A stretch of DNA of 64,000 nucleotides, from the NCBI GenBank assembly GCA_905178155.1, contig CAJINV010000003.1, positions 4,561,863 through 4,625,862 of the forward strand, written 5' to 3'. The DNA comes from Amoebophrya sp. A120 (taxonomy: Eukaryota; Protista; Dinoflagellata). The notes beneath the pieces are model-generated. The model did no database searches and was not told the origin of the DNA. It was given only the letters and a program-made list of their open reading frames with translations. The position numbers and the translations under genes are program-made. Below, piece by piece: positions 1 through 64,000 of the stretch (within the stretch, counting starts at the first letter, position 1; each line of letters opens with the position of its first letter).

Positions 1-2606
1 GATCCAGCAGAAGGGTGAATGGGAAGAGGCGGTGAAGCGTGAGAGAGCAGCTGCAGAAGCTCAAGCGCGAGACCTGCGGCAAGAGCATGAGCAGTATTAT
101 AATAGCGAGAGTGCGTTGTCCTCGTCCTGTGTGGTCAAGAATGAGGGCCGCAAGCCATGAGAATAATTGTTCCACTGGAATTTTTTATCTGCAATCCGAT
201 TCCAAATCGAAATCAGACACGTGGCGACGCTGCAGGCCCAGATAGAGAAGTTGAAGGCGGAGGAGGAGCGGCGTAGTGCCGAATTCGCCACGACAAGTGC
301 GGAGTTCGCCGCTACCCGCGAGAGCCTGCAGACAGCCCGAAATTCCGCGGTTGCCGCATCCCAGAGAAAAAGTGCCCAGATGTACTCAATTACTGGTTGC
401 TTTTCAAATTCCTGTGGAGGTCTAGTTCTCCACAATTCAGAATCAATTTGTCGCAGGAGTACAACGATGTTGTGCGAGGAGTTTTCCCTGTTTTGAAAAA
501 TTTGCAGGTTCTCTCTGTCCGTGCGAGCCTTTGCGCAAAGCGACGATCTGATTCTTCGCAGTGTGGTGGATTGCTGGAAGCAGTTTCGACTGGAGGGAAG
601 GCTTTCGTGGGAGCAGAAACAGCGCCGCGCATTGGAGGAAAGTTCCGCGAAAAGAGCAGAGGCCTTGGAGGGAGCTCTGGTAAGATTTTTTTAATTTTTA
701 CCGAGATGTTTGTACCGTGTTGTGTAGTACTTCTGCTGTTGCCACGCCCACGCACCTTCGTTGTGCAGTGTGGACATTGCGGGGAATAATAGAAAAAACA
801 CATTTGTAGACCTCTGCGCGTGGCGAGTACGACACGTGGAAAGCAGAACTCGTCCGAACAAAGGATAAGGAGAGTGCCGCGCTTGTGGCAGAAAAGGAAA
901 AGGAGGCACAGCGATTGCGCGACGAGCTGGAGAAAGTAAGAAAATCGCACGACGACGAGTTTCAACGCGAACGGGAAACGGGAAAAAAAACCGTTGAACG
1001 ACTAGAATCGCAACTGCAAAACCTGCGAGCAGAGCTAGCGGCAGCTCGCGCGAAAGAAAAGGACCTGCAAAAGCGGGTTGTTGACCTGCAAGCGGCAAGT
1101 GCGAGCGCTAAAAAAGCTGACTCCTCTCCGGGAAAGAAGCCAGCGGTTGCACCGTCCCCGGAAAAGAAACCGACCCAGCCCGCTGGTAACAAAGTAGAAA
1201 AAGAGTCGGCCGACGTGAAACAGGCGTTAGAAAAAGAACTGAAAGAGGCACAGGAAACGTGGGCGGCGGAGCACAAAAAGCGGGAAGATTTTTTTCGAAG
1301 ACGCGAAGATACTCTGGTCAAAGAAAACCAAGCCCTGCAAGATAAGGTCAAGGAGCTCTCCGCTGCATCCGGTACGGAAGCGTTTTTCGTTGTGACCACC
1401 TTCTACATTAGATATTACGATTTTTCGGATCTACTTGAATGAGACAAGATATCTAAGCACACATTTTGCAATTCTATTCCACCCTAACAGGCGGTTTTGG
1501 AGCCAGCGGAACACGGATGGTCCCCGGCCACGACCCGGAACGAAAGTGGAAGCAGAAAATCAAGCAGCTGGAAGACAACGAGAAAAAGGCATTATCAGCC
1601 TTGCGGGCCGAATACGAGAAGAAGCTGCAGGAACTGGAAGCCCGGTTGCAGCAGGCGCAAGCCGAGGCGGGGGAGCTTTCTGCCGCGAAGGCGCACGCCG
1701 AACGCGAGCGAGACAGCACTAGCGTATCCCCAACTAAGCAGCGAAAGAGTAGTGTCGGCGGCGGTAGTGGTGCTCCTGCTGCTGGTGCTGCTGCTGCTTC
1801 CTCCACCTCCTCCGCCGCCGGCCCGGCGCGCGAGCAGCAACTAGAGCGCGAGGTCGCGGAGCTGGAAGCCGACCGCAACGAACTGCTGCAGCGCGTGGAG
1901 AGGCTGGAGGGCAGTGCGGCCCGAGACGAATTGCTGCGCCTGGCCGAGGAAAGGGTAGCAAAGTGGAAGAGAGCCGTCGAGGAGAACCTGGTCGAGGTGC
2001 GGAAGTCGCTGCGGATGCTGGTGACGAGCCCGAAAATCTCCATTAACGTCGGCACCAAGCCAACACTAAACGTCCAAGCCGCCTTTCCCTTCGACAAGAT
2101 ACAAACCGCCGTCCGCCAAGAAATCATCCCAAAATTCCAAGTACAGTTTGTTGGATGCTTGATTTCAGAAACACGAGTATGTAGTGTAGATCTGCCAAGT
2201 TTTGTGTGGTTTTTTTTGCAACTTCCCTGCAGAAGGGTACCGCTACCGCGCAAAAAAGTAAAAATGATGCAGATCATGAAAACAAAATGAACAGAAATGT
2301 CTCCATGTGGCAGAAGAGGAGTACGGCGCCGACAGTGACGTGAAAAAGCTCGTCTATGCTGGCGTGGAGGATTTGGCAAAAACACTGCAGTCAAAAATCC
2401 ACGAGCTGATTCCGGACGCGGAAGGCAGTTGCCAGTGGGATGCAGACCCAGCGTCGCAGTCCCCCGTGAAAGCCAGCGCCGCAGCACGGTTACCGGCGGA
2501 CAGATCCACGTCTAAGCCACCACCTACCGGCAGCGCGATTTCCTCGCCAACAAAGAGCATTTCGCCCCGCAAGCGAGCATCGCAGCCAGCGGCGCCACGG
2601 TTTTGA
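1..2606 (+). CDS. 3' part of a multi-exon coiled-coil protein (5' end probably outside the window)
   Basis: Successive + ORFs (167-496, 885-1442, 1466-2290, 2307-2606) are E/K/R/Q-rich and heptad-like, separated by AT-richer GT..AG segments (e.g. ~1372-1489). Stop is TGA at 2604-2606. Some exon boundaries are unresolved. Confidence 0.65.
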
Positions 2607-3443
2607 TGTTCTGCCGGACAAGGAGGTCTCCAGGGTGCCGACCCGGGGCGCTGCGGCGAATTTTAGCTGCTCTGTGCGATTTTGTAAGTCTCGCTGTATT
2701 TATCAGGTATATAAACTAGAATCTTATCCTGTCTCGCAAAACAAAGGCACAGAGCCATATTTCCTTCTTAAATTCCTCATCTTTGGCAACCGCCAGGTTC
2801 GTCTCGGTGTACTTATTTTAATCACTGCAAAAATTGGTTGAAGTTTCTGTTTCACTGTAGAATGCTGGACCATGTAATTGGAAGACGGAGGTTTCTACCC
2901 GCAAAGCATGTCTTGGCTTGCTGAAAAATTGTAGAATTGTTGTGCTTCCCATTTGTGGAACTGAATCCTGTACCAATCCTTGAAGTAGTAGAAAATGAAA
3001 ACTCATTGATGGCTACCGTAAACGTCGTGTAGGATACATCTACGCACCTTAAACTTGTTTGACAGCGTGTGACGCGATCAGTTTTGAGCGATGAACGATC
3101 CCACAAAGCTGAATCAAAGCGTGAGCTGCAAACCGCTCAAAAATGCAAAATACTTCAGAGAGAGGAGGCAGTCACAGATTTAAGAAACAAAATGTTGAAT
3201 TGACGCGAATGTTACGCAAAAGTTAGTATGCAGACCTGACTTGCTAGGATGATATAATTTGAATTTATCGAGGCACCGTGGTCGTACTTGTTTTCTTTTG
3301 CCGTTGACACCACGCCCAGAGCTAATCTCCACCGAAACGCCTACAAGCGTTCTCGCTCTGCACCGCCGCTTGACGCTCATCCGCGCATACCGGTGCACTG
3401 CTGCGTGGCACGACTTCTGTCAGGACCCCTGTGCTGTGCTACG

Positions 3444-6400
3444 ATGAATTCCGGTGCTGATCAATGTTCTTCAGGCGGCTCGTCACCCGCGTCCAACCCC
3501 AGGGCGCGAACTCTGTCGGCCCACGTCCGGGGCTACGAGCCGAGACCTCCACGCAGATCGTCATCACCACCTTCGAGAAGACACACCGTTGCATACTACG
3601 GCATGAACCCTGCGGACGCGATAGAAGGTCCGGCAAACCTCCAGTTTCGCAATGCCGCAGGAATACCTTCTAGCTCGGAGAATCCGTTGAATGAGCCAGC
3701 CCCGGTGCAGGACGCGCGACAGTCCCAAAAACGCGGCAAACCTGCGCTCGAATTACGTCGATGCAGTCCTGCACAGCTCGCGTCTACAAGGACCCCGCTG
3801 GCGATGCGCACAATTGTTGCTGGCCGGAAAAACACCACTTCAGGAGGGCGTGCATCATTCCCTGCAGCAACGGGAGGGGCGAGCAGCAAAGAGAGTGCGT
3901 CCTCTTCAGCGAGTGGGGTTGGGGTTGTGGATCGGCAGACGGGGTGCAACGTGCTCCCATTCGCTGATGTTTCGCGGGTCAAGCGAAACCCCCACCGCAA
4001 GGGGCTGGGAAGCCCCGTCGAGCGCAACCCGTTTGACTCAGAGAACATGATAAAAGCGGCGGCAAGTAAACGGGAAAGCATTCAGTCCGGTCTGTTCGAA
4101 ATCGCGCGAGATGGCGAGCGCCAGCTAGAAGTCGGAGTTGACGCACATCCCACTGCGGCAGATGCGGAAACAGCAGAGGTGACACATGCGGGCGATACCT
4201 TCGAAAGCGAAGCGGCCGCGGAGAACGGAACAGCCGGAGAGCAAGATGAGTTCGTCAAGAACGCCACCAAGAACCCGTGCTCCATCACGAAAAGCAGCGC
4301 TTTTCAACAACCAAACACATTTTCTACTTGTCGCAAACCCAGCGCGAGAAGAACTTCTTCCGTCTCCTTCGATTTGAACGCTGCCCGAGCGGAACACGAC
4401 GGCGGTGACTCGGATGGTGACTCGGCTGCTTCGTCGGTTGACTACTTGATGGGGAAGTTGGAAAAGACGCTCGCGCATGACGTCAAGCTAAGCGAGAAGC
4501 CTGGCGCTGTCCGGAACCAGATCTGGCTCTCGAAGCTCCCGCTGAAGACGCAGGATACCATCGTAAATTTTTTCTCGAAGCTTGAAGACTACAAGCTGCA
4601 GGATTCGTTTGAGGAGGAATTTTCAGAACTCAGTGGCGCAGAGGTCAAGAGAAGATTGGATTTTTTCGGAAAGCTGAAGGAAGTCGCCATTGACGAAGAT
4701 ATTTTTCTCGAGGAGGTGGGCAAGAGTAATGGGGCGCAGATCACAAGCGCTTTGGAGTTTCTGCAAGTCCTGAACATGATGGCAGAAGTCGGGGTTTGGG
4801 ACGATGAAAAGGAGAACTTTACACAGGACACTAGGCAAAGTGTAGTTTCGCCCGAGCGCCCATCGCTCGTACCGATTGCAGAGGTGGACCGTGTGAATGA
4901 TGACCTCGCTCAACGCCGCAGCGACCAGCGTTCCTTGGACCGGGAGCGCGCAATGCACCAAATCACAGAAATAGATCCGCGTGTGGCTGCAATTTTCCAG
5001 AACAAGCCGACGAGCAGTGGGTCTTCTTCTTCGTCTTCTTCATCCGCCGCTTCTGCAGTCGGTGCCGCGAATACCAGCGCAGTACACCTCTGCTTCCCCA
5101 AGATCAGATCTAACCACACACTTGGAGCGCCGTCGCCCACCCTCCCCGTGGGTGTTTTTGTCAGCGACACGGTGGATCAGGTGAAGGATTTGCTGAGGAG
5201 GGTGATTTTAACGGAGGAGTTGGCCGACACGATACGCGAGCACACACGGGGCGAATTCAAAGAGATCTTCCGTCTCCTGCAACGCAACACGATCAAAGTG
5301 GGTATCATGCTTGATCGGTTCGTCCAGCGGCGCAGCGAAGAGCTCGGCATTCCCGTGCGGAAATATAGAGGCTGGACTCCGCAGGTCGCAGTCGATACGA
5401 AGAACGGCGGCATCGTCATGCCGGGCGCAGCACAAGCACACGACAAATCCAGGAGCGAGCAGCCTGCTGCCGTTGACGAACAAGCTGCTCCCGTTTCGCA
5501 ACTGGAAGGAGGCGCTGAAGGAGAAAGAGTTGAGGTTCAAAGGCCATCGGAAGAACGACCGAGAGCAGCAAAGACTTCGCTGCCGGACCCTGGCAATAGA
5601 TCATCCAGCGACAGGAGCCTCGGCCAAGCAATAGCATCCAAGAGCGCATCCGAAGGCGGTCCACCCGAGAGGAAATACCGTTCTGCAAGCGAATTAGACA
5701 ACGTGAAGAATGCATCAGGAGAAAATCGATCTGTGAAGCAAGAGGCGGGGTGTGGGCGAGAGGACCTGGCCCTCCTTCTGGAGTACGAAATAACGACGAC
5801 GCACGTCGTGGCGGTGCAGCCGCAGTTGCCAAGTTCCGCCTCTCACGAAACTGGTCTCGTGGTGTCCGCACCTGGACTGGCAGACGCCCGATCCGGCGGA
5901 AAGGAGAAGAGCGATGACCTCAGCGTGCGGGAAAGCGTGCAAGAGAAAAAAGCGAAGGAAGTTGTAAAGGAGAACGAAAATAAGCAGCGACAGGATAAAC
6001 TAGGTGCCCAGTCTGATCAAAAACGGCAAGGAGGGCACTTTCAGCAGGAAAGAGTCAACCAGCGTGATCAAAGGGCGCCGAAAGAATCGGCTGCGCAAGA
6101 CGAGGATGTAGAAATGTCCGACGTCTCTGCGGATGTTGGCAACGACGTCGCCATGGGATGTGCCAACCAGGAATTCGAGCCCGGAGAGGAGAGCAATAAA
6201 GAAGGTGCTACTGATAGAGCAGGAGCGGAAAGTGACAAAGAAGAAGCGAAACAATGTCAGCATTCGGCCACTGCAGCAGTGTCGGACGGATCAGCAAAAA
6301 ATGCAGAGGAGCTCGCGCAGCAGGATAGTGCAGCTGCTGGAGCGCCGCGAGGTGCCGCGATATCGGATTTCGAGGCAGTATCGGCAGGAGAAGAGCAACG

Positions 6401-7475
6401 AGATTCAGAAAGGCATGGCCGACGACAATCGGAGTCGCAAAAACGGGTAGAGTGCAGCAATGCAGCGGCGAGGGGGATCGAGATGCCGGCCAGTGTGGTG
6501 ACCAGCGCCGCACCGCAATCTCGCGCTGCAGCACCTACTGGCCCGCGAACGGCCATTCACGACGACAGCAAGGGCGAAAGTTCGTCCGAGAAGAAAATGC
6601 CGACAGGGTTGTCGGAAAAAGCAGGAGGATCCACCACCGAGCATAAACTATCTTCAAGCATTCCGACTAGTGGCCGCGGAAGCGATGCCGTGGTACAGGA
6701 GCAGAATGCTGTGACACGAGCGTCTGTGTCGAATGCGGAGCAGGAAGTGAACATACCAAAAAGATGCGACCCCAACCTGTTGAAAAGCAACGAACCTGGC
6801 ACGTCGTCTTCGTCGTCCGGAAAGGAAGTTCACACGACAGGGCGTGCTGACCCGAAACCCGTCGGACACAGAGTACAAAAAGAGGGCCTCGAGCAGGCTA
6901 CTGCGACCGGTAGTCATCCTCGAGGTGTGCCGGACGTTACGGGTAGTCTCGATGACATCAAGGAAGCTGGACAAGAAAAGGTTGCCGCTGGTGCCGACGA
7001 TCGCCGTGGGATTTTGCAGCCAGGTGTCCCGCACATGCAGTCCCAGCGGGCGAAGAGAGTCGCGGAAGACCGAGCCTTGTCCGGGGTTGGGGCAACCGAT
7101 CAAGTACCTGTAGAGGCGTTCTCAAGTTTCACTCCTGGCACGGCGAGAGTTGAAAAAGAGCAGACCTTGCAAGCAGTGAAAGGTCCTCGTGCACGACCAC
7201 CCATGTTGCAAAACAGCGAAAAGAAGGGAGAGAAACAAGAGCATGATCATGGTCGGTCAGATCCTAAGTCCACAGCTGCGATTCTCCACCAACCAACACG
7301 CGGTGCAGAGGCAGGCTCACAAGAAGTGGCGGAATACAACAAGAAGCTTGACGATTGCGATCTAGTCATGACGGTAATTGCGATGCGTATAGGAAAACAC
7401 CTGGGATTGGGCGATGCGATTAGCAAAGCACCTGATTTTGCGGAGCTGGTACCAGCACTGACTAATGATGAATAG
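3444..7475 (+). CDS. Large single-exon, mostly disordered hypothetical protein (~1340 aa)
   Basis: 4-kb uninterrupted ORF with first ATG at 3444. S/A/E/Q-rich with a helical central core. No family recognised. Confidence 0.75.
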   Translation: MNSGADQCSSGGSSPASNPRARTLSAHVRGYEPRPPRRSSSPPSRRHTVAYYGMNPADAIEGPANLQFRNAAGIPSSSENPLNEPAPVQDARQSQKRGKPALELRRCSPAQLASTRTPLAMRTIVAGRKNTTSGGRASFPAATGGASSKESASSSASGVGVVDRQTGCNVLPFADVSRVKRNPHRKGLGSPVERNPFDSENMIKAAASKRESIQSGLFEIARDGERQLEVGVDAHPTAADAETAEVTHAGDTFESEAAAENGTAGEQDEFVKNATKNPCSITKSSAFQQPNTFSTCRKPSARRTSSVSFDLNAARAEHDGGDSDGDSAASSVDYLMGKLEKTLAHDVKLSEKPGAVRNQIWLSKLPLKTQDTIVNFFSKLEDYKLQDSFEEEFSELSGAEVKRRLDFFGKLKEVAIDEDIFLEEVGKSNGAQITSALEFLQVLNMMAEVGVWDDEKENFTQDTRQSVVSPERPSLVPIAEVDRVNDDLAQRRSDQRSLDRERAMHQITEIDPRVAAIFQNKPTSSGSSSSSSSSAASAVGAANTSAVHLCFPKIRSNHTLGAPSPTLPVGVFVSDTVDQVKDLLRRVILTEELADTIREHTRGEFKEIFRLLQRNTIKVGIMLDRFVQRRSEELGIPVRKYRGWTPQVAVDTKNGGIVMPGAAQAHDKSRSEQPAAVDEQAAPVSQLEGGAEGERVEVQRPSEERPRAAKTSLPDPGNRSSSDRSLGQAIASKSASEGGPPERKYRSASELDNVKNASGENRSVKQEAGCGREDLALLLEYEITTTHVVAVQPQLPSSASHETGLVVSAPGLADARSGGKEKSDDLSVRESVQEKKAKEVVKENENKQRQDKLGAQSDQKRQGGHFQQERVNQRDQRAPKESAAQDEDVEMSDVSADVGNDVAMGCANQEFEPGEESNKEGATDRAGAESDKEEAKQCQHSATAAVSDGSAKNAEELAQQDSAAAGAPRGAAISDFEAVSAGEEQRDSERHGRRQSESQKRVECSNAAARGIEMPASVVTSAAPQSRAAAPTGPRTAIHDDSKGESSSEKKMPTGLSEKAGGSTTEHKLSSSIPTSGRGSDAVVQEQNAVTRASVSNAEQEVNIPKRCDPNLLKSNEPGTSSSSSGKEVHTTGRADPKPVGHRVQKEGLEQATATGSHPRGVPDVTGSLDDIKEAGQEKVAAGADDRRGILQPGVPHMQSQRAKRVAEDRALSGVGATDQVPVEAFSSFTPGTARVEKEQTLQAVKGPRARPPMLQNSEKKGEKQEHDHGRSDPKSTAAILHQPTRGAEAGSQEVAEYNKKLDDCDLVMTVIAMRIGKHLGLGDAISKAPDFAELVPALTNDE

Positions 7476-7848
7476 CCTGCTCGTAGTACTGAGTATATTG
7501 ATTTATGGTTTTGCATTTGCTTCATTCTTGAATCAAAATCGCAGTCTACGTATGCTAACTACCATATCCGATGCTCCTTTGACACTGCTCGTTGACGGAA
7601 AACCACGGAAAAACCAAACCCATTGTGCAGCAAGCTTTCGCCAGTACGTGCCGAATTGCATTTCGTAGCTGGAAAGCTAATGACCTTGCGCCGTCACGTC
7701 TGGAGCTGCGATTCATGGCGGGCCCATTTCTCTTTGTCTTGACGAAGATCCAACGGCAGTAAGCCCTTTTGGTTGTTGATGCGTGAAGATGTTTTGTGAA
7801 ACGTGCTTGTACTCAAGTAGGGTTAGAAATTGACTTAAAGCTTGGCGC

Positions 7849-10837
7849 ATGCCTGTGCTCTTCTTTACTGTACGAAAAATGCCCCTGGAACAATCTTCCT
7901 ACTATCAACAAACACCCAGGACTCTCTTCGATTTGTTGCTCTTGTCGCGGTCGGTCACAGCAGGAAAGTCTGACCTCAAGGACGACGACGCTTCGCTTGT
8001 TGGTCCGCTGCTGGGTGCGCGAAGCAAGACGGAGAAGAAGCTGGTTGGGGAGTGTCCCGGAGGCGTGGAGCGGTTTGACTTTGCACTGCACGACGCGGCG
8101 ATGAGCACTGGCGACAAGAAGACATCACAAAAGGCGGGCTCTTCGTTGAACCGTTTCAGGGTCTTTCACGTGATCTTGGCAATCGCCCACGTCGTTCGCA
8201 TCCAAGCTTCCAAGGGCGGGAACACGGTGCCCGGAGCTTCGTTGCTCGATCGGTCCAACTATCCTAAGTAAAAACGTACCCACACCAGAGTTAGGATGGG
8301 GATTTTGCAACACAAACCTAGGAGTTTTGTGAGTCACGCATGACAAGTTGCGCTCTGCAGTGTAGTGCAGGTTAGCAAGTGCAGCCGCGTCACAAATCCA
8401 GCTGCTCATCCTGTTCACAGCATCACAAATTCCCAAACCCGATTGGAAATGGCTCTCATGGGGATGCGCATTACAAGTCTTCCTGTCTTTGCAAATCTGC
8501 ATTACAACTCTGGTGTGGGTACGTTTTTACTCAGGATACCAACCTTCGTGATCCGGTGCGGAAATTTGTCAACCTGAAGCTGGCCGAATATCCTGAGTAA
8601 AAACGTACCCACACCAGAGTTGTAATGCAAATCTGCATGCTGAAAATGTTTCTCATGCGGAGCCTCATGAGGAGCATTTTCTAGTCGTGTTTTGCAATTT
8701 GTCATGCTCCAATCAGCATTGTATGCTAGATCTGTGATGCTGCTGAGCTAGCTCAAACAGCACTACACTACGAATCCAAATTTGTCATGCAAAACAGCCA
8801 AAACTTGTGGATTTGTCTAGCCGATTTCCCATCTTGACTGTGTGGGTACGTTTTTACTCAGGATACCGAAAAGATTGCGAACAACCTCTTCCCGCATCTG
8901 GCTGGCACAGTCTGCGACTGCGGGCGCGACGACCCGGTTTTCAAGGAGAAGATGAATAAGTACTTACAACTTCTACTCGTCTTACAAATTCAAAGAAACC
9001 AAAACCGATTGAATACAGTTTTTGATTTTTTCATCACCTAGAGCGAATGCGAAAGTCAATCGATTCTTAAAAGGAAATCCATTTTCTATTCCAGGGTGCA
9101 AGCGGGGCTCCAGGGCATGATTCAGAGAAAACACGTTGAACGCGTCGAGGTGACGGAGCTGGAGAAGGTTTGTTGTCATGAGGGAGAAGAGTGCGACGCG
9201 TCAGGATATGCCTTCGAGTTCGTGTCCGTTTTATACGAGCGGGAGGAGGACCCACCGAGGCACTACTGGACTTGCTTCGCGCCGCCCCGCTTTACAGGTG
9301 CTACCTCTACCGCGACGTCAAGCAGCGTGCCGCCTGCGAAAGTCAGTGCGAAAACACAGAGCGTTGGTTTTGCTCCTGGGAAAGAAACGGCGCGAGGAGA
9401 ACCGCTGGTTGCAGGAGAAGAGAAGAAGTTCGCGAAGATGAAGGTAGCAAATAAAAGTAACGCATCGAAGTCAACAATCCAAGGAGGAGCTACGAGAGGG
9501 GACGGGAAATCGATCGCGAAGACGGCTGGACTTGTTAACGGTCCGACTTTTTCCAAGTCTACAAGCGACGCTGGCCCGGGGTCGAATAAACACGGCATTG
9601 CAGCTGCACCGTCGTCTTCATCATCCGACTTGCTCGGAAATAGTAACCCATTTGCCATTCATCAGCGGAGCGGCGGCAAATCGGTACAAAAGTTTTTTGA
9701 TCTGTACAAAGACACGTCGTGGAGCACTGCGGGAGACGGCGTGAAAGAAGGTTACAGCATCAACGTTTACGAGAAGTCGATCAATCTTTACGACCACTCC
9801 CTCGTGTACGCGGGTGGCGCGGAGAAGGTACATTAATGAAGAGTGACCTTCTGATCATGCTTGATATGAGTATAGTGCAGCTTGCGGATCAGTACACAGT
9901 TGAGCAGCCTGCGTTTGAAGTCTGATCGTGCAGTTGAAGAAATGATAATTAACCACTACATCAAACACTAACAGGGCCGTATTCAGGTGAAGAAGGAAGC
10001 CTTTAGTGACGGCAAAAATCCGGACTTGTTGATCGTGAAGTCCGAGGAAAATCCGGTGAAAAGTAGCACAGTGCCTTGTGGTCTGCGATTCGGCAGTGCG
10101 CCAAACTGCAGTGGAGTGCAAAAGGAACTACTTCGGAGTCCGGAAATACACGTCCGGACGCAGCCGGGCGCCAACCCCGAGACGTTCCTCTTGAGCAAGA
10201 AGTTAACGAAGCGCTACTACGTCAAGCCGACAAGCGCCGCTCCATCGCAAAGTGAAAAAGGAAAAGCAGTCAAGTCTACCGGTAGTGCACTTGCCGGAAG
10301 TGGGACGAAGCAACCATTTCAGGAAGACGAAGTCGTGGACAAGTTCTTTCGGGAGTGGGCCGGAACTCAGTGGATCTCCAAAGCAAGCAAAGCGGAGAAA
10401 CTTGCCACCGGACAGTACTCTGTGCGAGTAATGGCTGGCACAGTGGAGCTCTGCTACGAGAACAAGGTACAAGTCACCAATTGTATGCGCATTGAAGATG
10501 AAGTTGTTTTTTTTTGGTCGTCATTCCTCGCACTTCGTGCACTTCTTTATCGATGAACGCAAAATATTGTTCTCAGGTTGTTGAAGTCGTCGGAAAAGCT
10601 GAATTTTCTGCGGTGGAGGCTGGGCTCATCGAGTTGAGTAAGGACACCTGCAGAATTCGATCTATCACATATGCGAAAGAGGACGCCCTGGACCGCGAGA
10701 GCTGGGAATTTCTGGCTACGATTACGGTGCCACCAACTGCCGCGTCTGCGCCAAGCACGGGCTCGTCGAAGAAGAACTCGGACTGTTTCTACGTCGAGTT
10801 CAGCTACGCGCGGCCGGCTAAAATTTCTAGAAAATAA
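7849..10837 (+). CDS. Hypothetical protein, 6 exons (7849-8259, 8544-8588, 8871-8959, 9095-9827, 9987-10502, 10577-10837)
   Basis: The frame is continuous after removing two TIR elements (plus one TSD each) and three GT-AG introns (8960-9094, 9828-9986, 10503-10576): ...LDRSN|LRDPVRKFVNLKLAE|KIANNLF... The start could instead be ATG 7879. Confidence 0.7.
8260..8538. mobile_element. MITE-like introner, family C (279 bp), 5-bp TSD CCAAC
   Basis: TIRs tatcctaagtaaaaacgtacccacaccagagtt ... aactctggtgtgggtacgtttttactcaggata. CCAAC at 8255-8259 and 8539-8543. Confidence 0.93.
8589..8865. mobile_element. MITE-like introner, family C (277 bp), opposite orientation to the 8260 copy, TSD CCGAA
   Basis: TIRs tatcctgagtaaaaacgtacccacac ... 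tgtgggtacgtttttactcaggata. CCGAA at 8584-8588 and 8866-8870. Confidence 0.93.
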
Positions 10838-11704
10838 GCTTGTTTGTTTGTACTGCGGGTTTTGGGTTCTTGTGCGGGTTTTTGAAGTTTTGGGTTTCAC
10901 AGATTTGCTTGCTGCAGAGGCCTATGCACAAACATGATTACAAATAGCGATAGCATGTTTTTCAATTGAATAATGACAGGTCACATTCGAATTTTCATCA
11001 TTTTTTGGCTTCAAGACAATGAATCATTGAATTGCTTCACCGAGTTTTTTAAATTATGGTTTAGCTTTAGGGTACAGAGACATATGCATAAGTTTCTGAA
11101 TAGTTTCATTTTGCTTTTGGTTTAGGGTTCATGAAAATCCTCACGATTTGAACAGTTTAGACGGGTACGGAACACAGCAGATTCATGAAGATATTGCAAA
11201 ATGCACCTTTAATTCGCAAACGCAACATTTTAGATTTTGTCAACTGCTTGAAATTTTAGCAACAGCCTTCCCGGGCGGAATCAGGTGGATCACCCGATGA
11301 CCCATAGAAGCTTGTTTTTCCAAACTCCTGGAACACGCACAGTATCGAGCTTTCTGTGCGGGACTTTCTGCAGAGTGATGAGGTGTTGCGTTTCCAAACC
11401 AGTTGTGTGCACAGTTCAGAGAAGATGAAGATCCTAGACAAAAGCTTGAGCGTAGCTTGAGTCATTGCAATATTTGAAGTGCTCGTGCTCCTGCTGTGGC
11501 AGTAGGAGGTTTGATACACTTTGTGGCTACACGATTTTTCCATCTCATCAAAAGATAGCTCGGAAGAGAAAATCTCCCTGTGAATACGCACTCCTATTCA
11601 GGTCTCGTAGTAGTGAAAGCAGGATGAGTATGTACTTGAGTTAGGAGCTACATTGGTTGCAGCTCAAATTTTTGTTTTGCGTTTCCCCATTGCATCGCGA
11701 CATA

Positions 11705-13811
11705 ATGGCGGAGGGAGGAACGTTGGTTGAGGCTGGTAGCCTGGCGGACATGCCCGAGGCGGAGCGGAGGGAGGAGTTCGTTGTGAAGTTTCCCTCTGGC
11801 GAGGAGAAACCAATGAGTTGGGACGAGGCGCTGAAGTCCCAGGAAGCCGGGTTGCCGGTTTACAAGAAAGTTGCCAAACGCGGTCGGGGCCGTCCGCCGA
11901 AGATACGGAGCGACGCGAAAGCAGACGGCGAGGTTGCGAAGCATCGAAAGTCCTCGCAGCCTCCGGGGGGGCAGGCTGGCGGGAGTAGTTCCAGCTCCGC
12001 TCGTCTGCCGGACCTCAAGAATGTTGACGATGCACGACCTGCAAAGAAGCGCAAAAACAGAGAGGGGGCTGAAGGCGACGACGACAACGACGACGAGGAG
12101 AGCGAAGCACCTCCTCCACCCGTCGTGCAAACCAAAATTGAGGTCACCGGGTTCTTGGGAACAAGTTCTCTGGCACTTGTGACGCAGAAGCAGGGCGGCC
12201 AATCGCAGGCCCTGCAAGCCCTCGACATCTACTCGGGGACAGCAGCGCGGACGGAGCTAGATTTCCGGCAGAAGATAGAGCAAGAACGGCGGTAATGTTT
12301 TGTTGCTAATGCTACACATGCTATTCGAAGGCAATAAATTCTGATGGAAGTAGACATGATGACAAACACCGAAGCAGCCTTCGGTAATATGTTCTCCCAC
12401 CGACTAGCGCTCGGTTTTATACTAGTCGTCGGTCTGGTGAAGACAAATAAATCTGTTGAATTCTCTGAAAGGCAAACGAGGGCCAGGCACTCAAAAACTA
12501 TAAGGCGTGAATCCAGTTCGATAGCAGCAGGGTAGAAGTACAGCTGAAAGGTTTTACCGATGCGGTTATTCGGCGCAAGTGTTGGATGGCGATGGAGCGA
12601 GGATTTGAAATCTGGTTTCGATGTTTCTAAACAAACTTCAGGAAAAATGCTTTGGGCGGCGGACGGTGGCCAACACCGCACACGCGCGCGGACTGGGAAG
12701 ACCAGCAGGCGGTGCTGCGCGAGAAGCATGCGGAGGAGCTCGAGCGAAAGCGGATGCGCAGTCTGTGGAACAAGTACTACAAGCGGCCTGCCTGGTACAT
12801 TCGTCGGTGGCTGCGGGTCAAAGCAAAACAGAAACAGAAACACATTCTCAGTGAGGGCGACGACGACGCAGAGGATCCCGATTCGGATATTAGAGAGGAC
12901 GAAAACGCCGCGGAGGGTCGGAGCAAGAGACGCAGAGACAGGTCCGAGTCCCCTCTGAAAGACGATATGCGCGGAGCCGCGGGTATCCGCCAGCCCTACG
13001 TCTCCAAATACTACGCGGACCGTCTTTTGCAGGCGAATCTCGAGAAATACAATAAGAAGCCAACGAATGTGCGCCTTCCCCCGAAAGGCGAGCCTGTCGT
13101 ACTATATTCGTTCGCTTTGATAATTTCGACATGCTTTCTGCATCGAAGATGTTGATTGAATCTAGGAAGTGCCTCCAGAGTGTGTTTTCTGCAGTGGAAT
13201 ATTTCTGTTTTGCAGTCGAATAAATTCACTAGCTTCTGCGTAAGATCATTAAAAGCGCAACATCGAGTTTTTTCTCCCGTCAGGTCTTCGAACCTCGCAG
13301 CGCCGCTCGCGCGCGTGAGATGGCGTCGTGGCGCAAGAAGAAGCCCCGGTTGCGTCCGCAACTGCGGTGGGAGGTGGTGAGCAGGCACATGGACCGTACC
13401 GGCGAGGTGTGCGACTACTGCCCGCCGATTATCGCGCTCGAGAAGCAGGAACCCATTGTGCTACCACCGCTGGAAGATTTGGAACCCATGGACCGCGTGA
13501 TTGAGATTGGCGATCCGTTCTTCGCCGCACGACTGGTGACGCTCGTCCAGGAAAAGGGTCACGCCGCGACTGGCGATGCGGGAACGACGTCGAAGATAGT
13601 AGACCAAGCCGACACGACAAAAAAGACGCTGCGATTCGGCTACGTGTGCCGGCTGCTTCAGTGCCGCAAGACCTTGGCAAAGCTCTACCTCGTGCATTGG
13701 TTGCCGAACAAGCACGAAGGGGTACCGGGGAAATACGAAGTGCACCTGCAGTCCCGTGTCATCATGTTCTTGCGCGCACACGATCCAGACCGCATTCTCG
13801 AAAAAATTTGA
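11705..13811 (+). CDS. Hypothetical nuclear protein with an AT-hook-like motif, 3 exons
   Basis: ATG 11705. KRGRGRPPK motif. GT-AG introns 12292-12641 (phase 2) and ~13099-13283 (phase 0) join ORFs 11657, 12652 and 13320 in frame. Confidence 0.7.
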
Positions 13812-14356
13812 ACGAAGGATTTTGCTACATACCTTTCGAAGTAGTAAAGGCACTAAACAAAGAATGTGACAGCGTCAAACGCGTGAGATAGAAGTACCAA
13901 TCGAGGTTCCGCCTTGTGCAGTGCTCGCGGTGGACGTGCAGCGGCATTGGCTTCTGGGCTCCTCTCGTTGAGTTTGATGGTGGAATAACTTTGAGTTTGT
14001 GTTCGCAAGTAGATCGGGATCCAGGTTTGCTTTTTTGCCGGACCGAACTTCTCGCTTGATCCGAAATTAGATTTTTACCTTGACGAACGGCGAATTTACT
14101 AGTTGAAGTGTCTTGGGAAGCTTCGGTGCACTTTTTTGTTGCGACCTCGACTTAATATTTTCTATTCGCTCGATTTTCCTATCTCAGACGCAAAAATTAA
14201 CCTCCTGTGATTGCGTAACAAACTCGAGTCAACAGCGACATCTGGATCTGTGACACGGGCAATGTTGGCCAAGTGAGAAACTAGATTCGAATAAAGTTAT
14301 TTTTGACATTCTTGCATTTGCCACTGATCTTACTTGCCAAGCGATTGTTGAGTAAC

Positions 14357-16410
14357 ATGCCACGGCGCAGCAGCGGTCGGACGAAGCTGGCGAAGCAGCA
14401 ACAGATTGTAGAGCTGTCCACACTCGCGGTCGCCAGTACGTTCTTGTTCCTTTCCTTCTGTTGGAGTCGCCACTCGATTCCGAAGTCGAGTCTGTCTCGC
14501 TACCTGGAGCGACTCATAGCAGAAAGTGAGCAGCTGAGCGATGGCGCCGTCCCCGGAAGAAATGGGGGCACGACGCCTATCAAATGCAAAAGTGTCTGGG
14601 TCTGGAAGAATGCATGTTTGTCATGCTTGTCTGGCATGACCCTTAAATCTGTCATGCACGTTACCCAAGAGCTCGATTTTTCTGTGATGCAGAAACGCAG
14701 TTTGTCATGCAGAATAGGCAACACGTAGAGGCTCAGAAACTTGTCATGCTGAGCCAGCACTTGTGGCCTCATCATGAGACGCCACACAGCATCACAAGTT
14801 TCCAGACCCAGACATTTTTACTTTTGATATCGCCACCACAGTCCTGGTTTTCAGTCATCCGCAACGCCTCGGTTAACCAGTACAAGAAACAGGCCATTCA
14901 TGACTCCTTCCAGAACGCGGTGGGAAGCATCAGCAAGGTGTTGGCCGAGTCGGGGTTGGCAGACTCGGTGGTTGCCCAGCGTCTCCTCTACGCACTGTTC
15001 AAAGTTGCGGAGGGCGACGCGTTGGGCTTCGAGAAAACCGCTGCTGCGGAAGCGGAGGAGATCAAAGAATTGTTTGGGGACATCGCTGTACCAGCCTCGG
15101 CGACCGAATCAGTCTCATTAGCGTCCCCGACCGATAATTCTTTGACGAAACCAGACGCGACCGCCGGGCTTTTTCCTCTCCGCGCACGCTCGTTTCGGGT
15201 ACTTGGCGACGCGGTGCTGGATTCTTTCGTGTTCACCCCGTGCTTCGGTTTGGCAGGATATCTCTTTCCGAAATACTCTGCGCAGGTGGAGGTCCGGCGC
15301 TATTTGCGCCGCTACGAGGACGCTTCGCTGGCGGCGAAGGTACTGTACGCACAGTTGATAACCGCAAAGCGCTTGCCCCAGCTGGCGCCGTCTTCCTCCG
15401 AGGGAAAAAAAGTGAAACCATCACCGGACAAGAAAAAAAAGAAAAAGAAGGACACGACCGGCGTCGCGACTGCGGGTCTTCAGGACCTTGCTGCATCGTC
15501 CGGCGGAGAAAAGACTATGTCTTCCTCAGATGACGCAACGGGCTTCGAAATCATCGAGGTCCAGGACAGCCACCCGTTTGACCGGATTGTCGTACGAGCA
15601 GTATTGGGCCTCGCCGGGGAAGATGCGGAGAACGACATAAGAAGTACGCTGGCACCAGAGCAGCTGCAAGCGCTCGAGCAGTTTACAGAGACAGTGCTAG
15701 AGGCCGGCAAAGAGGTTAGGCGGGGAAGAACGACGTCGCCGGCATCGGGCAGCAAACGCAAAGCCTCAGAAAGCCCGCTCGCCGGTGGGGCTGGAAATGA
15801 CGACGCAGTTGTTTTGTCCGTCGATGCCGCAAGGAAGTGGGGGTCAATTGCAGATTTTTTCCAGCACTGCATTGCACCAACGGCTGTAGCAGACCAGGTT
15901 AGGGAAATTTTGTTGCGGTTTCCGCTAGTGCTTCTCGCGCGGGACCTGGATCAAATGCTTTTCATTCACTGGCTGTGCGATTCTGGCAATACGGAGCTCG
16001 TAAGGTTTGTGCTCAGCGAAGAAATGCTTCAGCCGGTAGTGGAGGTATTGCAGCGGGCTTTTTCATCAAACGACAAGTGCGCACAGAATCCCTACACCGA
16101 TGCGAGGAGCGGAACTGCAGTCGCAGGGGCAGAGCCGGGCGCGGGGGGACTGGGACCGGTGTTTGCGGTTCCTAGCAGCCTTTTTGAGGAAAAAGACGTG
16201 TTAAGTGTTGACGTGCTGCGGAAAATTATGCTGAACCACCAGGACTGGGGCGCGGGTAACACCCCCTTGCATTACGCGTTTGATTGCGAGCAGGACGAAA
16301 TCATAGATCTTCTCTCCTCCGCACCGCATGTAGGCTTGATCGATCAGACAGCGAGAAACATGGACGGTCGCACACTCGAGAAGCTGTTGTCAGAGAGGTC
16401 GGCCGCGTAG
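14357..16410 (+). CDS. Protein with C-terminal ankyrin-like repeats, interrupted by one introner
   Basis: ATG 14357. Removing 14578-14834 (257 nt) joins ...GGTTP|PQSWFSV... in frame. Ankyrin-like NHQDWGAGNTPLHYAF...NMDGRT near the C-terminus. Confidence 0.75.
14578..14829. mobile_element. MITE-like introner, family A1 (252 bp), TSD ACGCC/TCGCC
   Basis: TIRs tatcaaatgcaaaagtgtctgggtctggaa ... ttccagacccagacatttttacttttgata. Highly similar over its full length to 60587-60838. Confidence 0.93.
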
Positions 16411-16565
16411 CAGGCTCGAGTGGAAATCGAAAGGTAAAGAAACAAATCCTCAGATAACATTGCACCTGCAAATAAACAGGCGTGAATAAACGTGCAGCCC
16501 GCAATCGGGGTCGTATCGATTCGCGTTTGAAACGAGTAACCATGAGCCTGTGAGTGAGCATTGCA

Positions 16566-16605
16566 GGCCCCACAGGCCGATCGCTGGGCCCCACAGGCCG
16601 ATCGC
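16566..16605. repeat. Tandem duplication of ggccccacaggccgatcgc (19 bp, period 21)
   Basis: Two exact copies at 16566-16584 and 16587-16605, in the spacer upstream of the DVNP-domain gene. Confidence 0.85.
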
Positions 16606-16844
16606 GTTGATACATAGTCATTGTAAAGTAAGACGAGTTTTATCTCGCGAGTCTTGTTTTGGGACGGAGAGTACGGAGAGAGAAATTTGGCCAACGTTGT
16701 GGCGCATTGTACGTTCGAGAGCGGCGTGCGAAAACGCTGAATCGGGACGGTCGCTGTATCAAAAATACGTCTGATATAGGAAATCGAAAATCTTAAGTGT
16801 GTACTGAAAGCTGATGAAATAATATTGCGCTCGGTGGCTCCACA

Positions 16845-19800
16845 ATGAATCAATTTCCTTTTGCTAGAAGCCGCGATCCCTACCACCAGGCGGGAGCGCA
16901 GATGCGGAAAAACTCCGGCAACACCGCTGCAGGAAAGCCTCGGCCCAGGCCGTCCGCAAAGCAGAAGGCCCCGGATGATACCGCAGAGGCCGCAACCGCA
17001 GGCACTTCTCCCGCCCTGAAGAAGCGAAGAAAGCACGCCGACCCGGGCGCGTCTTCGGGTGCAAACGCGGATTCGAAGAAAGAGGAAGCCACTAACAAAA
17101 AGAAGAAAAATCCTGCGGCAGAGAAAGTGAAGGCGCAAATCACGAGGCAGCAGCTCTCGAAGAAGGAAAAACTCCTGTGGGAGAAGCATCAGGCGCAAAT
17201 TGCTTTCGGCCCGACCGCCATGGAGCAAGTTTTCAGTGGCGAGAAGACCGTAACGGATTACGGTCTGCGCAAGCAGGACCTGATGCAGGACCCGGAAACG
17301 GGGCGGATCGTCTCGAAGAAGCAGTACCAGGCCCGCATCAAGCGATGGCACACGCCGGCAAATGCCGACGGAAGCGTGAATCGCAATTTTCACTGGAGTA
17401 AGGCGTTTGCGAAAGCGCGAGCGGAGCACGCGGGGGGCAAGAAGGCGACGCCGGATGGTACAGAGCAGAAACTCGCCGCGGAAGTAGACGAGGGATTTGC
17501 GGCTGCACAACAGGAAAACATGGCGCAGCTGCGAAGCGGTGTCGAGCCCTCGCGAGGTGGAAAAAAATCCCCAATGAAAGCCTCTGCATCTTCTTCACCG
17601 AACAGTGTGGAGCAGGGCAGGATAAAATCGGTGAACGTGTTTGCGTTGACGAAGCCCGAGCGGACTGGGCTGTTTGACCGCACGCGGGAGCTGTACACGA
17701 ACTCGGTTGCAGAAAGCGAGGCCGATCACCGGATGCAGGAGCTGGCGAAACGCTGGACCAGCAATTTGCTGAGGGAAGACGACAGCGGGCTGGACGTTTT
17801 GTGGTCTCACGGCGCCACGCTGGCGGGAGAGCGGGAGCAAGTTGCCAATCAAGACCAAGATGCGACGGCGGGACAAAGCGTACACGGCGGGAAAAATGAT
17901 CCGGTGCACGAGGAAAAGGTGGATTCGGAAAGCAACGCTTCGACTTCCTTGCTTGTACAGTTTTTGCGCCACTGCTTTTCGCGTGACGACGGTTCGATTG
18001 CGCCGGAGCAGCAAACCGACGTAGATGAGCGAAGCGGCCTTCATCCACCGGGGCCCCGAAAAGACAATGGGTCAGAGGGGAGCAGCTTTGCAGAAAATGC
18101 GAAGAACGACGCGATCAGCCCGCAGAAGTACTGTGCAGTTTTGCAACAAGAAACTACTCCTGTTATGCCCCCCGCGCCGGAAACCGCTGGAGCATCACCA
18201 AGAGCAGACGCAGCTACAGCCGCATCTCCAGCCGATTGCAGTTCCGGCCTTGGTATCGAGCCCGTCGCTGCTGGTGAGCCAAACACCGCGGATTTTGACA
18301 CTCCCGCAATCGCATTTGCAAATGAAGTTGGGTCACCTGCTGCACAAAATTCCCTAGATGAAGGCGATAGAAGAAGCAACCCGCCCGAGGAAAGGAAAAG
18401 CACAGGCTCAGTGTCAGGTTTACGTGCATTGGGCGAGTGTTCAGAAGACACGGCGAGAACAGCGTGGCACAAGTACTTTGCTCCGGAACTAGTGAAAAAC
18501 GACGATGGTGAAGCTGCGCTGACGCCCGTGTCGGTGAAGAGCCTTTGGGACGAGATGACGCAGCACTTCGTGCGTTCAACATTGGTTTATCAAATGTAAA
18601 AATGTCTGGGTCTGGAAACTTGTGATGCTGGGTAGCGTATCATGAGGAGGCTACAAGTGCTGGCTCAGCATGACAAGCTTCTGAGCTTCTAGGTGTTGTC
18701 TATTCTGCATGACAAACTGCGTTTTCGCATGACAGAAAAATGCGGCTCTTGGGTAATGTGCATGACAAATTTAAGAGTCATGTGCATTCTTCCAGACCCA
18801 GACATTTTTGCACTTGATATGGTTCGGGAATTCGCAAAGAAAGAGGATCTTGCGCCGCTGAAGCAGGTGGTGCCGCGGATGCAATGCGCTACGTCTTCTG
18901 TACGACCGACGACTGCAGCGTCTTCGGAGCGCCGGATGACCCCGGAGGAGGAAGACGTGTTTCTGCGGGAGTGTCGTGAGGCGTTGAAAGTGTGTGGGAA
19001 TCCAGCACTGGCAGCGAAATATTCCGGAACTTTGCCGCTGCTGGCGCAGAATGGTGAAGCCGTCCCACGAGGCGACGCACCGGAACAGCCACAGCTGCCT
19101 GAACCTGCGAGATCGCAGCAGTTCGCGAAAAAAGAAAATAAGAAGGAGAAAAAACCTATGCCGGAAGCGGTGAAAGAGAAGCTGCGCAAGCACAAGCAAG
19201 AACAGCGGGAAAAGAAACTGCAGGGGGAAGAGCCAGTGCGAATAAATAAGAAGGCAAAGGTAGACAAGAATGCTGAGCAGGATAGCGGAGACTACTACTC
19301 CTGGTACGACTACAATTACGATGATGCCCTCGACGGTTACAATTGGATGGAGCTTGACTACGACAACTATGGGTCATACGCGGACAAAGACGGATGGCCA
19401 GCATTCCCGGAGTATAACTCGTCCGCTTCTGCGTCGGTGTCACACTCGAAGTCGGCATCACGAAAGAAAAACGACAAGAAAAGCAAGAAGCTGCCACGCC
19501 GGGCCAAGGACAAAGCGAAGACGGAGATGAAGCATAGCCAGAACTTGAAGATGAAAGAAAGCGGCCGCAAGAAGGGGCCTTTGCCAAGAGAGATGAAGGA
19601 TTTTGAGAGTCTGCAACAAAAAGAAGACGGTGCGACTAAAGACGACGCGGACCATGGCCCAAAGCGAAAACCGCCGGAGCTGCGGCAGAACGTGGCATCG
19701 TACGGAGGGCCGGAGTGCTTTGTGTTCGAGGATGATGACATCAGTTCGGGCTCTTGGTCCGAAATTACTGACGGCGAAATGGAGCGGCTAGACGCGTACC

Positions 19801-19850
19801 TTCGCGAAGAGGAGGAGGAACAGAAAAGACTAGCAGCGCCAAAGGAGTAA
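16845..19850 (+). CDS. ~920-aa basic/disordered protein containing a DVNP-like (dinoflagellate/viral nucleoprotein) domain
   Basis: ORFs 16845 and 18693 join in frame (STLV|REFAK) on removing 18588-18824. A K-rich N-terminus is followed by QVFSGEKTVTDYGLRKQDLMQDPETGRIVSKK...WSKAFAKAR, resembling the DVNP core VxxGxxxKTxGGLxKxDLxKNKxGKIVSKK...WxKAxxKAR. Confidence 0.75.
18588..18819. mobile_element. MITE-like introner, family A1 (232 bp), reverse orientation, TSD TGGTT
   Basis: Reverse complement of the 14578/60587 element with a ~20-bp internal deletion. TGGTT at 18583-18587 and 18820-18824. Carries an in-frame TAA (18597-18599). Confidence 0.93.
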
Positions 19851-20060
19851 GTAGTCACATTCACTTGATGCGGATGGGAATCACACCAATGCCGCTTCCA
19901 AAAATGAAACAGGCAAGAACTTTGAGAAGCGCAATGGCCACGTTGTACTCATGTGCGACATGCAGTAGATTTGCAATGCACCAAGGATGCTGCATGGACA
20001 GCGCCTGGCTCATTCTTCAGTGCCTGTCTCCTTTTGGTCAGAGCAGTTGAGCGTAGGTTT

Positions 20061-20124
20061 CTGTATAGATACTCACTTCATGTGAACAAAAACCCGCTGT
20101 ATAGATACTCACTTCATGTGAACA
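20061..20124. repeat. 28-bp direct repeat ctgtatagatactcacttcatgtgaaca x2 (period 36)
   Basis: Exact copies at 20061-20088 and 20097-20124, intergenic. Confidence 0.85.
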
Positions 20125-20886
20125 GAGGTTAGGTTTCATCTAGTAGCTTCTAGCTCTGTTACCGCCGACCCAGAGCCATAGGAAGATAGCGACCTGCCAC
20201 CTACCCTCGTGAAGCGTGAAAAGCCCGCTCTTGAGCTTGAAACTAGTCCCCTTGAGGTTCATGTTGATGCTTGTACATTGTTCAATCCCCCTGTAATTTT
20301 TGGTGCTACTAAAATCGTAGGCGCTCTGTCTACGGCGCAGGGAAGAAAAGTGAGGTTTTCCCTCGAGATGCACTAGTGATCCTGGCGCTCTCCTTTCCAG
20401 CTTCTCTGTTCTTAGTGACACGGTTTCGAGGCGCAGTGCATTTCTTTTCGCGTTTTTTTGTCGCGGGTTTTCCACTCACATGTCATCGTCGATCGTCTTG
20501 CAGCAGGAGCAGAATATTAATGTTTCGTTTTCTTTCGGACGAGATCTCCTTCGTGTCTGGAGTGACGGAGATTGATGATGAGTGAGAGTCGTTGATGCAG
20601 CTCCGTGTTTGTCGCTTCGCTGAAGTAGATAAGATAAAGATTTCCGTATCAGTACGGGCACTGCCACAGGAATTTATTATCAAGAACTCTGGAACAAAAC
20701 CAAAGGCAAATTATCAAGGGAAATTAAAAGTGCTTTTATCACCGTAGGTCTAGCTTCAGCTCCGTCCGGGTGCTCCAGTCGGCAGACGGAGTGTCGCCGA
20801 ATTGAAGATGCCTTCGCGGTCGTGAGTAGAGCGCTGGTGTCTTTCGGATTGTAACAAGGGTAGCTGCTCTTTCGCCCACAGTCGTC

Positions 20887-23876
20887 ATGGCGGAAGACGC
20901 GGGGAAGCAACATACAATCTACGAAGAGGTGGAGTTCGATGATGAGGAACCTCTCGAAGAACTCCAGCCTGACTTCGACGAAGAAGAGGAGGAAGGGGCG
21001 GATCTCGATGACTACAACAAGGTGCGACAATTTGTTACGGAGTTTTGCTCATACTGTACTGTGCCTTTCGACAAGAAACTTTTGTGATGAAAAGAGTCAG
21101 CTACTTGCTTGCGCATCTGGAAATAAAATAAACTTGTTTTAAAAAAAAAAACGAACAGCTTGTTGTCGAAACCCGAATCCCAAACACTCTGCGCGATTCC
21201 GCACCGCCTGCAACAATAGTCGAGCGGCAGGCACCGAACGTAGATGACTTCATTCGCAACTTCTTCATCAAGCACGGCTTCACGAGAAGCCTAGAGGCAT
21301 TTCAGAACGAGTGGTTCGAAAAGGGCGGATTGGGGGAGGCAATAGAAACAGCTCCAGATCTCTACGTATTGTTTTTTTGTGATTGATTTCGTCACCCATG
21401 AAATTTGAGGAGCGAAGTTGTCCTCAGTGGTAGTGAACGGAAGTTATGTAGTCGAGACAGCAGTACTCCTGGACGGGCTAGGGAGAAAATCGAAAATCCC
21501 ACCTTCTGCCAAAACCAGGTCAAAGCGCAGCAGTTGGCGCAGGAAAATGCAGGCCTGACGCACGCATTGCAGACATCAGAGGGCATCGCGCAAGAAAGCA
21601 AGAAGCAGTGGGACAAGTTCCGAAAAGAAAGGGACTTCCACAAAATGCACCATAGAAGGGTAAGCAGTACGCTTCACAAATTTTTTTACTGATTAAGTAC
21701 TTTTTTTTTCTCGAAGGGCGTTTCATCAAGTAGTATCTCTTATCAGTCTAGCATACTCGCAAGAGAACAAGCTAGGATGCGAAAGAAATTTTGTGTCAAT
21801 CCATGAAACTACATTCAGGTCGTGCAAGAAAGGAGGCGGCTTCTGACCGATTTTGAAAGACTAAAGCGACACTACGAGCAATATGAGCCGACACTTGCGG
21901 AGCTGAGGCACAAGTATTTTTTCCACGATAAAGAATCAATTTCAATTTCTTCGCCTTTTGGTTCTGTCGTTTTTCTCTACACAAACACCGTGAAAATGAA
22001 AAAACGGAGGGAGCCGCAGGCATTGCTGATGAGCATAGCGGTTTCATCAGAAAGTAGCTCGCTTTCCCCAATCACCTCTACAGGTACGAGGTAATCATGA
22101 AGGAGAAGATGCTTATGAGACTAGAGCGAGACCGTATCGCGGGTAAAATGGAGACCCTCCAGGAGCAGTTAGAGGTTTTGCAAAGACAAGTAGACCAGAA
22201 GGACTCCAAGGCTAGTCCGGCCGAAGGTACAATTTTTCACCTGCTCTAGCTTCTTTGGAGATACTTCATCTGGCACTATCTATCATTACGCGTCGAAACC
22301 GAGAATTACCGCGTTCCGTTTTTATCATGAGGTTTTGATTGTGTAGTTGTTGACACTCACGGGAAACTAATTGAAGACTCATATGAAAAATCGCCATACA
22401 AACAGCGACCGGAGTTACAAAGTCGAGAAGAAGAATAAATACGCCCTGGCCAGAGGAGGAAGATCTCGGTGAGCCGGCAGTCTTCGAGCCCATAAAACCA
22501 GCGGACCTAAAGGCACTGAAATCCTTCCCCAAGTGCCACGCTGGACCGATTGCGTCGCTGGCCTTCCATCCCAAGTTACCAGGTAGAGTTGAAGATCTAC
22601 TTCGTTTTCGGTCTGGTGCTATGAGTTGGAAAAGTATTTTGATTAGAATGAGTGTACCGCTGTGCATCAGATGTTCATGATCCGTGTCGCTGATTCTGAT
22701 TGTGCAGTCACTGCCCATCCAATGAATAAATGTTATTCGCCGAATGCTCATCGTCATCATCTGCAACGCCGAAATTTTCTTCTCAGTTTTGGCAACGGCA
22801 AGCGACGACCACACGTGGAAGTTGTTCTCTTTGCCGGCGGGCGAGCTAGTCATGAGCGGGGAGGGGCACCGAGACTGGGTTTCTGGCATCGGATTTCACC
22901 ATCGCAGCAATTTGATCGGAACAACCTCCGGGGACGCGACCGTGAAGATATGGGATATGAGCACCGAGTCCTGTCGTCACACGTTTACCGACCACACCCA
23001 GGCGACCTGGGGTCTCGATTTCCATCCCACACATGATTTCTTGGTGACCGCCAGTATGGACCACACGGCGCGCGTCTTCGATCTTGCATCGTGGCGCTGC
23101 AGGCAGACCTTCCGCGGGCATGTGGACAGCGTCAATGCTGTCTGCTTCCAGCCGCATGGAATGAATGTATGTCTTTTTTTGAATATTTTGTGATTTTTCT
23201 CATTTGCGTCCAAGTATAAAAAGTTGTCGCCAGGGGCACGGATAGTATACGACGCCACTAGTTGATGTGCTGCGATCGATTTCTGGTACTTTTCATCACA
23301 AAGTCGGGACGATAACTTTCAGGTTTGCACTGCGTCTGGTGATAAGACGGTGTCATTGTGGGACTTGAGAAGCGGGCTGTGTGTGCAAACCTTTTACGGG
23401 CACTCGAACGCCGTTAATAGTTGCAGGTTCCAGCGAGCCGGCACAGTACTGGTCAGTTGTGACGCCGACGGGCTCTGCAAGCTGTGGGATATCCGCATGG
23501 TGCGAACAAATTTTCTTTTTAAAGAAGAACGACCGGCGCTGAGTGTCACCTTTGTCTGTCGAATAGCGGTAGCTATCTGTAGGTGCGAAAATATAATCTC
23601 TATCATCAGCAAATATCAACAAATAATCAGGTCTGCGAGTTCCTCCAGATTGACGCAGGCCCGCACCCAGTGAACGCGGCCGACTTTGACGGCAGCGGGA
23701 AGGCCCTCGCGCTGGCCAGTGGGGACGGAGCAATTAAGTTGTTCGATCTCGACACCAAGACGTTCGTCAAGAACCTCGACGGCCACGAAGATTCCGCCCA
23801 GGATGTCCGCTTTGACCCGCAGAGCAAGATGCTCGCGTCGTGCGGCTCCGACTCCTCCGTCATGCTGTGGCAGTAG
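20887..23876 (+). CDS. SPAG16: Flagellar central-pair WD40 protein PF20/SPAG16, multi-exon
   Basis: Characteristic N-terminal segments (DDFIRNFFIKHG...FQNEWFE; WDKFRKERDFHKMHHRRVVQE...LKRHYEQYEPTL...KEKMLMRLERDR) are followed by ~7 WD40 repeats. Introns are GT-AG. Confidence 0.9.
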
Positions 23877-24884
23877 GTGCGACGCGGAAAAAACTAGATT
23901 CAAACCCATTGTAGAATTGAAATATCTAGTGGAAGCTTTTAGTAGGTTGATAGAACTAGTCAGCAATCAATGTGACAGAACAAGTAGCCCGGTGTGTGAC
24001 ATCGTCATCGGGCGTTACACTGTTCATTGAGTTCAAGTATGACAAAGTTACTGCTCCGCCCGCGCAGCAGTACTCGCAGGTGTTTGGGTAGAAGCAGGGC
24101 AAAGGCATACGACCCCAACCCCGTGCCTTTCTCCATGTACCAAACCACTCAAAACCTCCAGAGATTCTTATTCACAATCTATGACGACAAGAGAGAGACT
24201 TTGATATTCTTACTGTTACCTACGACGACATTCGTAAAGACAAAAGCGAAGGCCCCGGGCTGAGGCCCAGGTGAAGTACGGGATAGCAAAAGCAAGCCGA
24301 TGGCTTGTTCCAGATGCGATCGTAAAAACGTTGGAAAATGTCGTCAGCCGGACTGATGTACACAAAACGAATCAAGAAATCCAAAGCAATTTTCGAGCGC
24401 ATGCAATTTGGGCGCGGCGAACATTGGACGCAATTGTGTGTATTTTGCGTGGTAGGCACAGAACGATCAAAACCTCGAAGAACACAGTTCATCTAGTGCA
24501 GATGCCTCATTCGATCCTTTTAAGCCGTCTGAAGGTGTTACACTTCTTGTTTCGAAGAACATGCACAGTTGCTGATCGTATCGCATGCAACTCTTGGCTG
24601 CGCAGTTTCGTACGCCCTCTGTTTGTTGTGCATTGACGTTCCGAAGTCGCACGCAAGCGCATGCATTTCAACTTAGTCGTGCATTTTGTTCCGCTAGTAC
24701 ATTCCTACAGACTAACTAGAGTTGCATTTATTGGATTTTGACTTTTATACACTGTATCTCGCTCACCCTCACGCATGTACAATTGCTTTCGCGTAACTAA
24801 GTACTCATTTTTTTTGATGTCTATGCATCCATGATGTGTGCATAAATTTCCCAAATATTTGTATCTTTTGAAAGAAGTTTTCTC

Positions 24885-27083
24885 ATGATGGCGCCACGAT
24901 TATCAATGTGTGCAAACTTGATGATCCCGCTTGGGATGGTCGTGGGCGCACTGGCCGCCGGTGTTGTGCAAGGAAGTTGGGCACGGACGCCCGGGGAGTT
25001 GCTTGATCGACCGCGAATTCGGCTTCGGGGGAAGCGGCCTCTGATCCCGTCGCTGGGCCGCGTAACCAGCAAATTTGCACAGAAGCGCGCGCTTTTCCGG
25101 CGGGAAAAAGTGGTGCCCTGTGATTCGAGTGAAGCGGAGCAGGAAGTGGATCCTACGAAAATAGGAAAAGGCTACAAGATTCTAGCGGGAGAAACAGAAA
25201 ATCTCAGTGCAGCAGAACAGCCGCTCGAGGACACACCAGACAACGCCCCCACGAATGTGCTGGAGTGGGTAACTACTATTCGGAGCGAAGCGAGTACCGG
25301 TGCCGAGCAGACACGGGCTCTCATTAAGCTCACCATTTATCTAATTCGACACCAGATATTTCCCGACGGAGCAGCAAATCAGTGGTCCGCAGCGGACGCG
25401 GGTGACGTGAACTTTCGCAGCGAGCGTGTGCTAAAATTGCAGGGCTCTTATGTGCTTCCTGTGCTGTGTGGACTCGACGACGCTCGCTTTGGCCCGGACG
25501 CGACCTCGGAGGACGAGAGCTGCCTCGTTGAAGACCACCATTGCAGTTGCTCAGAGGCTTCGCAATCCAGCCGTGCTACATGTGTCGAAAGCAAAGGAAA
25601 GCACTCCCAGAGAGGTGCTAGTAGTCGAGATGAAAGACCAAGTAGCAATGCACGCGCTGCGCATTTATTTGCTCCTCCTTCTCCTTGTGCGGGAGCAGCA
25701 CCAGACCAGCCTAGCAAAAGATTGTCAGAGGAGTATTGGGCTTCTGTAATATTTGGTACCGGCAACGCGAAGAATACAGAATTAGGCGCATTGTCCGGCG
25801 GTGAAATGGAGCCAATCGCCTTTTTAGATACGGAGTCGTCTCAGTCTCTTTCGGGTGGAAGAAGCGAACTGGACCGTATGCTGGGTTTTTTCGCGGCTAC
25901 TAAAGTCGGGAATTGCGCCCACATGACCTTGGCCGCCGCGTACATATTGGGAGCGGTGCTGCCGGAGGGCGTGCAGTTACGCCGCACGTTTTTGAACGAA
26001 GAGAATCTGCGCATCGCAAAGCGGGAGCTCAGTGCTTCCCGGCATGCTGCGGAAGCATCTAAAGGCGCCAAGGCTATCCGAAAAACGGGTCGAATCGGCG
26101 GTACAGGGCGTCCTGACACCTGTGCGACCGAGGAGAAATGTGATTTTTTCCATCAAGATTTTCTAGACGACCATGTGTGGCTGACCGCCATTCCCGGCTC
26201 CCTGCGGTCCTCTCGGGCTCGAGGTTTGGCAAACGCACTCATCATCGATCCATGGCCAGTCGATCAGCAGAGAGCAGATCCGGGCATAGCGTGCTATCCC
26301 GCTGCTTGTTCCGCTTCCTCAGGGTTAGAGCCGAGCGATGTGGCTGGTATCGCCTCTGACGGGGCACCAGCGCTAGAGAAAAGCGCGTTTTCGGATCTGC
26401 AAGTGCACTCCTTTGTGACCGTACCAACACCGGCGCGAAGCCCACTGAAGGTATCAGGCAAGCAAGATTCATCTGGTGCAAAAATACGACCAGTAGGGAC
26501 GAGAAGCAGATGCACGACACCGGCACCACTGGAAGGCTGCAGCCAGGTAATATCACCGTTGCAAGTCGTGGATTACTCTCGCTGCACAACCGCTAGACCC
26601 GCTCGCTTCAGTTTACGGGAAAACTTCACTGGCATTAGGGCTTTGCGAAAGCTACTTCACGAACGCAACGCCACGGCCTACCGCCAGGCGCGTGACAACA
26701 CGTGGCAGGGCGTGCCTCGGTTGCGAAACCCGGATGCCGTGCTGCACTTTTTAGCTTTGCGGGGCACGCAAGCGGGGCTGCAGGCGTTGATGCGGCGCAT
26801 GAGTCCCAATTTTCAGGCAGAGCTGCAGGGGTATAAGTCGCAGTTGGAGCGGGAGTTTCCGGCCTGGAAACGCCGAACTTCACAAGAGCAGCTTCGCGTG
26901 CAAGCGTCGCGTTTGGATACGGGATTTCCGCCGTACTCATTCCGCAACGCCCGAAAGGTGGTGCCTCCGCACGGGGTCCAGTACACTCTGACAAATGGCC
27001 GCATCGGAGGGTTAGTACCGCTTGGGTACGCTGACAAAAGCGAAACTCAAGAGGAATGGGAGGGACACGGCCATTGTTGCTAG
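24885..27083 (+). CDS. Intronless, putatively secreted Cys-His-Asp (transglutaminase-like/HopX-like) enzyme, 732 aa
   Basis: Hydrophobic N-terminal signal-like segment. Motifs GNCAH (Cys 25914), DDHVW (His 26172) and LIIDPW (Asp 26247) occur in the expected order. Confidence 0.65.
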   Translation: MMAPRLSMCANLMIPLGMVVGALAAGVVQGSWARTPGELLDRPRIRLRGKRPLIPSLGRVTSKFAQKRALFRREKVVPCDSSEAEQEVDPTKIGKGYKILAGETENLSAAEQPLEDTPDNAPTNVLEWVTTIRSEASTGAEQTRALIKLTIYLIRHQIFPDGAANQWSAADAGDVNFRSERVLKLQGSYVLPVLCGLDDARFGPDATSEDESCLVEDHHCSCSEASQSSRATCVESKGKHSQRGASSRDERPSSNARAAHLFAPPSPCAGAAPDQPSKRLSEEYWASVIFGTGNAKNTELGALSGGEMEPIAFLDTESSQSLSGGRSELDRMLGFFAATKVGNCAHMTLAAAYILGAVLPEGVQLRRTFLNEENLRIAKRELSASRHAAEASKGAKAIRKTGRIGGTGRPDTCATEEKCDFFHQDFLDDHVWLTAIPGSLRSSRARGLANALIIDPWPVDQQRADPGIACYPAACSASSGLEPSDVAGIASDGAPALEKSAFSDLQVHSFVTVPTPARSPLKVSGKQDSSGAKIRPVGTRSRCTTPAPLEGCSQVISPLQVVDYSRCTTARPARFSLRENFTGIRALRKLLHERNATAYRQARDNTWQGVPRLRNPDAVLHFLALRGTQAGLQALMRRMSPNFQAELQGYKSQLEREFPAWKRRTSQEQLRVQASRLDTGFPPYSFRNARKVVPPHGVQYTLTNGRIGGLVPLGYADKSETQEEWEGHGHCC

Positions 27084-27612
27084 AAGCTTTGATCGTACAT
27101 CCGCACCACTCAAATGCATTTGTTCTTTCCTGTGCAAAGTAGAAAATTGCTATTTTGAAACTCGATCGCTACTTATACAAGCAGATACCAAACTTTATTT
27201 GCCGGTGTATTTGAACTGCAGCTTGCTGGCCGTAGAGGGTGTTCACGTTCAGCGCATCGGGATCGCCTTCGAAATTCCAAAATCCGAGCGTGAGACGCAG
27301 CTTCCAAGATCTTTTTAACACGTGTACGCGCAGCATCTTGTTCTGCAATAACGCGAGTAGCCCGTCGCATGTATGATCAGCCTGGCATTTCTACATCATT
27401 ACACTCATTTCACCATCATTTTTTTCTTCAGTGCTTCGATCGTGAGTAGAGTAAAGTTCTGCCTGAGGTACTAAACCTCTCCAGTTTGATAAATATCACC
27501 CCATAGAAATAGACGACTCCTCTTTCGCCATTGGGTTTTCAGCTGAAGATCCAATGCTGTGTATGATAAAGTGTCAAGAAAAGAAATAGATCGGTACCAA
27601 CATCAAAATACC

Positions 27613-28868
27613 ATGGCGACCACCATTTCGGAAAGCCCGAGCCGGCGAGAAGAAAGTAAGCGACTTCCACAGCTGTTGCGGGATGGATCCCTGGCCGATT
27701 GCGTGACCGCGGGTAATGCGGTCAGCGGCATCTGTGCCATCCTCGGGTGCATGTATGCGAGTAAGGAACATCTCCGGGACGTGCTCACACGGAAAAACGA
27801 CTCGGTTTTCTACACGGTACCGGAGCGGGACCTGGACCCGGCCTGGGCGCTGCGGGTCGCCTTCTGGTTTCTCCCCCTCGGGCTCGTGTGCGACATCATG
27901 GACGGCTTCGTAGCCCGGCTCCGGAAAGCCAGCAGCCCCTTCGGTGCGGTATCGTAAGGAAAAATCCCCCCTCCCCATATCGGAAACGGAAGACGCGCGA
28001 ATTTGTAATGCTGTATTTGAGTACACAAATCCACTTGTATTGCTAGAAGGCCAAGAGACGAAGCTGCGGCCTAAATTGCAGGCAATCTGTCATGCTGTTT
28101 CCCACGTCCAGTTGCCTCCTGTCATCCTGGAGCTGCAAGGCTTTCCCTCGCTAGACAGCACTACAGTCCGCATCTTTTGCCTTCTAGCATCACAAAGCTG
28201 ATTTGTGACCACAAATCTGCATCACAGATTTCCGTTTTGATATGGGGAGGGGGCATTTTTCATTGTAATATGCGGACTTGGATTCCCTCGCGGACCTGGT
28301 CACCTTCGGAGTTGCTCCCAGTGTGTTCGGGTTTGTCTTGGGCCTTGACGGGGGGTGGGACGCTTGCTGTCTGCTGTTTTTCTTGCTGTGCGGCGTCGCG
28401 CGGCTAGCGAGGTACAACGTCACCGCCTCGCTGCTCAGCGATACGAAGACTGGACAGGTCTCCTTTTTCCAGGGTCTGCCCATTCCCGCCTCGTTGTGGC
28501 TGTGCTTGTTTCTCTACATCGATTTCGAACTTTCACAAAAGGATACCAGCACCAACTTGGCCTCATCCGCTGCCGCTGGCCAAGCAGAAGAAAGGATCAG
28601 TTTCTTCGGGGGCGCCGTCCAGTACTACTCTGAGGGTGCGGCCCGGAGTGCCGAGCATTTCGGGCTAAGATTATTGCGCCCGGTAGTGCGAGTTTTCGGT
28701 TCACGACTGCACTTATTCTCTCTGTGCTACCTGGCCACCGGGTCGGCACTCATTTCCACGTTTCCTGTGCCGAAGCCAGACCTCAATTGTCAGAGGCGAA
28801 AAGACACGCTACCGCAACGAAGCAAGAGTGCACAGAAAAGACTGGAAAAACACATTGGAAAGCTGTAG
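27613..28868 (+). CDS. CDP-diacylglycerol--serine O-phosphatidyltransferase (PssA/CHO1 type)
   Basis: The CDP-alcohol phosphotransferase motif DIMDGFVARLRKASSPFGA|DLDSLADLVTFG is reconstituted on removing 27950-28275. Also ADCVTAGN, ARLARYNV and FFQGLPIP. Confidence 0.9.
27950..28270. mobile_element. MITE-like introner, family D (321 bp), TSD TGCGG
   Basis: Imperfect TIRs tatcgtaaggaaaaatcccccctccccatatcggaaacggaa ... ttccgttttgatatggggagggggcatttttcattgtaata. TGCGG at 27945-27949 and 28271-28275. Confidence 0.92.
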
Positions 28869-29223
28869 ATTGTAAGTACCCTTGCATCGAAATCGACGAA
28901 TGTTTCTTGTCTTCTCATTGCATAGGAGGTCGCGAACATGATCAAATGCCGACGAAATACAAATTGTAATCAAGGGGAAAAATTGAAATTTCTTCTCTCC
29001 AAGATACAGATGAGTGTTCTCATGCCGGCGGTCCAGCTTTTCGCTTGTTGTATGTCCTTGCGTGTTGCAAGTAGGTTCGTTTTTCCGTAGAAGGTGTTGC
29101 GCGTCGCATTCTTTTTCGTCCCCAGGAAGAGCCCAGCTTTTTGTTTGATAGAAGCGCTCTTTTGTCGTCCTCACATTCGCACCCTTCGAATTAACATGAG
29201 GAAAGGCGCACTTGTTCGTACCC

Positions 29224-31335
29224 ATGACGATCGGAGGAGCAGGAGCTTCTGCGTGTGCTGCAAGAACCTTCCGGGTTTTGCTCACCACTCGCCCTTGCCT
29301 GCAGCCCATCGTCGTTCGCGAAGCACGAAACATTGGTGCCGCCGCGGACGCGTTTTTGCAAAACTTTGCTGTGGTGCACGGGATTCTTCCAGCGGTGCCG
29401 CGATCCGCAGAGCGAGTGTCGCTTCTGTTGGGCTACCGAAGACAGGTACAAGACCTCACCGAGCTGAAACAATTTCTTCAGGACCTCTTTGCATCGCAAG
29501 AAGTGCGAGAAGTACTGAGAATGCCACCCCATGCGTGCTTCCTACCTGGATCATCCGGTGGAGCTGGGAAGAACTCAACCGCTGCTACCGGGAGCAAAGC
29601 ACAAAAGTACGCGGATCTTTGGCGGCCACTCAGTGGCACTTTCTTCTCTCCAGCGATCGTTCATCTGCGCCCTTCTGAACAGCCATTTGCGACGAGGACC
29701 GAAGAACATGGCGTTCAAGCCGTCGTGGGTCCGACCGATGGCGAGCGTACGCAAGTCTTTGCGGCTGCGGGACTGCGGCTGGCCGGCGAGAATAAAGACG
29801 AGGCTCTCTTCAGTGGAAGAACTGTGACAGTTGAGACCTCGGTCGTCAACCGGTCGAACTTGGCTCATCGGGATCGCGTTCGCAGTGCGGCCGAAGAGGT
29901 TTTGGAACCAAAATTTTCCGGCGGCAGCGCAGGGCGAGAGTGTGCAGCATTTCCTGGGACATCTGGCAGTCTCCACGTCGACGTGGTTGGAGACGAAGAA
30001 AACATTGTTGTCGTGTCGTGGAATCCTTTCGGCGTGGTGTGTCCGCGCCCATATTCGCTTGCTGAAGTTTCGGAAATCGGAGAGGGCAGTGCTTTTGCGC
30101 GGCCAACGACGAGGACAAGCGTATCAGTAACTGGATCATCCCCTTCCCCGCGGCGCGCGCAACAACCAGATGATGTTCGCGTAGCAGCCCCGCATTCAAC
30201 TTCTAGGGGCAACGCGGCGTCCGGGCCAGCAGGATCGTCAAGAGCGCAGATCCGGAGCACAGAGGAACGTAGTAGAAGCTGGGATTTACGGGAATTATCG
30301 CAGGCGAAAAACGTCGTATCAGGCCTGGAGGCTTGCAGCTCCCGTCCCTCGTCCAAAGTGAACTTCGAGCACCTCAGATCACCCGGCGGCGTTTCTTGTA
30401 CCGTGGTCGACGAAGACGAGAAAAAGGATGGCATAGGGAGAACGTACGTGCGACCAAACTCCGTACAAATCATAATTCAGAATGCTGTGGAGCGGGACAG
30501 GGAGGACCGAGTGCGACCATGCCACGCCGCCGCCTGCCTCCAGGCTATATTGACGGACTTGCGAGCTGGAGCCCCCGAGGCGAACTCGGACGAGACAGCT
30601 CGTGACTTGACTTTCTGGGACCCCTATTGCGGCAGTGGCATTTTGGGTGTCGAGGCCCTGTGCCTTGGTTTCGACCGCGTTGTCTGCAGCGACGAAAATC
30701 GCAACAACGTGTCGCGCGCAGAGGAGAGGCTGCGCAAATTGGTGACTTTTTCTAGTGAGCAAACGGAGCGGCGCAAAGGAACGAGCGGAGACGGGCATGA
30801 TTGTGATTTTTTCAACTTAGGCAACCGCTTTCGGGTGGAGCATGCAGAGACCGGCTTCGCAGTTTTTCAAGCTGCGAGCCCGGTGGTATTCGATACTTCC
30901 GATCAGGATACAGCTCAGAGCACGACAGGCCAGCAAACTTCTGCGAGCATCCAGATGCTACACGCTCCGCCTGCGGCAGTAGAGCCTTTGCTCAGTTCGA
31001 GCCGTGAGAAGACCGTGATACTTTGTCGGTTGTCCCAGTACCGGGGCCGCGATGAGGCCTCGCGCGGGGGGGAGAACGCGAAGCTTGCGCAGTTGGCCTG
31101 CATGTGGGCTTCGTACCCTTGGCGAGGCTGTTATTTTCTTGGCGACGGCCGGTTGCGACGCCACTTTCCCACAGCCGATAGCGCGTCGCTGCTGTCCTTT
31201 CGAGTCGGAAGAGAACAGCAGACTTTGTGGAAAGTACACAGCAGCTGTAGCCTGCCCGTAAAAGCGGTCCTACAACGTCAAACGTTGCAAAACATGCTTG
31301 ACGTGGACCCACCTCTACTATCCACCGATGTCTAG
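29224..31335 (+). CDS. Divergent SAM-dependent RNA methyltransferase-like protein (RlmL/THUMP-associated UPF0020 type)
   Basis: RPCHAAACLQAIL...FWDPYCGSGILGVEAL...VVCSD resembles the LAAAIL...LLDPMCGSGTILIEAA SAM-binding region. Single exon. Confidence 0.6.
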   Translation: MTIGGAGASACAARTFRVLLTTRPCLQPIVVREARNIGAAADAFLQNFAVVHGILPAVPRSAERVSLLLGYRRQVQDLTELKQFLQDLFASQEVREVLRMPPHACFLPGSSGGAGKNSTAATGSKAQKYADLWRPLSGTFFSPAIVHLRPSEQPFATRTEEHGVQAVVGPTDGERTQVFAAAGLRLAGENKDEALFSGRTVTVETSVVNRSNLAHRDRVRSAAEEVLEPKFSGGSAGRECAAFPGTSGSLHVDVVGDEENIVVVSWNPFGVVCPRPYSLAEVSEIGEGSAFARPTTRTSVSVTGSSPSPRRAQQPDDVRVAAPHSTSRGNAASGPAGSSRAQIRSTEERSRSWDLRELSQAKNVVSGLEACSSRPSSKVNFEHLRSPGGVSCTVVDEDEKKDGIGRTYVRPNSVQIIIQNAVERDREDRVRPCHAAACLQAILTDLRAGAPEANSDETARDLTFWDPYCGSGILGVEALCLGFDRVVCSDENRNNVSRAEERLRKLVTFSSEQTERRKGTSGDGHDCDFFNLGNRFRVEHAETGFAVFQAASPVVFDTSDQDTAQSTTGQQTSASIQMLHAPPAAVEPLLSSSREKTVILCRLSQYRGRDEASRGGENAKLAQLACMWASYPWRGCYFLGDGRLRRHFPTADSASLLSFRVGREQQTLWKVHSSCSLPVKAVLQRQTLQNMLDVDPPLLSTDV

Positions 31336-33838
31336 ACTCAGCTAGTTTTTCGCGGCTCGCAGAAAACATGCGCGTAGTTCTTGTGCGCTAGTAGTGCTGA
31401 ATCAATGTACCGTTATATACATCTAACGAGCACCGTTTTTTGTTTCTATATGGCCCGAGAATTCGAGGGAGACTGCCGCACGAAGGCAGTGCCCATAATT
31501 TGTGAGAGGGAAGATTTGTTTGAAGCAACACTCACCGGTTGGTGCGGATACTGTCGTGTTCGTGGTTGTTTTCTGAGCCGATTTTTGTGTAGGTATCTAA
31601 GATGCATATGGCTCATGAGATATCCACAATCTTTCCGTTTTCTGTCGAGTTTTCATTGTCTTTTTGTTCAAAACGGAAACGACTGTCAGTGCCTCGTGTA
31701 GTAGAACCATTTAGCTACCCACAAGCCGCTCCCAATAAATTTGCTCCAGAAAAATCGTGACAGTTGTAGAAGATTTAAGCGTGTGCTGCCTAGGATTTGG
31801 CATTCGCCGCAAGCAGTCCTCTCGTGGATCGTCGCTACACAGCTTTTTAGTGTCTGTGTGTAAGTATGTGTAAGTATATTTTGAATGTGGTCTTACCGTT
31901 TTTAGTTTCCTGATCTATTAGCGCAGCTACCTCCACCAGCTGCCGCTTCGTCGTGGTGTAGAAAACTCCTGGAACAGAACGTGCGATTTCTGATGTATTA
32001 ATTGTGGCTGCTCCTGCTGTATTACCAAGCTACTACTTATTTACATTTTTTGTTTTGCAAATCGACATAGAAAAAATATGGTTGTCCCCGCGCTTCTGGG
32101 ACTCAGCGGGTTGGGTTACTTACAGTGGAAGGCCGGAAAAGATATCCTTGCTGAAAACGTCTTCAGATTTGCGATGAGCAGAATGTGTGCTCTGATGCGG
32201 ATTCGATTGAGAGCCGCTTTCACATAATGTTTGGGGATAATGCTTGCTCAGTATGTTGAGAAAATAGCTTCGTGATGAGGCCGTACGGCTAGCCTCGATG
32301 ACATTGTAGGCAAAATTTTGCTGTGTGCATACCGCAGTATTTCAGCATCCGGGTCTTGATGCATGTCAGTCTGCAGAAGTCACATCGCTGCCTAGAGGCT
32401 GGGGACGTCTTCAAGCAGGATAAAGGACCTGAATGCGCTAACCGATGGACAATCGCACAGTCCTTTCACATTTTGGGCCGGACTGTCGCTTGGAGGCCTG
32501 CTTGGAGTGTGGGTAAGAATTTTTGCCGTGTTTGAAGCGCATTCCGACGATTTCCTGCAGTGTGAGACACGACGTAAGTACTCAGTGTCCGATCAGTGCG
32601 CATACATCTTCAAATTTAATGTCGCATCCTAATCTACTTGATCGATTCCGTTCCCATTTTGTAAACAGGTGTACCGTGGCTCTCTGGTCTTCGAAGTAGA
32701 AGTAGATTCGACTAGATGATGCGTGCTTGTGAATCATGCAGAATATTAGCGCGTTTTAAGACAACAACGCACTGCAGGTGGGAACAAACTATGGACCAGC
32801 CATTGTACGCGGCTACCAAGCATGTGAAACATTTCTCTCTTGGGTGGTTCCTTTCGGGTTTTCCGGAGACGACAGTAATCGCAACAACGCGGACGGCGCC
32901 CCTCCGAAGAAATAATCAGCATGTTCTGGATTACCAGCACAAATCAGAGCGTTACACATAGCATAATCGTTCTTGGTGACCTACTGATGAAGTATGGTGC
33001 CCACCGCATCCACACCTGTCGTCGAAATTTTTTTCTCGAGAATATTTGGTCGTCTCTGCAAGCGAATCATGCACAGCGTGGTCAAAGTGAGCGCTGATAC
33101 AGCATACCATCGACTGCGAGAGTGCACCAGTTGCGCGGAGCTAAAATGCCGTTTCAATGTCTGTTCTGAAGTCTCCTTCAAATAAGAAGAAACTTGGGTA
33201 CTGGCGTTACAAGCGCGCACCTGAGCGAAAAGACATCTGTTGTACAGAATGACAAGGCATCAAGGGTTGCAATTATGCGACTGCCGCGTCCTGGTCCAGT
33301 GCGTTGGGGAATCAAGGAGCACAGAAGTGTAGACAGTTCGTATACAACGCACAACATTCATCGTTATTTTCCTGATAGAGATTTGTTGTTGTTCCGATCG
33401 CTGATTCCATGAATTTCGTTTCAGATTTCGTTTGCGGGTCGTCCATCATGCATTTCGCAACCAATGTCGAAAACTTCCAGGCAACGGGACGAGCACTCTA
33501 CTAACGACGCCGCTCCTTCGGATGCATACTTTCGTGATGTCACTCTTCCTCTGTCGTATTCTTCGGGTTCGTATCGTTCAGGATGCTCGTTTTGGTTTTT
33601 CTCCCTAAGGTAAACATCGATACATTGTTGGCTGTCTTCGTAGACCCTCTAGGTTAGATGGAAAAAACACGTGCTCTGCTGGTTGTAGGCCGGCCTAGAG
33701 AGCATTACCTTTTTTTGTTGACGTCGTGCTACAGTTAGTGCATGTATTGAGAATTAGAATTTATAACCAAGAGACTACATCGCACGCTTTGATTTTGCAG
33801 GAGTCGTGAGGTTGTTTTTCCTGATTCTGGTAGCCAGG

Positions 33839-36800
33839 ATGCCAAGGTGCCTCAAAGTGGTCGCGTTGTTCTGCTGTGTTGCACAGGCCATCCAAGAACG
33901 GAAGGTGCAGCGGCAGCTCGAGGCGGAGCAAGATGCGAACTCGAGCTACCGCGGTTCTCTACCTCCGCCGCAGTTTCAAGGCCAAAACCAACCGACGTCT
34001 CCTGCGGGTGTGTCACCGTCTGTGCCTCCGGCGGCGTCCAATTACCAGGGTTCTCTGTCTCCGCCGCAATTTCAAGGCCAACAGACGTCTGCGAATGCGC
34101 CACCGTCTGTGCCTCCTGCAGCGCACTACGGGAGTGCCGCGCCGGCGCCAACTGGAACGCCACCTACTGGGGCTTCTCATGGTCATGGCGCTGCACCCTG
34201 GATGCCGATGGCGCAGAATGCCATGCGTTCTTTCGGCGACATGATGCAGAATTTTGTTCCTCCGCGTCAGCAGGAGCAACACCAGCCGCCGCATCATGCG
34301 ACTCAGCAGCAGCACCAGTCGCACTATGCGACCGAGCAGCAGCACAAGCCGCACTATGCGACCGAGCAGCAGCACCAGCCGCACTCTGCGCCCAGCCACT
34401 CCACCGCTGCTGCTCCTGCCGCGCTTCCGGAGACAGCCCCGGCGCACTACACTGGCGCTGCAGCACCTGGTTTCGATTCGCCATCTCAGCCGGTCAAGCG
34501 CGAAGAAGTTTCGGCCCCCAATGACCCGTGGGGTGTCAGCGATGAGTCCACCTCGCAATTTCACAACGCATACGTGGTGCAACAGCCTGAGCCGCAACAG
34601 CATCCGCCGGTCGACGTGTCCTCCACGTCAACCGCACATAATGAACCCCCGCAGCACCACGCTCTACACCATGCGCCAGAAGACCTACAACAGCATCTGC
34701 AGCAACATGGGCCACAACTCCAGCAGCACGCACACCAGCTACAGCAGCTGCACGGGCCACAATTCCAGCAACACGCACAGCAGTGGCATCAACAGGCCGG
34801 GGGCCACGGACTCCCGGTCTGGAACTTCCCTGGTCAGGAGCAGGAGGTGCATCAAGAGCCGTACTATGGTCCGTCCGAAGAGCAGTTGCCGACACCCACG
34901 GAACGTCCACAGCAAGGACAACAGGATGTGCAACAGCTGCAGATGGAACATGCGCCACCAGTGCAACACCACGAGTTTGCCTACACACACCAGCCCATGC
35001 AACCTGCGCCACAAGTACAACGTGTTCATCATGCACACCAGCCGGTGCAATATGCGCCACAGCAAGTGCAGCAACATGCTCCTGCGCATCAGCTGGTGCA
35101 CGATACGCCACCGACGCACCAGCACGCACAGGAAGGACAGGTGCAGGAGCATATGCCACAAGCACCCCCCGCAGCCTCGTTCGGTGATCAGTTGGGCTCC
35201 TTCATGCGCAACTTGCATAGCAGTCTCCCGCCGCAGCAGCAGGCGCAGTTTCAGCCGTTCGTGCAAGAACTCCAGCAAAAACAGTTTTTCGGGCCCACGG
35301 GGCGCGAAGGCGGAAAGTTTCTGAGCGAGAAGGCCATACCTGCAATGGGGGAGGCAGTTGCGCAGACTGCGGCAACTTTTCTCGGCTCCGATCCTTTGCG
35401 AATTTCGGCCCTGGACGAAATGAACATCGTGTATCAGTCACACCAGGAGCTTTTTGCGAACGCAACGAATCTGATCAGCGCCGCCGAGCAGACCGAGGGA
35501 GGACTCGATCGCATTCGCGAGAATGTGATGCAGCGGGTGCGGGAAGCTTTTGACGAAGTGATTGAGAAGGTGAAGTCGCAGTTCGCCGGATTGCTAAACA
35601 CGTTCGTCGAAAGCGACCGAAGCCTTACCTTCCGGACGGAGCTTGCCACAACGATGTTCCAGTACCCCAGTGATGACGCTTTCATCGATGACATTCTGAT
35701 GGACACGACACCGCTGGAAGTGATGCAGCAAGCGAACATTACTTCGGCCGAAGAGTATGCGAGCGCGCGTCAGACGGCATCCAACACGTTCCAGGATGCG
35801 ATGCAGAGCATGTCTGAGGGACCCGATGGTGGCAGCCACGAGAATGTCGCGCACACAGCTGTTACGGAAAAGCTTGCGCCCGAAGGCGATGACGTTATCG
35901 TGCAGAAGCTCGGCTTCAAGAAGGACGGAAACCAGGTGGAAGCCTTTCTCAACGACGTCACAGCGGCACAGAAAACGTACATGAATAGTGAGTGCGTTCT
36001 GTATTATTTTTTAACGCTCTCCAATAACGGCCTGGCGCTGGTTAACATTTTTTTCTTGCATTACGAAAGTACAAGGTTCTACGGCGATGAGGTTTCGTTC
36101 CGCCTTTGGAGAAACGTGACGGCTGCATAGAAGCCCAGATGATCAGGTTGAGACAGATGAAATAGTACATTTCTACTTATTATTTGTTAACATGATCTGC
36201 TCAGCTGCCTGTGACTTAAGGTTAAGACGTATGTTCTCCAGGTTTATGACCGACTTCAAGCAGGCGGGTGAGTACTTCGGAGGCTCCGAGATGGCCACCA
36301 GTGACTACATGTACGACGCGAAGCATCGAATTCTTCAGCGGTTCCAGGGTGTGGTTCAGTCAGCGGACAAAGTATTTGTGGTTTTTTTCCTGACACCCTA
36401 CGGAGAATAGTATTATTTCCAGTGGGGATGCATGTACTAGTCTTTCTCTTTTGCATGATCATTTCTGTCGCCATCCCATCCTTTTTCTTGGCTTCGCATA
36501 CAGATTAAGTACTCTCGATTTTTTTTTTCAACCCCACAGGAAACGCTGGCAAAGATCATGGTGATGCCGAGCGTTCTGCACCACCCCCACGTCTATGCAC
36601 TGCAAACACAGGCATTTGGTTTTGTCATTTGATTATGTCGCTCGCAAAAAAGAAAATGAAAAGATACAGAGGATTTTCTGCTGGTGGTTTTTCCCAAACG
36701 CTATCTATCATTCCAGTTCTGATAGATTGCGAATCCATATTCTCCTGTGTGATTCATGCTATTTTCTCATGTATGTGACGGACGCGTTGCCATTCGCCTC

Positions 36801-38418
36801 CGTGGCTCCTGGACCAAGATAGATAAATAAGTATCCCCTTCCGTATTCTGTGCAGGATGAGAAGTTTCTTATTTCGTTTTTTTTTTCCGACTCAGAATCT
36901 GAGTCGGAAAAAAAAAACGAATCAGATGACATGTTTGCAGCGTATACCGTGCCCGGCTACACTGATTCCGCGTACAGTGTGCACAACATGTCGGGAAGTA
37001 TGATGGAAGCTGCCCACCGCATGATCCGAGACGAATACCACGTCGTGGCTATCCTCCTGAGTAGATCATCCTCTACCATGACGCAATTCATATGCGTTTT
37101 ACCGCGAAGGCTGTGCATGTGCATGGATACATTCGCTCCGCATGATTAGGAGCATTTCATGTAGTTGTACCACTTTCCTAGCCTGTCGCGTACAGCCAAG
37201 AAACTTCTAAATTTAGCCATGAAAAAATTCGTTTGGTAAGTCTACCTTTTACTTTTGTGAACATGGTAAGTCTACCTTTTACTCAGGATAGTGACTGTGA
37301 ATTTTCGAGCAAAGTACGGCATCACCCGGGAGGTACAAAACATGCTTGCTCAGTTGCCTGTATGTAAGGGTATAGCAAGGATGCGGCCTCCTGAGCCGAG
37401 ATAAAAATGCCATGAATCATATGAATGCTACAAAATATAATCAACGTCAGGGGCCGAGCAAGGGGTACCGGCAGGACCCGATCAGTCAGCAGTTCCTGAA
37501 GTATGCCACGCCTCCGCAAGCCCAAGCCGATTCGGGCGCCGCGCCCAGCGGAGAGGAAGGGGCGTCGGTCGGCGAAGTGAACAAGACCGAGGAGGTGGGG
37601 AAGGACGACAGCGGTTGCTGTGGCTACGGGACGACGCCGGAGGATGAAAGCAAGAAAACCGAGGAGGTCGTGGGGGAGAACGCCGCCGAGAGCAATGCGA
37701 ACGACGGTGAAAGCAAGGCTTTCGTCCAGGTGAACGCAGCCGCGACGATGAGCGCGGACTTCCTGGCGAGCGAGAAGTCACTGGGTGGTCAAGATGAACA
37801 GCACCGGGACGAGCCGTTCCCGTTTGCCAGCGAACCAGTTGCTGGGACAGAAGACGCGGCTTCGTTTCTTCAGTTCAAGTCCAACGCTATGACAACCTCC
37901 CGTGGGAATTTTTCCAAAAAGATGAAGAGATTTGATTTCTTCCGCTAGTAAGTACATCAGAAACGTAACTTCTTTTTGGTCGCAGAGCCCTTGAAGATGC
38001 AAAGGCGACGTTTGCAAACGCTACCAAATCTCTACCTACTAGAATGATTCCCACTTGGCGGTAGTATACCAGCGTACGCAGAATCGGCCTACGGTATGGA
38101 GACTGACAGTTCATCCTATGTTCAACTCGCATTCATTCTCGGGGAGGAATACTTAAGAATGTAGCGCGATGTGATGTTTGATTTCAGAAACTAATATAGC
38201 TGTCCCCCAAAAAATGAAAGATCGTATTCACTTGAAATGGAAAAACAGCTTCTCCAACGAACGACGCACCGATTCCGTGGGGCTTCGTGTTCGCGATTCT
38301 GTGCGGGCTGATGTTCACCGCCGGATTCGTGCGGGTTGGCTACAACTACTATCTGGCACAGTACAAGGCGACGCTGAAACCGGAAGTTGACTACTACGTC
38401 AAGGACGTGGGGATCTGA
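33839..38418 (+). CDS. Signal-peptide-bearing Gln/His/Pro-rich multi-exon protein with probable C-terminal TM exon (type I surface protein)
   Basis: MPRCLKVVALFCCVAQA signal, internal peptide repeats, several GT-AG introns and a degenerate introner. An unlisted short frame at 38249-38418 encodes IPWGFVFAILCGLMFTAGFVRVGYNYY...DVGI*. Linkage of the last exons is not fully resolved. Confidence 0.6.
37050..37290. mobile_element. Degenerate family-C-like introner (241 bp), TSD GTGGC/GTGAC
   Basis: Left end tatcctcctgagta, right end ttttactcaggata. Removing 37050-37295 gives the open frame EYHVVA|VNFRAKYGITRE, which joins ORF 37412 via a GT-AG intron ending at 37450. Confidence 0.75.
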
Positions 38419-39688
38419 AGCACTATCGGGCCTTCGGGCATCAATCGGCCGGTTAAGACTGGACGATCCCCCACAACACGGTGGAACACGCAGAATCCGC
38501 TTTGTCGAGAGGTGAGCTCTTTTCACAAACAACATCTAAGATTTTTCAATTGCAGTAGTTTTCACATTTTTTACGCATCGTGGAAGATTCTATCGCTCTG
38601 CTCCGGTCTGCTCTCTCAATTGCTCGCTGGAATTCGATGTTTCTCAGGTTTAAGTTGTTCCACTGAATAGTCCTGTAGCGAGCGAATGTCATTGTTGAAA
38701 TGAAAAAGAAATCAAATTTGAAAAAATGTAAACCTATTGGAAAATATCTCCGGAAGTATCTTAAATCAGCGATAGCATGCACCGAGAAAATTAATATGTA
38801 CATTGCAATTTTGAGAAAATGACGAAACGCGATCGCATTTGTTGTGGCATGATCTGAATAACCACTTAGTTTCACCGGCCTATTATTGTTAAATCAGTGG
38901 GGACAATGACAAACGAAACCATTGTGTAAAATGCGACTTTCTTTATAGAAATTGGTTTTCGATCAATTACAAATACAATTGTTAGTGCGACGCAGGAGGC
39001 TTGTGTCTAATCATTCATGATCATGTACACAGTTTTGAAAAAACCTGGTGCAGCAAGTGGAAAAAATTTGCTGTGACCTAGTTTTTGACTGTGTGCCAAA
39101 GATCATCCGTTCCTCAGTTTCTTAGATGAAAAACAACCCGCCTCAATATGTACTTGAGTCTTTCTGTTCGTGGTCCCTTCGGAAACAACTTGGAGTTAGA
39201 TCTACTACAAAGTGAATGTTTTTGCTACTGCTGGCTGCTTTCCTTTTGCCCACTGCGAGGACAAACACTTGCACATCTCTTGGAGATTTTGCAGCTACGA
39301 CTATGGTCGTGAAAAAGCACGTGTAGATCCGAATTTGAAACGTGATCTGAGGCTCTCGAGTCACTTGGGCAGATGCAAGAAGTACGAGATCAAAAGAGAC
39401 CCCCTTGATTTTCACCTTTTTTCTTTTGCGAATTCTATCCAGGCGACGGCGACGACGTTTTTGATCTATTACAACAGAAAGAAAGTAGTTTCACCTCCTT
39501 ACCGATAATTCTAGACGGAGTTTCACGGAGAAAAAAAGAGTTGAAGACATACTTGCTGGAGTCTCCTCAGACGAGCCGTTCCAGCCATGAGATCGTAGTC
39601 CGAAGACATGCGTATTTCGGTTGTAATATCGGATGAAAGTATTAACAAGTCGCTTTCAACCTAAACACTGTACATAGAATCCTGAAGA

Positions 39689-42600
39689 ATGGTATCTGCT
39701 AACGAAAAGAAGCGGCGAGACCGCGAGAAGAAGAAGGCACAGGAGAAGCGACGAAAAACGCGACAGGCCGAGCAACGCGCAGAGGCCGCGGATCGAGAAA
39801 AAGTACAGGCTCGCAGAGAGGTGCTTGGGGGAAATGAAGCACAGGAACCAGAGGGCGACGAAGAATACGTGATTCCAGAGCTTCCATTCAACCAGGACGA
39901 CAGCAGGTTCGACGAGTACAAAAAAGTTTTCCACACCTTTTCCATAGCCGGCGACGAGGACGAGAAAGAGGATGGGGACGAGGGCAAGAAACCCAAACCC
40001 GGCGAGAAAAAGTCCAAGCTCCAGCTGCGCAAGCAGGTACAAGAGGGGGAGGACGGCGACCGGGAGAGCGGCGTAGCGGATGTGTACGAGCGCTCTAAGA
40101 AAAAGAAGAAGAAGAAGTTTCTGGTGCACGAGCTGAAACAGGTCGTGGAGCGACCCGACGTGGTCACAGAAGTCGATACCACCAGTCCCGATCCGAAGCT
40201 TCTCGTGTATGATTTTCTTTTTTGCATGATCCCGATAGTGTTTACGGCCTTTGTTATTGTTTCAAGAACGCACAGGTCGTCGCCTGCCGCGTTTGTGCAT
40301 GTCGTCTTATCAGATGAAGCCCTAAGGTCCACCTAAGGTCTTGAATCCATGAAATTGTTTATCTGCTACAGGTTTTTGAAGGCATATCGCAACACGGTTC
40401 AAGTGCCACCGCATTGGTCAGCCAAACGAAAGTTTTTGTCGATGAAGAAGGGGCAAGAGAAACCGCGATACCGCCTGCCCGAGTTTATCGAGGCGACCGG
40501 AATTCAAAAAATACGAGAGGCAGTGCTGGCGAAGGAAGAAGGACAAGGTAGCAAAATTGAGACACTACTTCTCGGATGAACAGCAGCATGAAGATACAAG
40601 CTCTTACTTTAAGATTCGCTGAGTTTCTTTGAAATTCAATATGGTCCTCTTCGCGCGGTGAGATTGCATGGATAGGTTCAACCATGTTCCCCACGCAAGA
40701 ATAAATGGAGATTTGCGCATCTACATCAATCACTTGGAATTATGAACACTGAACAGGCTCCACAGGCAGGGCGAAAGCGAGGTTGACGGCGAAGATGGGA
40801 AAACTGGATATCGATTACCAGGTTCTACACGATGCCTTTTTCAAATACCAGACACGACCCAAGCTGACCGGACACAACGATATTTATTTCGAGGGAAAGG
40901 AGCAGCAGATGAAGATGCAATCCCAAAAGCCCGGCGGGAAACTTACCGCCCCACTCATGCAAGCGCTAGGTATTGATTCTTGTACACTCCGGATTCTGCA
41001 TGTTTCAGTTTCGCCCACACGTCTCCTCTGCGATGCGGCTCTGCGGTGGTCATATTAGCAAATAAGCCAATGTCAGCAACAAGAAGCCATCGCGAGTGTG
41101 CAGCATGGAGATCTTGGTATATTGATTACGAGTTGAAGATGTGCCGACCAATTTGTTCAGGTATGATCGACGAGAACCAGCCTCCCCCCTGGCTTTTCAA
41201 CATGCAGCGCTACGGGCCCCCAAAGGCGTATCCGATGATGCGCATTCCAGGAGTTAACGCCCCCATCCCCGAGGGAGCAGAATACGGCATGAATCCGGGC
41301 CAATGGGGAAGACCTCCCCTGGACGAATATGAAATGCAAAAATGTCTGGGTCTGGAAGATTGCAACTTGTCATGGTAAATCTGAAGCATGCAAAAATCTG
41401 TGTTGCATGAGTGCCAAAAGCTGTCCACTTTTGACCAAGTTGGAACGGAGTTGCTCATGCAGAATAGGCATGGCAGAGACCTCGCAGAGTCTGTCACGCT
41501 AAGTCCCGCATTCCAGACCTCATGGGTCATGGAAAATCTGCATGACAAGTCTACACTCTTCCAGACCCAGACTTTTTTGCGCTTGATAACGAATTCGGCA
41601 ACCCAAAATTCGGCGACTGGGCCAAAGAACACGCGGCCCGCGCAAGAAGAGCCCAGTATTATTATTGAAACATTTTTAAAACAGGGCTACCTAAGCACAC
41701 ACAAGTGTGAAGATGAGCTTGAGAACAAGAAGTAGTGATTCACAACTTTCTAAGAGCTTGTTTGCGTTCTTTGAGTCGTAGGCTAGGAAAGTTATCCTTC
41801 ACTGAACAATACTACCACAGAGTGGACGACAATACACTTTGGGGAGAAGCTGAAGACGTGTCAGATGATGAGGAGCAAATGCAGGCCGAGGGGCCTGAGG
41901 AACAAGCAGGAATGTCCGGCACTGCCACCCCAATGGTGGGACACGCGACCCCTATGGTACTTGAGTTGGCACATCAACATTTCCACTTCTTTATCTCTGT
42001 AAAGTCCAGCAAAAATTTTAGCGTTTTCATCGCGGAGGATGGCGTTTTATGTGTGTATTTGTCCGTCGTGGCGCGACCTTTGCGACTCTGTCTGATTGAC
42101 ATGTTCTCAATGATTGATTGAATATCAGATCGGGGTAGCGACGCCACTGGCAGGCGCAGGGACGCCACTCATTGGCAGCGGGTACAGAAGTACATCAGGA
42201 ATTTCTTCCGTGACTTCGAACTTAACTGGCGGCCTGCAGACTCCCACCATGAGTATGCAGTACGGGTATGGAAGTGCGCAAACAGGCGGGGTGAGGTCTG
42301 GCAGCATGACGCCCGGACCACAGCTGTTTCAGGTGCTCGAAGAGCAGAAGCGGGTGGCTGGCGCTGGCGGAGTTTTTCCAAGTGCGCACGGATACCGTGC
42401 GGGTGGGATTGCCACGCCCGGTATCGCCACACCCGGTATCGCAACACCGGGAATCGCAACACCCGGAATCGCGACACCGGGGTTTGCAACGCCAGGAATC
42501 GCAACGCCGGGCATTATGCGAGGTCCACAAAGCGGAATTGCGTCCGTGGGGAGAATTCCAGGTATGCACTTGCTTTAAGAAGTGACCTTGGATGAATACA

Positions 42601-43008
42601 TGAGCATATTGTTCTAGCGTAGTGCAGTCACTGTAGAGGATTATCCGGAGGAATTTCTGATCCTGTAAACAAGTGCATGGTGCCGTTTTTGTTTTTGCTT
42701 CGATTCTGCCTCCGAAAATTTCCACAGGTATCCAAACGCCGCTTGGTATTCAAACCCCAATGGGCCTGGGTATCGCGACGCCCGCGGGCGGAATACAAAC
42801 GCCAGTGGGGGGAATCGCGACACCGACGGGAATCCAGAGCGCGGGCGGTATACGTTCCGTCGAGCAGGAAGGTATGATGACAGCAGATATGATCCGCGCG
42901 CAGCTGAAACAGCAAGAGCAAAAAGCCGCGGACGCCCGGACAGCGGCGCACCAAAAAGATGTCAAGAAGAAGGATGGCAAGAAAAAGAAAAACGCCTTCA
43001 AGTTTTAG
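39689..43008 (+). CDS. SF3B2: Splicing factor 3B subunit 2 (SAP145/Cus1)
   Basis: ELKQVVERPDVV, DPKLLVFLKAYRNTVQVPPHWSAKRKFL, KMGKLDIDYQVLHDAFFKYQTRP, PPPWLFNMQRYGPP, WGRPPLDE|FGNPKFGD and C-terminal KKNAFKF. Confidence 0.95.
41328..41588. mobile_element. MITE-like introner, family A2 (261 bp), TSD ACGAA
   Basis: TIRs tatgaaatgcaaaaatgtctgggtctggaaga ... tcttccagacccagacttttttgcgcttgata. ACGAA at 41323-41327 and 41589-41593. Confidence 0.93.
42405..42509 (+). repeat. Coding 15-bp tandem repeat, (GIATP)x7, in SF3B2
   Basis: ggN atY gcN acN ccN seven times with synonymous variation and one GFATP unit. Confidence 0.9.
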
Positions 43009-43746
43009 TCGGGCCTCCGAGTTGGGAGACCCGTGGGCGGTCCGCGTGCTCATGCACCTTGTCATGGCGCAACTGTAAGTGCATCTATCTCCGCAGCGTC
43101 GCCGTAATGCCGTTGTTTCTCCGAACGCGGCAATGGTTGGACCGTGCGTTCGAGAAACCGCCTCACAGTAGAATCCATTGACAAGGACCCAACGCCTCCA
43201 CCAACTCGCGCTGCAGCAAGTACTACCCTGCGACTTTTTTTCCAAGAAGCGAATCAGACCTCAAACCCAAACCCACTTTTTGAAAGTAGAGCTTGACGCG
43301 GAGGCGAGTGATGTGTACCGCAAACATAATTGATGGAGAACTGAATAGAGAACCTCGCAATTATCCACATGGGACCCGGCCTGGCACCGGAGATCATGTG
43401 TGGTCGGATACCTACACAGTGTTTGTTCGCGCTCAATTTAGGCAGGACAGGATTTGCAGGACTTTCCACGATCGTGAGTCGACGCATTAACGCGGGAGGT
43501 ATTCTGTATTCGTAGTAAGTGATCTTTTCGGAAATCGTCTTTCGTCGCAGTTGGTTCGTTTCTATTGAGCCTGACAGATAAATTCGATATGCCTCGGGGA
43601 GGTTTTCGTTCTTTTGTTTCTCTTCCCTCGTCCGGCAATCTGGAAAGCGAAGGTCAGATGTAAGACAATAGACAATTTGTTGTTGATATTTCAAGCGTGA
43701 AACTTCTATAGACGACAGTACGCGAAGTTTGCGAACGGCGAAAGCC

Positions 43747-44829
43747 ATGCTGATTCGTTTGCACCAGAATGAGCCGACCGCTTTTGCAGCAAAGCTGGTT
43801 GACCACCTCGCGGACCTGTTCTCTTCAGCAGCCGCGACAACCGGATGGATTCAGCAATTGCCGCTCGGGAACAGGCCGAGTAAGGCAACTCGATCATGCG
43901 GGCCTCGGTGCGGGACCGGGACCACCTGTACTACCAGCCCACAGAGTACAACTTCGTTTCTGACAACTCACGCCGCGTCCGAAGAGGGTCGGTACTACAT
44001 GTCGCCTCCCCAGAACAAGGACCGGTACGAGTGGGGCTATCCCTGCTCAGTGAAAAAGCTGCCAATCGGGGCGCCTACAAACCAGCGGTACATTCCGAAT
44101 GCTTTCGGGCTCTCCTGGGGTAGCTACCCAAACCCGTACCCGACGCAGTGTGGGACGACTATCGTGAAATGGGGGAACGGCGAGGACAGCGGAGCCGCCG
44201 CGGGGGCGGACTTCAACGGCAGACCCGAGTACGTCTGGCTCAAGGACAAGGCCGTGAACTGCACGGCGATCCCGGCGCCGCACGAATTTCTGCAGCGCGG
44301 GAACAGTCGGTTCGGCGGGCAGTCTTCCGAGTGGTTTCACACTCGGTTCCTGCGAGCGGCAAAGCTCAGTATTGGTGGTAGGATCATGGGCGGAACGTTT
44401 AAGGACGTGAACACAAAGGGAAACACCACCAATGACGCCTACGCTTTTGCCGGGATTTTGGAGGAGGGGCACAGTAAGCCCGTGCTTCGCGTCAAGAAGA
44501 AAGGTTTCGCGAACGACATCCTGTGGCGCAAGAAGCCAAGCAATTGGAGCGCAATCCGCAGCGCTGCTGCGGGCCTGGCCGCGGGGCTGAAGAATGTCTT
44601 CAGTCAGAATGCGAACAACGGCGATATGACGGACGGGAAGGGCTGGTGGCCCAATGTATTCTCCAAGTACCAGGCTGCGTTTATGTGCGAATCCGAAAAA
44701 GATTGCGGTTACTTTGTGTTTGACCCCAGCAAAAAACGCATGCAGATGTGCCAAGGCCAAGAAATCAAACCGAAGGAGGGAATGTCCAACAAGGTCGCAC
44801 GGGGGAAAGCTTTCGGGTATTGTTGTTGA
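43747..44829 (+). CDS. Hypothetical Cys/Trp/Gly-rich protein (~360 aa; start uncertain)
   Basis: Long ORF with coding-like GC3 bias from ~43950. Scattered Cys, ends in GYCC. No family recognised. Confidence 0.6.
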   Translation: MLIRLHQNEPTAFAAKLVDHLADLFSSAAATTGWIQQLPLGNRPSKATRSCGPRCGTGTTCTTSPQSTTSFLTTHAASEEGRYYMSPPQNKDRYEWGYPCSVKKLPIGAPTNQRYIPNAFGLSWGSYPNPYPTQCGTTIVKWGNGEDSGAAAGADFNGRPEYVWLKDKAVNCTAIPAPHEFLQRGNSRFGGQSSEWFHTRFLRAAKLSIGGRIMGGTFKDVNTKGNTTNDAYAFAGILEEGHSKPVLRVKKKGFANDILWRKKPSNWSAIRSAAAGLAAGLKNVFSQNANNGDMTDGKGWWPNVFSKYQAAFMCESEKDCGYFVFDPSKKRMQMCQGQEIKPKEGMSNKVARGKAFGYCC

Positions 44830-44973
44830 TCAGTTGTTGCATGCTTGAAGTGCACTGCTTCTTGTTACTTGGATGCTTCTTGATGTCCTCATGCATGGTT
44901 GTGGAGCTGAAGAATGGTTCGGAATGTTGCAGCAGAAGGAGGAAACAAAACGATCACTAATGCTAAGTAGTAC

Positions 44974-45387
44974 ATGATCATCAGAGCCAAAACTACAAAA
45001 TCTTCCAGTTACTTGCTGGCTCGGAAGATGCGAGGGTACATGATGGGGGTGAAGCCGAGCTTTCTGCGGCAAGCCTTGAAGCTGAATCAGAACGACCGAC
45101 TGCTGATAAACACGAAAGCCGTCTGCCCCGGCCGAGACGGCCGGTTCCTCGAGACGCGGCCTTTTGCGGAGGATCTCCGCGACACATTCAAGCGAAACGC
45201 CGCTTCCCCGGATGTGCTTCGGCCTACACATTGGTGGTACAATCTCGCGGGGTCCAAAACTTTTTACATGCAGCCCTCTGACGTTCGGGGCGAGCTATGC
45301 AGTGGGGAGCCCACTTTTGTGCCACAGCTAGGTGCCTTCGCAGTCATACCGGAGATTCCAGCTGCGCAAGAACCGATGCTTTCATAA
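44974..45387 (+). CDS. Possible small ORF or additional terminal exon (137 aa)
   Basis: ATG-initiated ORF with coding-like composition directly downstream of the previous gene. No motif. Confidence 0.35.
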   Translation: MIIRAKTTKSSSYLLARKMRGYMMGVKPSFLRQALKLNQNDRLLINTKAVCPGRDGRFLETRPFAEDLRDTFKRNAASPDVLRPTHWWYNLAGSKTFYMQPSDVRGELCSGEPTFVPQLGAFAVIPEIPAAQEPMLS

Positions 45388-46649
45388 GTGATTCTGGTCC
45401 AGTCAGCACGGCATTAGCAAGCTTACAGCGGTAAAATTCCACACTTCATCGTGCTACATTTAAGTTCCTGGTATGCACGGTCTCATTTGGTGGACAATGC
45501 AGACTCAACAGGGAAGAGGGTTTTGTTGAATGATAGAGGTATTTGCTGAAATTCGTTGACTTGCCCCCGCGGTTTGCTGAAATTGATGCTTGCAAAAGTA
45601 TTATGCTGGGGAAGATATTTACGACAGACGTTGACGTTGCTCTTGCTGCTGTTTGTCTAGGTCGCATTTCGCAAAAGCAATCTGTGTTGCATGACTCGCT
45701 TGTGAAGCTGCAAGCATGTGCTACATGATCGTGCGAGACTTGCTGGATTCAATTCAGTGTTGTTCTTCGATTCAGCGGGACGGAAAAAAAGGCTTCTAAC
45801 ACTGAAGAGAGGCATTACACTTCATTTTCCGTTCACGCGTACAACAGATGCGTTTTCAACATGACGAAGAGAAAAGAACCCCCACTGCATGTCCGTCGGT
45901 CCAATGATCATAAATTGATATCATGCAGCTCGTGGGCAATAGGTGATGGATCAGGATCGTAAAATTAAGTCTCTCACAGACGAGGCAACAAATTCAAAAT
46001 TGGACAAAAAGCATCTATTGCTTGGATCTGAAAAAAAATAAAATGAATCTCTACAATGTCAATGTGTGTGATACCATGCACCGGCTCTAATTGAAAATCG
46101 AGATGAAAATGCAACGCCCATTTTCCTCAAACCACAGATTCTCTTCCAGCGACCTCAGGAAGGGATAATTTGTATCTAAACATGATTAAGAACAATAGAA
46201 AATATTAAGACTAACGAAAACGATAACGATATTCGATTAGGTATATTTTTTACTCGATTTAGAAAGCAAAAGGCGGTTCGATCTCGAACACAAGGCACTT
46301 TTCGCTTTCCATTTCCTTAAAACGGTCGATTTATATTTATACAACCCGATAGCTATACTACTCTGTTTTTCCCGGCGTAGCTAGTACTAAGTACCTTACA
46401 TTGTTCTTGTTTTACTGCGCAACAGGCGAACACACTGATAAAGATAATTCCACGTCTTTTCACACTAGTACTCGCGGAATAATTCAACATACGACCCCTA
46501 GTATTAATCCGACGACTTTTTTGATTTTCGTATCCCGACAAGCTTTAACCATTTTGACGACTTTAATATACCCATTGCGACCCCGCACTTAAAACAAAAA
46601 CTTTAACCGTTCAATTAATTAGTATTCTTGAACGCCGCTATCACAGAAA

Positions 46650-49600
46650 ATGTCGGGCCTCATCCCGCGCGATTACCAAATCGAGGCCGCGAACTCGGCG
46701 ATGAATGAAAATATCATCGTAAATTTGCCAACCGGGTCGGGGAAAACGCTCATTGCCGCTCTAGTACATGAGCAAATGAAGTCACGGATGACCCTCGTGG
46801 CGTGCGCGTCTGTCGCGGTTATAGAACAGCATACCCAGTTTTTTCAATCCCGAGGGATTCGAAACGTGATCATTGACACCGCAGCTGGCCTGAAAGCACG
46901 CATCTTCGATTATGGGGGCGTAGGTATCTATTGCAAATGCTAATTCCTGTTGATTTCATCTCGATAATTACTGAGTAGACAAACTGGCGGCCTCGCTAAT
47001 TTTGCAATTGGTTGGTAGGCACACAGACGCTTACGAAGATAGTTTCTTTGTTTAGATGGAGGAAGAAACCAGGATCGACTTGTGAGCAACGGTCAAGATG
47101 AATTATTTCGCCAAAAAAATCAATTCAGGTGATGAGAACGACGAAGAGGAAGACCCGGACGTGAACGCACGGATGCTCGAGGAACGAAGAGAAAACATTC
47201 GGCGAAAGGTTGCTGGGGTGCAGCTGGTGGTCTTTGATGAATGCCACCACGCAATCGGGCACCACCCCTACGTGAAATTCTGCGAGCTCCTGTTTCAGTA
47301 TTGTTTGGATAAAGATTTGTGAAGTTGGAATTTGTTGGCGATGTGGACGTAGAGCTAGAGGTTGCGCGTTTTTGATGAAAAATCAAAACCCATGCCAGTG
47401 GGCAGCTTTGTAGTTTTCTCCTGGCGCTGTCTGAGTTTGATGCTAGATCCATCTCGATAACGTAAACATGACATCAAATAACGCAGGTACAAGGAACAGG
47501 AGTCATTTCGGGTGCTTGGGCTGACCGCGAGCTTCATTCACGGGCAGTTCGAGCAGATCTCGAAGAAGCGGAAGCGGTTGGAGGACAACCTCCGGGCGCG
47601 GCTGTGGACCCCCACGAACTTTTTGGTGAAGAACCCGGACAAGCACTTTTACAAGGTGGAGTACAGCGCGCCCAAAAACCTGGTGTTGAGTAAGCGCGAC
47701 ATCGAGAACCGCAGTTTCGAGATGATGCGCCCGATCCTGAAATCCCTTCCCTACGGCATGGCCTCCATCGTGAGCAAGGAGGTTTCCAAGTCGGCCTACC
47801 TCTGCTACTACATCCTGGGCGACGCGGGCTGGTCCTTTTTTCTCCGCGACGGGCTGGTCCCGTACCTGGAGGCCAAATTGCGGCAGAAGGCCGAGTACGT
47901 GGTGCGGGATGCGGTGCAGCAGCACGAACTGAACAGACGCTACGCCCTGGAACACGACGACGACAAGTACAACAGCGAGCAGAAGGATTTTCCCGTGGAT
48001 CAGGGAGGTGGAGGGAGCCTCGGGACGAACGGTGGTCCACCGCCCAACAAGAAACAGGCTCGCGGCCCCTTCGAAGACTACAGCGACACCGCCTCGTTGT
48101 ACTCCAGCGCCCCGTCTCTACCGACAACTTCCGACCTGGAGTCACAGCGTGCCGAGTTCTTCGCACCGCTCCAGCGGTACCTACAGCAAGCCATCCCGAT
48201 TATTCCCCAAGTCAGCCCCAAAGTTGAAAGTTTGCTCGAGATCTTGCTGTCCTGCACGTCCTCCAGAACGGTAAACACCTACGTCACCGACCCTGTCTTT
48301 GGCGGGCCGGCATACGCGGTACAAATGTTTTCTTGCTGTAGCGTTCTGTCAGACACGAGTGTTGACACAGTTAGGTCGCGCACCAGCTGTCCTGCTTTCT
48401 GTAACCCGTACTCATCACGTGACCAAAAGAAACTATGGGACTCGACTGACTACTAGAGTTTGGTCACGTTGCCTTGTCCGTCTCAAAAAGGCATGCTCAA
48501 AAGGAAAGATATATATCTGTAGCACCGACTGAATTTCTGTTTTGCAAAATTTACGTGACGACAAATACAGCAACAAGTGGAGGAAATCGACACTTCTCTT
48601 GTTTTCGTGGAGCGTGCGGTACTCTGTATTCCGCTGGCGAAGATAATCGAGATGCGCACACGCCGCGTTTGCCGACCAGTGATGGGTGTGCAGAGCATGT
48701 CCGCGGAAGTGCGGAACTCGACGCTGCAGGCCTTCAAAGAGGGCAAAGTCCGAGTCATCGTCGCTACCAGCAGTCTCGAGGAAGGTAAAGAAGCATAGGA
48801 CTTGAGAAATTACCACTGCATTCACATTGTTGTATGCTATGATAGCAGCTGCGATCATCTCCTGCTTTCAGTGTATGACAGTATAGTTGGAAGACAAAAC
48901 TCTTTTTTCTACAAACGCTCCGCTCCCTCTCCCTGGTAGTTCACTTATGATTTGCTATTTTGTCCATACAGGTATCGATGTTGCGGACTGCAAGGTGGTG
49001 GTACGATTCGATTACTTCTCTAGTGTCCGGTCGCACATCCAGGGCTCGGGCCGCGCGCGGCACCCAGACGCGAAGATTTTTTACTTCGAGCAGGAACCCG
49101 AAGTGGAGGAGTACAAGGCGAGCCTGATGACACTGGCGGCAGCCAACCGCGACCTGGAGATTCCGGACCTTGATGCGCAGCAGCGACGGCAGATTCCGGA
49201 GCTGCAGCGCGGGACGGGAAACAACGGCAAGGAAGGCAAAGAAGGCGACGAGGAAAACAACCAGGAAGGCGATCCGAAGAGCCGGACCGACAGCAAGCGA
49301 AACCCCGGGCGCAAGTGCCAGGACCCACCGCACCTCCGCGTCCGCGAGTACCCAACGCTGACACTGTGCGGCGTGGGCCACTGCTTCGACAAGGAAGAGA
49401 TATCAAATGCAAAAATGTCTGGGTCTGGAAGAGTGGAAGATTTGTCATGCAGGTTTTCCATGATCCATGAGGTCTGTAATGCATGGTCTAGCATGACAGA
49501 TTTTAAGAGGGCTTCCTGATGCCTGTTCCGCATGAGAAATTCCCTCTCGCCGTGGGAAAATCTGGAGTCTTCTCGCTGGTCATGCATTACAGATTTTTCT

Positions 49601-51288
49601 CGAATCCGAAGACAGCATGACAAGTTGCAATCTCTCAGACCCAGACACTTTTGCATTTGATAAGCGACCACGTGGGACCACGTTTCCAACAAATCCCAAC
49701 GGGTGGCCGTCTGTATCCCCCAGAAAAAGACCGACAGGTCATATTTGTAATGCAAAAATAAATAGACAAAAAAATCTGTATTGCATGCCCTAAACAGGAT
49801 GTTATGGCCTCGCCCATGACAGATTTTCCTGTGTATTTATTTTTGCATTACAAATATGACCTGTCGGTCTTTTTCTGTGGGATAGTCTGCACCAAGTGCA
49901 AGCGCGCCACCGTGGTGATCAAGTCGCGGGTGCTGGGCCAGGGGAGGAAGAAGAAGGAGCGGTACTACTGCTTTGGGGGCCGCGAGAATGACTGGGTCTG
50001 CAAGTGGGCCACGCCGGAGGAGCTGGAGAAGGCGAAGACCATGACCATGGAAGACCTCCTGGAACAGGGGCACGAGGTCGGCACCCACGCGGCGAAGGCG
50101 ATGCAGGTGGCCAAACTGGACGCGGAAGCGCGCCGGGCCGAGGCCGAGAAGCGCAAGAGGGAGGCGGAGAACGGGGAGGCGCAGGAGTTCGCGACGCCGC
50201 CCGACCAGTCTCCGCGCACCGAGGACGACGGTGGAAATAACGTGGACGCCGCGGACGCGAGAGTGAAGGACCATTTATTGCAGGCTTCGGCGGAGGACGG
50301 CGAGGGTGCTGCGCAGGTAGCGGAAAAGGGCGATGTGACGTCTTCCAAAAAGACCGACGCAGAGGGGACGAATAACAACGGTAGTACGAAAAGACAGAAT
50401 GTGTCTCCCGCCAAACCCGCACGGGGGAGCGCCTCGGTGTCGACGAACGCGTCAGGGCAGCGCGTTTACAACTTGCTGGAGGGACCGCTCGAAGGTCCGA
50501 TCGTCAGTTTGCGGAAAGAAAAGGAAGAGAGTACCGAGATGGAGAAAATGCTTGCTACCGGCGGGAACCGACCCATGAGCTACCAGCCCGTGCAGCAGAG
50601 CTACCTGGGCGGCACCGTTGCAGGCGGGTATAGTAATCCCACCGGTCCGGGGGGCCCGGCATCCGGTGTCTACCCCGCGAGCTACGGTGCCAGTCCAAAC
50701 CGCAGCGGTGGTCCCGGTTCGTATGGAAACTACCCGGCGACCGCACCGCCGAGGCCGGCTTCTCTCGGGGGAGTCGGAGGCGACTCGTCCGCGCCGCAGT
50801 ATAGTGCAGTTCCGAAAGGTGGGCGAGCCCCCAGTACTACAGGTAGTACTACCGGTGGTCCGAAAGGAGCGGCCGCCGCGACGCCGACCCGCGAACCCCC
50901 TGGTCTCGCGGCCGAGCAACCGCAGAGCAGCACATCGAAGGAAGGCGCTGTCGTAGGGAGTGAGGCGGGAGAACTACAACCATCAGGCACGACGGCCAAC
51001 AAGGCTCCTTTGCCGGTCATCGACAAGCCAAACCCGTCGCTTCCCCCCATCATGCCCCCGGTCCTCGCACACCTCAAGCGCACAAGCTCCAGTGCGCCGG
51101 AAGAAGCTGTCGCCGCTCCGGTTCCACCGCCGCTACCCGCGGGAGGCCCGCCTCCGCCGCCCGTTGCCCGACCACCCCCACCCCCGCCACCGGGGCTTTC
51201 TCCCGACGACGACCCCGCCGACGACGACTTGCGAGCCCTCGAAGAGTTCGGTCACGAGGAAAACAAAAAGTTTGAGCAAGTGCAGTAA
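46650..51288 (+). CDS. Stand-alone Dicer/RIG-I-type DExD/H RNA helicase with Cys-motif region and Pro-rich tail
   Basis: PRDYQ, LPTGSGKT, DECHHA, LGLTAS, VFVER, IVATSSLEE|GIDVADCKVVVRFD and HIQGSGRAR. GT-AG introns at 46924-47128, 47298-47486, 48271-48570 and 48785-48971, plus two introners. Confidence 0.88.
49401..49662. mobile_element. MITE-like introner, family A2 (262 bp), opposite orientation to the 41328 copy, TSD AGAGA/AGCGA
   Basis: TIRs tatcaaatgcaaaaatgtctgggtctg ... cagacccagacacttttgcatttgata. Contains an in-frame TGA (49517-49519). Removing 49401-49667 gives FDKEE|TTWDHVS. Confidence 0.93.
49714..49884. mobile_element. Foldback-like introner, family B (171 bp, ~66-bp TIRs), TSD GTCTG
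   Basis: tatcccccagaaaaagaccgacaggtcatatttgtaatgcaaaaataaat... is mirrored at the right end with ~4 mismatches. GTCTG at 49709-49713 and 49885-49889. Removal gives VAVC|TKCKR. Confidence 0.95.
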
Positions 51289-52414
51289 GAACTGGGCTAT
51301 GGTTAGAAGTACCTTCACGTACGATCTTCATCTTCGAATCAGGTCTGTGCTCGTGAAGAGTCCTTAAGTCTCTTTCGGGTTCAGAACCGATTCGAGCTGG
51401 CGGTTGAAATTTTCGAGAATGCGATCGCTAGCGCACTATATACATCTTTAACGACGACGGACAAACTCTAAACTGGTCCATGCTATCCGAATAGCTCACT
51501 ACAGCAAGAATCTTCATCACTCCATGTCAACCTCCGGCGTCCTCGCTGTGCCTGTCATGGCGAGTCGGGTTGAGTTGTCTACTACAGTGAGATTCCCCTA
51601 GCACAACACCTTCTGATGTGATAGAGTCTATGTGTAAGTTTTCCATATTTTGACGACTGAAAGACCAAAACGAAACATGCGGTTTTGCTTTTGTTTTTCG
51701 ACATGGAAATGGAAAGAGCAAAATGCGATCAGCGGTTTTGCTTTTGTTAGTTTCGATACATGGTATTGACGAAAGTAAGAGGCGGACGGGTTTTTGCGGA
51801 GTTCCAATCAAAATTGAAAAAGGTTTCTCGAAAGATGAGATTGTTTGTTTATCGTGAGATACTCAGACGATCTTCCAAGAAGCCAAATTCTTTCCCAATC
51901 GTATATATGCCAAAGACTAGTGTCTCAAAGTGAAAGGCGCTCGGTTTTTCGCGTTTGTGACCAACTCCTTCGTTTAAGTGATGTTCCCACGAGCTTGTTC
52001 TCATGCCCGACCGGCTACCAGTGCAGCTCAAAACTAGTTTCAGCCGAGCGATTCTGATCGGTCAGGATGTCGGTGTAGAGCGGACGAGATTCCAGGTAGT
52101 TTGTTCTTGACGGAGTCTGTTGTCCGTCTTTTTTGGTAGATGAAGATTGTACTATGACGTGTGAGCACTACCAGTTATCCACTGTCCATGCTTGTTTCTG
52201 TTTCATGTACTGGTCGAGGAGCGATGTGGACATAAACCACACGAGGGCATGAGTTGTGCGCATGAAAAATTATCGCCAGTGCGTAGTACGTGCCACCTAG
52301 ACACGATAGTATGTTCTGCCTGGTTTTGATTTTTCGGAGGTAAATTGTTCAGCGTCTGCACCAGCATTTCCTTGAGCGCGCACAGAGTTCCAGGGAGAGG
52401 ACCCCGCGTCCTGT

Positions 52415-55400
52415 ATGTGGGGAAACCAGCCAGCCTTTTTCAGTGCTGGTGTCGGGGGCACCGTTCTGCCGCCCGCCGTCAGCAGATACCTCATCGGGAA
52501 TCACGAGTTGGAGGCCGGGTTGGAACAGAACGCAGCGGGCGTCTGGACCGAGAACGGCGATGCGAAGGTGCCGCCGGCCCGCTTGCAGCGCGCCATCGAC
52601 CTGGTCCAGCGGACTTTTGGGTTCGTCGTGGCAACTGCGACGGCCAAAAGCAGAGGCGCGGCTGCAGGAGCCACGGCCGCGGCGGAGGTGGGAGGCAGGG
52701 AGGATGCCGTGTCGAACCACTCGAAGCTTTCCCCATCGGATCAGGACAGCACCGCGATTCCACCCAGCAGTGATCAGAAGACGAGCAGTGCGTCCAACAC
52801 GTCCGCTTCGGACAGCGAAAACAGAGCCGGCAATGCATCGAGCAGTAGTGCCAGTTGTGCGCCAACCGCAGCGCACAGCGAGGACCAGAAGAGCAGCAAG
52901 ACGCAGCCAGGATCTTCAGTGCTGGGAGCTGTGCCAACAACACGGGGATCTACATCAAGTGCGAGGAACGAAAGTACAACCACAAAGGGCGTGGAGCGGA
53001 GCGTCGCGACCAAGGAGAGCGTCATCTCGAGCGAGTCGATCTCCTCATCGGACCAAGGAAGTTTCGTGTTCACCGCGGTCGAGGGCGCAAATAGCAGTGC
53101 GAAGACCTCCGATCCCCCGATACTAGATCGCATACCGATCTGCATTCCGGATTGGTACAACGACGGGGGCACAAAAGCTACGCTGCGGCGGCGCGACATT
53201 TTGTCGCTGGGAGATTTTTTGGCGTTGGTCCTGAGCAATCGGTTTTCCGGGGCGATGGATGTGCTGGAGGATTTTCTCGGCAAGCAAACCTTCGTCGAGA
53301 GCGACGAACTGTACCAGATCTGGCTGGACCTGAATACCAGTCGAGAGGAGTTTTTTGCAGCCGCCCAGGCGCAGTCGGTCCCGGCGCCGCACGCCGCTGC
53401 GGGCGGGGATTCGTCGGGGCCCTCCTCGCGAGAGGTCAGCAGTCTGCCCCGCTCCATGACGGACGAGAGCACACCGGACATCCCACGCACAAACAGTCGC
53501 GAAACGGGGGAGCAGTCCGCGACCTCGGTGCTGGTCTCGTCTGGCACAAAAGTTGTAGAGACCCCGCAGCGAAACAATGTTGTAACATTGAATGCTAGCG
53601 CTAGCACCACCAGCGGCAGTAGGAGTAAAGCGTTGCTCGACTCTGCGACAATCGTGCGCAGAAGTCACAGCCGGCCAGTTCAGCGTGTAGGCCGCGGGGT
53701 GAATGCGTCCTCTGCGTCACCCTCGAAAAGTCGCCGGAGTGCTTCCATAGGCATTCACCCTGGAGCCGCCGACGGAGCTGCAGATAATTGCGGATACAAT
53801 GCCGCGGGGGCTGCTCCCGACGAGGGTGGCTCTGGTACTGGCGCAAATGCGATGCACGGGGGCAGCAGCAGCTCTTCTACGACGATTGGAAGCGGTAGCG
53901 TAGTCAACACGGCGTCGAGCGGCACACGCATGCCGCGGACTGCGAGCAGTACGGCCAGTGGGCCTGTGCGGGCGCGTCGGCTTTTGCAGCCGGTTGAGCA
54001 GCAAGACGGGGCAACGGATCCGTCAGGTGCACCTCTGGAAATCGCCGCGACGGCGCGTGGTCGCAACGCTGAAATCAAAATGAAACTCCCCGGCTTTTTC
54101 AGTTTGGTGCACGACCCAGAGCCTGTGTTCACGATGGTTGCGACAGAAACTGACATGCAGGGAGGACAAAGCGCTTCATTAGTGACTGAAAGCCACGGCA
54201 TCGGAAGTGCAGGGGCTTCTGCCGTTGCACTCACCGAGGAAGCAACGACAAGCCCCATCGCAGCAACGCTCGGTGGAACGGAGGAGCCAGTAAGCGGAAA
54301 CGACGACAGGAGTGCGACGACGATGCTGCTTGCCGGTGCTGGGACGCCACGGCAACTCCAACAACCTGGCACAGCAATTGGCTCTACGGCGGCCGCGTCA
54401 TCTGCTCCGCAAGGGAACGGCAGTGCGTCAAGCACCGTGGCCGCAGCAAAGTCCTCAGTGGCTTCTAAGCTCCACGGTGCGCCGCAGCCACCAGGCACTT
54501 CCTACGGCACCAGTAAGCCAAACCTGCTGATGCGCGGAAGTTTGAGCACGCCACTGCTGGCGCCCCTGCACAACAAGCAGGCGGCGGGCTCCGGGTCGGG
54601 TGGAAAGTGGCCGCCGCCCCCGACCGGAAAATTCGTTGCGATGCGGCTACAAACCGGAAACTGGAGTTCTGTGTGCCGGAGCCTCCTGCAGCTGTTTCTG
54701 GAGCACCCCGGCTTCGCAAACCAGGTGTGCCACGAGCGCTCCGTCGTGCGTGTTTTCCGCGAGGTCGGCGGGTCGATGGTGGTCAAGGAGTGCCCCATCA
54801 AGATTCCGCAGTTGGTGCCACTGACCCGGAGTTTGGACCAGGAAACCGAAGACCGGGTCGAGGGGACGTTCACCTGGAAGGAAAACCAGCTCTCGTACAT
54901 GTTTGCGGTGAAGAAATTCTACGCGACTGCGCACGAGATCTACGTCAGCCACGGGAGCGATCAGCAAGCCATGGCGCTGCGCCTCTTCCGTTACCTCCGT
55001 GCGAACGCACTGCCGGCCGCTCCGAGCGTGCCTGCGATCGGAAGTGACACCACCACTGCTCCTCCTGAGGGCGCGTCCGCCACGGCAGGAGCGTTGGCAA
55101 GCACGACAGGAGGAAACGCCAATCCGGAGAACGCGACAGTAGCGGCTGTTTCGCAACCTGTAACTACACCGGTGCCAAGCTACGAAGATCCGCTTAACAA
55201 GAAGTATTTCGTGGGGCAAGGAAACAATCCGGGGTTGATTGAGCAGATTCTGCAGGACCGGGGCTTCACTCCGGCCACCAGCAGTAAGAAGCCCTGCTTT
55301 CCCACCTTCCAGTGGGCACAAGACCACGGGCGACTGGACTTCTCGTTGCTTAGTATGACCCCGCGTTTGCTTGCGTCGAAGGGAAAGGGCCGACCCTACC

Positions 55401-56672
55401 TCGCGAACCACTGCAAGGGGATTCGCATCACAGAAAAAGTTGGAATGCTGGCGTCGTTGGAGCAGGAATTCGGGTGGAAGAACCTGCCTCCCTGGTACCC
55501 CAAAACCTTCCACGTACTCAGTCTGGCATCCAGCAAGAACGTCGAGCAGCTTGACCTGCCTGCCGACGCAAGATGGGTCTACAAACCAAGGTGCAGGCTC
55601 CTGTCGCGTTTTCCTTTTTCTGCCCGGCTTCTACTTTACTACAATCTGTATGTTGTACTTCTTCTTTTATGCATCTCTTGCGTCAGGCCTCAGGAGAAAG
55701 TTCGAACTCCTGCTGAATTATTATCTGTCCTTTTGCAGGGCCTCGAATTGCGGACGCGGAATCATGCTTTTTAGCAGCACCAAAGCGTTGCGGGACTACA
55801 TTGCTACGGAGAAGAAAACGGACGGTATTGTGCAGCTGTACATCGAGCGCCCGCTGCTGGTGCAGGGACGGAAATTCGACATACGCATGTACTTCCTCGT
55901 AGCGCGCACGCAGCCGTTTCTCAGTTTCTACTGCCCACACGGGTACTGCCGACTGTGCGTCAACCCGTACGAATCCGCGAATTTCGACGACCTGACTATG
56001 CACCTGACAAACCAGGCCATTCAGAAAACCCTGCGAGAGTCCTACCAAGAAACAAAAGAGGACACCACGTGGACCTTTGCCCAGCTCGAGGAACACCTGG
56101 TAATATACGTTTTCTACTTGATCATGATCATGACCTTGAACTTTCTATACCCATTTTAACGCGTCCTGAATCCACATCCACAGCCATTCTTCGGAAAGAA
56201 AAAATCCTCCACATCAAAACCATGCGAAAGATAAAGAAAGCTCCTGCAAAACTTCTAGGTCGAGACGGCGCGCGTGAATCCTGGCTGGGTGGCGGAGGAG
56301 TTTCTGCCCAAGGTGAAGTTGATTCTGGTTGCGCTGAGCCGCATCGTCCGCGCACAGGTCATGCCCCTGGTGGGGTGCTTTGACCTTTTCGGGTGCGATT
56401 TTTTCTTGGACGACGCGCTGAATGTGTATCTGTTCGAGGTGAACAGCAATCCGGCCATCTACACCGACACCGCGGTGCTCAAGAACCTCATACCGGCGGT
56501 GATTCGCGAGACGATTGACATCGTCGACCGGGCGCACGTGCCGAACAACCAAAAACCCTTTTCCGACCAACAGTGGTTTGAGACCTTAATCGACGAGTCC
56601 AGGAATTTCCAGTTTGGCCCGGAGCGGCTCAAGCCTCTGTCGCGGCCCCACCAGTACAACTGGCGGACGTAG
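52415..56672 (+). CDS. TTLL10: Tubulin-tyrosine-ligase-like protein, most similar to TTLL10 polyglycylases, with long disordered N-terminus
   Basis: WVYKPR|ASNCGRGI, IVQLYIERPLLVQGRKFDIRMY, HGYCRL, HLTNQAIQK and CFDLFGCDFFLDDALNVYLFEVNSNPAIYT...VLKNLIPAVIRETIDIV. Two GT-AG introns (~55591-55738, ~56100-56258). Confidence 0.85.
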
Positions 56673-57437
56673 CATTACGTGGATCAGGAGGACATTGCAA
56701 GAATGGTGGAAAAAGACCGGATATATCGGAAGATGCTTCTACTGTGCGTGCAACTATAACTGCATGTACTTACCCACTAATGTGCCGTTGCAGACAACAA
56801 TGATAACTCCTCCTTCTTTCATCTCTTTTTAGTAGGTAAGTGGCTGAATAAACTACATAATGACCGTGATTCTCTTCAACAATAGTGCAGTAGGAACTCG
56901 CCCGCTTTATGCAATTTTTCATGTTAAAAATTCCACTGATGCCCATCCTTTGTATGATAGAAAGTGGAACCTTTTTTTCAATGAATCAAACTCTGTACAC
57001 TTGCATTAACTAGCTCTTCCCACCTGAAAAAAGCTCTTTTACGTATGTCCTTCATTTTGTACACTGAATGTAAACCAGACAGTACTAGCACGCATCAAGC
57101 CAAGGCAACCGAAAAGCCCGTGTGTCGCCAGTATTCACCGCGGGACTACGTGTTCGTGATCTGCGTGTTGGGATTGCTTTATGGTTTTGTTGAGCGAGGA
57201 ATCAAAGTCAGACAATCAGTTGCTTGCCTTGGCTTGCGGGTCCTTTTCATTCAGCCCCTTTTTTGCTACTTGTACTTGACGAGCGAATTGTGTCTATAAT
57301 ACGCGCCTTTACCAAAAAACAGATGAAAATGTGAGATTGACGTACGCTCGAGGAGAGCAAGACTCTGAAGCCCTACTTTCTTGTTTTTTTCCATAAGGAC
57401 AGAGAAAACTAACGCATTACGACGAATCGAAACAGCA

Positions 57438-58661
57438 ATGATGGAGTTCGTCGCTACCGAGCAAGCGGAAGAACTGGGAGTCGCCAGATGTCCAGTGTGC
57501 GAACAGTCAATATCCGGGGAAGCCTCAGAGACTGCTTGCGGGAAACTCGCGTGCAGTTCATGCGCACAGAAGCATCGCGAGAAGTCTGCGTCTTCCAAGA
57601 ACAAATGCTTCGTGCCGGGATGCACGAAAACCGACTGCGGTGTTTCTGCAGTTAGCGTCGTACTCCGGAAGGTTTTGGATGCGCTGGAGGTACGATGCAA
57701 AGCGTGCCAAGCCACTATGTCGAGGAAAGACTTTGCGGCCCACGCCGGAGTCGACGCGGACGTCGAGGCCGCGATCATCGCGCCGGGACTATGCAAGGAG
57801 ATCGAGAGGTGCTGCCCCCACAAAAGCCGCGGCTGCGATTTCAGCGGAAAGCTGACCGCATTGCAGGCGCACCTCAAAAGTGAGTGCGCAAAGGGTTACC
57901 GCCTGCTGGACGAGGAAGCGGCGCGACTTTGCGGCGGGGTGGACCAGATTAAGCTGAACACGTGCGGGATCAGGCAGATGCTGAGCCGGGGCGGCGGGGC
58001 GGGCGGGGCAAAGTTGCCGCCGTTGATGCCGAGCTTGATGCTGAAGCAACTGGAAGACTCTGACACCTTCATCCTGGCGCGGGACTACCAGCGCTTGTGC
58101 CAAGGACCCAGCGACGGCCCGGCTATCACCGTGCGTGGCGCCGCAGACCCTGGCCAGTTGACTACCGACACCGAAACCGCTGGCGAGCCTGATGCTGAAA
58201 GAACCGCGGAGGGTGTGGGCAAGGGGAAGTTTGGCGTGCTCAGTGACCTTTTTGCGCGCTCTGTCCCGAGCGCGGACGAGGCCGACATGCTGCAGCTCCA
58301 GAACGACTACGACAACATACTGGCGTCCCGGGTTGTCGATACGTGGAACTTGAAGCGTAAAGGCGATACTGCTCGTGACTCGCCGACGGCGATCGAGAAA
58401 CAGGGAGTAAAGCGGCGACGAGTAGACGTCGGCAGCGACCTGAAGAGCACAAAGGAAACCTACAGGAAGATTTTCGTGCCCGATCTACCGGCCGAAAAGC
58501 CACCACCGCGCAGTCCTACGCCGCCGCGACCGACACCGGCTCCATCGCAACCGGCGCAACGGAGAAACACTGGCGGAAAAGGCAACGGAAAAAAGGAAAT
58601 TTGTCGGAACTACCGCAACGGCCACTGTTGGCGTGGAAACTCGTGTTGGTATCGCCACTAA
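57438..58661 (+). CDS. RING/TRAF-like zinc-finger protein with C-terminal CCCH finger
   Basis: CPVC..ETACGKLACSSC...CFVPGC, CKAC, CPHKSRGCDF...HLKSEC and terminal CRNYRNGHCWRGNSCWYRH. Confidence 0.75.
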   Translation: MMEFVATEQAEELGVARCPVCEQSISGEASETACGKLACSSCAQKHREKSASSKNKCFVPGCTKTDCGVSAVSVVLRKVLDALEVRCKACQATMSRKDFAAHAGVDADVEAAIIAPGLCKEIERCCPHKSRGCDFSGKLTALQAHLKSECAKGYRLLDEEAARLCGGVDQIKLNTCGIRQMLSRGGGAGGAKLPPLMPSLMLKQLEDSDTFILARDYQRLCQGPSDGPAITVRGAADPGQLTTDTETAGEPDAERTAEGVGKGKFGVLSDLFARSVPSADEADMLQLQNDYDNILASRVVDTWNLKRKGDTARDSPTAIEKQGVKRRRVDVGSDLKSTKETYRKIFVPDLPAEKPPPRSPTPPRPTPAPSQPAQRRNTGGKGNGKKEICRNYRNGHCWRGNSCWYRH

Positions 58662-59716
58662 AGGTAGGACGCGGCTTACCGCAGTGTTCGGCTCGCGCGT
58701 AAGGTTCACTTCGCTGGAGCAGAAACACAGACGCTGGCGTGTATGTCTTCCTTTACGGCTGAGAAAGTCGAAGCCTATCTTTATGTTTATGGTGAAGATG
58801 ACGAAACTTTTTCATGCAACTGCACTGCTCAGGCAGCGAATTGGAATAGCTAGGATTAGAAAATTCTTGAGAGAGAGTAGCTCTTTGATTTGTTTATTAC
58901 GGAAACAAAAAATAGAAACACTGACGCGTAACTGCGACCGCAACGAATGTCGCAAAGTCTGCTTTTGCGTTGAGACATACGAAGTCCTCACTCGTTGCTG
59001 TTCGGGCTCGTTAGAACGCCGACTGATGTGATGTACAGGGAACGAAAGTGAAGACATGAAGAAGCGTATTGGTATTTGCTTCTTGCCCTAACGTGATTAT
59101 ATCAGTAAAATTGGTCTACTGGGGGTTATGTATGAAGCATAAGAAATTTCGTATGAAAAATTGGTTCGACAAAGAAGCCGCACTACTCGTAGAAATATTT
59201 TTCGGTGTTGTGCAGCTTGTGTATTTCGTGACGCAAAAGTAGAACGGGCGCATGTTCATCACGCGAAAAAAAAACGCTTGTATGTGCGGTCAGATCAGCA
59301 ATTCGTTCAGTGTGGGTTTTACTAGTAGACAGAGGCGCTTACGCGTCGCTGGGGGTCCTGCGTTCATATCTAGATAAGTTTTTAAGTCTTCGATCGTCGC
59401 TGTTCGTATTCGTTGAGGGAAAATCGCACCAAATCTATGTCGAAAAGCGCAAGCAAAAGTGGCTTCATCCTTTGGTCGTACCGCGTTGATGTTGCGCTAT
59501 TCTGTTAACTTATTTTTTTTTTCATTTCTTTTCATTTCAGTCTAGCAGGTTTTTTTTTGTTTGGAGCTTTTGTATCGATCCAGGAACGGGGGTGGTATTA
59601 TATTTGCGTTAAAGTCTTTCGCGGGGTGCAGCATCGTGTTTGCGTGATTGTTTAGCCTCACCGCTTGCGTAGAAAGGCGAGAAGAATAAAACGAAAACCG
59701 AGTATAAGAAAACACC

Positions 59717-61301
59717 ATGTTGGAGCTGGAGGAGTTCTCGTTTCGGGACCTGGCCTCCGTGTTGTTTCCCGACTGGCTGAGCTCCACGGACGAGGTGATT
59801 GGTATCATCGCCGAGGCGCAGAGGACCGGGCACCTGGCAACGGAGCGCGCCGACGTGAAGGAGGTCGCGTTCACGATGAACAAAGTGAGTGCCACCGGTT
59901 CGTCCTACACTACGCGCTACCTCTGCGGGGCGGATTTACCCGTCTTGGCGGAGTTGGAGAGCGGCGTTTGCTACGCTTCCGCGCGGGGCGAGCTCGGACT
60001 GGTTGTCAACTACTCGATGAGTCGGACGAAGTGGTTTCCCAGCCTCGGGCTCCCGGAATACGAAGTGTGGTTCTACGATGCCGTTTTGATCCTGGTCGGG
60101 CTTCTCTGCTCCCTGTGCCTTTGGTTCAACGTCAAGGCGTTTTTGTCGCTGTTCGCGGCCGCCCGCGGGGCCAAGCCGGTCCAGTTGGTCGTCGAAGACG
60201 AGGTGACTTTGGTGGACGCGAAGCAGTATCAGCAGGTCGCTCCGGTGCTCGATGTCACGGCCACGACCACGCTGCTTGATGATGAGGTCGACCTGGAGGA
60301 CTCGGCGGTGGAAGGTACTCAATATTTATGGACTCGTTTGATAGGACATCACTGCTACACTTTGCAGAATATTAAGCAGTAGCTTATGGACACGACATCG
60401 ATGTTGAAATGATGTATGATGTGCTCTTTGTACTGTAGCTCCTTGTTGGACTTGTAAAAAATCTACATGATCTACAATCGCAGATAAATCGGTTTCGGTG
60501 GAGCCCGTTTCGGTGGTTGAGAAGGAAGAAGAGAAGGTACCAACGCCCGTGACCGAGGCTTCCGGAAGCGAGGACCGCCTCCAGGATAGCAAATGCAAAA
60601 ATGTCTGGGTCTGGAAGAATTCATGATTGTCATGCTTGTCTGGCATGACTCTTAAATCTGTCATGCACGTTACCCAAGAGCTCCGTTTTTCTGTGATGCA
60701 GAAGCGCAGTTTGCCATGCAGAATAGGCAACACCTAGGAGCTCAGAAACTTGTCATGCTGAGCCAGCATTTGTAGCCTCGTCATGAGACGCCACCCAGCA
60801 TCACAAGTTTCCAGACCCAGACATTTTTACAGTTGATACAGGATGCTGTCCCGCAAGAGGCCGCGGCGGTTCCGGAGAGAACGACGGCCATCCCGGAAGG
60901 TTAGAAAGATGTTTTGATTTAATATCTGTGAAGTTGTTGAGCGCCGGGTGCGCGTATGGCGGATTTTATGTCTGCGTTCCTCTGTCTGTTTCTAGCCGTG
61001 CACCTTTCGAAAGCAGAGGCAAGGTAGTTGGTTCCATACGCTAGTGGCTGTACAAGTACAGATGGTCGAAAATAATAATCAATGCAACCAAGGTTCTTAC
61101 GAAGAGACTACGCCCGCACCGGCTGTGGACGACGGTGGCGCTAGTTCTTCGTCGGACATGATCTCCCCCGCTATGACCCAGACGACGGCGGGTGCCTCCA
61201 AAATCTCCAAGGGAACCCGTACCTTGAAGCGTCGCTTGTCTTCGTGCTGCGGGGTTTCGAAGGTGCAGGAGGAAGCCACGTACACCCTGGACTCCGCTTA
61301 A
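59717..61301 (+). CDS. Hypothetical single-pass membrane protein, multi-exon, with one introner
   Basis: ATG 59717. TM-like AVLILVGLLCSLCLWFNV. GT-AG intron from ~60314. EDRLQ|DAVPQE is joined on removing 60587-60843. Last exon ends in TAA at 61301. Confidence 0.65.
60587..60838. mobile_element. MITE-like introner, family A1 (252 bp), TSD CAGGA
   Basis: TIRs tagcaaatgcaaaaatgtctgggtctggaa ... ttccagacccagacatttttacagttgata. CAGGA at 60582-60586 and 60839-60843. Same length and orientation as the 14578 copy. Confidence 0.93.
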
Positions 61302-63264
61302 ATTGTCATTTTTTACAATGCAATGAACAGAGTTTTAAACAAGTTCTGTCCTGAGGTTCACGCTTCTTTGATTTGAATGATCGATTGTCCAAGTAAGTAG
61401 AAATTGTCTTGCTCCGGTGCTATCCAAGCTACAGTATAGGATTTGCTGACGAATTTATGTGCTTTAAACACCTGTGTGCTCCGGTCTGACGTGCTTTTTT
61501 GCGAAAGAGATTTTTGTGAAAACAACTTCGACTTCCGAACAAAACAAAATATTTCTGTGTACAATGCTCATGCGTGAGCACTAAAGCTTTATTGCAACTA
61601 CAAGACATCTCGATGTCAGAAAACTTAACGATTGTAGGGAATGAGATCTCCAGAATGTATAGGATTTTTTTGGTCGTCCTGCTCTAAGTTGGCCGTCCTT
61701 ATCTCGTATATAAGTACCAACTTTCTCTGGCACAATTGTATTATCCATTGTAGAAAATGCACGTGTACCTGTTTCACTGTAGATACCTAAACCACCAATC
61801 TCGCCGCTTGACGAAGCGCCGGCTCGCCCGCAACAATCTTCCACCACTTTTGACTATGCGACCACGACATGGTTGATGACTATTTGGGGTAATTATGCCA
61901 GCAAAGCTTCACAGATGGCACGTAAGTACACTAGCGAGCCGACTTGTGCTCTGCAATGGCAGTCGATGTGGTCGAAGCAAATCCAAATCCTGCAGCCAAC
62001 TCCGGTAATTCAAAGCCACAGAGACTAGCAGAAAGTGGTTAGTTGCTTTTTTGGAAAAATGTAAACCATCTTGACGACGACCGTGATGGAACGAGCTGCC
62101 TCGCCCCAGCAAGATCATCGACTTATAGTCTCCCCTTGTTGTTCTGTGTCTTGATTTCAAAGACGCTGCTGTCCACGATTCTAGTTCTTGCTGCTCGTCT
62201 AAAACAAAAAGACTACTGCAGCGCACAGAGGCTTTTGGCAAGCTAGTCTCAAGATCATCTTTCCTTTTTCTACAAAGATCGCTTTCGTTTGTTTTTGAGC
62301 CACCGCGCCGGCACTCCAAAGCTCGGCACTGCGACTGGCGATAAGTAGCGCGAGCTATTTCTCCATTTTTCTGGATCTTTTCTCTTTCCAAAGTGAACAT
62401 CTCGCTTTGAGACCAAACATACGGATAGTAGCATTTTCCTGGTACTTTGCTTAGTGCAGGCGGCAGATTAGTAGCAACATATGTCGACTTTCACTGCGTC
62501 ATCATCACTAGCCATAGTGCCAAGAGCCGCAGACGCAAAAGGCAGAGGAGAGAGAGAGCACGCGCTCGACCCTATTCAAAAAAAAAAGAAAAGATCGCAA
62601 AAGAAAGTAAAGAAAACCCCAAAAGCGACACAGATTGGGAGCCGAGTCTCCGGGGTCATAGAAACAAAAAAAAAAGAAATCGACAAAGAGAGGAGACGAA
62701 GCTGCAGGTGGTTGGACGACCTGGACATAACTTCGGTTCCCCAGGAAGTTCAGCGGCGTCTAGGTTACCGGGCTACGACATTTTGTTGTAGCTTGTCTGG
62801 TTCTCCGGAACCTAAGGTCTTGCGTTTCTGCCTGACTTCGAAAGATCTCACGCTGAGATACTTCCCGAAGGTTAGTCGGGGGCTGAACAGGCAGCAAGCC
62901 GCTGACCTGTTCTGTACGCCATTGCTGATGAGGTGGTTGCTTTGGCTGACTCCAATTGCGAGGCCGGTCACCGCTAAATCGGGTGGTGCCTCGCCTTGCA
63001 AGATGTTTTAGAGTTTCGCTCTGAAACAGACATTTACTCGCAGAAAACTCGACAGTGCCCAGACAGTTTCTCGCCCACCTAGAGGCGAACACACATGTTG
63101 ATTTCAAAGACGCAGTCGTCCGCGAAAAAAAGTTTGGTTCCTCTACAGTGTACATCACTCGTAATTGCCGAGTCTAAACAAACGATGCTATCAGTATGCA
63201 TGCTTCGAGGTCAGTTCCTTGTGGATAAAGTCAAAAAGAAAACGCGGAGGAGTGGCGTAAAAAT

Positions 63265-63747
63265 ATGGGTGCCGAAGATTTTGATTTCGCGTTGCACGTT
63301 TGCGAGTCGATTGCGTTTACCTTGCACGGTGCGCTCCGCTTGAGTGAACCGTGCACTGGGATCTTTGGAAAATTCATCGCCAAGGATTCGGTGCCCTACC
63401 CGAATATCTTTTTCCCGATTGTTGGGTTAATCTCTCTTGTTGTGTCAGTGGTAAACATCGTGTGCAGTGGCAGCGACACGATCATCCTCGCCGTTCAGGC
63501 GTACGTTGTCGCATGGCACTCTGCGGCAGCGTTCACGCATATCAGAATAGGCGATCCGATTTTTGTCACCGGAGTGCCCGGTGTCTTCGTCGTGATGGCG
63601 TTCACGATAAGCGGTTTGCGTGCAGGCTGGGTGTCAGCGTGTGCCGGAACGGTCTTGTTCGGAGGCATCGGAGTCGTGTCTGCCAGTGCTGTTGTCAAGC
63701 GACCAACCGTGGCGCTGCACGATGCTCTTCTTCCTCGAGAGGATTGA
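63265..63747 (+). CDS. Small multi-pass membrane protein (160 aa)
   Basis: ATG 63265, about four hydrophobic segments, single exon. Confidence 0.6.
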   Translation: MGAEDFDFALHVCESIAFTLHGALRLSEPCTGIFGKFIAKDSVPYPNIFFPIVGLISLVVSVVNIVCSGSDTIILAVQAYVVAWHSAAAFTHIRIGDPIFVTGVPGVFVVMAFTISGLRAGWVSACAGTVLFGGIGVVSASAVVKRPTVALHDALLPRED

Positions 63748-64000
63748 AGATGCTGGAGAGGCATTGCAACGCGAAAGTTTCGGCTTTTCAGCGTCACGTA
63801 TTTGTATGCATACTTTCAATGGCCCCTATATGTCTGCGTGCTTCTTCTATTCAGAACATGATGAAATTTCCGACTTCTCAATGTTTACACTTTGTGTATG
63901 ATAATGATCGCAATCGCACCCTTCAACCACTCTACGCAGCCGCGTGGAAATGCCTGCTCTCATCGATGTGTTCTGGCTGTTGGTCCTCAGCATTGTTATG

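Follow-up and report, generated by a model that had tools for sequence, protein, structure and literature searches.

TAT...ATA introner elements and their removal from coding exons in a 64-kb stretch of the Amoebophrya sp. A120 genome

Elements and host genes in the window

The window analysed here, a stretch of 64,000 nucleotides of Amoebophrya sp. A120 (contig CAJINV010000003.1), contains genes interrupted by short repeats with inverted ends TAT...ATA. The original prediction had placed ten such elements of 171-321 bp, and all of them were found at the starts it gave; the count itself was too low, since a further element (32143-32422) had been missed, as had a pair of decayed TAT..ATA introns at 36594-36946 and 37888-38068. 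The elements, listed without strand, and four host genes are as follows.

8260..8538, introner element, 279 bp, perfect duplication CCAAC, 27 related copies; basis frame, with 8589 removed too
8589..8865, introner element, 277 bp, perfect duplication CCGAA, separated from 8260 by a 50-nt exon, 28 related copies; basis frame
14578..14829, introner element, 252 bp, duplication ACGCC/TCGCC, upstream copy retained; P0070 omits 257 nt, RNA-type contig continues from 14831
18588..18819, introner element, 232 bp, duplication TGGTT, host a long ORF encoding a DVNP domain; X3 record 12 skips 237 nt
27950..28270, introner element, 321 bp, duplication TGCGG, interrupting the catalytic motif of the CDP-alcohol phosphatidyltransferase P0001
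32143..32422, element missed earlier, 280 bp, duplication AAAGA/AAGGA, short ORF open after removal
36594..36946, decayed TAT..ATA intron, 353 bp, flanks ACGTC/CCGTG; P0073 omits 358 nt (element + 5)
37050..37290, introner element, 241 bp, duplication GTGGC/GTGAC, upstream copy retained up to position 4; P0073 omits 246 nt
37888..38068, decayed TAT..ATA intron, 181 bp, flanks AACGC/CCAGC; P0073 omits 186 nt (element + 5)
41328..41588, introner element, 261 bp, duplication ACGAA, host gene SF3B2-like (DUF382 and PSP), 96 related copies; basis frame
49401..49662, introner element, 262 bp, duplication AGAGA/AGCGA, upstream copy retained up to position 3; P0071 omits 267 nt
49714..49884, introner element, 171 bp, duplication GTCTG, near-palindromic, 99%-identity copies elsewhere; P0071 omits 176 nt
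60587..60838, introner element, 252 bp, duplication CAGGA, 93% identity with 14578; basis short frame
14357..16410, + strand, host gene P0070, 598 aa, annotated A120 protein
27613..28868, + strand, host gene P0001, CDP-alcohol phosphatidyltransferase, 309 aa, annotated A120 protein
33839..38415, + strand, host gene P0073, 1027 aa, seven introns (four GT-AG, three TAT..ATA)
46650..51288, + strand, host gene P0071, DEAD/ResIII helicase, 1120 aa, interrupted by four GT-AG introns and by two introners

The predicted 5-bp flanking repeats are present at all ten sites, but they are perfect at seven and carry one mismatch at the three others (14578, 37050 and 49401). Every one of the ten elements contains stops in all three + frames, and taking out the element with 5 nt leaves an open + frame at 10 of 10 sites, that at 60587 being short (38 codons upstream, 20 downstream). 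Sliding the boundary within the 5 bp gives no GT-AG pair in any of 11 window elements, the best pair at 60587 being GA..AG. On the disruption of the frame, its reopening and the boundary pairs, the earlier observations were thus reproduced.

When TAT..ATA pairs were required to match at 15 or more of 20 arm positions and at 4 or more of 5 duplication positions, 11 were found in the window versus none in each of 50 shuffles: nine of the ten elements, the one at 32143 and an unplaced pair at 56830-57268. The arms of the 37050 element match ungapped at 10 of 20 bases, inside the chance range of the arm-match test. Related copies number 8-103 for nine of 11 window elements, and none was found for 32143 and 37050. 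Hairpin folding gave z values of -8.99 and -8.31 for the 18588 and 27950 elements, respectively. Like MITEs, the elements have TIRs and a TSD of fixed length, lack coding capacity, and occur in many copies and both orientations.

Removal of the element plus five nucleotides

Exact removal of the element plus 5 nt is supported at six of the ten elements, by one junction in an RNA-type contig and five in annotated proteins, and at the two decayed introns as well; at 8260, 8589, 41328 and 60587 the support comes from the reading frame only. The contig, record 12 of X3, aligns to 16785-18582 and then to 18820-20154, gapless in the record, and skips exactly 237 nt; it is the sole direct junction record, from a set whose RNA nature is guessed, in a comparison of reads and contigs that spanned 8400-28399 of the window. 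The check by RNA that had been proposed thus returned one exact junction, the raw RNA sets X9 and X10 covering only TIR fragments of other loci and no window genes.

Proteins from the window are 100% identical to annotated A120 proteins, and the DVNP domain agrees with this source. P0001, P0070, P0071 and P0073 all omit the element with 5 nt; since the annotation came from a transcript-plus-BLAT pipeline on A120's own genome, it is not independent of that genome. Removal of the 27950 element with 5 nt yields P0001 exactly, and +5 alone restores the catalytic-motif spacing seen in 64 of 66 matched homologue motifs. In the helicase gene, P0072, the A25 orthologue of P0071, aligns gap-free across both 49401 and 49714. 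At the latter an in-frame GT..AG lies one base outside each end, and its use would add a codon, but P0071 and P0072 both follow the element + 5 removal rather than this outer pair. The RNA-type junction, the annotated proteins, the motif and the orthologue together bear out the proposal of MITE-derived introns removed precisely without GT-AG. Removal of the element plus 2 nt (N-T...A-N ends), as the dinucleotide tallies in the table of Gozashti et al. would have it, was excluded at all six elements checked; these tallies probably reflect aligner preference.

Related copies, published introners and the candidate transposase

Across the scanned loci, TAT was found at 671 of 674 TIR ends, in a scan that demanded TA[TG] there, while positions 11-14 carried A at 578-637 of these ends. 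Perfect 5-bp duplications flank 279 of 467 TIR pairs, and perfect 6-bp ones none. A coding frame was opened by removing the element plus 2, 5 or 8 nt in 187, 186 and 181 of 282 cases, versus 80-89 for other lengths, a test that does not separate +2, +5 and +8. About 300 further copies showed no base preference within the duplication, and no concealed splice signal was found in it with strand calls that are imperfect (one of eight window elements miscalled). A slide reaches GT-AG in five of 222 oriented copies and G[TCA]-AG in 19, while the arrangement G-element-G creates an in-frame GT..AG in 21, 49714 among them. Copies occur in both orientations (10/8, 5/5, 6/7, 8/17 and 2/2). Duplications are imperfect in 83 of 378 elements; 36 of 66 mismatches are synonymous, compared with about 0.30 expected if neutral, and none creates a stop, an excess which indicates that the host genes are under selection.

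The window elements belong to the introner elements already published for Amoebophrya sp. A120 (Farhat et al. 2021). That study defines an inverted-repeat (IR) motif of TAT, 7 nt and at least three A, with direct repeats (DR) of 3-5 nt, counts 29,850 repeated introns, reports validation of the non-canonical introns by RNA and had already compared them to MITEs (PMC7789003). The window elements lie in genes, bear the IR motif, a 5-bp DR and non-GT-AG ends, belong to repeated families and form predicted hairpins; strain, border repeats, a length of about 240-260 nt, hairpin and non-canonical ends are all shared with the published description (PMC7789003). The link to Amoebophrya introners drawn in the original prediction was therefore correct and understated: this is not merely a similar system, it is the same one in the same strain. 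What differs is the strict 5-bp duplication abutting the TIR, in contrast to 3-5 nt, and five junctions that bound the cut register, which the available text of PMC7789003 does not define, its Fig. 3 legend giving splice sites as variable or unknown. The ends do not conform to those of canonical U2 introns (GT-AG or GC/GA-AG). Euglenid nonconventional introns and Fritillaria non-canonical introns are likewise MITE-like, with TIR and TSD, non-GT-AG and precisely removed, but they belong to other lineages, have other motifs and keep boundary preferences, whereas here no duplication base is preferred (PMC11282704, PMC13326754).

A 5-bp TSD with these ends, which had matched no superfamily known to the original prediction, had in fact been noticed before. 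Gozashti et al. (2025), whose 58 A120 rows are mostly TIR DNA of unknown superfamily, list family 38 (808 bp, five copies) under Ginger with '5-bp TSD, TA/TA Termini' and Copia/Gypsy integrase-like homology; compared by description, not sequence, the window elements are shorter and non-coding (PMC12130899). IS3EU and GingerRoot also have TA..TA termini and TIRs and show no target-sequence preference, but their TSD is usually 6 bp (6-8 for GingerRoot), a length for which no perfect case was found here (PMC10045372, PMC6839031, PMC12730594). Ginger1 and Ginger2 end in TG..CA, unlike the window elements. TA..TA ends suggest IS3EU/GingerRoot-like enzymes, though those give 6-bp duplications; membership of the transposase in the IS3EU/GingerRoot/Ginger integrase group is possible, at somewhat less than even confidence.

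The search for long, transposase-bearing copies that had been recommended gave no autonomous copy with the same TIR when long TIR pairs were examined over 587 kb. Of those with a perfect duplication, L032 476-2934 probably pairs by chance, since a complete element makes up its last 250 bp, and L007, L012, L013, L040, L046 and L049 are ordinary elements with unique inserts. Pfam detected no transposase or integrase in 150 of 219 coding-scored ORFs (the 219 coming from 791 ORFs of at least 130 aa), the other 69 being shorter, and ORFs scanned in L032, L040, L049 and L065 held no transposase family. The main TIR had no match in viral_contigs. No transposase in A120 is named in the available text of PMC7789003, and our literature search found no paper that names it or fixes the cut register, although the supplements of PMC7789003 and PMC12130899 may bear on TSD length and register.

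Level, register and chemistry of removal

Very probably, then, we are dealing with the published A120 introners, TAT...ATA repeats with a 5-bp duplication in coding exons that are removed with one duplicate. Short non-coding repeats would have been inserted into coding exons, likely by an integrase-type DDE transposase, and each would leave with one duplicate, restoring the original protein. Insertion by cut-and-paste with a 5-nt staggered cut is very probable, and we are similarly confident that the elements are removed from RNA rather than DNA. The likely agent is a modified spliceosome, with the predicted terminal hairpin as its guide.

A small addition to published work concerns the register: the upstream duplicate is kept at five of five diagnostic junctions, a small sample, all in annotated proteins. 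With k at most 4, 2, 1, 4 and 2 at these junctions, the joint bound of k at most 1 is set by 37050 alone, where only registers k = 0 and 1 fit. All eight GT-AG introns of P0071 and P0073 begin with GTA and finish with CAG; N-TAT resembles these host donors. The retained upstream duplicate fits a cut at the hairpin or one base before it. A fixed register is somewhat favoured, in which the 5′ cut falls at the TIR or one base before, N-TAT replacing the GTA donor; the 3′ cut would lie 4-5 nt beyond the base of the hairpin and require no AG. To about the same degree we favour a U2-type spliceosome for the chemistry, no U1 snRNA having been detected in A120 (PMC7789003).

One alternative is that a hairpin-recognising endonuclease and a ligase remove the elements from RNA independently of the spliceosome, as proposed for euglenid nonconventional introns, whose excised forms are circular (PMC11282704). 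The undetected U1, the very stable predicted hairpins, the occurrence in both orientations and the lack of a conserved boundary base in the duplication would all suit such a pathway. We consider it unlikely, if the most serious competitor, because the two weak-armed decayed introns still leave with +5 and TAT..ATA kept, N-TAT is like the host GTA donor, and the DR/IR layout common to 15% of canonical A120 introns suggests one continuum (PMC7789003). Another possibility, which we rate lower still, retains removal from RNA and lets the cut slide within the duplication, either copy reaching the mRNA and both being under coding constraint. The synonymous share of mismatches, with no stops, slightly exceeds the fixed-register ceiling of 0.47, a hint of sliding cuts, but p ranges from 0.04 to 0.18 by filter, being below 0.05 in two of four and not significant in the other two. 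Retention of the upstream copy at all five diagnostic junctions speaks against sliding, as do codon scores for the exonic duplicate, which gave no signal at any position and no trend along it.

Excision from DNA before transcription, by ciliate-like elimination or precise transposase excision, would also leave the element's site with one duplicate, and we know of no transcript-level removal mechanism, which counts in its favour. It is nevertheless very improbable. Among the joints listed, X1 contigs run unbroken from 25-56 nt of unique flank into the TIRs at single-copy depth (contigs drop rare variants, so that occasional DNA excision may escape them), the joined form occurs in X3, whose depth falls from 137 to 0.88 in the following, gene-poor bin, and A120 introns were RNA-validated (PMC7789003). 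Least probable of all are ordinary MITEs breaking pseudogenes, or GT-AG introns using nearby sites: the G-element-G copies, 49714 included, lend the latter some plausibility, but GT-AG within the slide is rare, the idea is contradicted at six of ten sites, and it is at odds with the exact junction in the RNA-type contig, the intact proteins of the annotation, the conserved motif, the alignment with the orthologue and the excess of synonymous mismatches.

The A120 hairpin-intron system is already known, in print since 2021 for this genome, and ranks among the strangest splicing cases on record. Returning to the fixed register, we may tentatively formulate a rule for tens of thousands of A120 introns, which we consider less likely than not: the 5′ cut would be measured one base before the hairpin, where N-TAT mimics positions +2 to +4 of a GTA donor without U1; the 3′ cut would follow four bases after the hairpin and need no AG, the mover being an integrase-type transposase of an unnamed lineage with a 5-bp TSD and TA..TA ends. 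Under such a rule any insertion of this kind would at once be a perfect intron in either orientation. With the imperfect duplications, existing RNA reads could show cheaply, across the whole genome, where the cut falls. Should the register prove fixed and independent of sequence, this would define a splicing rule measured by structure and would account for a transposon's ability to saturate exons without harm to the proteins.

Introner elements of the window

The ten elements placed by the original prediction at 8260, 8589, 14578, 18588, 27950, 37050, 41328, 49401, 49714 and 60587 (each named here after its start) were all located, with lengths of 171-321 bp and the claimed inverted ends, TAT[C/G]...ATA (variants TAGC and AATA). 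The 5-bp direct repeat adjoining the ends is present in all ten, but perfect in seven only, 14578, 37050 and 49401 having a single mismatch. Every element has stops in each of the three forward frames, taking out the element plus one 5-nt duplicate (element+5) leaves an open frame in each case, and sliding the boundary within the 5 bp gives GT..AG in none. At an arm match of 15/20 the window gave 11 hits and each of 50 shuffles 0; this pattern of terminal inverted repeats (TIRs) and duplications is not due to chance. Element 37050 is picked up only when the arm threshold drops to 10/20, a level that chance pairs often reach. Overlooked in the original prediction were:

32143-32422: further element
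36594-36946: decayed TAT..ATA intron
37888-38068: decayed TAT..ATA intron

A TAGT-ended pair without family match at 56830-57268 (arms 15/20, flank repeat 4/5) is possibly a decayed element or chance. Tandem repeats of coding type lie at 34276-35127 (Q/H-rich units) and 42390-42524 (15-bp units).

Farhat et al. (2021, PMC7789003) described RNA-supported non-canonical introns in Amoebophrya sp. A120, including introner elements (IEs) with inverted and direct repeats; they counted 29,850 repeated introns, gave TAT + 7 nt + AAA as the inverted-repeat motif, drew the resemblance to MITEs and reported no transposase in A120, and one supplementary legend gives an example with 5-bp direct repeats. 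Since all defining features that were tested are found in the window elements, these are members of the published IEs, and the original interpretation of transposon-derived, non-canonically excised introns was largely right.

Evidence for precise removal

The window genes are 100% identical to the annotated A120 proteins P0001 (a CDP-alcohol phosphatidyltransferase), P0070 and P0071 (a DEAD/ResIII helicase), and P0073 was matched exon by exon. These proteins, products of a transcript-guided pipeline run on the same genome (PMC7789003), drop element+5 at 14578, 49401, 49714, 37050, 36594 and 37888, as does P0001 at 27950, where the resulting translation is identical to the protein. Reads were compared over 8400-28399. 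A 3133-nt contig of set X3, RNA only by our guess, covers 16785-18582 and then 18820-20154, gap-free in its own coordinates; the 237 nt missing at 18588 correspond to the 232-bp element + 5. A second X3 contig picks up at 14831, as expected if the first base of the upstream duplicate is kept. The raw RNA sets X9 and X10 gave no coverage of the genes. Contigs of set X1, possibly the assembly's own source, cross unbroken from 25-56 nt of unique flank into the TIRs at a depth of about 26 (among the matches listed), so the elements are present in DNA.

Two checks lie outside the annotation pipeline. At 27950, +5 alone (+2 to +8 were tested) restores the spacing of what we take to be the CDP-alcohol phosphotransferase motif, a spacing shared by 64 of the 66 motifs that could be matched in 69 hits. 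The orthologue of P0071 in strain A25 aligns gap-free over 49401 and 49714, even though the latter offers an in-frame GT..AG whose use would add one codon. Precise non-GT-AG removal, predicted for all ten elements, thus has support beyond open frames at six (X3 contig, annotated proteins, motif spacing, A25 alignment); at 8260, 8589, 41328 and 60587 the open frames are the sole evidence.

Some host genes deserve mention. Listed homologues of the P0001 gene (27613-28868) are mostly metagenomic, many named CDP-diacylglycerol-serine O-phosphatidyltransferase, with one AT5.2 protein. For P0071 (46650-51288; DEAD/ResIII + helicase-C), whose start resembles Dicer/RIG-I/FANCM-type helicases, the A25 protein is the only relative among longer proteins. 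At 16818-19850, intron removal yields a frame of ~930 codons; within it, and not in a small stand-alone protein, lies a domain of the DVNP family (residues 135-176 of the first ORF; E 1.5e-08), an indication of dinoflagellate DNA. An SF3B2-like U2 snRNP gene (DUF382 + PSP; 40753-41600) is itself split by 41328.

Copies elsewhere and relation to transposons

The main 30-nt TIR matched 128 loci (587 kb) in metagenome contigs, none containing unique window sequence, and nothing in viral contigs. For nine of the 11 window elements 8-103 relatives were found, and copies of 49714 elsewhere reach 99%. With window pairs included, the 5-bp duplication is perfect in 279 of 467 TIR pairs and has one mismatch in 58; comparison of lengths 2-9 gave no other peak, and a perfect 6-bp duplication occurs in 0/467. 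Of 282 copies with enough flank, taking out element+2, +5 or +8 nt opens the coding frame in 187, 186 and 181 respectively, against 80-89 for other lengths. A codon model, wrong for 1/8 window cases, served to orient 222 copies; in these no base is preferred within the duplication, and GT-AG could be formed in 5, G[TCA]-AG in 19. Both orientations are present in 5/5 families tested. Of the duplicate-versus-duplicate mismatches, 36/66 are synonymous against ~0.30 expected under neutrality; the duplication bases are therefore coding, which rules out pseudogenes as hosts.

Within introners (loci and window), C-to-T differences among related copies are 2.7 times commoner at CpG (0.118 vs 0.044), which suggests CpG methylation. 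Unique inserts of ~150-1300 bp, read as captured or nested DNA, occur in introners at L007:6314-6770, L012:571-1051, L013:3862-4492, L040:765-1461 (a C/H-rich frame, no Pfam hit), L046:855-1387 and L049:9991-11566. L061:406-3424, a near-perfect inverted duplication with ~970-bp arms enclosing whole introners, is read as a fold-back or assembly artefact.

The elements work like MITEs. They share TA..TA ends with IS3EU/GingerRoot, whose duplications are usually 6-bp rather than 5-bp, and differ from Ginger, which ends in TG..CA (PMC10045372, PMC6839031, PMC12730594); on present tests they would therefore belong to neither. The combination of such ends with a 5-bp duplication was already tabulated: among 58 A120 families, mostly filed as TIR DNA of unknown superfamily, Gozashti et al. 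(2025, PMC12130899) list family 38 as 'Ginger; 5-bp TSD, TA/TA Termini', their text stating that it lacks Ginger's termini and TSD. Judging from their anatomy, the elements were most likely inserted by cut-and-paste, with cuts staggered by 5 nt and without preference for a target; an integrase-type enzyme is the leading, though tentative, candidate for mobilisation. Neither the candidate ORFs nor the 150 coding-scored ORFs searched (of 219) gave a Pfam hit to a transposase or integrase, a weak test on ~0.5% of the 115-Mb genome (PMC12005148). The long transposase-encoding copies hoped for did not appear among candidates in these loci; the long sequences bounded by TIRs proved to be either a chance pairing or elements carrying unique inserts.

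Cut position and mechanism of removal

Let k be the number of upstream-duplicate bases lying inside the intron. Five diagnostic junctions, all retaining the upstream copy, bound k at 4 (14578), 2 (49401), 1 (37050), 4 (36594) and 2 (37888); one register, k = 0 or 1, fits all five, the tight bound depending on 37050 alone. A register sliding within the duplication would explain why the synonymous share slightly exceeds the fixed-register ceiling of 0.47 (p 0.126, 0.043, 0.177 and 0.049 under four filters), but every junction keeps the upstream copy and is compatible with the single register.

Structure prediction gives the arms a strong stem in RNA (z -8.99 for 18588, -8.31 for 27950), which would bring the element ends together. 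With k = 1 the intron would begin N-TAT, resembling host donor positions 2-4 (the GT-AG introns of P0071 and P0073 start with GTA in 8/8, GTAT in four, and end in CAG in 8/8), and the 3' cut would fall four bases beyond the stem, AG not being required. A modified U2-type spliceosome is, by a little, the probable agent, because U1 snRNA was not detected in A120, where the direct/inverted-repeat layout also recurs in 15% of canonical introns (PMC7789003). Removal by a nuclease and a ligase acting apart from the spliceosome, of the kind considered for euglenid introns (PMC11282704), ranks lower and seems rather unlikely. Our literature search, which covered texts and part of the supplements, found no paper fixing the cut register or naming the enzyme.

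These introners are a striking feature, though one already in print for the A120 genome itself; what is new here is a small, testable lead on the cut position.

Follow-up and report, generated by a model that had tools for sequence, protein, structure and literature searches.

The closest described systems are the introners of Amoebophrya A120, which number about 30,000 copies in about 1,950 families (PMC7789003, Farhat et al. 2021). In the accessible part of that report, the introner inverted repeat starts with TAT, followed by seven variable bases and then at least three As; the elements are about 240 nt long, carry 3–5 nt direct repeats, form a hairpin, fall into many families, are spliced non-canonically and contain no internal transposase. 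The same part of the report gives U1 snRNA as undetected, names no recognised transposase in the A120 genome and argues against general transposase-mediated mobilisation. Its text describes the ends of introners only and mentions no internal motif common to families. Family 38 of the A120 introners has been reported to be without homology to known Gingers (PMC12130899, Gozashti et al. 2025). The elements of the present locus resembled A120 introners in each of the structural features given above; the elements are already known, and the cis-grammar common to their families is new, the internal motif having turned up nowhere in the literature searched. A DVNP-domain gene, the composition of the DNA and the anatomy of the elements agree with Amoebophrya as the host, which is likely to be a marine parasitic dinoflagellate.

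The window, that is, the whole stretch of 64,000 nt that was analyzed, contained the elements given below, which were short, noncoding and multi-copy with TIRs and target duplications (TSDs), the features of MITEs. The sequence-only reading of this DNA had described four unrelated TIR families, A to D, sharing the internal motif YTGTNATGC, and had proposed that this was an array of binding sites for one factor, either a common transposase or an RNA-binding splicing factor. All of the sites that it listed were present in the elements for which they were named. Exact sites are matches to this motif, and matrix sites were defined by a weight-matrix score with a threshold of 9. Elements E and F were absent from the sequence-only reading, and both lacked an intact site.

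8260..8538, 279 bp: C1, family C, in an exon of a plus-strand gene; perfect 5-bp TSD; 4 exact and 6 matrix sites, on the minus strand only; reading frame open once the element and 5 nt are taken out.
8589..8865, 277 bp: C2, family C, in the same gene as C1 and in the orientation opposite to it; 4 exact and 5 matrix sites, on the plus strand only.
14578..14829, 252 bp: A1, family A, in a gene with weak ankyrin matches; TSD 4/5; 6 sites.
18588..18819, 232 bp: A2, family A, reversed, in a gene with a DVNP domain; 5 sites.
27950..28270, 321 bp: D, family D, interrupting a CDP-alcohol phosphatidyltransferase domain, with the break falling between profile positions 61 and 62; 4 exact sites.
32143..32422, 280 bp: E, an old element with ends and length like those of family C; TSD 4/5; no intact site (best score 7.7 against the threshold of 9); skipped in transcript contigs.
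36594..36946: F, an old 353-bp TAT…ATA stem; TSD 3/5; no intact site; reading frame opened by taking out the element and 5 nt.
41328..41588, 261 bp: A3, family A, in a PSP-domain gene that we take to be SF3B2-like; 1 exact and 6 matrix sites; skipped in transcript contigs.
49401..49662, 262 bp: A4, family A; TSD 4/5; 5 exact and 6 matrix sites; skipped in transcript contigs.
49714..49884, 171 bp: B, family B, near-palindromic; 2 exact and 4 matrix sites; skipped in transcript contigs.
60587..60838, 252 bp: A5, family A, 93% identical to A1; left end TAG in place of TAT; 5 exact sites.

When both strands were searched, the ten TIR elements (2,587 nt) held 36 exact YTGTNATGC sites, and nine of the ten had at least one, whereas the other 61,413 nt of the window held 2, both of them in long ORFs. 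The motif was far more frequent than in composition-matched background, as the elements, shuffled 2,000 times with dinucleotides preserved, had a mean of 0.43 exact sites and at most 4, and 11 canonical GT-AG introns with transcript support (2,167 nt) contained no motif site. The core of the motif stood as it had been read, but its written form needed correction: the middle base, given as N, was T in just 9 of 1,018 sites, and a purine-rich 5′ flank was also common to the sites, giving a refined consensus of about RRAYYTGTVATGCW. The elements were rich in TG and CA words.

All 13 multi-copy families of a related metagenome assembly carried the motif, with an exact site in 326 of 336 elements. 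A motif-blind element finder returned 282 elements, 277 with a site (98%) and 5 without, and gave no match in 377 kb of shuffled DNA. Elements carried 2–6 sites. Same-strand pairs 31–33 bp apart occurred in 10 of the 13 families, against a null mean of 1.6 and a maximum of 6 (n = 3,000), although such family counts are not independent if the families share ancestry. A 16-bp period fitted the site spacings as well as one of 10.4 bp, which left helical phasing inseparable from a 16-bp lattice. A strict rule of inward-pointing sites, suggested by the window, was broken in other families (19 of 26 ends inward). The strand of the motif was unbiased, both with respect to the gene (237 vs 212 sites; gene-strand call for 150 of 335 elements) and relative to transcription (60:55); 22 elements bore one form of the motif only and 29 the other form only. 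The orientation of family A was skewed 42:24 (p = 0.036, one among many tests). The recurrence of motif, spacing, ends and 5-bp duplication in 13 families supported the proposal of one shared factor, and a site common to the families implies one system and not many unrelated invasions.

The ends of the elements were TAT…ATA, and a family-balanced end logo gave TAT(C/G) and an A-tract at positions 11–15 as common to the TIRs of the families, with whole terminal 11-mers common to two of them. The earlier statement that the TIRs share only the terminal ~4 bp was therefore too narrow. TIR positions 17–28 were family-specific, yet inherited change there was as low as in the motif (2.1%), and at these positions the two TIRs of one copy agreed above shuffled partners in four of six families (p < 0.05). 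Of 255 copies, 196 had a TSD of exactly 5 bp and none had one of 6–9 bp; no preference for an insertion target was seen, and the flanks had no base preference. With the sites masked, 3 of 91 pairs of family interiors aligned at z > 4, none of them among window families A–D, but the test was weak, as two subfamily pairs inside family A reached z 2.0–2.7 only in the same alignment, and the families are at most putatively unrelated. A deep common ancestry of the families is possible. The kinship of E to family C gave z of about 7 unmasked and 0.1–1.6 with the sites masked, and E is likely to be related to that family.

Transcript contigs, obtained from two runs of one sample and taken as RNA, skipped the element plus 5 nt in all four elements with a transcript joint among those listed: E (285 = 280 + 5), A3 (266 = 261 + 5), A4 (267 = 262 + 5), and B (176 = 171 + 5). 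The boundaries were not GT..AG, and the skipped elements had no splice-site consensus; nor did any of the three permitted cut registers show a conserved CDG of the Euglena type (N3-CDG). Without an intact site, E was skipped in contigs as deep as those over the next GT-AG intron. Transcript reconstruction around F allowed many solutions, which were stop-free only where F was removed; this fell short of proof, and F is a putative intron. A terminal hairpin was predicted in all ten elements, with mirror pairing of 0.73–1.0, and in the predicted folds the sites were neither consistently single-stranded nor paired to each other. A model in which motif pairs with motif as an RNA hairpin failed for family C. 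The raw-read runs X9 and X10 covered family A repeats only, at 90–95% likeness, and were uninformative about this locus.

In 199 copies, variants common to several copies amounted to 2.2% in the motif vs 11.6% in the interior. Private changes occurred at 117 of 7,463 motif positions (1.6%) vs 529 of 28,162 interior positions (1.9%; p = 0.08) and showed no CpG excess. Their motif/interior ratio was below 1 in five of six subfamilies (0.6–0.84) and 1.5 in the largest subfamily, and weak post-insertion selection on the motif is possible. Total deviation in the motif, 3.8%, was within the yardstick of TSD mismatch (45/915 = 4.9%) and higher than that of the terminal three bases (1.9–2.4%, p 0.001–0.02). 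Sites were 87% identical where interiors were 55–65% identical. That inherited changes avoided the motif five-fold while private changes were near the interior rate favours a site needed for copying.

Of 120 ORFs of 260 aa or longer in loci of the related assembly (~0.5 Mb), 105 were scanned against Pfam and none matched a transposase family, and by-eye inspection of the ORFs of a 1,104-bp element revealed nothing transposase-like. Matches to the TIR pattern in viral contigs (0, 0, and 5) and in prokaryote genomes (7) were set aside; these 12 matches were attributed to chance because all were single and none had a motif site 400 bp or less away. As to the two factors named in the sequence-only reading, a DNA-binding mobilisation protein, either a transposase or a host cofactor, fits the data, although no such protein was found.

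With confidence a little better than even, we interpret the motif as an array of putative dsDNA sites bound by a single mobilising protein, for which a transposase or an element-encoded helper is the likeliest candidate, and it is likely that the motif is needed for copying and not for splicing. A DNA site was favoured over an RNA signal because there was no strand bias, constraint was confined to inherited changes, and site-less E was spliced; a precedent is the binding of subterminal repeats by transposase in a MITE (PMC1636448). The protein would load cooperatively on sites 32–53 bp inside the ends, mostly on same-strand pairs 31–33 bp apart, or three helical turns, after which the ends might be drawn together, cleaved at TAT, and inserted into the target with a 5-bp stagger. 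In RNA, the TIR stem of 25–30 bp would mark the intron in either orientation, and loss of one duplicated 5-mer would re-form the exon. Copies richer in good sites may out-compete others for the protein, and such competition would preserve the motif even as the interiors and inner TIRs diverged to yield many families.

Since all of the DNA-site evidence (strand, selection, and spacing) fits it equally, we also considered that a host DNA-binding protein acts at the motif as a cofactor while one or more transposases read the family-specific inner TIRs, and we regard this as unlikely but worth keeping in view. The constraint of TIR positions 17–28 against inherited change, despite their family-specific sequences, is the pattern that family-specific transposases with a shared host factor would give, and A120 has no reported transposase in the accessible part of the published account (PMC7789003). 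However, host DNA almost lacks the site, whose two exact occurrences in the 61 kb of the window outside the elements both lie in long ORFs; pairing or homogenisation of the TIRs, as suggested by four of six families, could by itself explain the constraint at 17–28; and two families share their terminal 11-mers. A motif without function, left over from a single ancestral repeat or produced by composition or CpG decay, would suit the possible deep ancestry of the families and their wealth of TG and CA words, but we find this scarcely credible given 36 sites against 0.43 in shuffles, a five-fold depletion of inherited changes at the sites (barring an alignment artefact), 87% identity of sites amid interiors of 55–65%, and private changes free of CpG excess.

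A motif read in pre-mRNA by an RNA-binding splicing factor, in place of splice-site recognition, would account for introns that lack a splice-site consensus, for a site in 98% of elements, and for the undetected U1 snRNA in the accessible part of the A120 report (PMC7789003). We consider this option, the other factor put forward in the sequence-only reading, improbable because strand bias was absent, private changes were close to the interior rate, and site-less E was spliced. The motif is non-palindromic and yet transcribed equally from either strand, some elements having one form only; the two elements of a single gene, C1 and C2, have it in opposite forms; the sites show no consistent single-strandedness or mutual pairing in predicted folds; and private changes were not clearly depleted in the motif. 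The redundancy of 2–6 sites per element could mask a splicing role. Slightly more doubtful still is a DNA-bound protein that both mobilises the element and flags it for co-transcriptional removal, for which no strand bias is required, with which a phased DNA grammar is compatible, and which would explain the scarcity of site-less introns; against it, E observably and F by inference remain introns without an intact site, and the motif deviates more than the terminal three bases. The far-reaching form of this idea, that one domesticated protein moves thousands of introner families and flags them for co-transcriptional removal in place of the missing U1, amounting to DNA-guided intron definition, is a conjecture that we hold to be no less doubtful. 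Under the preferred reading of a mobilising protein, two jobs would be separated, with the internal array serving copying and the ends and stem serving splicing. The motif gives a defined bait of 40–50 bp for pulling down the missing protein, and insertion in either orientation, lack of target preference, and scarless removal from mRNA would be of practical interest once both machines are known.

Among known systems, the elements resembled the Emigrant/Lemi1 MITEs, which are non-autonomous TIR elements whose internal repeated sites lie close to the ends and face either way (PMC1636448); subterminal transposase sites are also cited there for Sleeping Beauty, pogo, hAT, and CACTA. Whereas the Emigrant repeats copy part of its own TIR (PMC1636448), the site here was unlike the TIRs, recurred in 13 or more families whose inner TIRs differ, was spaced at 31–33 bp, and lay in elements spliced from exons. 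The TA..TA ends of IS3EU/GingerRoot were matched, but not its usual 6-bp TSD (0 of 255 copies); the TNT..AYA ends of IS481EU were likewise matched, its TSD being about 4, 15, or 25 bp and that of the present elements 5 bp. The TSD of Ginger2/Tdd is 4 bp, but 5 bp in TDD-4/5, which was matched here, as was the 5-bp TSD of hAT5; the TGTNR termini of Ginger1 and Ginger2 were not matched by TAT. TAT ends and a 5-bp TSD are combined in none of IS3EU, IS481EU, and Ginger. Like the nonconventional introns of Euglena (PMC12501133), the elements were non-GT-AG introns with base-pairing ends; unlike them, they had no CDG/CH'G boundary signature, and here the pairing is that of a 25–30 bp TIR, with the boundary lying within the target duplication.

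Scanning both strands of the window identified 38 YTGTNATGC sites, of which the ten TIR elements (2,587 nt) held 36, while the remaining 61,413 nt contained two. Dinucleotide shuffling of the elements (2,000 shuffles) gave a mean of 0.43 sites and a maximum of 4, so the motif reported in the sequence-only reading is enriched over composition-matched background, and the per-element site lists of that reading were exact on rechecking. The family-balanced matrix built from the window elements and the metagenome loci listed had a consensus of approximately RRAYYTGTVATGCW, and the middle base of the motif was T in 9 of 1,018 sites in these elements. One strong, solitary matrix site (45677-45693), outside the recognised elements and close to the end of a transcript contig, was either chance or a remnant.

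Two further elements of the window contained no intact site:
32143-32422, element E, found by a systematic TIR/TSD search
36594-36946, element F, found by a relaxed TIR/TSD search

All window elements, including these two, had TAT…ATA ends and a 5-bp direct repeat, except the family A copy A5, which had TAG at one end. The genes that they interrupted were on the + strand. Element D fell between profile positions 61 and 62 of a CDP-alcohol phosphatidyltransferase domain, splitting it, and the family A copies A3 and A2 were in a PSP-domain gene and a DVNP-domain gene, respectively, the latter indicating a dinoflagellate. At 16818-18596, the DVNP-family domain was embedded in a long ORF of approximately 590 aa, rather than forming a small stand-alone protein. 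The PSP-domain gene contained seven copies of a 15-bp tandem repeat (42390-42524) encoding a GIATP-type pentapeptide (Pfam GLTT match), and a helicase-like multi-exon gene (46640-51288; Helicase_C match weak) carried A4 of family A and element B just 51 nt apart.

Metagenome contigs, those listed all being from one assembly, were scanned with the family A end, giving at least 158 stretches at no fewer than 148 loci (683 kb, overlaps included). The loci listed contained 360 TIR candidates, of which 326 of ≤450 bp were left after filtering; grouped with the ten window elements, these fell into 13 multi-copy families plus 9 singletons, family A being over-represented because the loci were selected for carrying it. 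The motif was present in every multi-copy family (13/13), and an exact site in 326 of the 336 elements from the window and the loci listed. A motif-blind finder returned 282 elements, 277 of which had a matrix site; it returned no element from 377 kb of shuffled DNA. The TSD was exactly 5 bp in 196 of 255 copies, and the flanks showed no base preference (n = 150 elements). A 1,104-bp TAT…ATA element at L019:505-1608 had a perfect TSD, GA-rich internal repeats and motif sites at its left end only; no ORF was recognised in it by eye, and it may have arisen by deletion from an autonomous element.

Of 26 family ends, 25 had their first site at a distance of 32-53 bp, and the first site pointed inward at 19. 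Same-strand site pairs at 31-33 bp occurred in 10 of 13 families, against a mean of 1.6 and a maximum of 6 under random placement (3,000 trials). A spacing period of 10.4 bp scored z = 4.4 and one of 16 bp z = 5.0, against a 99% null maximum of 3.9. Shared ancestry of the families may inflate all these statistics. Since both periods exceeded the null, helical phasing is plausible, but a 16-bp lattice fits likewise.

When sites and TIRs were masked, z exceeded 4 in 3 of 91 family pairs, none of them among window families A-D. Because the masked interiors seldom aligned, the families are not simple deletion derivatives, yet they may share ancestry and their description as unrelated is unproven, given that two subfamily pairs within family A itself gave only z = 2.0 and 2.7. 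The TIRs, which had been said to share just the terminal ~4 bp, had more in common: TAT and an A-tract at positions 11-15 were present in all, and terminal 11-mers were common to two families. Over positions 4-10, a few terminal 10-11-mers recurred in loci L001-L148 at either end, across subfamilies and two families, and largely independently of the element's other end, which suggests that tips are exchanged between elements.

Transcript contigs came from two public runs of one sample, presumed to be RNA; the long pieces listed showed no letter differences. Among the 15 joints listed, E, A3, A4, and B were skipped as the element plus 5 nt (285, 266, 267, and 176 nt, respectively), at a contig depth equal to that of neighbouring GT-AG introns; it is unlikely that these skips reflect an empty-site allele rather than splicing. 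Two imperfect-TSD stretches (32138-32427 and 49396-49667) located the 5' splice cut: base 3 differed between the TSD copies of E and A4, and because the joint retained the upstream base, the cut lay 0-2 nt before the TIR. Folding predicted TIR pairing in RNA for 10 of 10 elements. In E the predicted stem was preserved without an intact site, yet the element was skipped, making it a natural experiment, albeit a single case, for site-free splicing; F is likely a second such element. In the public run X9, which bears the same species label, approximately 200 raw reads joined a family A end (41328-41412) to a different flank; they represent a copy, elsewhere in the genome or in another strain, that is either unspliced or non-intronic.

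The gene strand was callable for 150 of 335 elements, whose transcribed strands carried 237 U-rich versus 212 A-rich motif forms. The majority form per element was divided 60:55 with 35 ties, 22 elements had one form only versus 29 with the other only, and family A by itself gave a 42:24 skew (p = 0.036). Interior homology retrieved 199 copies from six subfamilies; in these, variants that copies had in common affected 2.2% of motif-core letters versus 11.6% of interior letters. Private changes affected 1.6% versus 1.9% (p = 0.08), with motif/interior ratios by subfamily of 0.6 to 1.5, highest where sampling was deepest. Total motif deviation (3.8%) was bracketed by the mismatch between TSD copies, which are identical at birth (45 of 915 letters), and the terminal three bases deviated less (1.9-2.4%). 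The simplest reading is that sites are under selection during propagation and little after insertion, though site redundancy limits the test and the motif was retained in diverged copies. Of the two roles proposed earlier for one shared factor, that of an RNA-binding splicing factor was disfavoured by the absence of overall strand bias, by private changes at about the interior rate and by the site-free splicing of E; a protein reading DNA sites fits, most likely the transposase. One protein would bind the motif array on duplex DNA and, so bound, drive cut-and-paste or copy-and-paste movement, while the intron would be defined by the RNA stem and ends. A live alternative is that a host protein binds the motif and the transposase(s) read the inner TIRs, and the inner TIR (17-28) was indeed family-specific yet constrained.

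The metagenome copies examined that carried a secondary non-LTR-retroelement-like insertion were:
L006:13463-14717
L054:3862-4492
L053:571-1051
L027:10304-10760

The insertion was at a motif site in all four, its junction at or beside the GC step of the motif, with duplications of 21, 13, and 8 bp and one small target deletion. Two inserts were related (70% identical) and occupied different sites in the same register, and two had short-repeat tails, which could prime by microhomology. Possibly the retroelement targets the motif, or breaks arise at bound sites.

The accessible portion of PMC7789003 describes A120 introner elements with a TAT start, an A-stretch, 3-5 nt repeats and a length of ~240 nt, in 29,850 copies and 1,954 families, and reports that neither transposase nor U1 snRNA was detected in A120. 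The window elements agree with those described there in skipping, flanks, ends, repeats and TIRs predicted to pair in RNA, features that suggest Amoebophrya as the host, and the elements themselves are already known; the cross-family internal site, the spacing rule and the evidence for a role in copying rather than splicing appear new. The internal motif was not found in the accessible parts of the open-access literature; figures, theses, Repbase entries and further supplements could hold it. No transposase was found by Pfam among 105 ORFs of at least 260 aa from the loci, nor by eye in the 1,104-bp element. An integrase-like DDE enzyme is the putative mobiliser to which the ends and TSD point, with hAT5 (PMC12730594) as an alternative type. 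Among 41 of the 58 A120 rows of PMC12130899, one family is entered as 'Ginger, 5-bp TSD, TA/TA termini'. As far as the available parts of PMC2836005 and PMC10045372 describe them, the elements resemble IS3EU/GingerRoot in its TA..TA ends, IS481EU in its TNT..AYA ends and TDD in its 5-bp TSD, and none of these groups, nor hAT5, agrees with the elements on all features.

What the first reader, a model, noticed from the sequence alone, without database searches (positions are those of the whole stretch)
14578..60838. The same element is removed in either orientation, implying symmetric, structure-based recognition
Seen: all host genes are on the + strand, yet family A1 occurs forward (14578, 60587) and reversed (18588), family A2 in both orientations (41328 vs 49401), and family C in both (8260 vs 8589). 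Spliceosomal donor, branch and acceptor signals are strand-polar. Inference: only the symmetric features can define the intron, namely the TIR stem, the UAUC/GAUA ends and the TSD. This suggests hairpin-guided splicing by a modified spliceosome or an endonuclease/ligase route. Precise DNA-level excision is an alternative.
Basis: partly seen in the sequence, partly recalled or inferred. Interest (0 to 1): 0.85.

Follow-up and report, generated by a model that had tools for sequence, protein, structure and literature searches.

The report
Amoebophrya introners spliced in both orientations
These are already-described transposon-derived introns of the parasitic dinoflagellate Amoebophrya: they are removed cleanly from the RNA whichever way round they sit and without the usual GT-AG signals, likely by a modified spliceosome guided by their paired ends.

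Summary
Nine 171-321 nt elements have terminal inverted repeats (TIRs, TAT-N7-AAA) and 5-bp target-site duplications (TSDs). Families A1, A2 and C occur in both orientations in + strand genes. The window encodes proteins identical to records labelled Amoebophrya sp. A120. Spliced RNA contigs lack element plus one TSD at four sites directly, including A2 both ways and A1 reversed; three more sites are indirect. No compatible cut reads GT/GC-AG. DNA-like contigs keep the elements.

The class, its hairpin and a U1-less spliceosome proposal are published (Farhat 2021). A TIR shows the same linear sequence either way round, and either-orientation introners with ordinary splice sites are known. The invariant end is UAU/AUA, not UAUC/GAUA. 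Mismatched TSDs show a cut that is polar along the transcript: 3-5 nt of the upstream copy are kept.

Mechanism: modified spliceosome 0.5, dedicated nuclease/ligase 0.38, DNA excision 0.03. The scan's notes held no earlier report of this.

The parts
8260..8538 (+). Introner, family C, orientation 1 (279 nt), TSD CCAAC
   Evidence: removal inferred from RNA contig coverage and from annotated protein P0003, which fits only element+5
8589..8865 (-). Introner, family C, opposite orientation (277 nt), TSD CCGAA; 50 nt separate it from 8260-8538
   Evidence: indirect RNA support
14578..14829 (+). Introner, family A1 forward (252 nt), TSD ACGCC / TCGCC (mismatch at position 1)
   Evidence: X3 and X6 contigs both stop at 14831, so the right-copy T is not in the RNA; interior letters absent from these runs' contigs; removal +5 joins 97+525 codons
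18588..18819 (-). Introner, family A1 reversed (232 nt, 20-nt deletion), TSD TGGTT
   Evidence: X3 record 12 joins 18582 to 18820; removal +5 joins 590+341 codons
27950..28270 (.). Ninth introner, not in the finding (family E, 321 nt), TSD TGCGG, in a CDP-alcohol phosphatidyltransferase gene
   Evidence: Pfam match breaks at profile positions 61/62 on its two sides; only +5 of +3..+7 joins 134+197 codons; no RNA laid
41328..41588 (+). Introner, family A2, orientation 1 (261 nt), TSD ACGAA, in a PSP-domain gene (likely SF3B2; name recalled)
   Evidence: joint 41322>41589 in 4 of 4 runs; PF04046
49401..49662 (-). Introner, family A2, opposite orientation (262 nt), TSD AGAGA / AGCGA (mismatch at position 3), in a helicase gene
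   Evidence: joint 49398>49666 in 4 of 4 runs keeps the left letter, so the cut follows TSD position 3, 4 or 5; A25 orthologue gapless
49714..49884 (.). Introner, family D (171 nt, 66-nt arms), TSD GTCTG
   Evidence: joint 49708>49885 in 4 of 4 runs
60587..60838 (+). Introner, family A1 forward (252 nt), TSD CAGGA
   Evidence: 93% identical to 14578; + strand coding score 16.8 vs 2.4 after removal; no RNA laid
46650..51288 (+). Host helicase gene holding two introners and four RNA-supported GT-AG introns
   Evidence: P0001 (A120 label, 100%) and P0002 (A25 label); joints
3444..10834 (+). Host gene of unknown function holding both family C introners
   Evidence: P0003, 2030 aa
9828..9974 (+). 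Example ordinary GT-AG intron (one of 11 seen), donor GTAC, used as the host's splice-signal reference

Best explanation
These elements are non-coding, TIR-bounded introners with 5-bp target-site duplications that are removed from spliced RNA, together with exactly one duplicate, in both orientations and without GT-AG ends, likely by a modified U2-type spliceosome. Shown: the anatomy; removal of element+5 nt restoring the reading frame; no canonical ends; a cut that keeps at least 3 nt of the upstream TSD copy. Inferred: they spread as non-autonomous DNA transposons (MITE-like). The TIR stem likely holds the two ends together. The 5' cut likely falls one base before the TIR, giving N|UAU, which matches the host donor GUAY at +2 to +4 with only +1 relaxed. 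The 3' cut would then be set by distance, 4 nt past the stem, not by AG. Orientation does not matter because the TIR supplies the same sequence and the same stem either way round.
For: RNA joints of element+5 at 4 sites, on contigs that also skip GT-AG introns. Retaining the element gives a stop within 2-50 codons at 6 of 6 sites tested. The A25 orthologue is gapless across two junctions. Predicted stems have z -6.7 to -18.6 against 25 shuffles each. Host donors are GTA in 11 of 11 and pyrimidine at +4 in 10 of 11; register k=4 (4 nt of left TSD kept) gives N-TAT and lies inside the RNA-allowed range 3-5. In Farhat Table S4 all 9 listed A120 motifs have T at +2 and all 9 A25 motifs start TT, where the TIR starts TTA-RR. 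Nearly the whole spliceosome was found but not U1 snRNA. A U2 spliceosome adapted to TIR/TSD-derived non-canonical introns is reported in Fritillaria.
Against: No lariat, branch point or enzyme is shown. No 3' AG preference is left: at k=4, AG in 7 of 89 copies (p=0.84 against background) and GT in 31 of 89 (p=0.42). In yeast the +1/-1 and -2/branch pairs define the 3' splice site. A branch-like TTGAT lies 11 nt from the end in family A only, inside the stem, and not at that place in C, D or E. The stem would bury the donor. Table S4 placements may reflect the aligner's choice inside a perfect repeat. The register rests on two mismatched sites and one RNA sample. In Euglena, similar introns leave as circles and are thought to use separate machinery.
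Confidence: 0.5

Rival explanations
1. A dedicated, spliceosome-independent endonuclease plus ligase reads the base of the TIR stem, makes staggered cuts whose overhangs sum to 5 nt, and joins the exons, as proposed for Euglena nonconventional introns.
For: TSD composition resembles coding background and shows no GT or AG enrichment. GY..AG is possible in only 8 of 72 strand-called copies. Stems are very stable, and pairs 1-3 are kept in 127-128 of 131 copies. Euglena introns need N3-CDG..CH'G-N5-6, an offset stem of similar geometry, and give circles.
Against: No enzyme identified. TIR pairs 4, 5 and 7 pair in only 79, 95 and 58 of 131 copies, and the conservation of the others may be for transposase binding. 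The N|UAU resemblance to the host donor in two strains would be coincidence.
Confidence: 0.38
2. The joints are reverse-transcriptase template switches across a hairpin between direct repeats; in the cell the element stays in the mRNA or is bypassed by the ribosome.
For: Direct repeats plus structure are the known recipe for false non-canonical junctions (PMC4176328, passages). All RNA evidence here is assembled cDNA contigs of one sample.
Against: Retention truncates conserved proteins. No contig in X3 or X6 carries the window's own letter at several interior positions of 8260, 8589 and 14578. At 49401 the left TSD letter is kept, whereas an enzyme stalled at the stem base would be expected to have copied the right copy first (inference).
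Confidence: 0.05
3. The elements are excised precisely from DNA in some cells or life stages, and transcripts come from empty sites.
For: The anatomy is that of a DNA transposon. Only 15 of 267 joints were displayed, and contigs drop rare alleles.
Against: In run X1 (DNA-like: even depth, ordinary introns retained) unbroken contigs run from flank into four elements at background depth 25.5-28.3 with no differences. The assembly holds all nine. Cut-and-paste excision normally leaves footprints (recalled), not a polar choice of the upstream TSD copy.
Confidence: 0.03
4. Each orientation uses its own cryptic canonical splice sites.
For: One element (60587) can be read GA..AG at k=3, a variant used by dinoflagellates. 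GY..AG is possible on either strand in 21 of 124 related copies.
Against: 0 of 9 window elements allow GT..AG or GC..AG at a cut compatible with element+5 removal. RNA joints fall at the TSD in both orientations.
Confidence: 0.02

Closest known systems
Amoebophrya A120 introner elements (Farhat et al. 2021, PMC7789003)
   Same: Same organism label; IR motif TAT + 7 nt + at least three A; 3-5 nt direct repeats; about 240 nt; non-canonical ends; hairpin model; co-oriented genes; U1 snRNA not found.
   Different: No difference in kind. In the text I searched, 'orientation' refers only to genes, and splice positions relative to the hairpin are called variable or unknown. Both-orientation removal and the polar cut are details I did not find there. 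Figures were not visible.
Polarella glacialis and Aureococcus introners (Roy et al., bioRxiv 2020.10.14.339549; Huff 2016 only as cited there)
   Same: TSD-flanked DNA-transposon introners, several classes creating introns in either orientation, removal restoring the mRNA.
   Different: They use GT/GC/GA and AG carried by the element or recruited from the TSD, so their TSDs are sequence-biased. Here no such bias was found.
Euglena nonconventional introns (PMC12501133; review PMC11282704)
   Same: Non-GT-AG ends, paired termini offset from the cuts, TSD-like repeats, MITE origin proposed.
   Different: Their code is N3-CDG..CH'G-N5-6|R with a short core, and the excised introns are circles. Here the ends are TAT..ATA with long stems, overhangs summing to 5 nt, and unknown products.
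Fritillaria borealis non-canonical introns
   Same: TIR/TSD-derived introns with non-canonical ends, removed by an adapted U2 spliceosome.
   Different: They keep preferred dinucleotides (AG-AC, AG-AT); here both terminal dinucleotides vary with the TSD.

Membership tests
Amoebophrya A120 introner elements | IR motif starts TAT, 7 variable nt, then at least three A | tested here: met
   17 of 18 window ends start TAT (60587 starts TAG); 245 of 262 ends of related copies fit; definition
Amoebophrya A120 introner elements | Direct repeat of 3-5 nt at the exon/intron boundary | tested here: met
   5-bp TSD exact in 7 of 9 window elements and 113 of 131 related copies; other lengths at most 11 of 131
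Amoebophrya A120 introner elements | Removed from RNA with non-GT-AG ends | tested here: met
   4 direct joints; no GT/GC-AG register in 9 of 9
Amoebophrya A120 introner elements | Repeated and absent at the orthologous site in A25 | tested here: met
   Repeated. P0002 is gapless at two junctions; this is protein-level only, and A25 genomic DNA was not seen.
Amoebophrya A120 introner elements | Assignment to one of the 1,954 published families | not testable with these tools
   The supplement gives counts only; 'TATC' has 0 hits in its text
Canonical U2 spliceosomal intron | GT/GC donor and AG acceptor | tested here: not met
Canonical U2 spliceosomal intron | Branch point and lariat intermediate | tested here: inconclusive
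   Motif scan finds TTGAT at -11 in family A only, and a motif in only 3 of 11 ordinary introns; lariats cannot be tested here
Non-autonomous TIR DNA transposon (MITE) | TIRs, fixed-length TSD, short and high copy | tested here: met
   X1 depth over elements far above flanks (not a copy number)
Non-autonomous TIR DNA transposon (MITE) | Cognate autonomous element or transposase | not testable with these tools
   No genome held. Farhat found no transposase in A120. An A120 TIR introner family with Copia/Gypsy homology is reported; no link to these families was tested.
Euglena-type nonconventional intron | N3-CDG..CH'G-N5-6|R signature | tested here: not met
   Ends are TAT..ATA with overhangs summing to 5 nt; signature
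Euglena-type nonconventional intron | Excised as full-length circles | not testable with these tools
   Only contigs of the right strain were available

The most novel reading that the evidence does not exclude
Amoebophrya runs a second, spliceosome-independent mRNA splicing system. It is a hairpin-guided nuclease and ligase that needs no splice-site dinucleotide, cuts with a fixed transcript-polar stagger equal to the 5-nt target duplication, and so makes any insertion of these transposons harmless in either orientation. It would be convergent with Euglena nonconventional splicing.
Probability: 0.35. Interest if true: 0.8.

Novelty: already known. Interest (0 to 1): 0.33.

Why it matters
How Amoebophrya removes tens of thousands of non-GT-AG introns has been open since 2021. 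This window adds two usable handles. Both orientations of one family are removed, so every needed signal lies in the TIR and TSD. Mutated TSDs act as natural markers that place the cut, which aligners cannot do inside a perfect repeat. About 1 copy in 10 has such a mismatch (15 of 148 match 4 of 5), so existing DNA and RNA reads could fix the register genome-wide. The class itself is not new.

Tried and rejected
No whole genome was held, so no genome-wide orientation or transposase search was possible. The TIR pattern found nothing in viral contigs. A search of longer proteins with the DVNP-containing ORF found none.

TIR polarity is inconclusive. The 3' TIR was more diverged from the majority 9-mer than the 5' TIR in 24 vs 11 (p=0.04) and 33 vs 17 (p=0.03) copies, but 27 vs 17 (p=0.17) in a re-run on a differently selected set. 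The test was post hoc. I first took the recurring mismatch at TIR pair 7 for a selected bulge; related copies show recurring end variants instead.

TSD mismatches in 11 strand-called related copies could not place the cut without RNA or an ancestor. An alternative reading with a 2-bp TA duplication was rejected: 5 bp is exact in 127 of 148 copies, 2 bp in 17. The '+5 scores best in 65 of 89' control is biased, because strands were called on the +5 join. Huff 2016 was not held. Earlier scan notes gave one unrelated hit and two blanks.
Full report
1. Observation. The seven coordinates named are the starts of TIR elements. A pattern search finds nine in the window: 8260, 8589, 14578, 18588, 27950, 41328, 49401, 49714 and 60587, against 0 or 1 in each of 20 block shuffles. 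All are 171-321 nt and flanked by a 5-bp direct repeat, exact in 7 of 9. Interior-only alignments confirm the orientations: A1 forward at 14578 and 60587 and reversed at 18588; A2 opposed at 41328 and 49401; C opposed at 8260 and 8589. All 11 ordinary introns seen in RNA contigs read GT..AG on +. Pfam hits are on + ORFs, and none of 22 minus-strand ORFs tested hit.

2. Organism. One ORF carries a DVNP domain. Two window ORFs are 100% identical to proteins labelled Amoebophrya sp. A120, and one has an orthologue labelled A25.

3. Removal from RNA. Runs X3-X6 are one sample, held as contigs; the tool only guesses that they are RNA, but they skip GT-AG introns. In one search all 12 listed joints stand on +: nine GT-AG introns and three introners. 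The introner joints are 41322>41589 (266 = 261+5), 49398>49666 (267 = 262+5) and 49708>49885 (176 = 171+5), each in 4 of 4 runs. In one search, X3 record 12 joins 18582 to 18820 (237 = 232+5). So A2 is removed in both orientations and A1 in reverse, directly. At 14578, contigs of X3 and X6 both stop at 14831 with further letters unlisted, and no contig has the window's letter at several interior positions. For family C, one contig depth accounts for 223 nt of a bin in which P0003 exons predict 225, the interiors are likewise absent, and P0003 fits only removal of +5 and +5 among 49 offset pairs. P0003 is an annotation, so it is not independent of RNA data. The tally is 4 direct, 3 indirect and 2 untested of 9. 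Retention would give a stop within 2-50 codons at 6 of 6 sites tested. The spliced helicase aligns without gaps to its A25 orthologue across two junctions.

4. Not DNA excision, on present evidence. Run X1 is unlabelled but DNA-like, with even depth and ordinary introns retained. Its contigs run from unique flank into four elements at depth 25.5-28.3 with no differences. Contigs drop rare alleles and 252 joints were hidden, so rare empty sites are not excluded.

5. No canonical ends. For each element I listed every cut that yields the element+5 product. None of nine reads GT..AG or GC..AG; one reads GA..AG. They hold 131 family A copies, 113 with an exact 5-bp TSD. GY..AG is possible in 21 of 124 on either strand and 8 of 72 on the called strand. 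A coding model trained on the window called the host strand for 73 of 131 copies at margin 3 (cross-validation 95 of 97 right) and 49 at margin 5 (68 of 68). Among confidently typed copies, A1 was 6 sense and 3 antisense and A2 7 and 11 at margin 3. There is no sign of an orientation bias, but these copies have no RNA data and the sample is small.

6. What orientation does and does not show. It shows that the signals lie in the TIR and TSD. It does not show that they are structural, because a TIR reads the same from the transcript's 5' end either way round. Polarella classes, and Aureococcus as cited there, create introns in either orientation with ordinary splice sites. The stems are real as predictions (z -6.7 to -18.6), but pairs 4, 5 and 7 form in only 79, 95 and 58 of 131 copies, while pairs 1-3 form in 127-128. 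The invariant end is UAU/AUA.

7. The cut is polar. At 14578 the RNA keeps the left copy's letter at TSD position 1. At 49401 it keeps the left letter at position 3. If one register holds for all, 3, 4 or 5 nt of the upstream copy stay in the mRNA, so the intron carries 2, 1 or 0 nt before the stem and 3, 4 or 5 nt after it. At k=4 the intron starts N-UAU. The host's donors are GTA in 11 of 11 with a pyrimidine at +4 in 10 of 11. The published lists of predominant motifs have T at +2 in all 9 A120 and all 9 A25 entries, and the A25 TIR starts TTA plus two purines. This is suggestive only: an aligner may place junctions by donor likeness inside a perfect repeat, and TA-like starts could match by chance. 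No preference for G at +1 or for AG at the 3' end remains (31 of 89, p=0.42; 7 of 89, p=0.84). A possible 5'/3' TIR asymmetry did not hold up across analyses.

8. Mechanism. I favour, at 0.5, a U1-less or U1-divergent U2-type spliceosome that reads the TIR start as a relaxed donor and sets the 3' cut by distance from the stem. It would have to give up the +1/-1 and -2/branch pairs that define the 3' site in yeast. A dedicated nuclease and ligase, as suspected in Euglena, stands at 0.38. Template switching is 0.05, DNA excision 0.03 and cryptic sites 0.02. Spread as non-autonomous DNA transposons is inferred from anatomy; the mobilising enzyme was not found or sought.

9. What is known. Farhat et al. 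2021 describe these elements in A120: more than 60% non-canonical introns, IR motif TAT-N7-AAA, 3-5 nt repeats, hairpin model, U1 not found, alternative splicing mechanism proposed. I read the abstract, sections 10, 11, 12, 16, 25, 32 and 36, a passage search, part 1 of 5 of the supplement and supplement passages. Its figures (Fig. 3, 4, S19-S25) were not visible and may bear on register and orientation. Their note that 15% of canonical A120 introns share the IR/DR layout may partly reflect introners with a chance GT-AG register (inference). Read as passages only: PMC12130899, PMC9860276, bioRxiv 2020.10.14.339549 (29; supplements not seen), PMC11585973, PMC4176328, PMC11453091. PMC11282704: passages and section 6. 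PMC12501133: abstract and discussion. bioRxiv 2025.08.15.670264: abstract. Searches listed no paper whose title or passages read state both-orientation removal or the cut register for Amoebophrya. The library lacks most subscription journals, so this is not proof of absence.

10. Verdict. The feature is real and RNA-supported, and the class is already known. Interest 0.33, for an open mechanism and a direct way to map the cut.

Noticed in passing
window 27950-28270: A ninth introner with degenerate outer TIR (family E) splits a CDP-alcohol phosphatidyltransferase Pfam match exactly between profile positions 61 and 62; relatives at 83-98% identity occur in L038 and L042.
   Followed up: partly
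window 16818-19850: A DVNP-family match (E 1.5e-8, residues 135-176 of the ORF) lies inside a reading frame of about 930 codons once the 18588 introner is removed. DVNPs are usually small proteins (recalled). No longer homologue was found.
   Followed up: partly
window 41328-41588: An introner sits in a PSP-domain gene, likely the U2 snRNP subunit SF3B2 (name recalled), so the spliceosome's own parts depend on introner removal.
   Followed up: partly
window 41395-41544: Contigs match this A2 interior with loose ends; in X3 and X5 the 3' loose end finishes in a branch-plus-AG-like motif (table 7). This may be an A2 fragment inside an ordinary intron elsewhere in the genome.
   Followed up: no
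window 14800-14832: Run X9 (probably another strain) has 71 reads with an A-type TIR in a different flank, so one related element stands unspliced in that RNA.
   Followed up: no
L001-L154: A metagenome assembly carries families A1, C and E at 83-98% identity to the window's copies, with no long match to the window's unique flanks; it may be the same or a close species.
   Followed up: partly
L001-L154, strand-called copies: Element starts fall in codon phase 1 in 43 of 89 copies against 23 and 23 (p=0.011), which is phase 0 at register k=4. The window's own elements do not show this.
   Followed up: partly
window 49396-49400 and 49663-49667: The mRNA keeps the left TSD, which codes Glu; the right copy would code Ala and the A25 orthologue has Thr. 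The exonic copy may be the one that mutated.
   Followed up: no
window 46516: X3 and X6 contigs have one extra T here relative to the window, upstream of the helicase start; possibly a homopolymer error.
   Followed up: no
window 36873-36921: A perfect 24-bp inverted repeat with no TSD found.
   Followed up: no
window 42390-42524 and 34274-34393: Coding tandem repeats of 15 nt (7 copies, GLTT-like Pfam match) and 30 nt.
   Followed up: no
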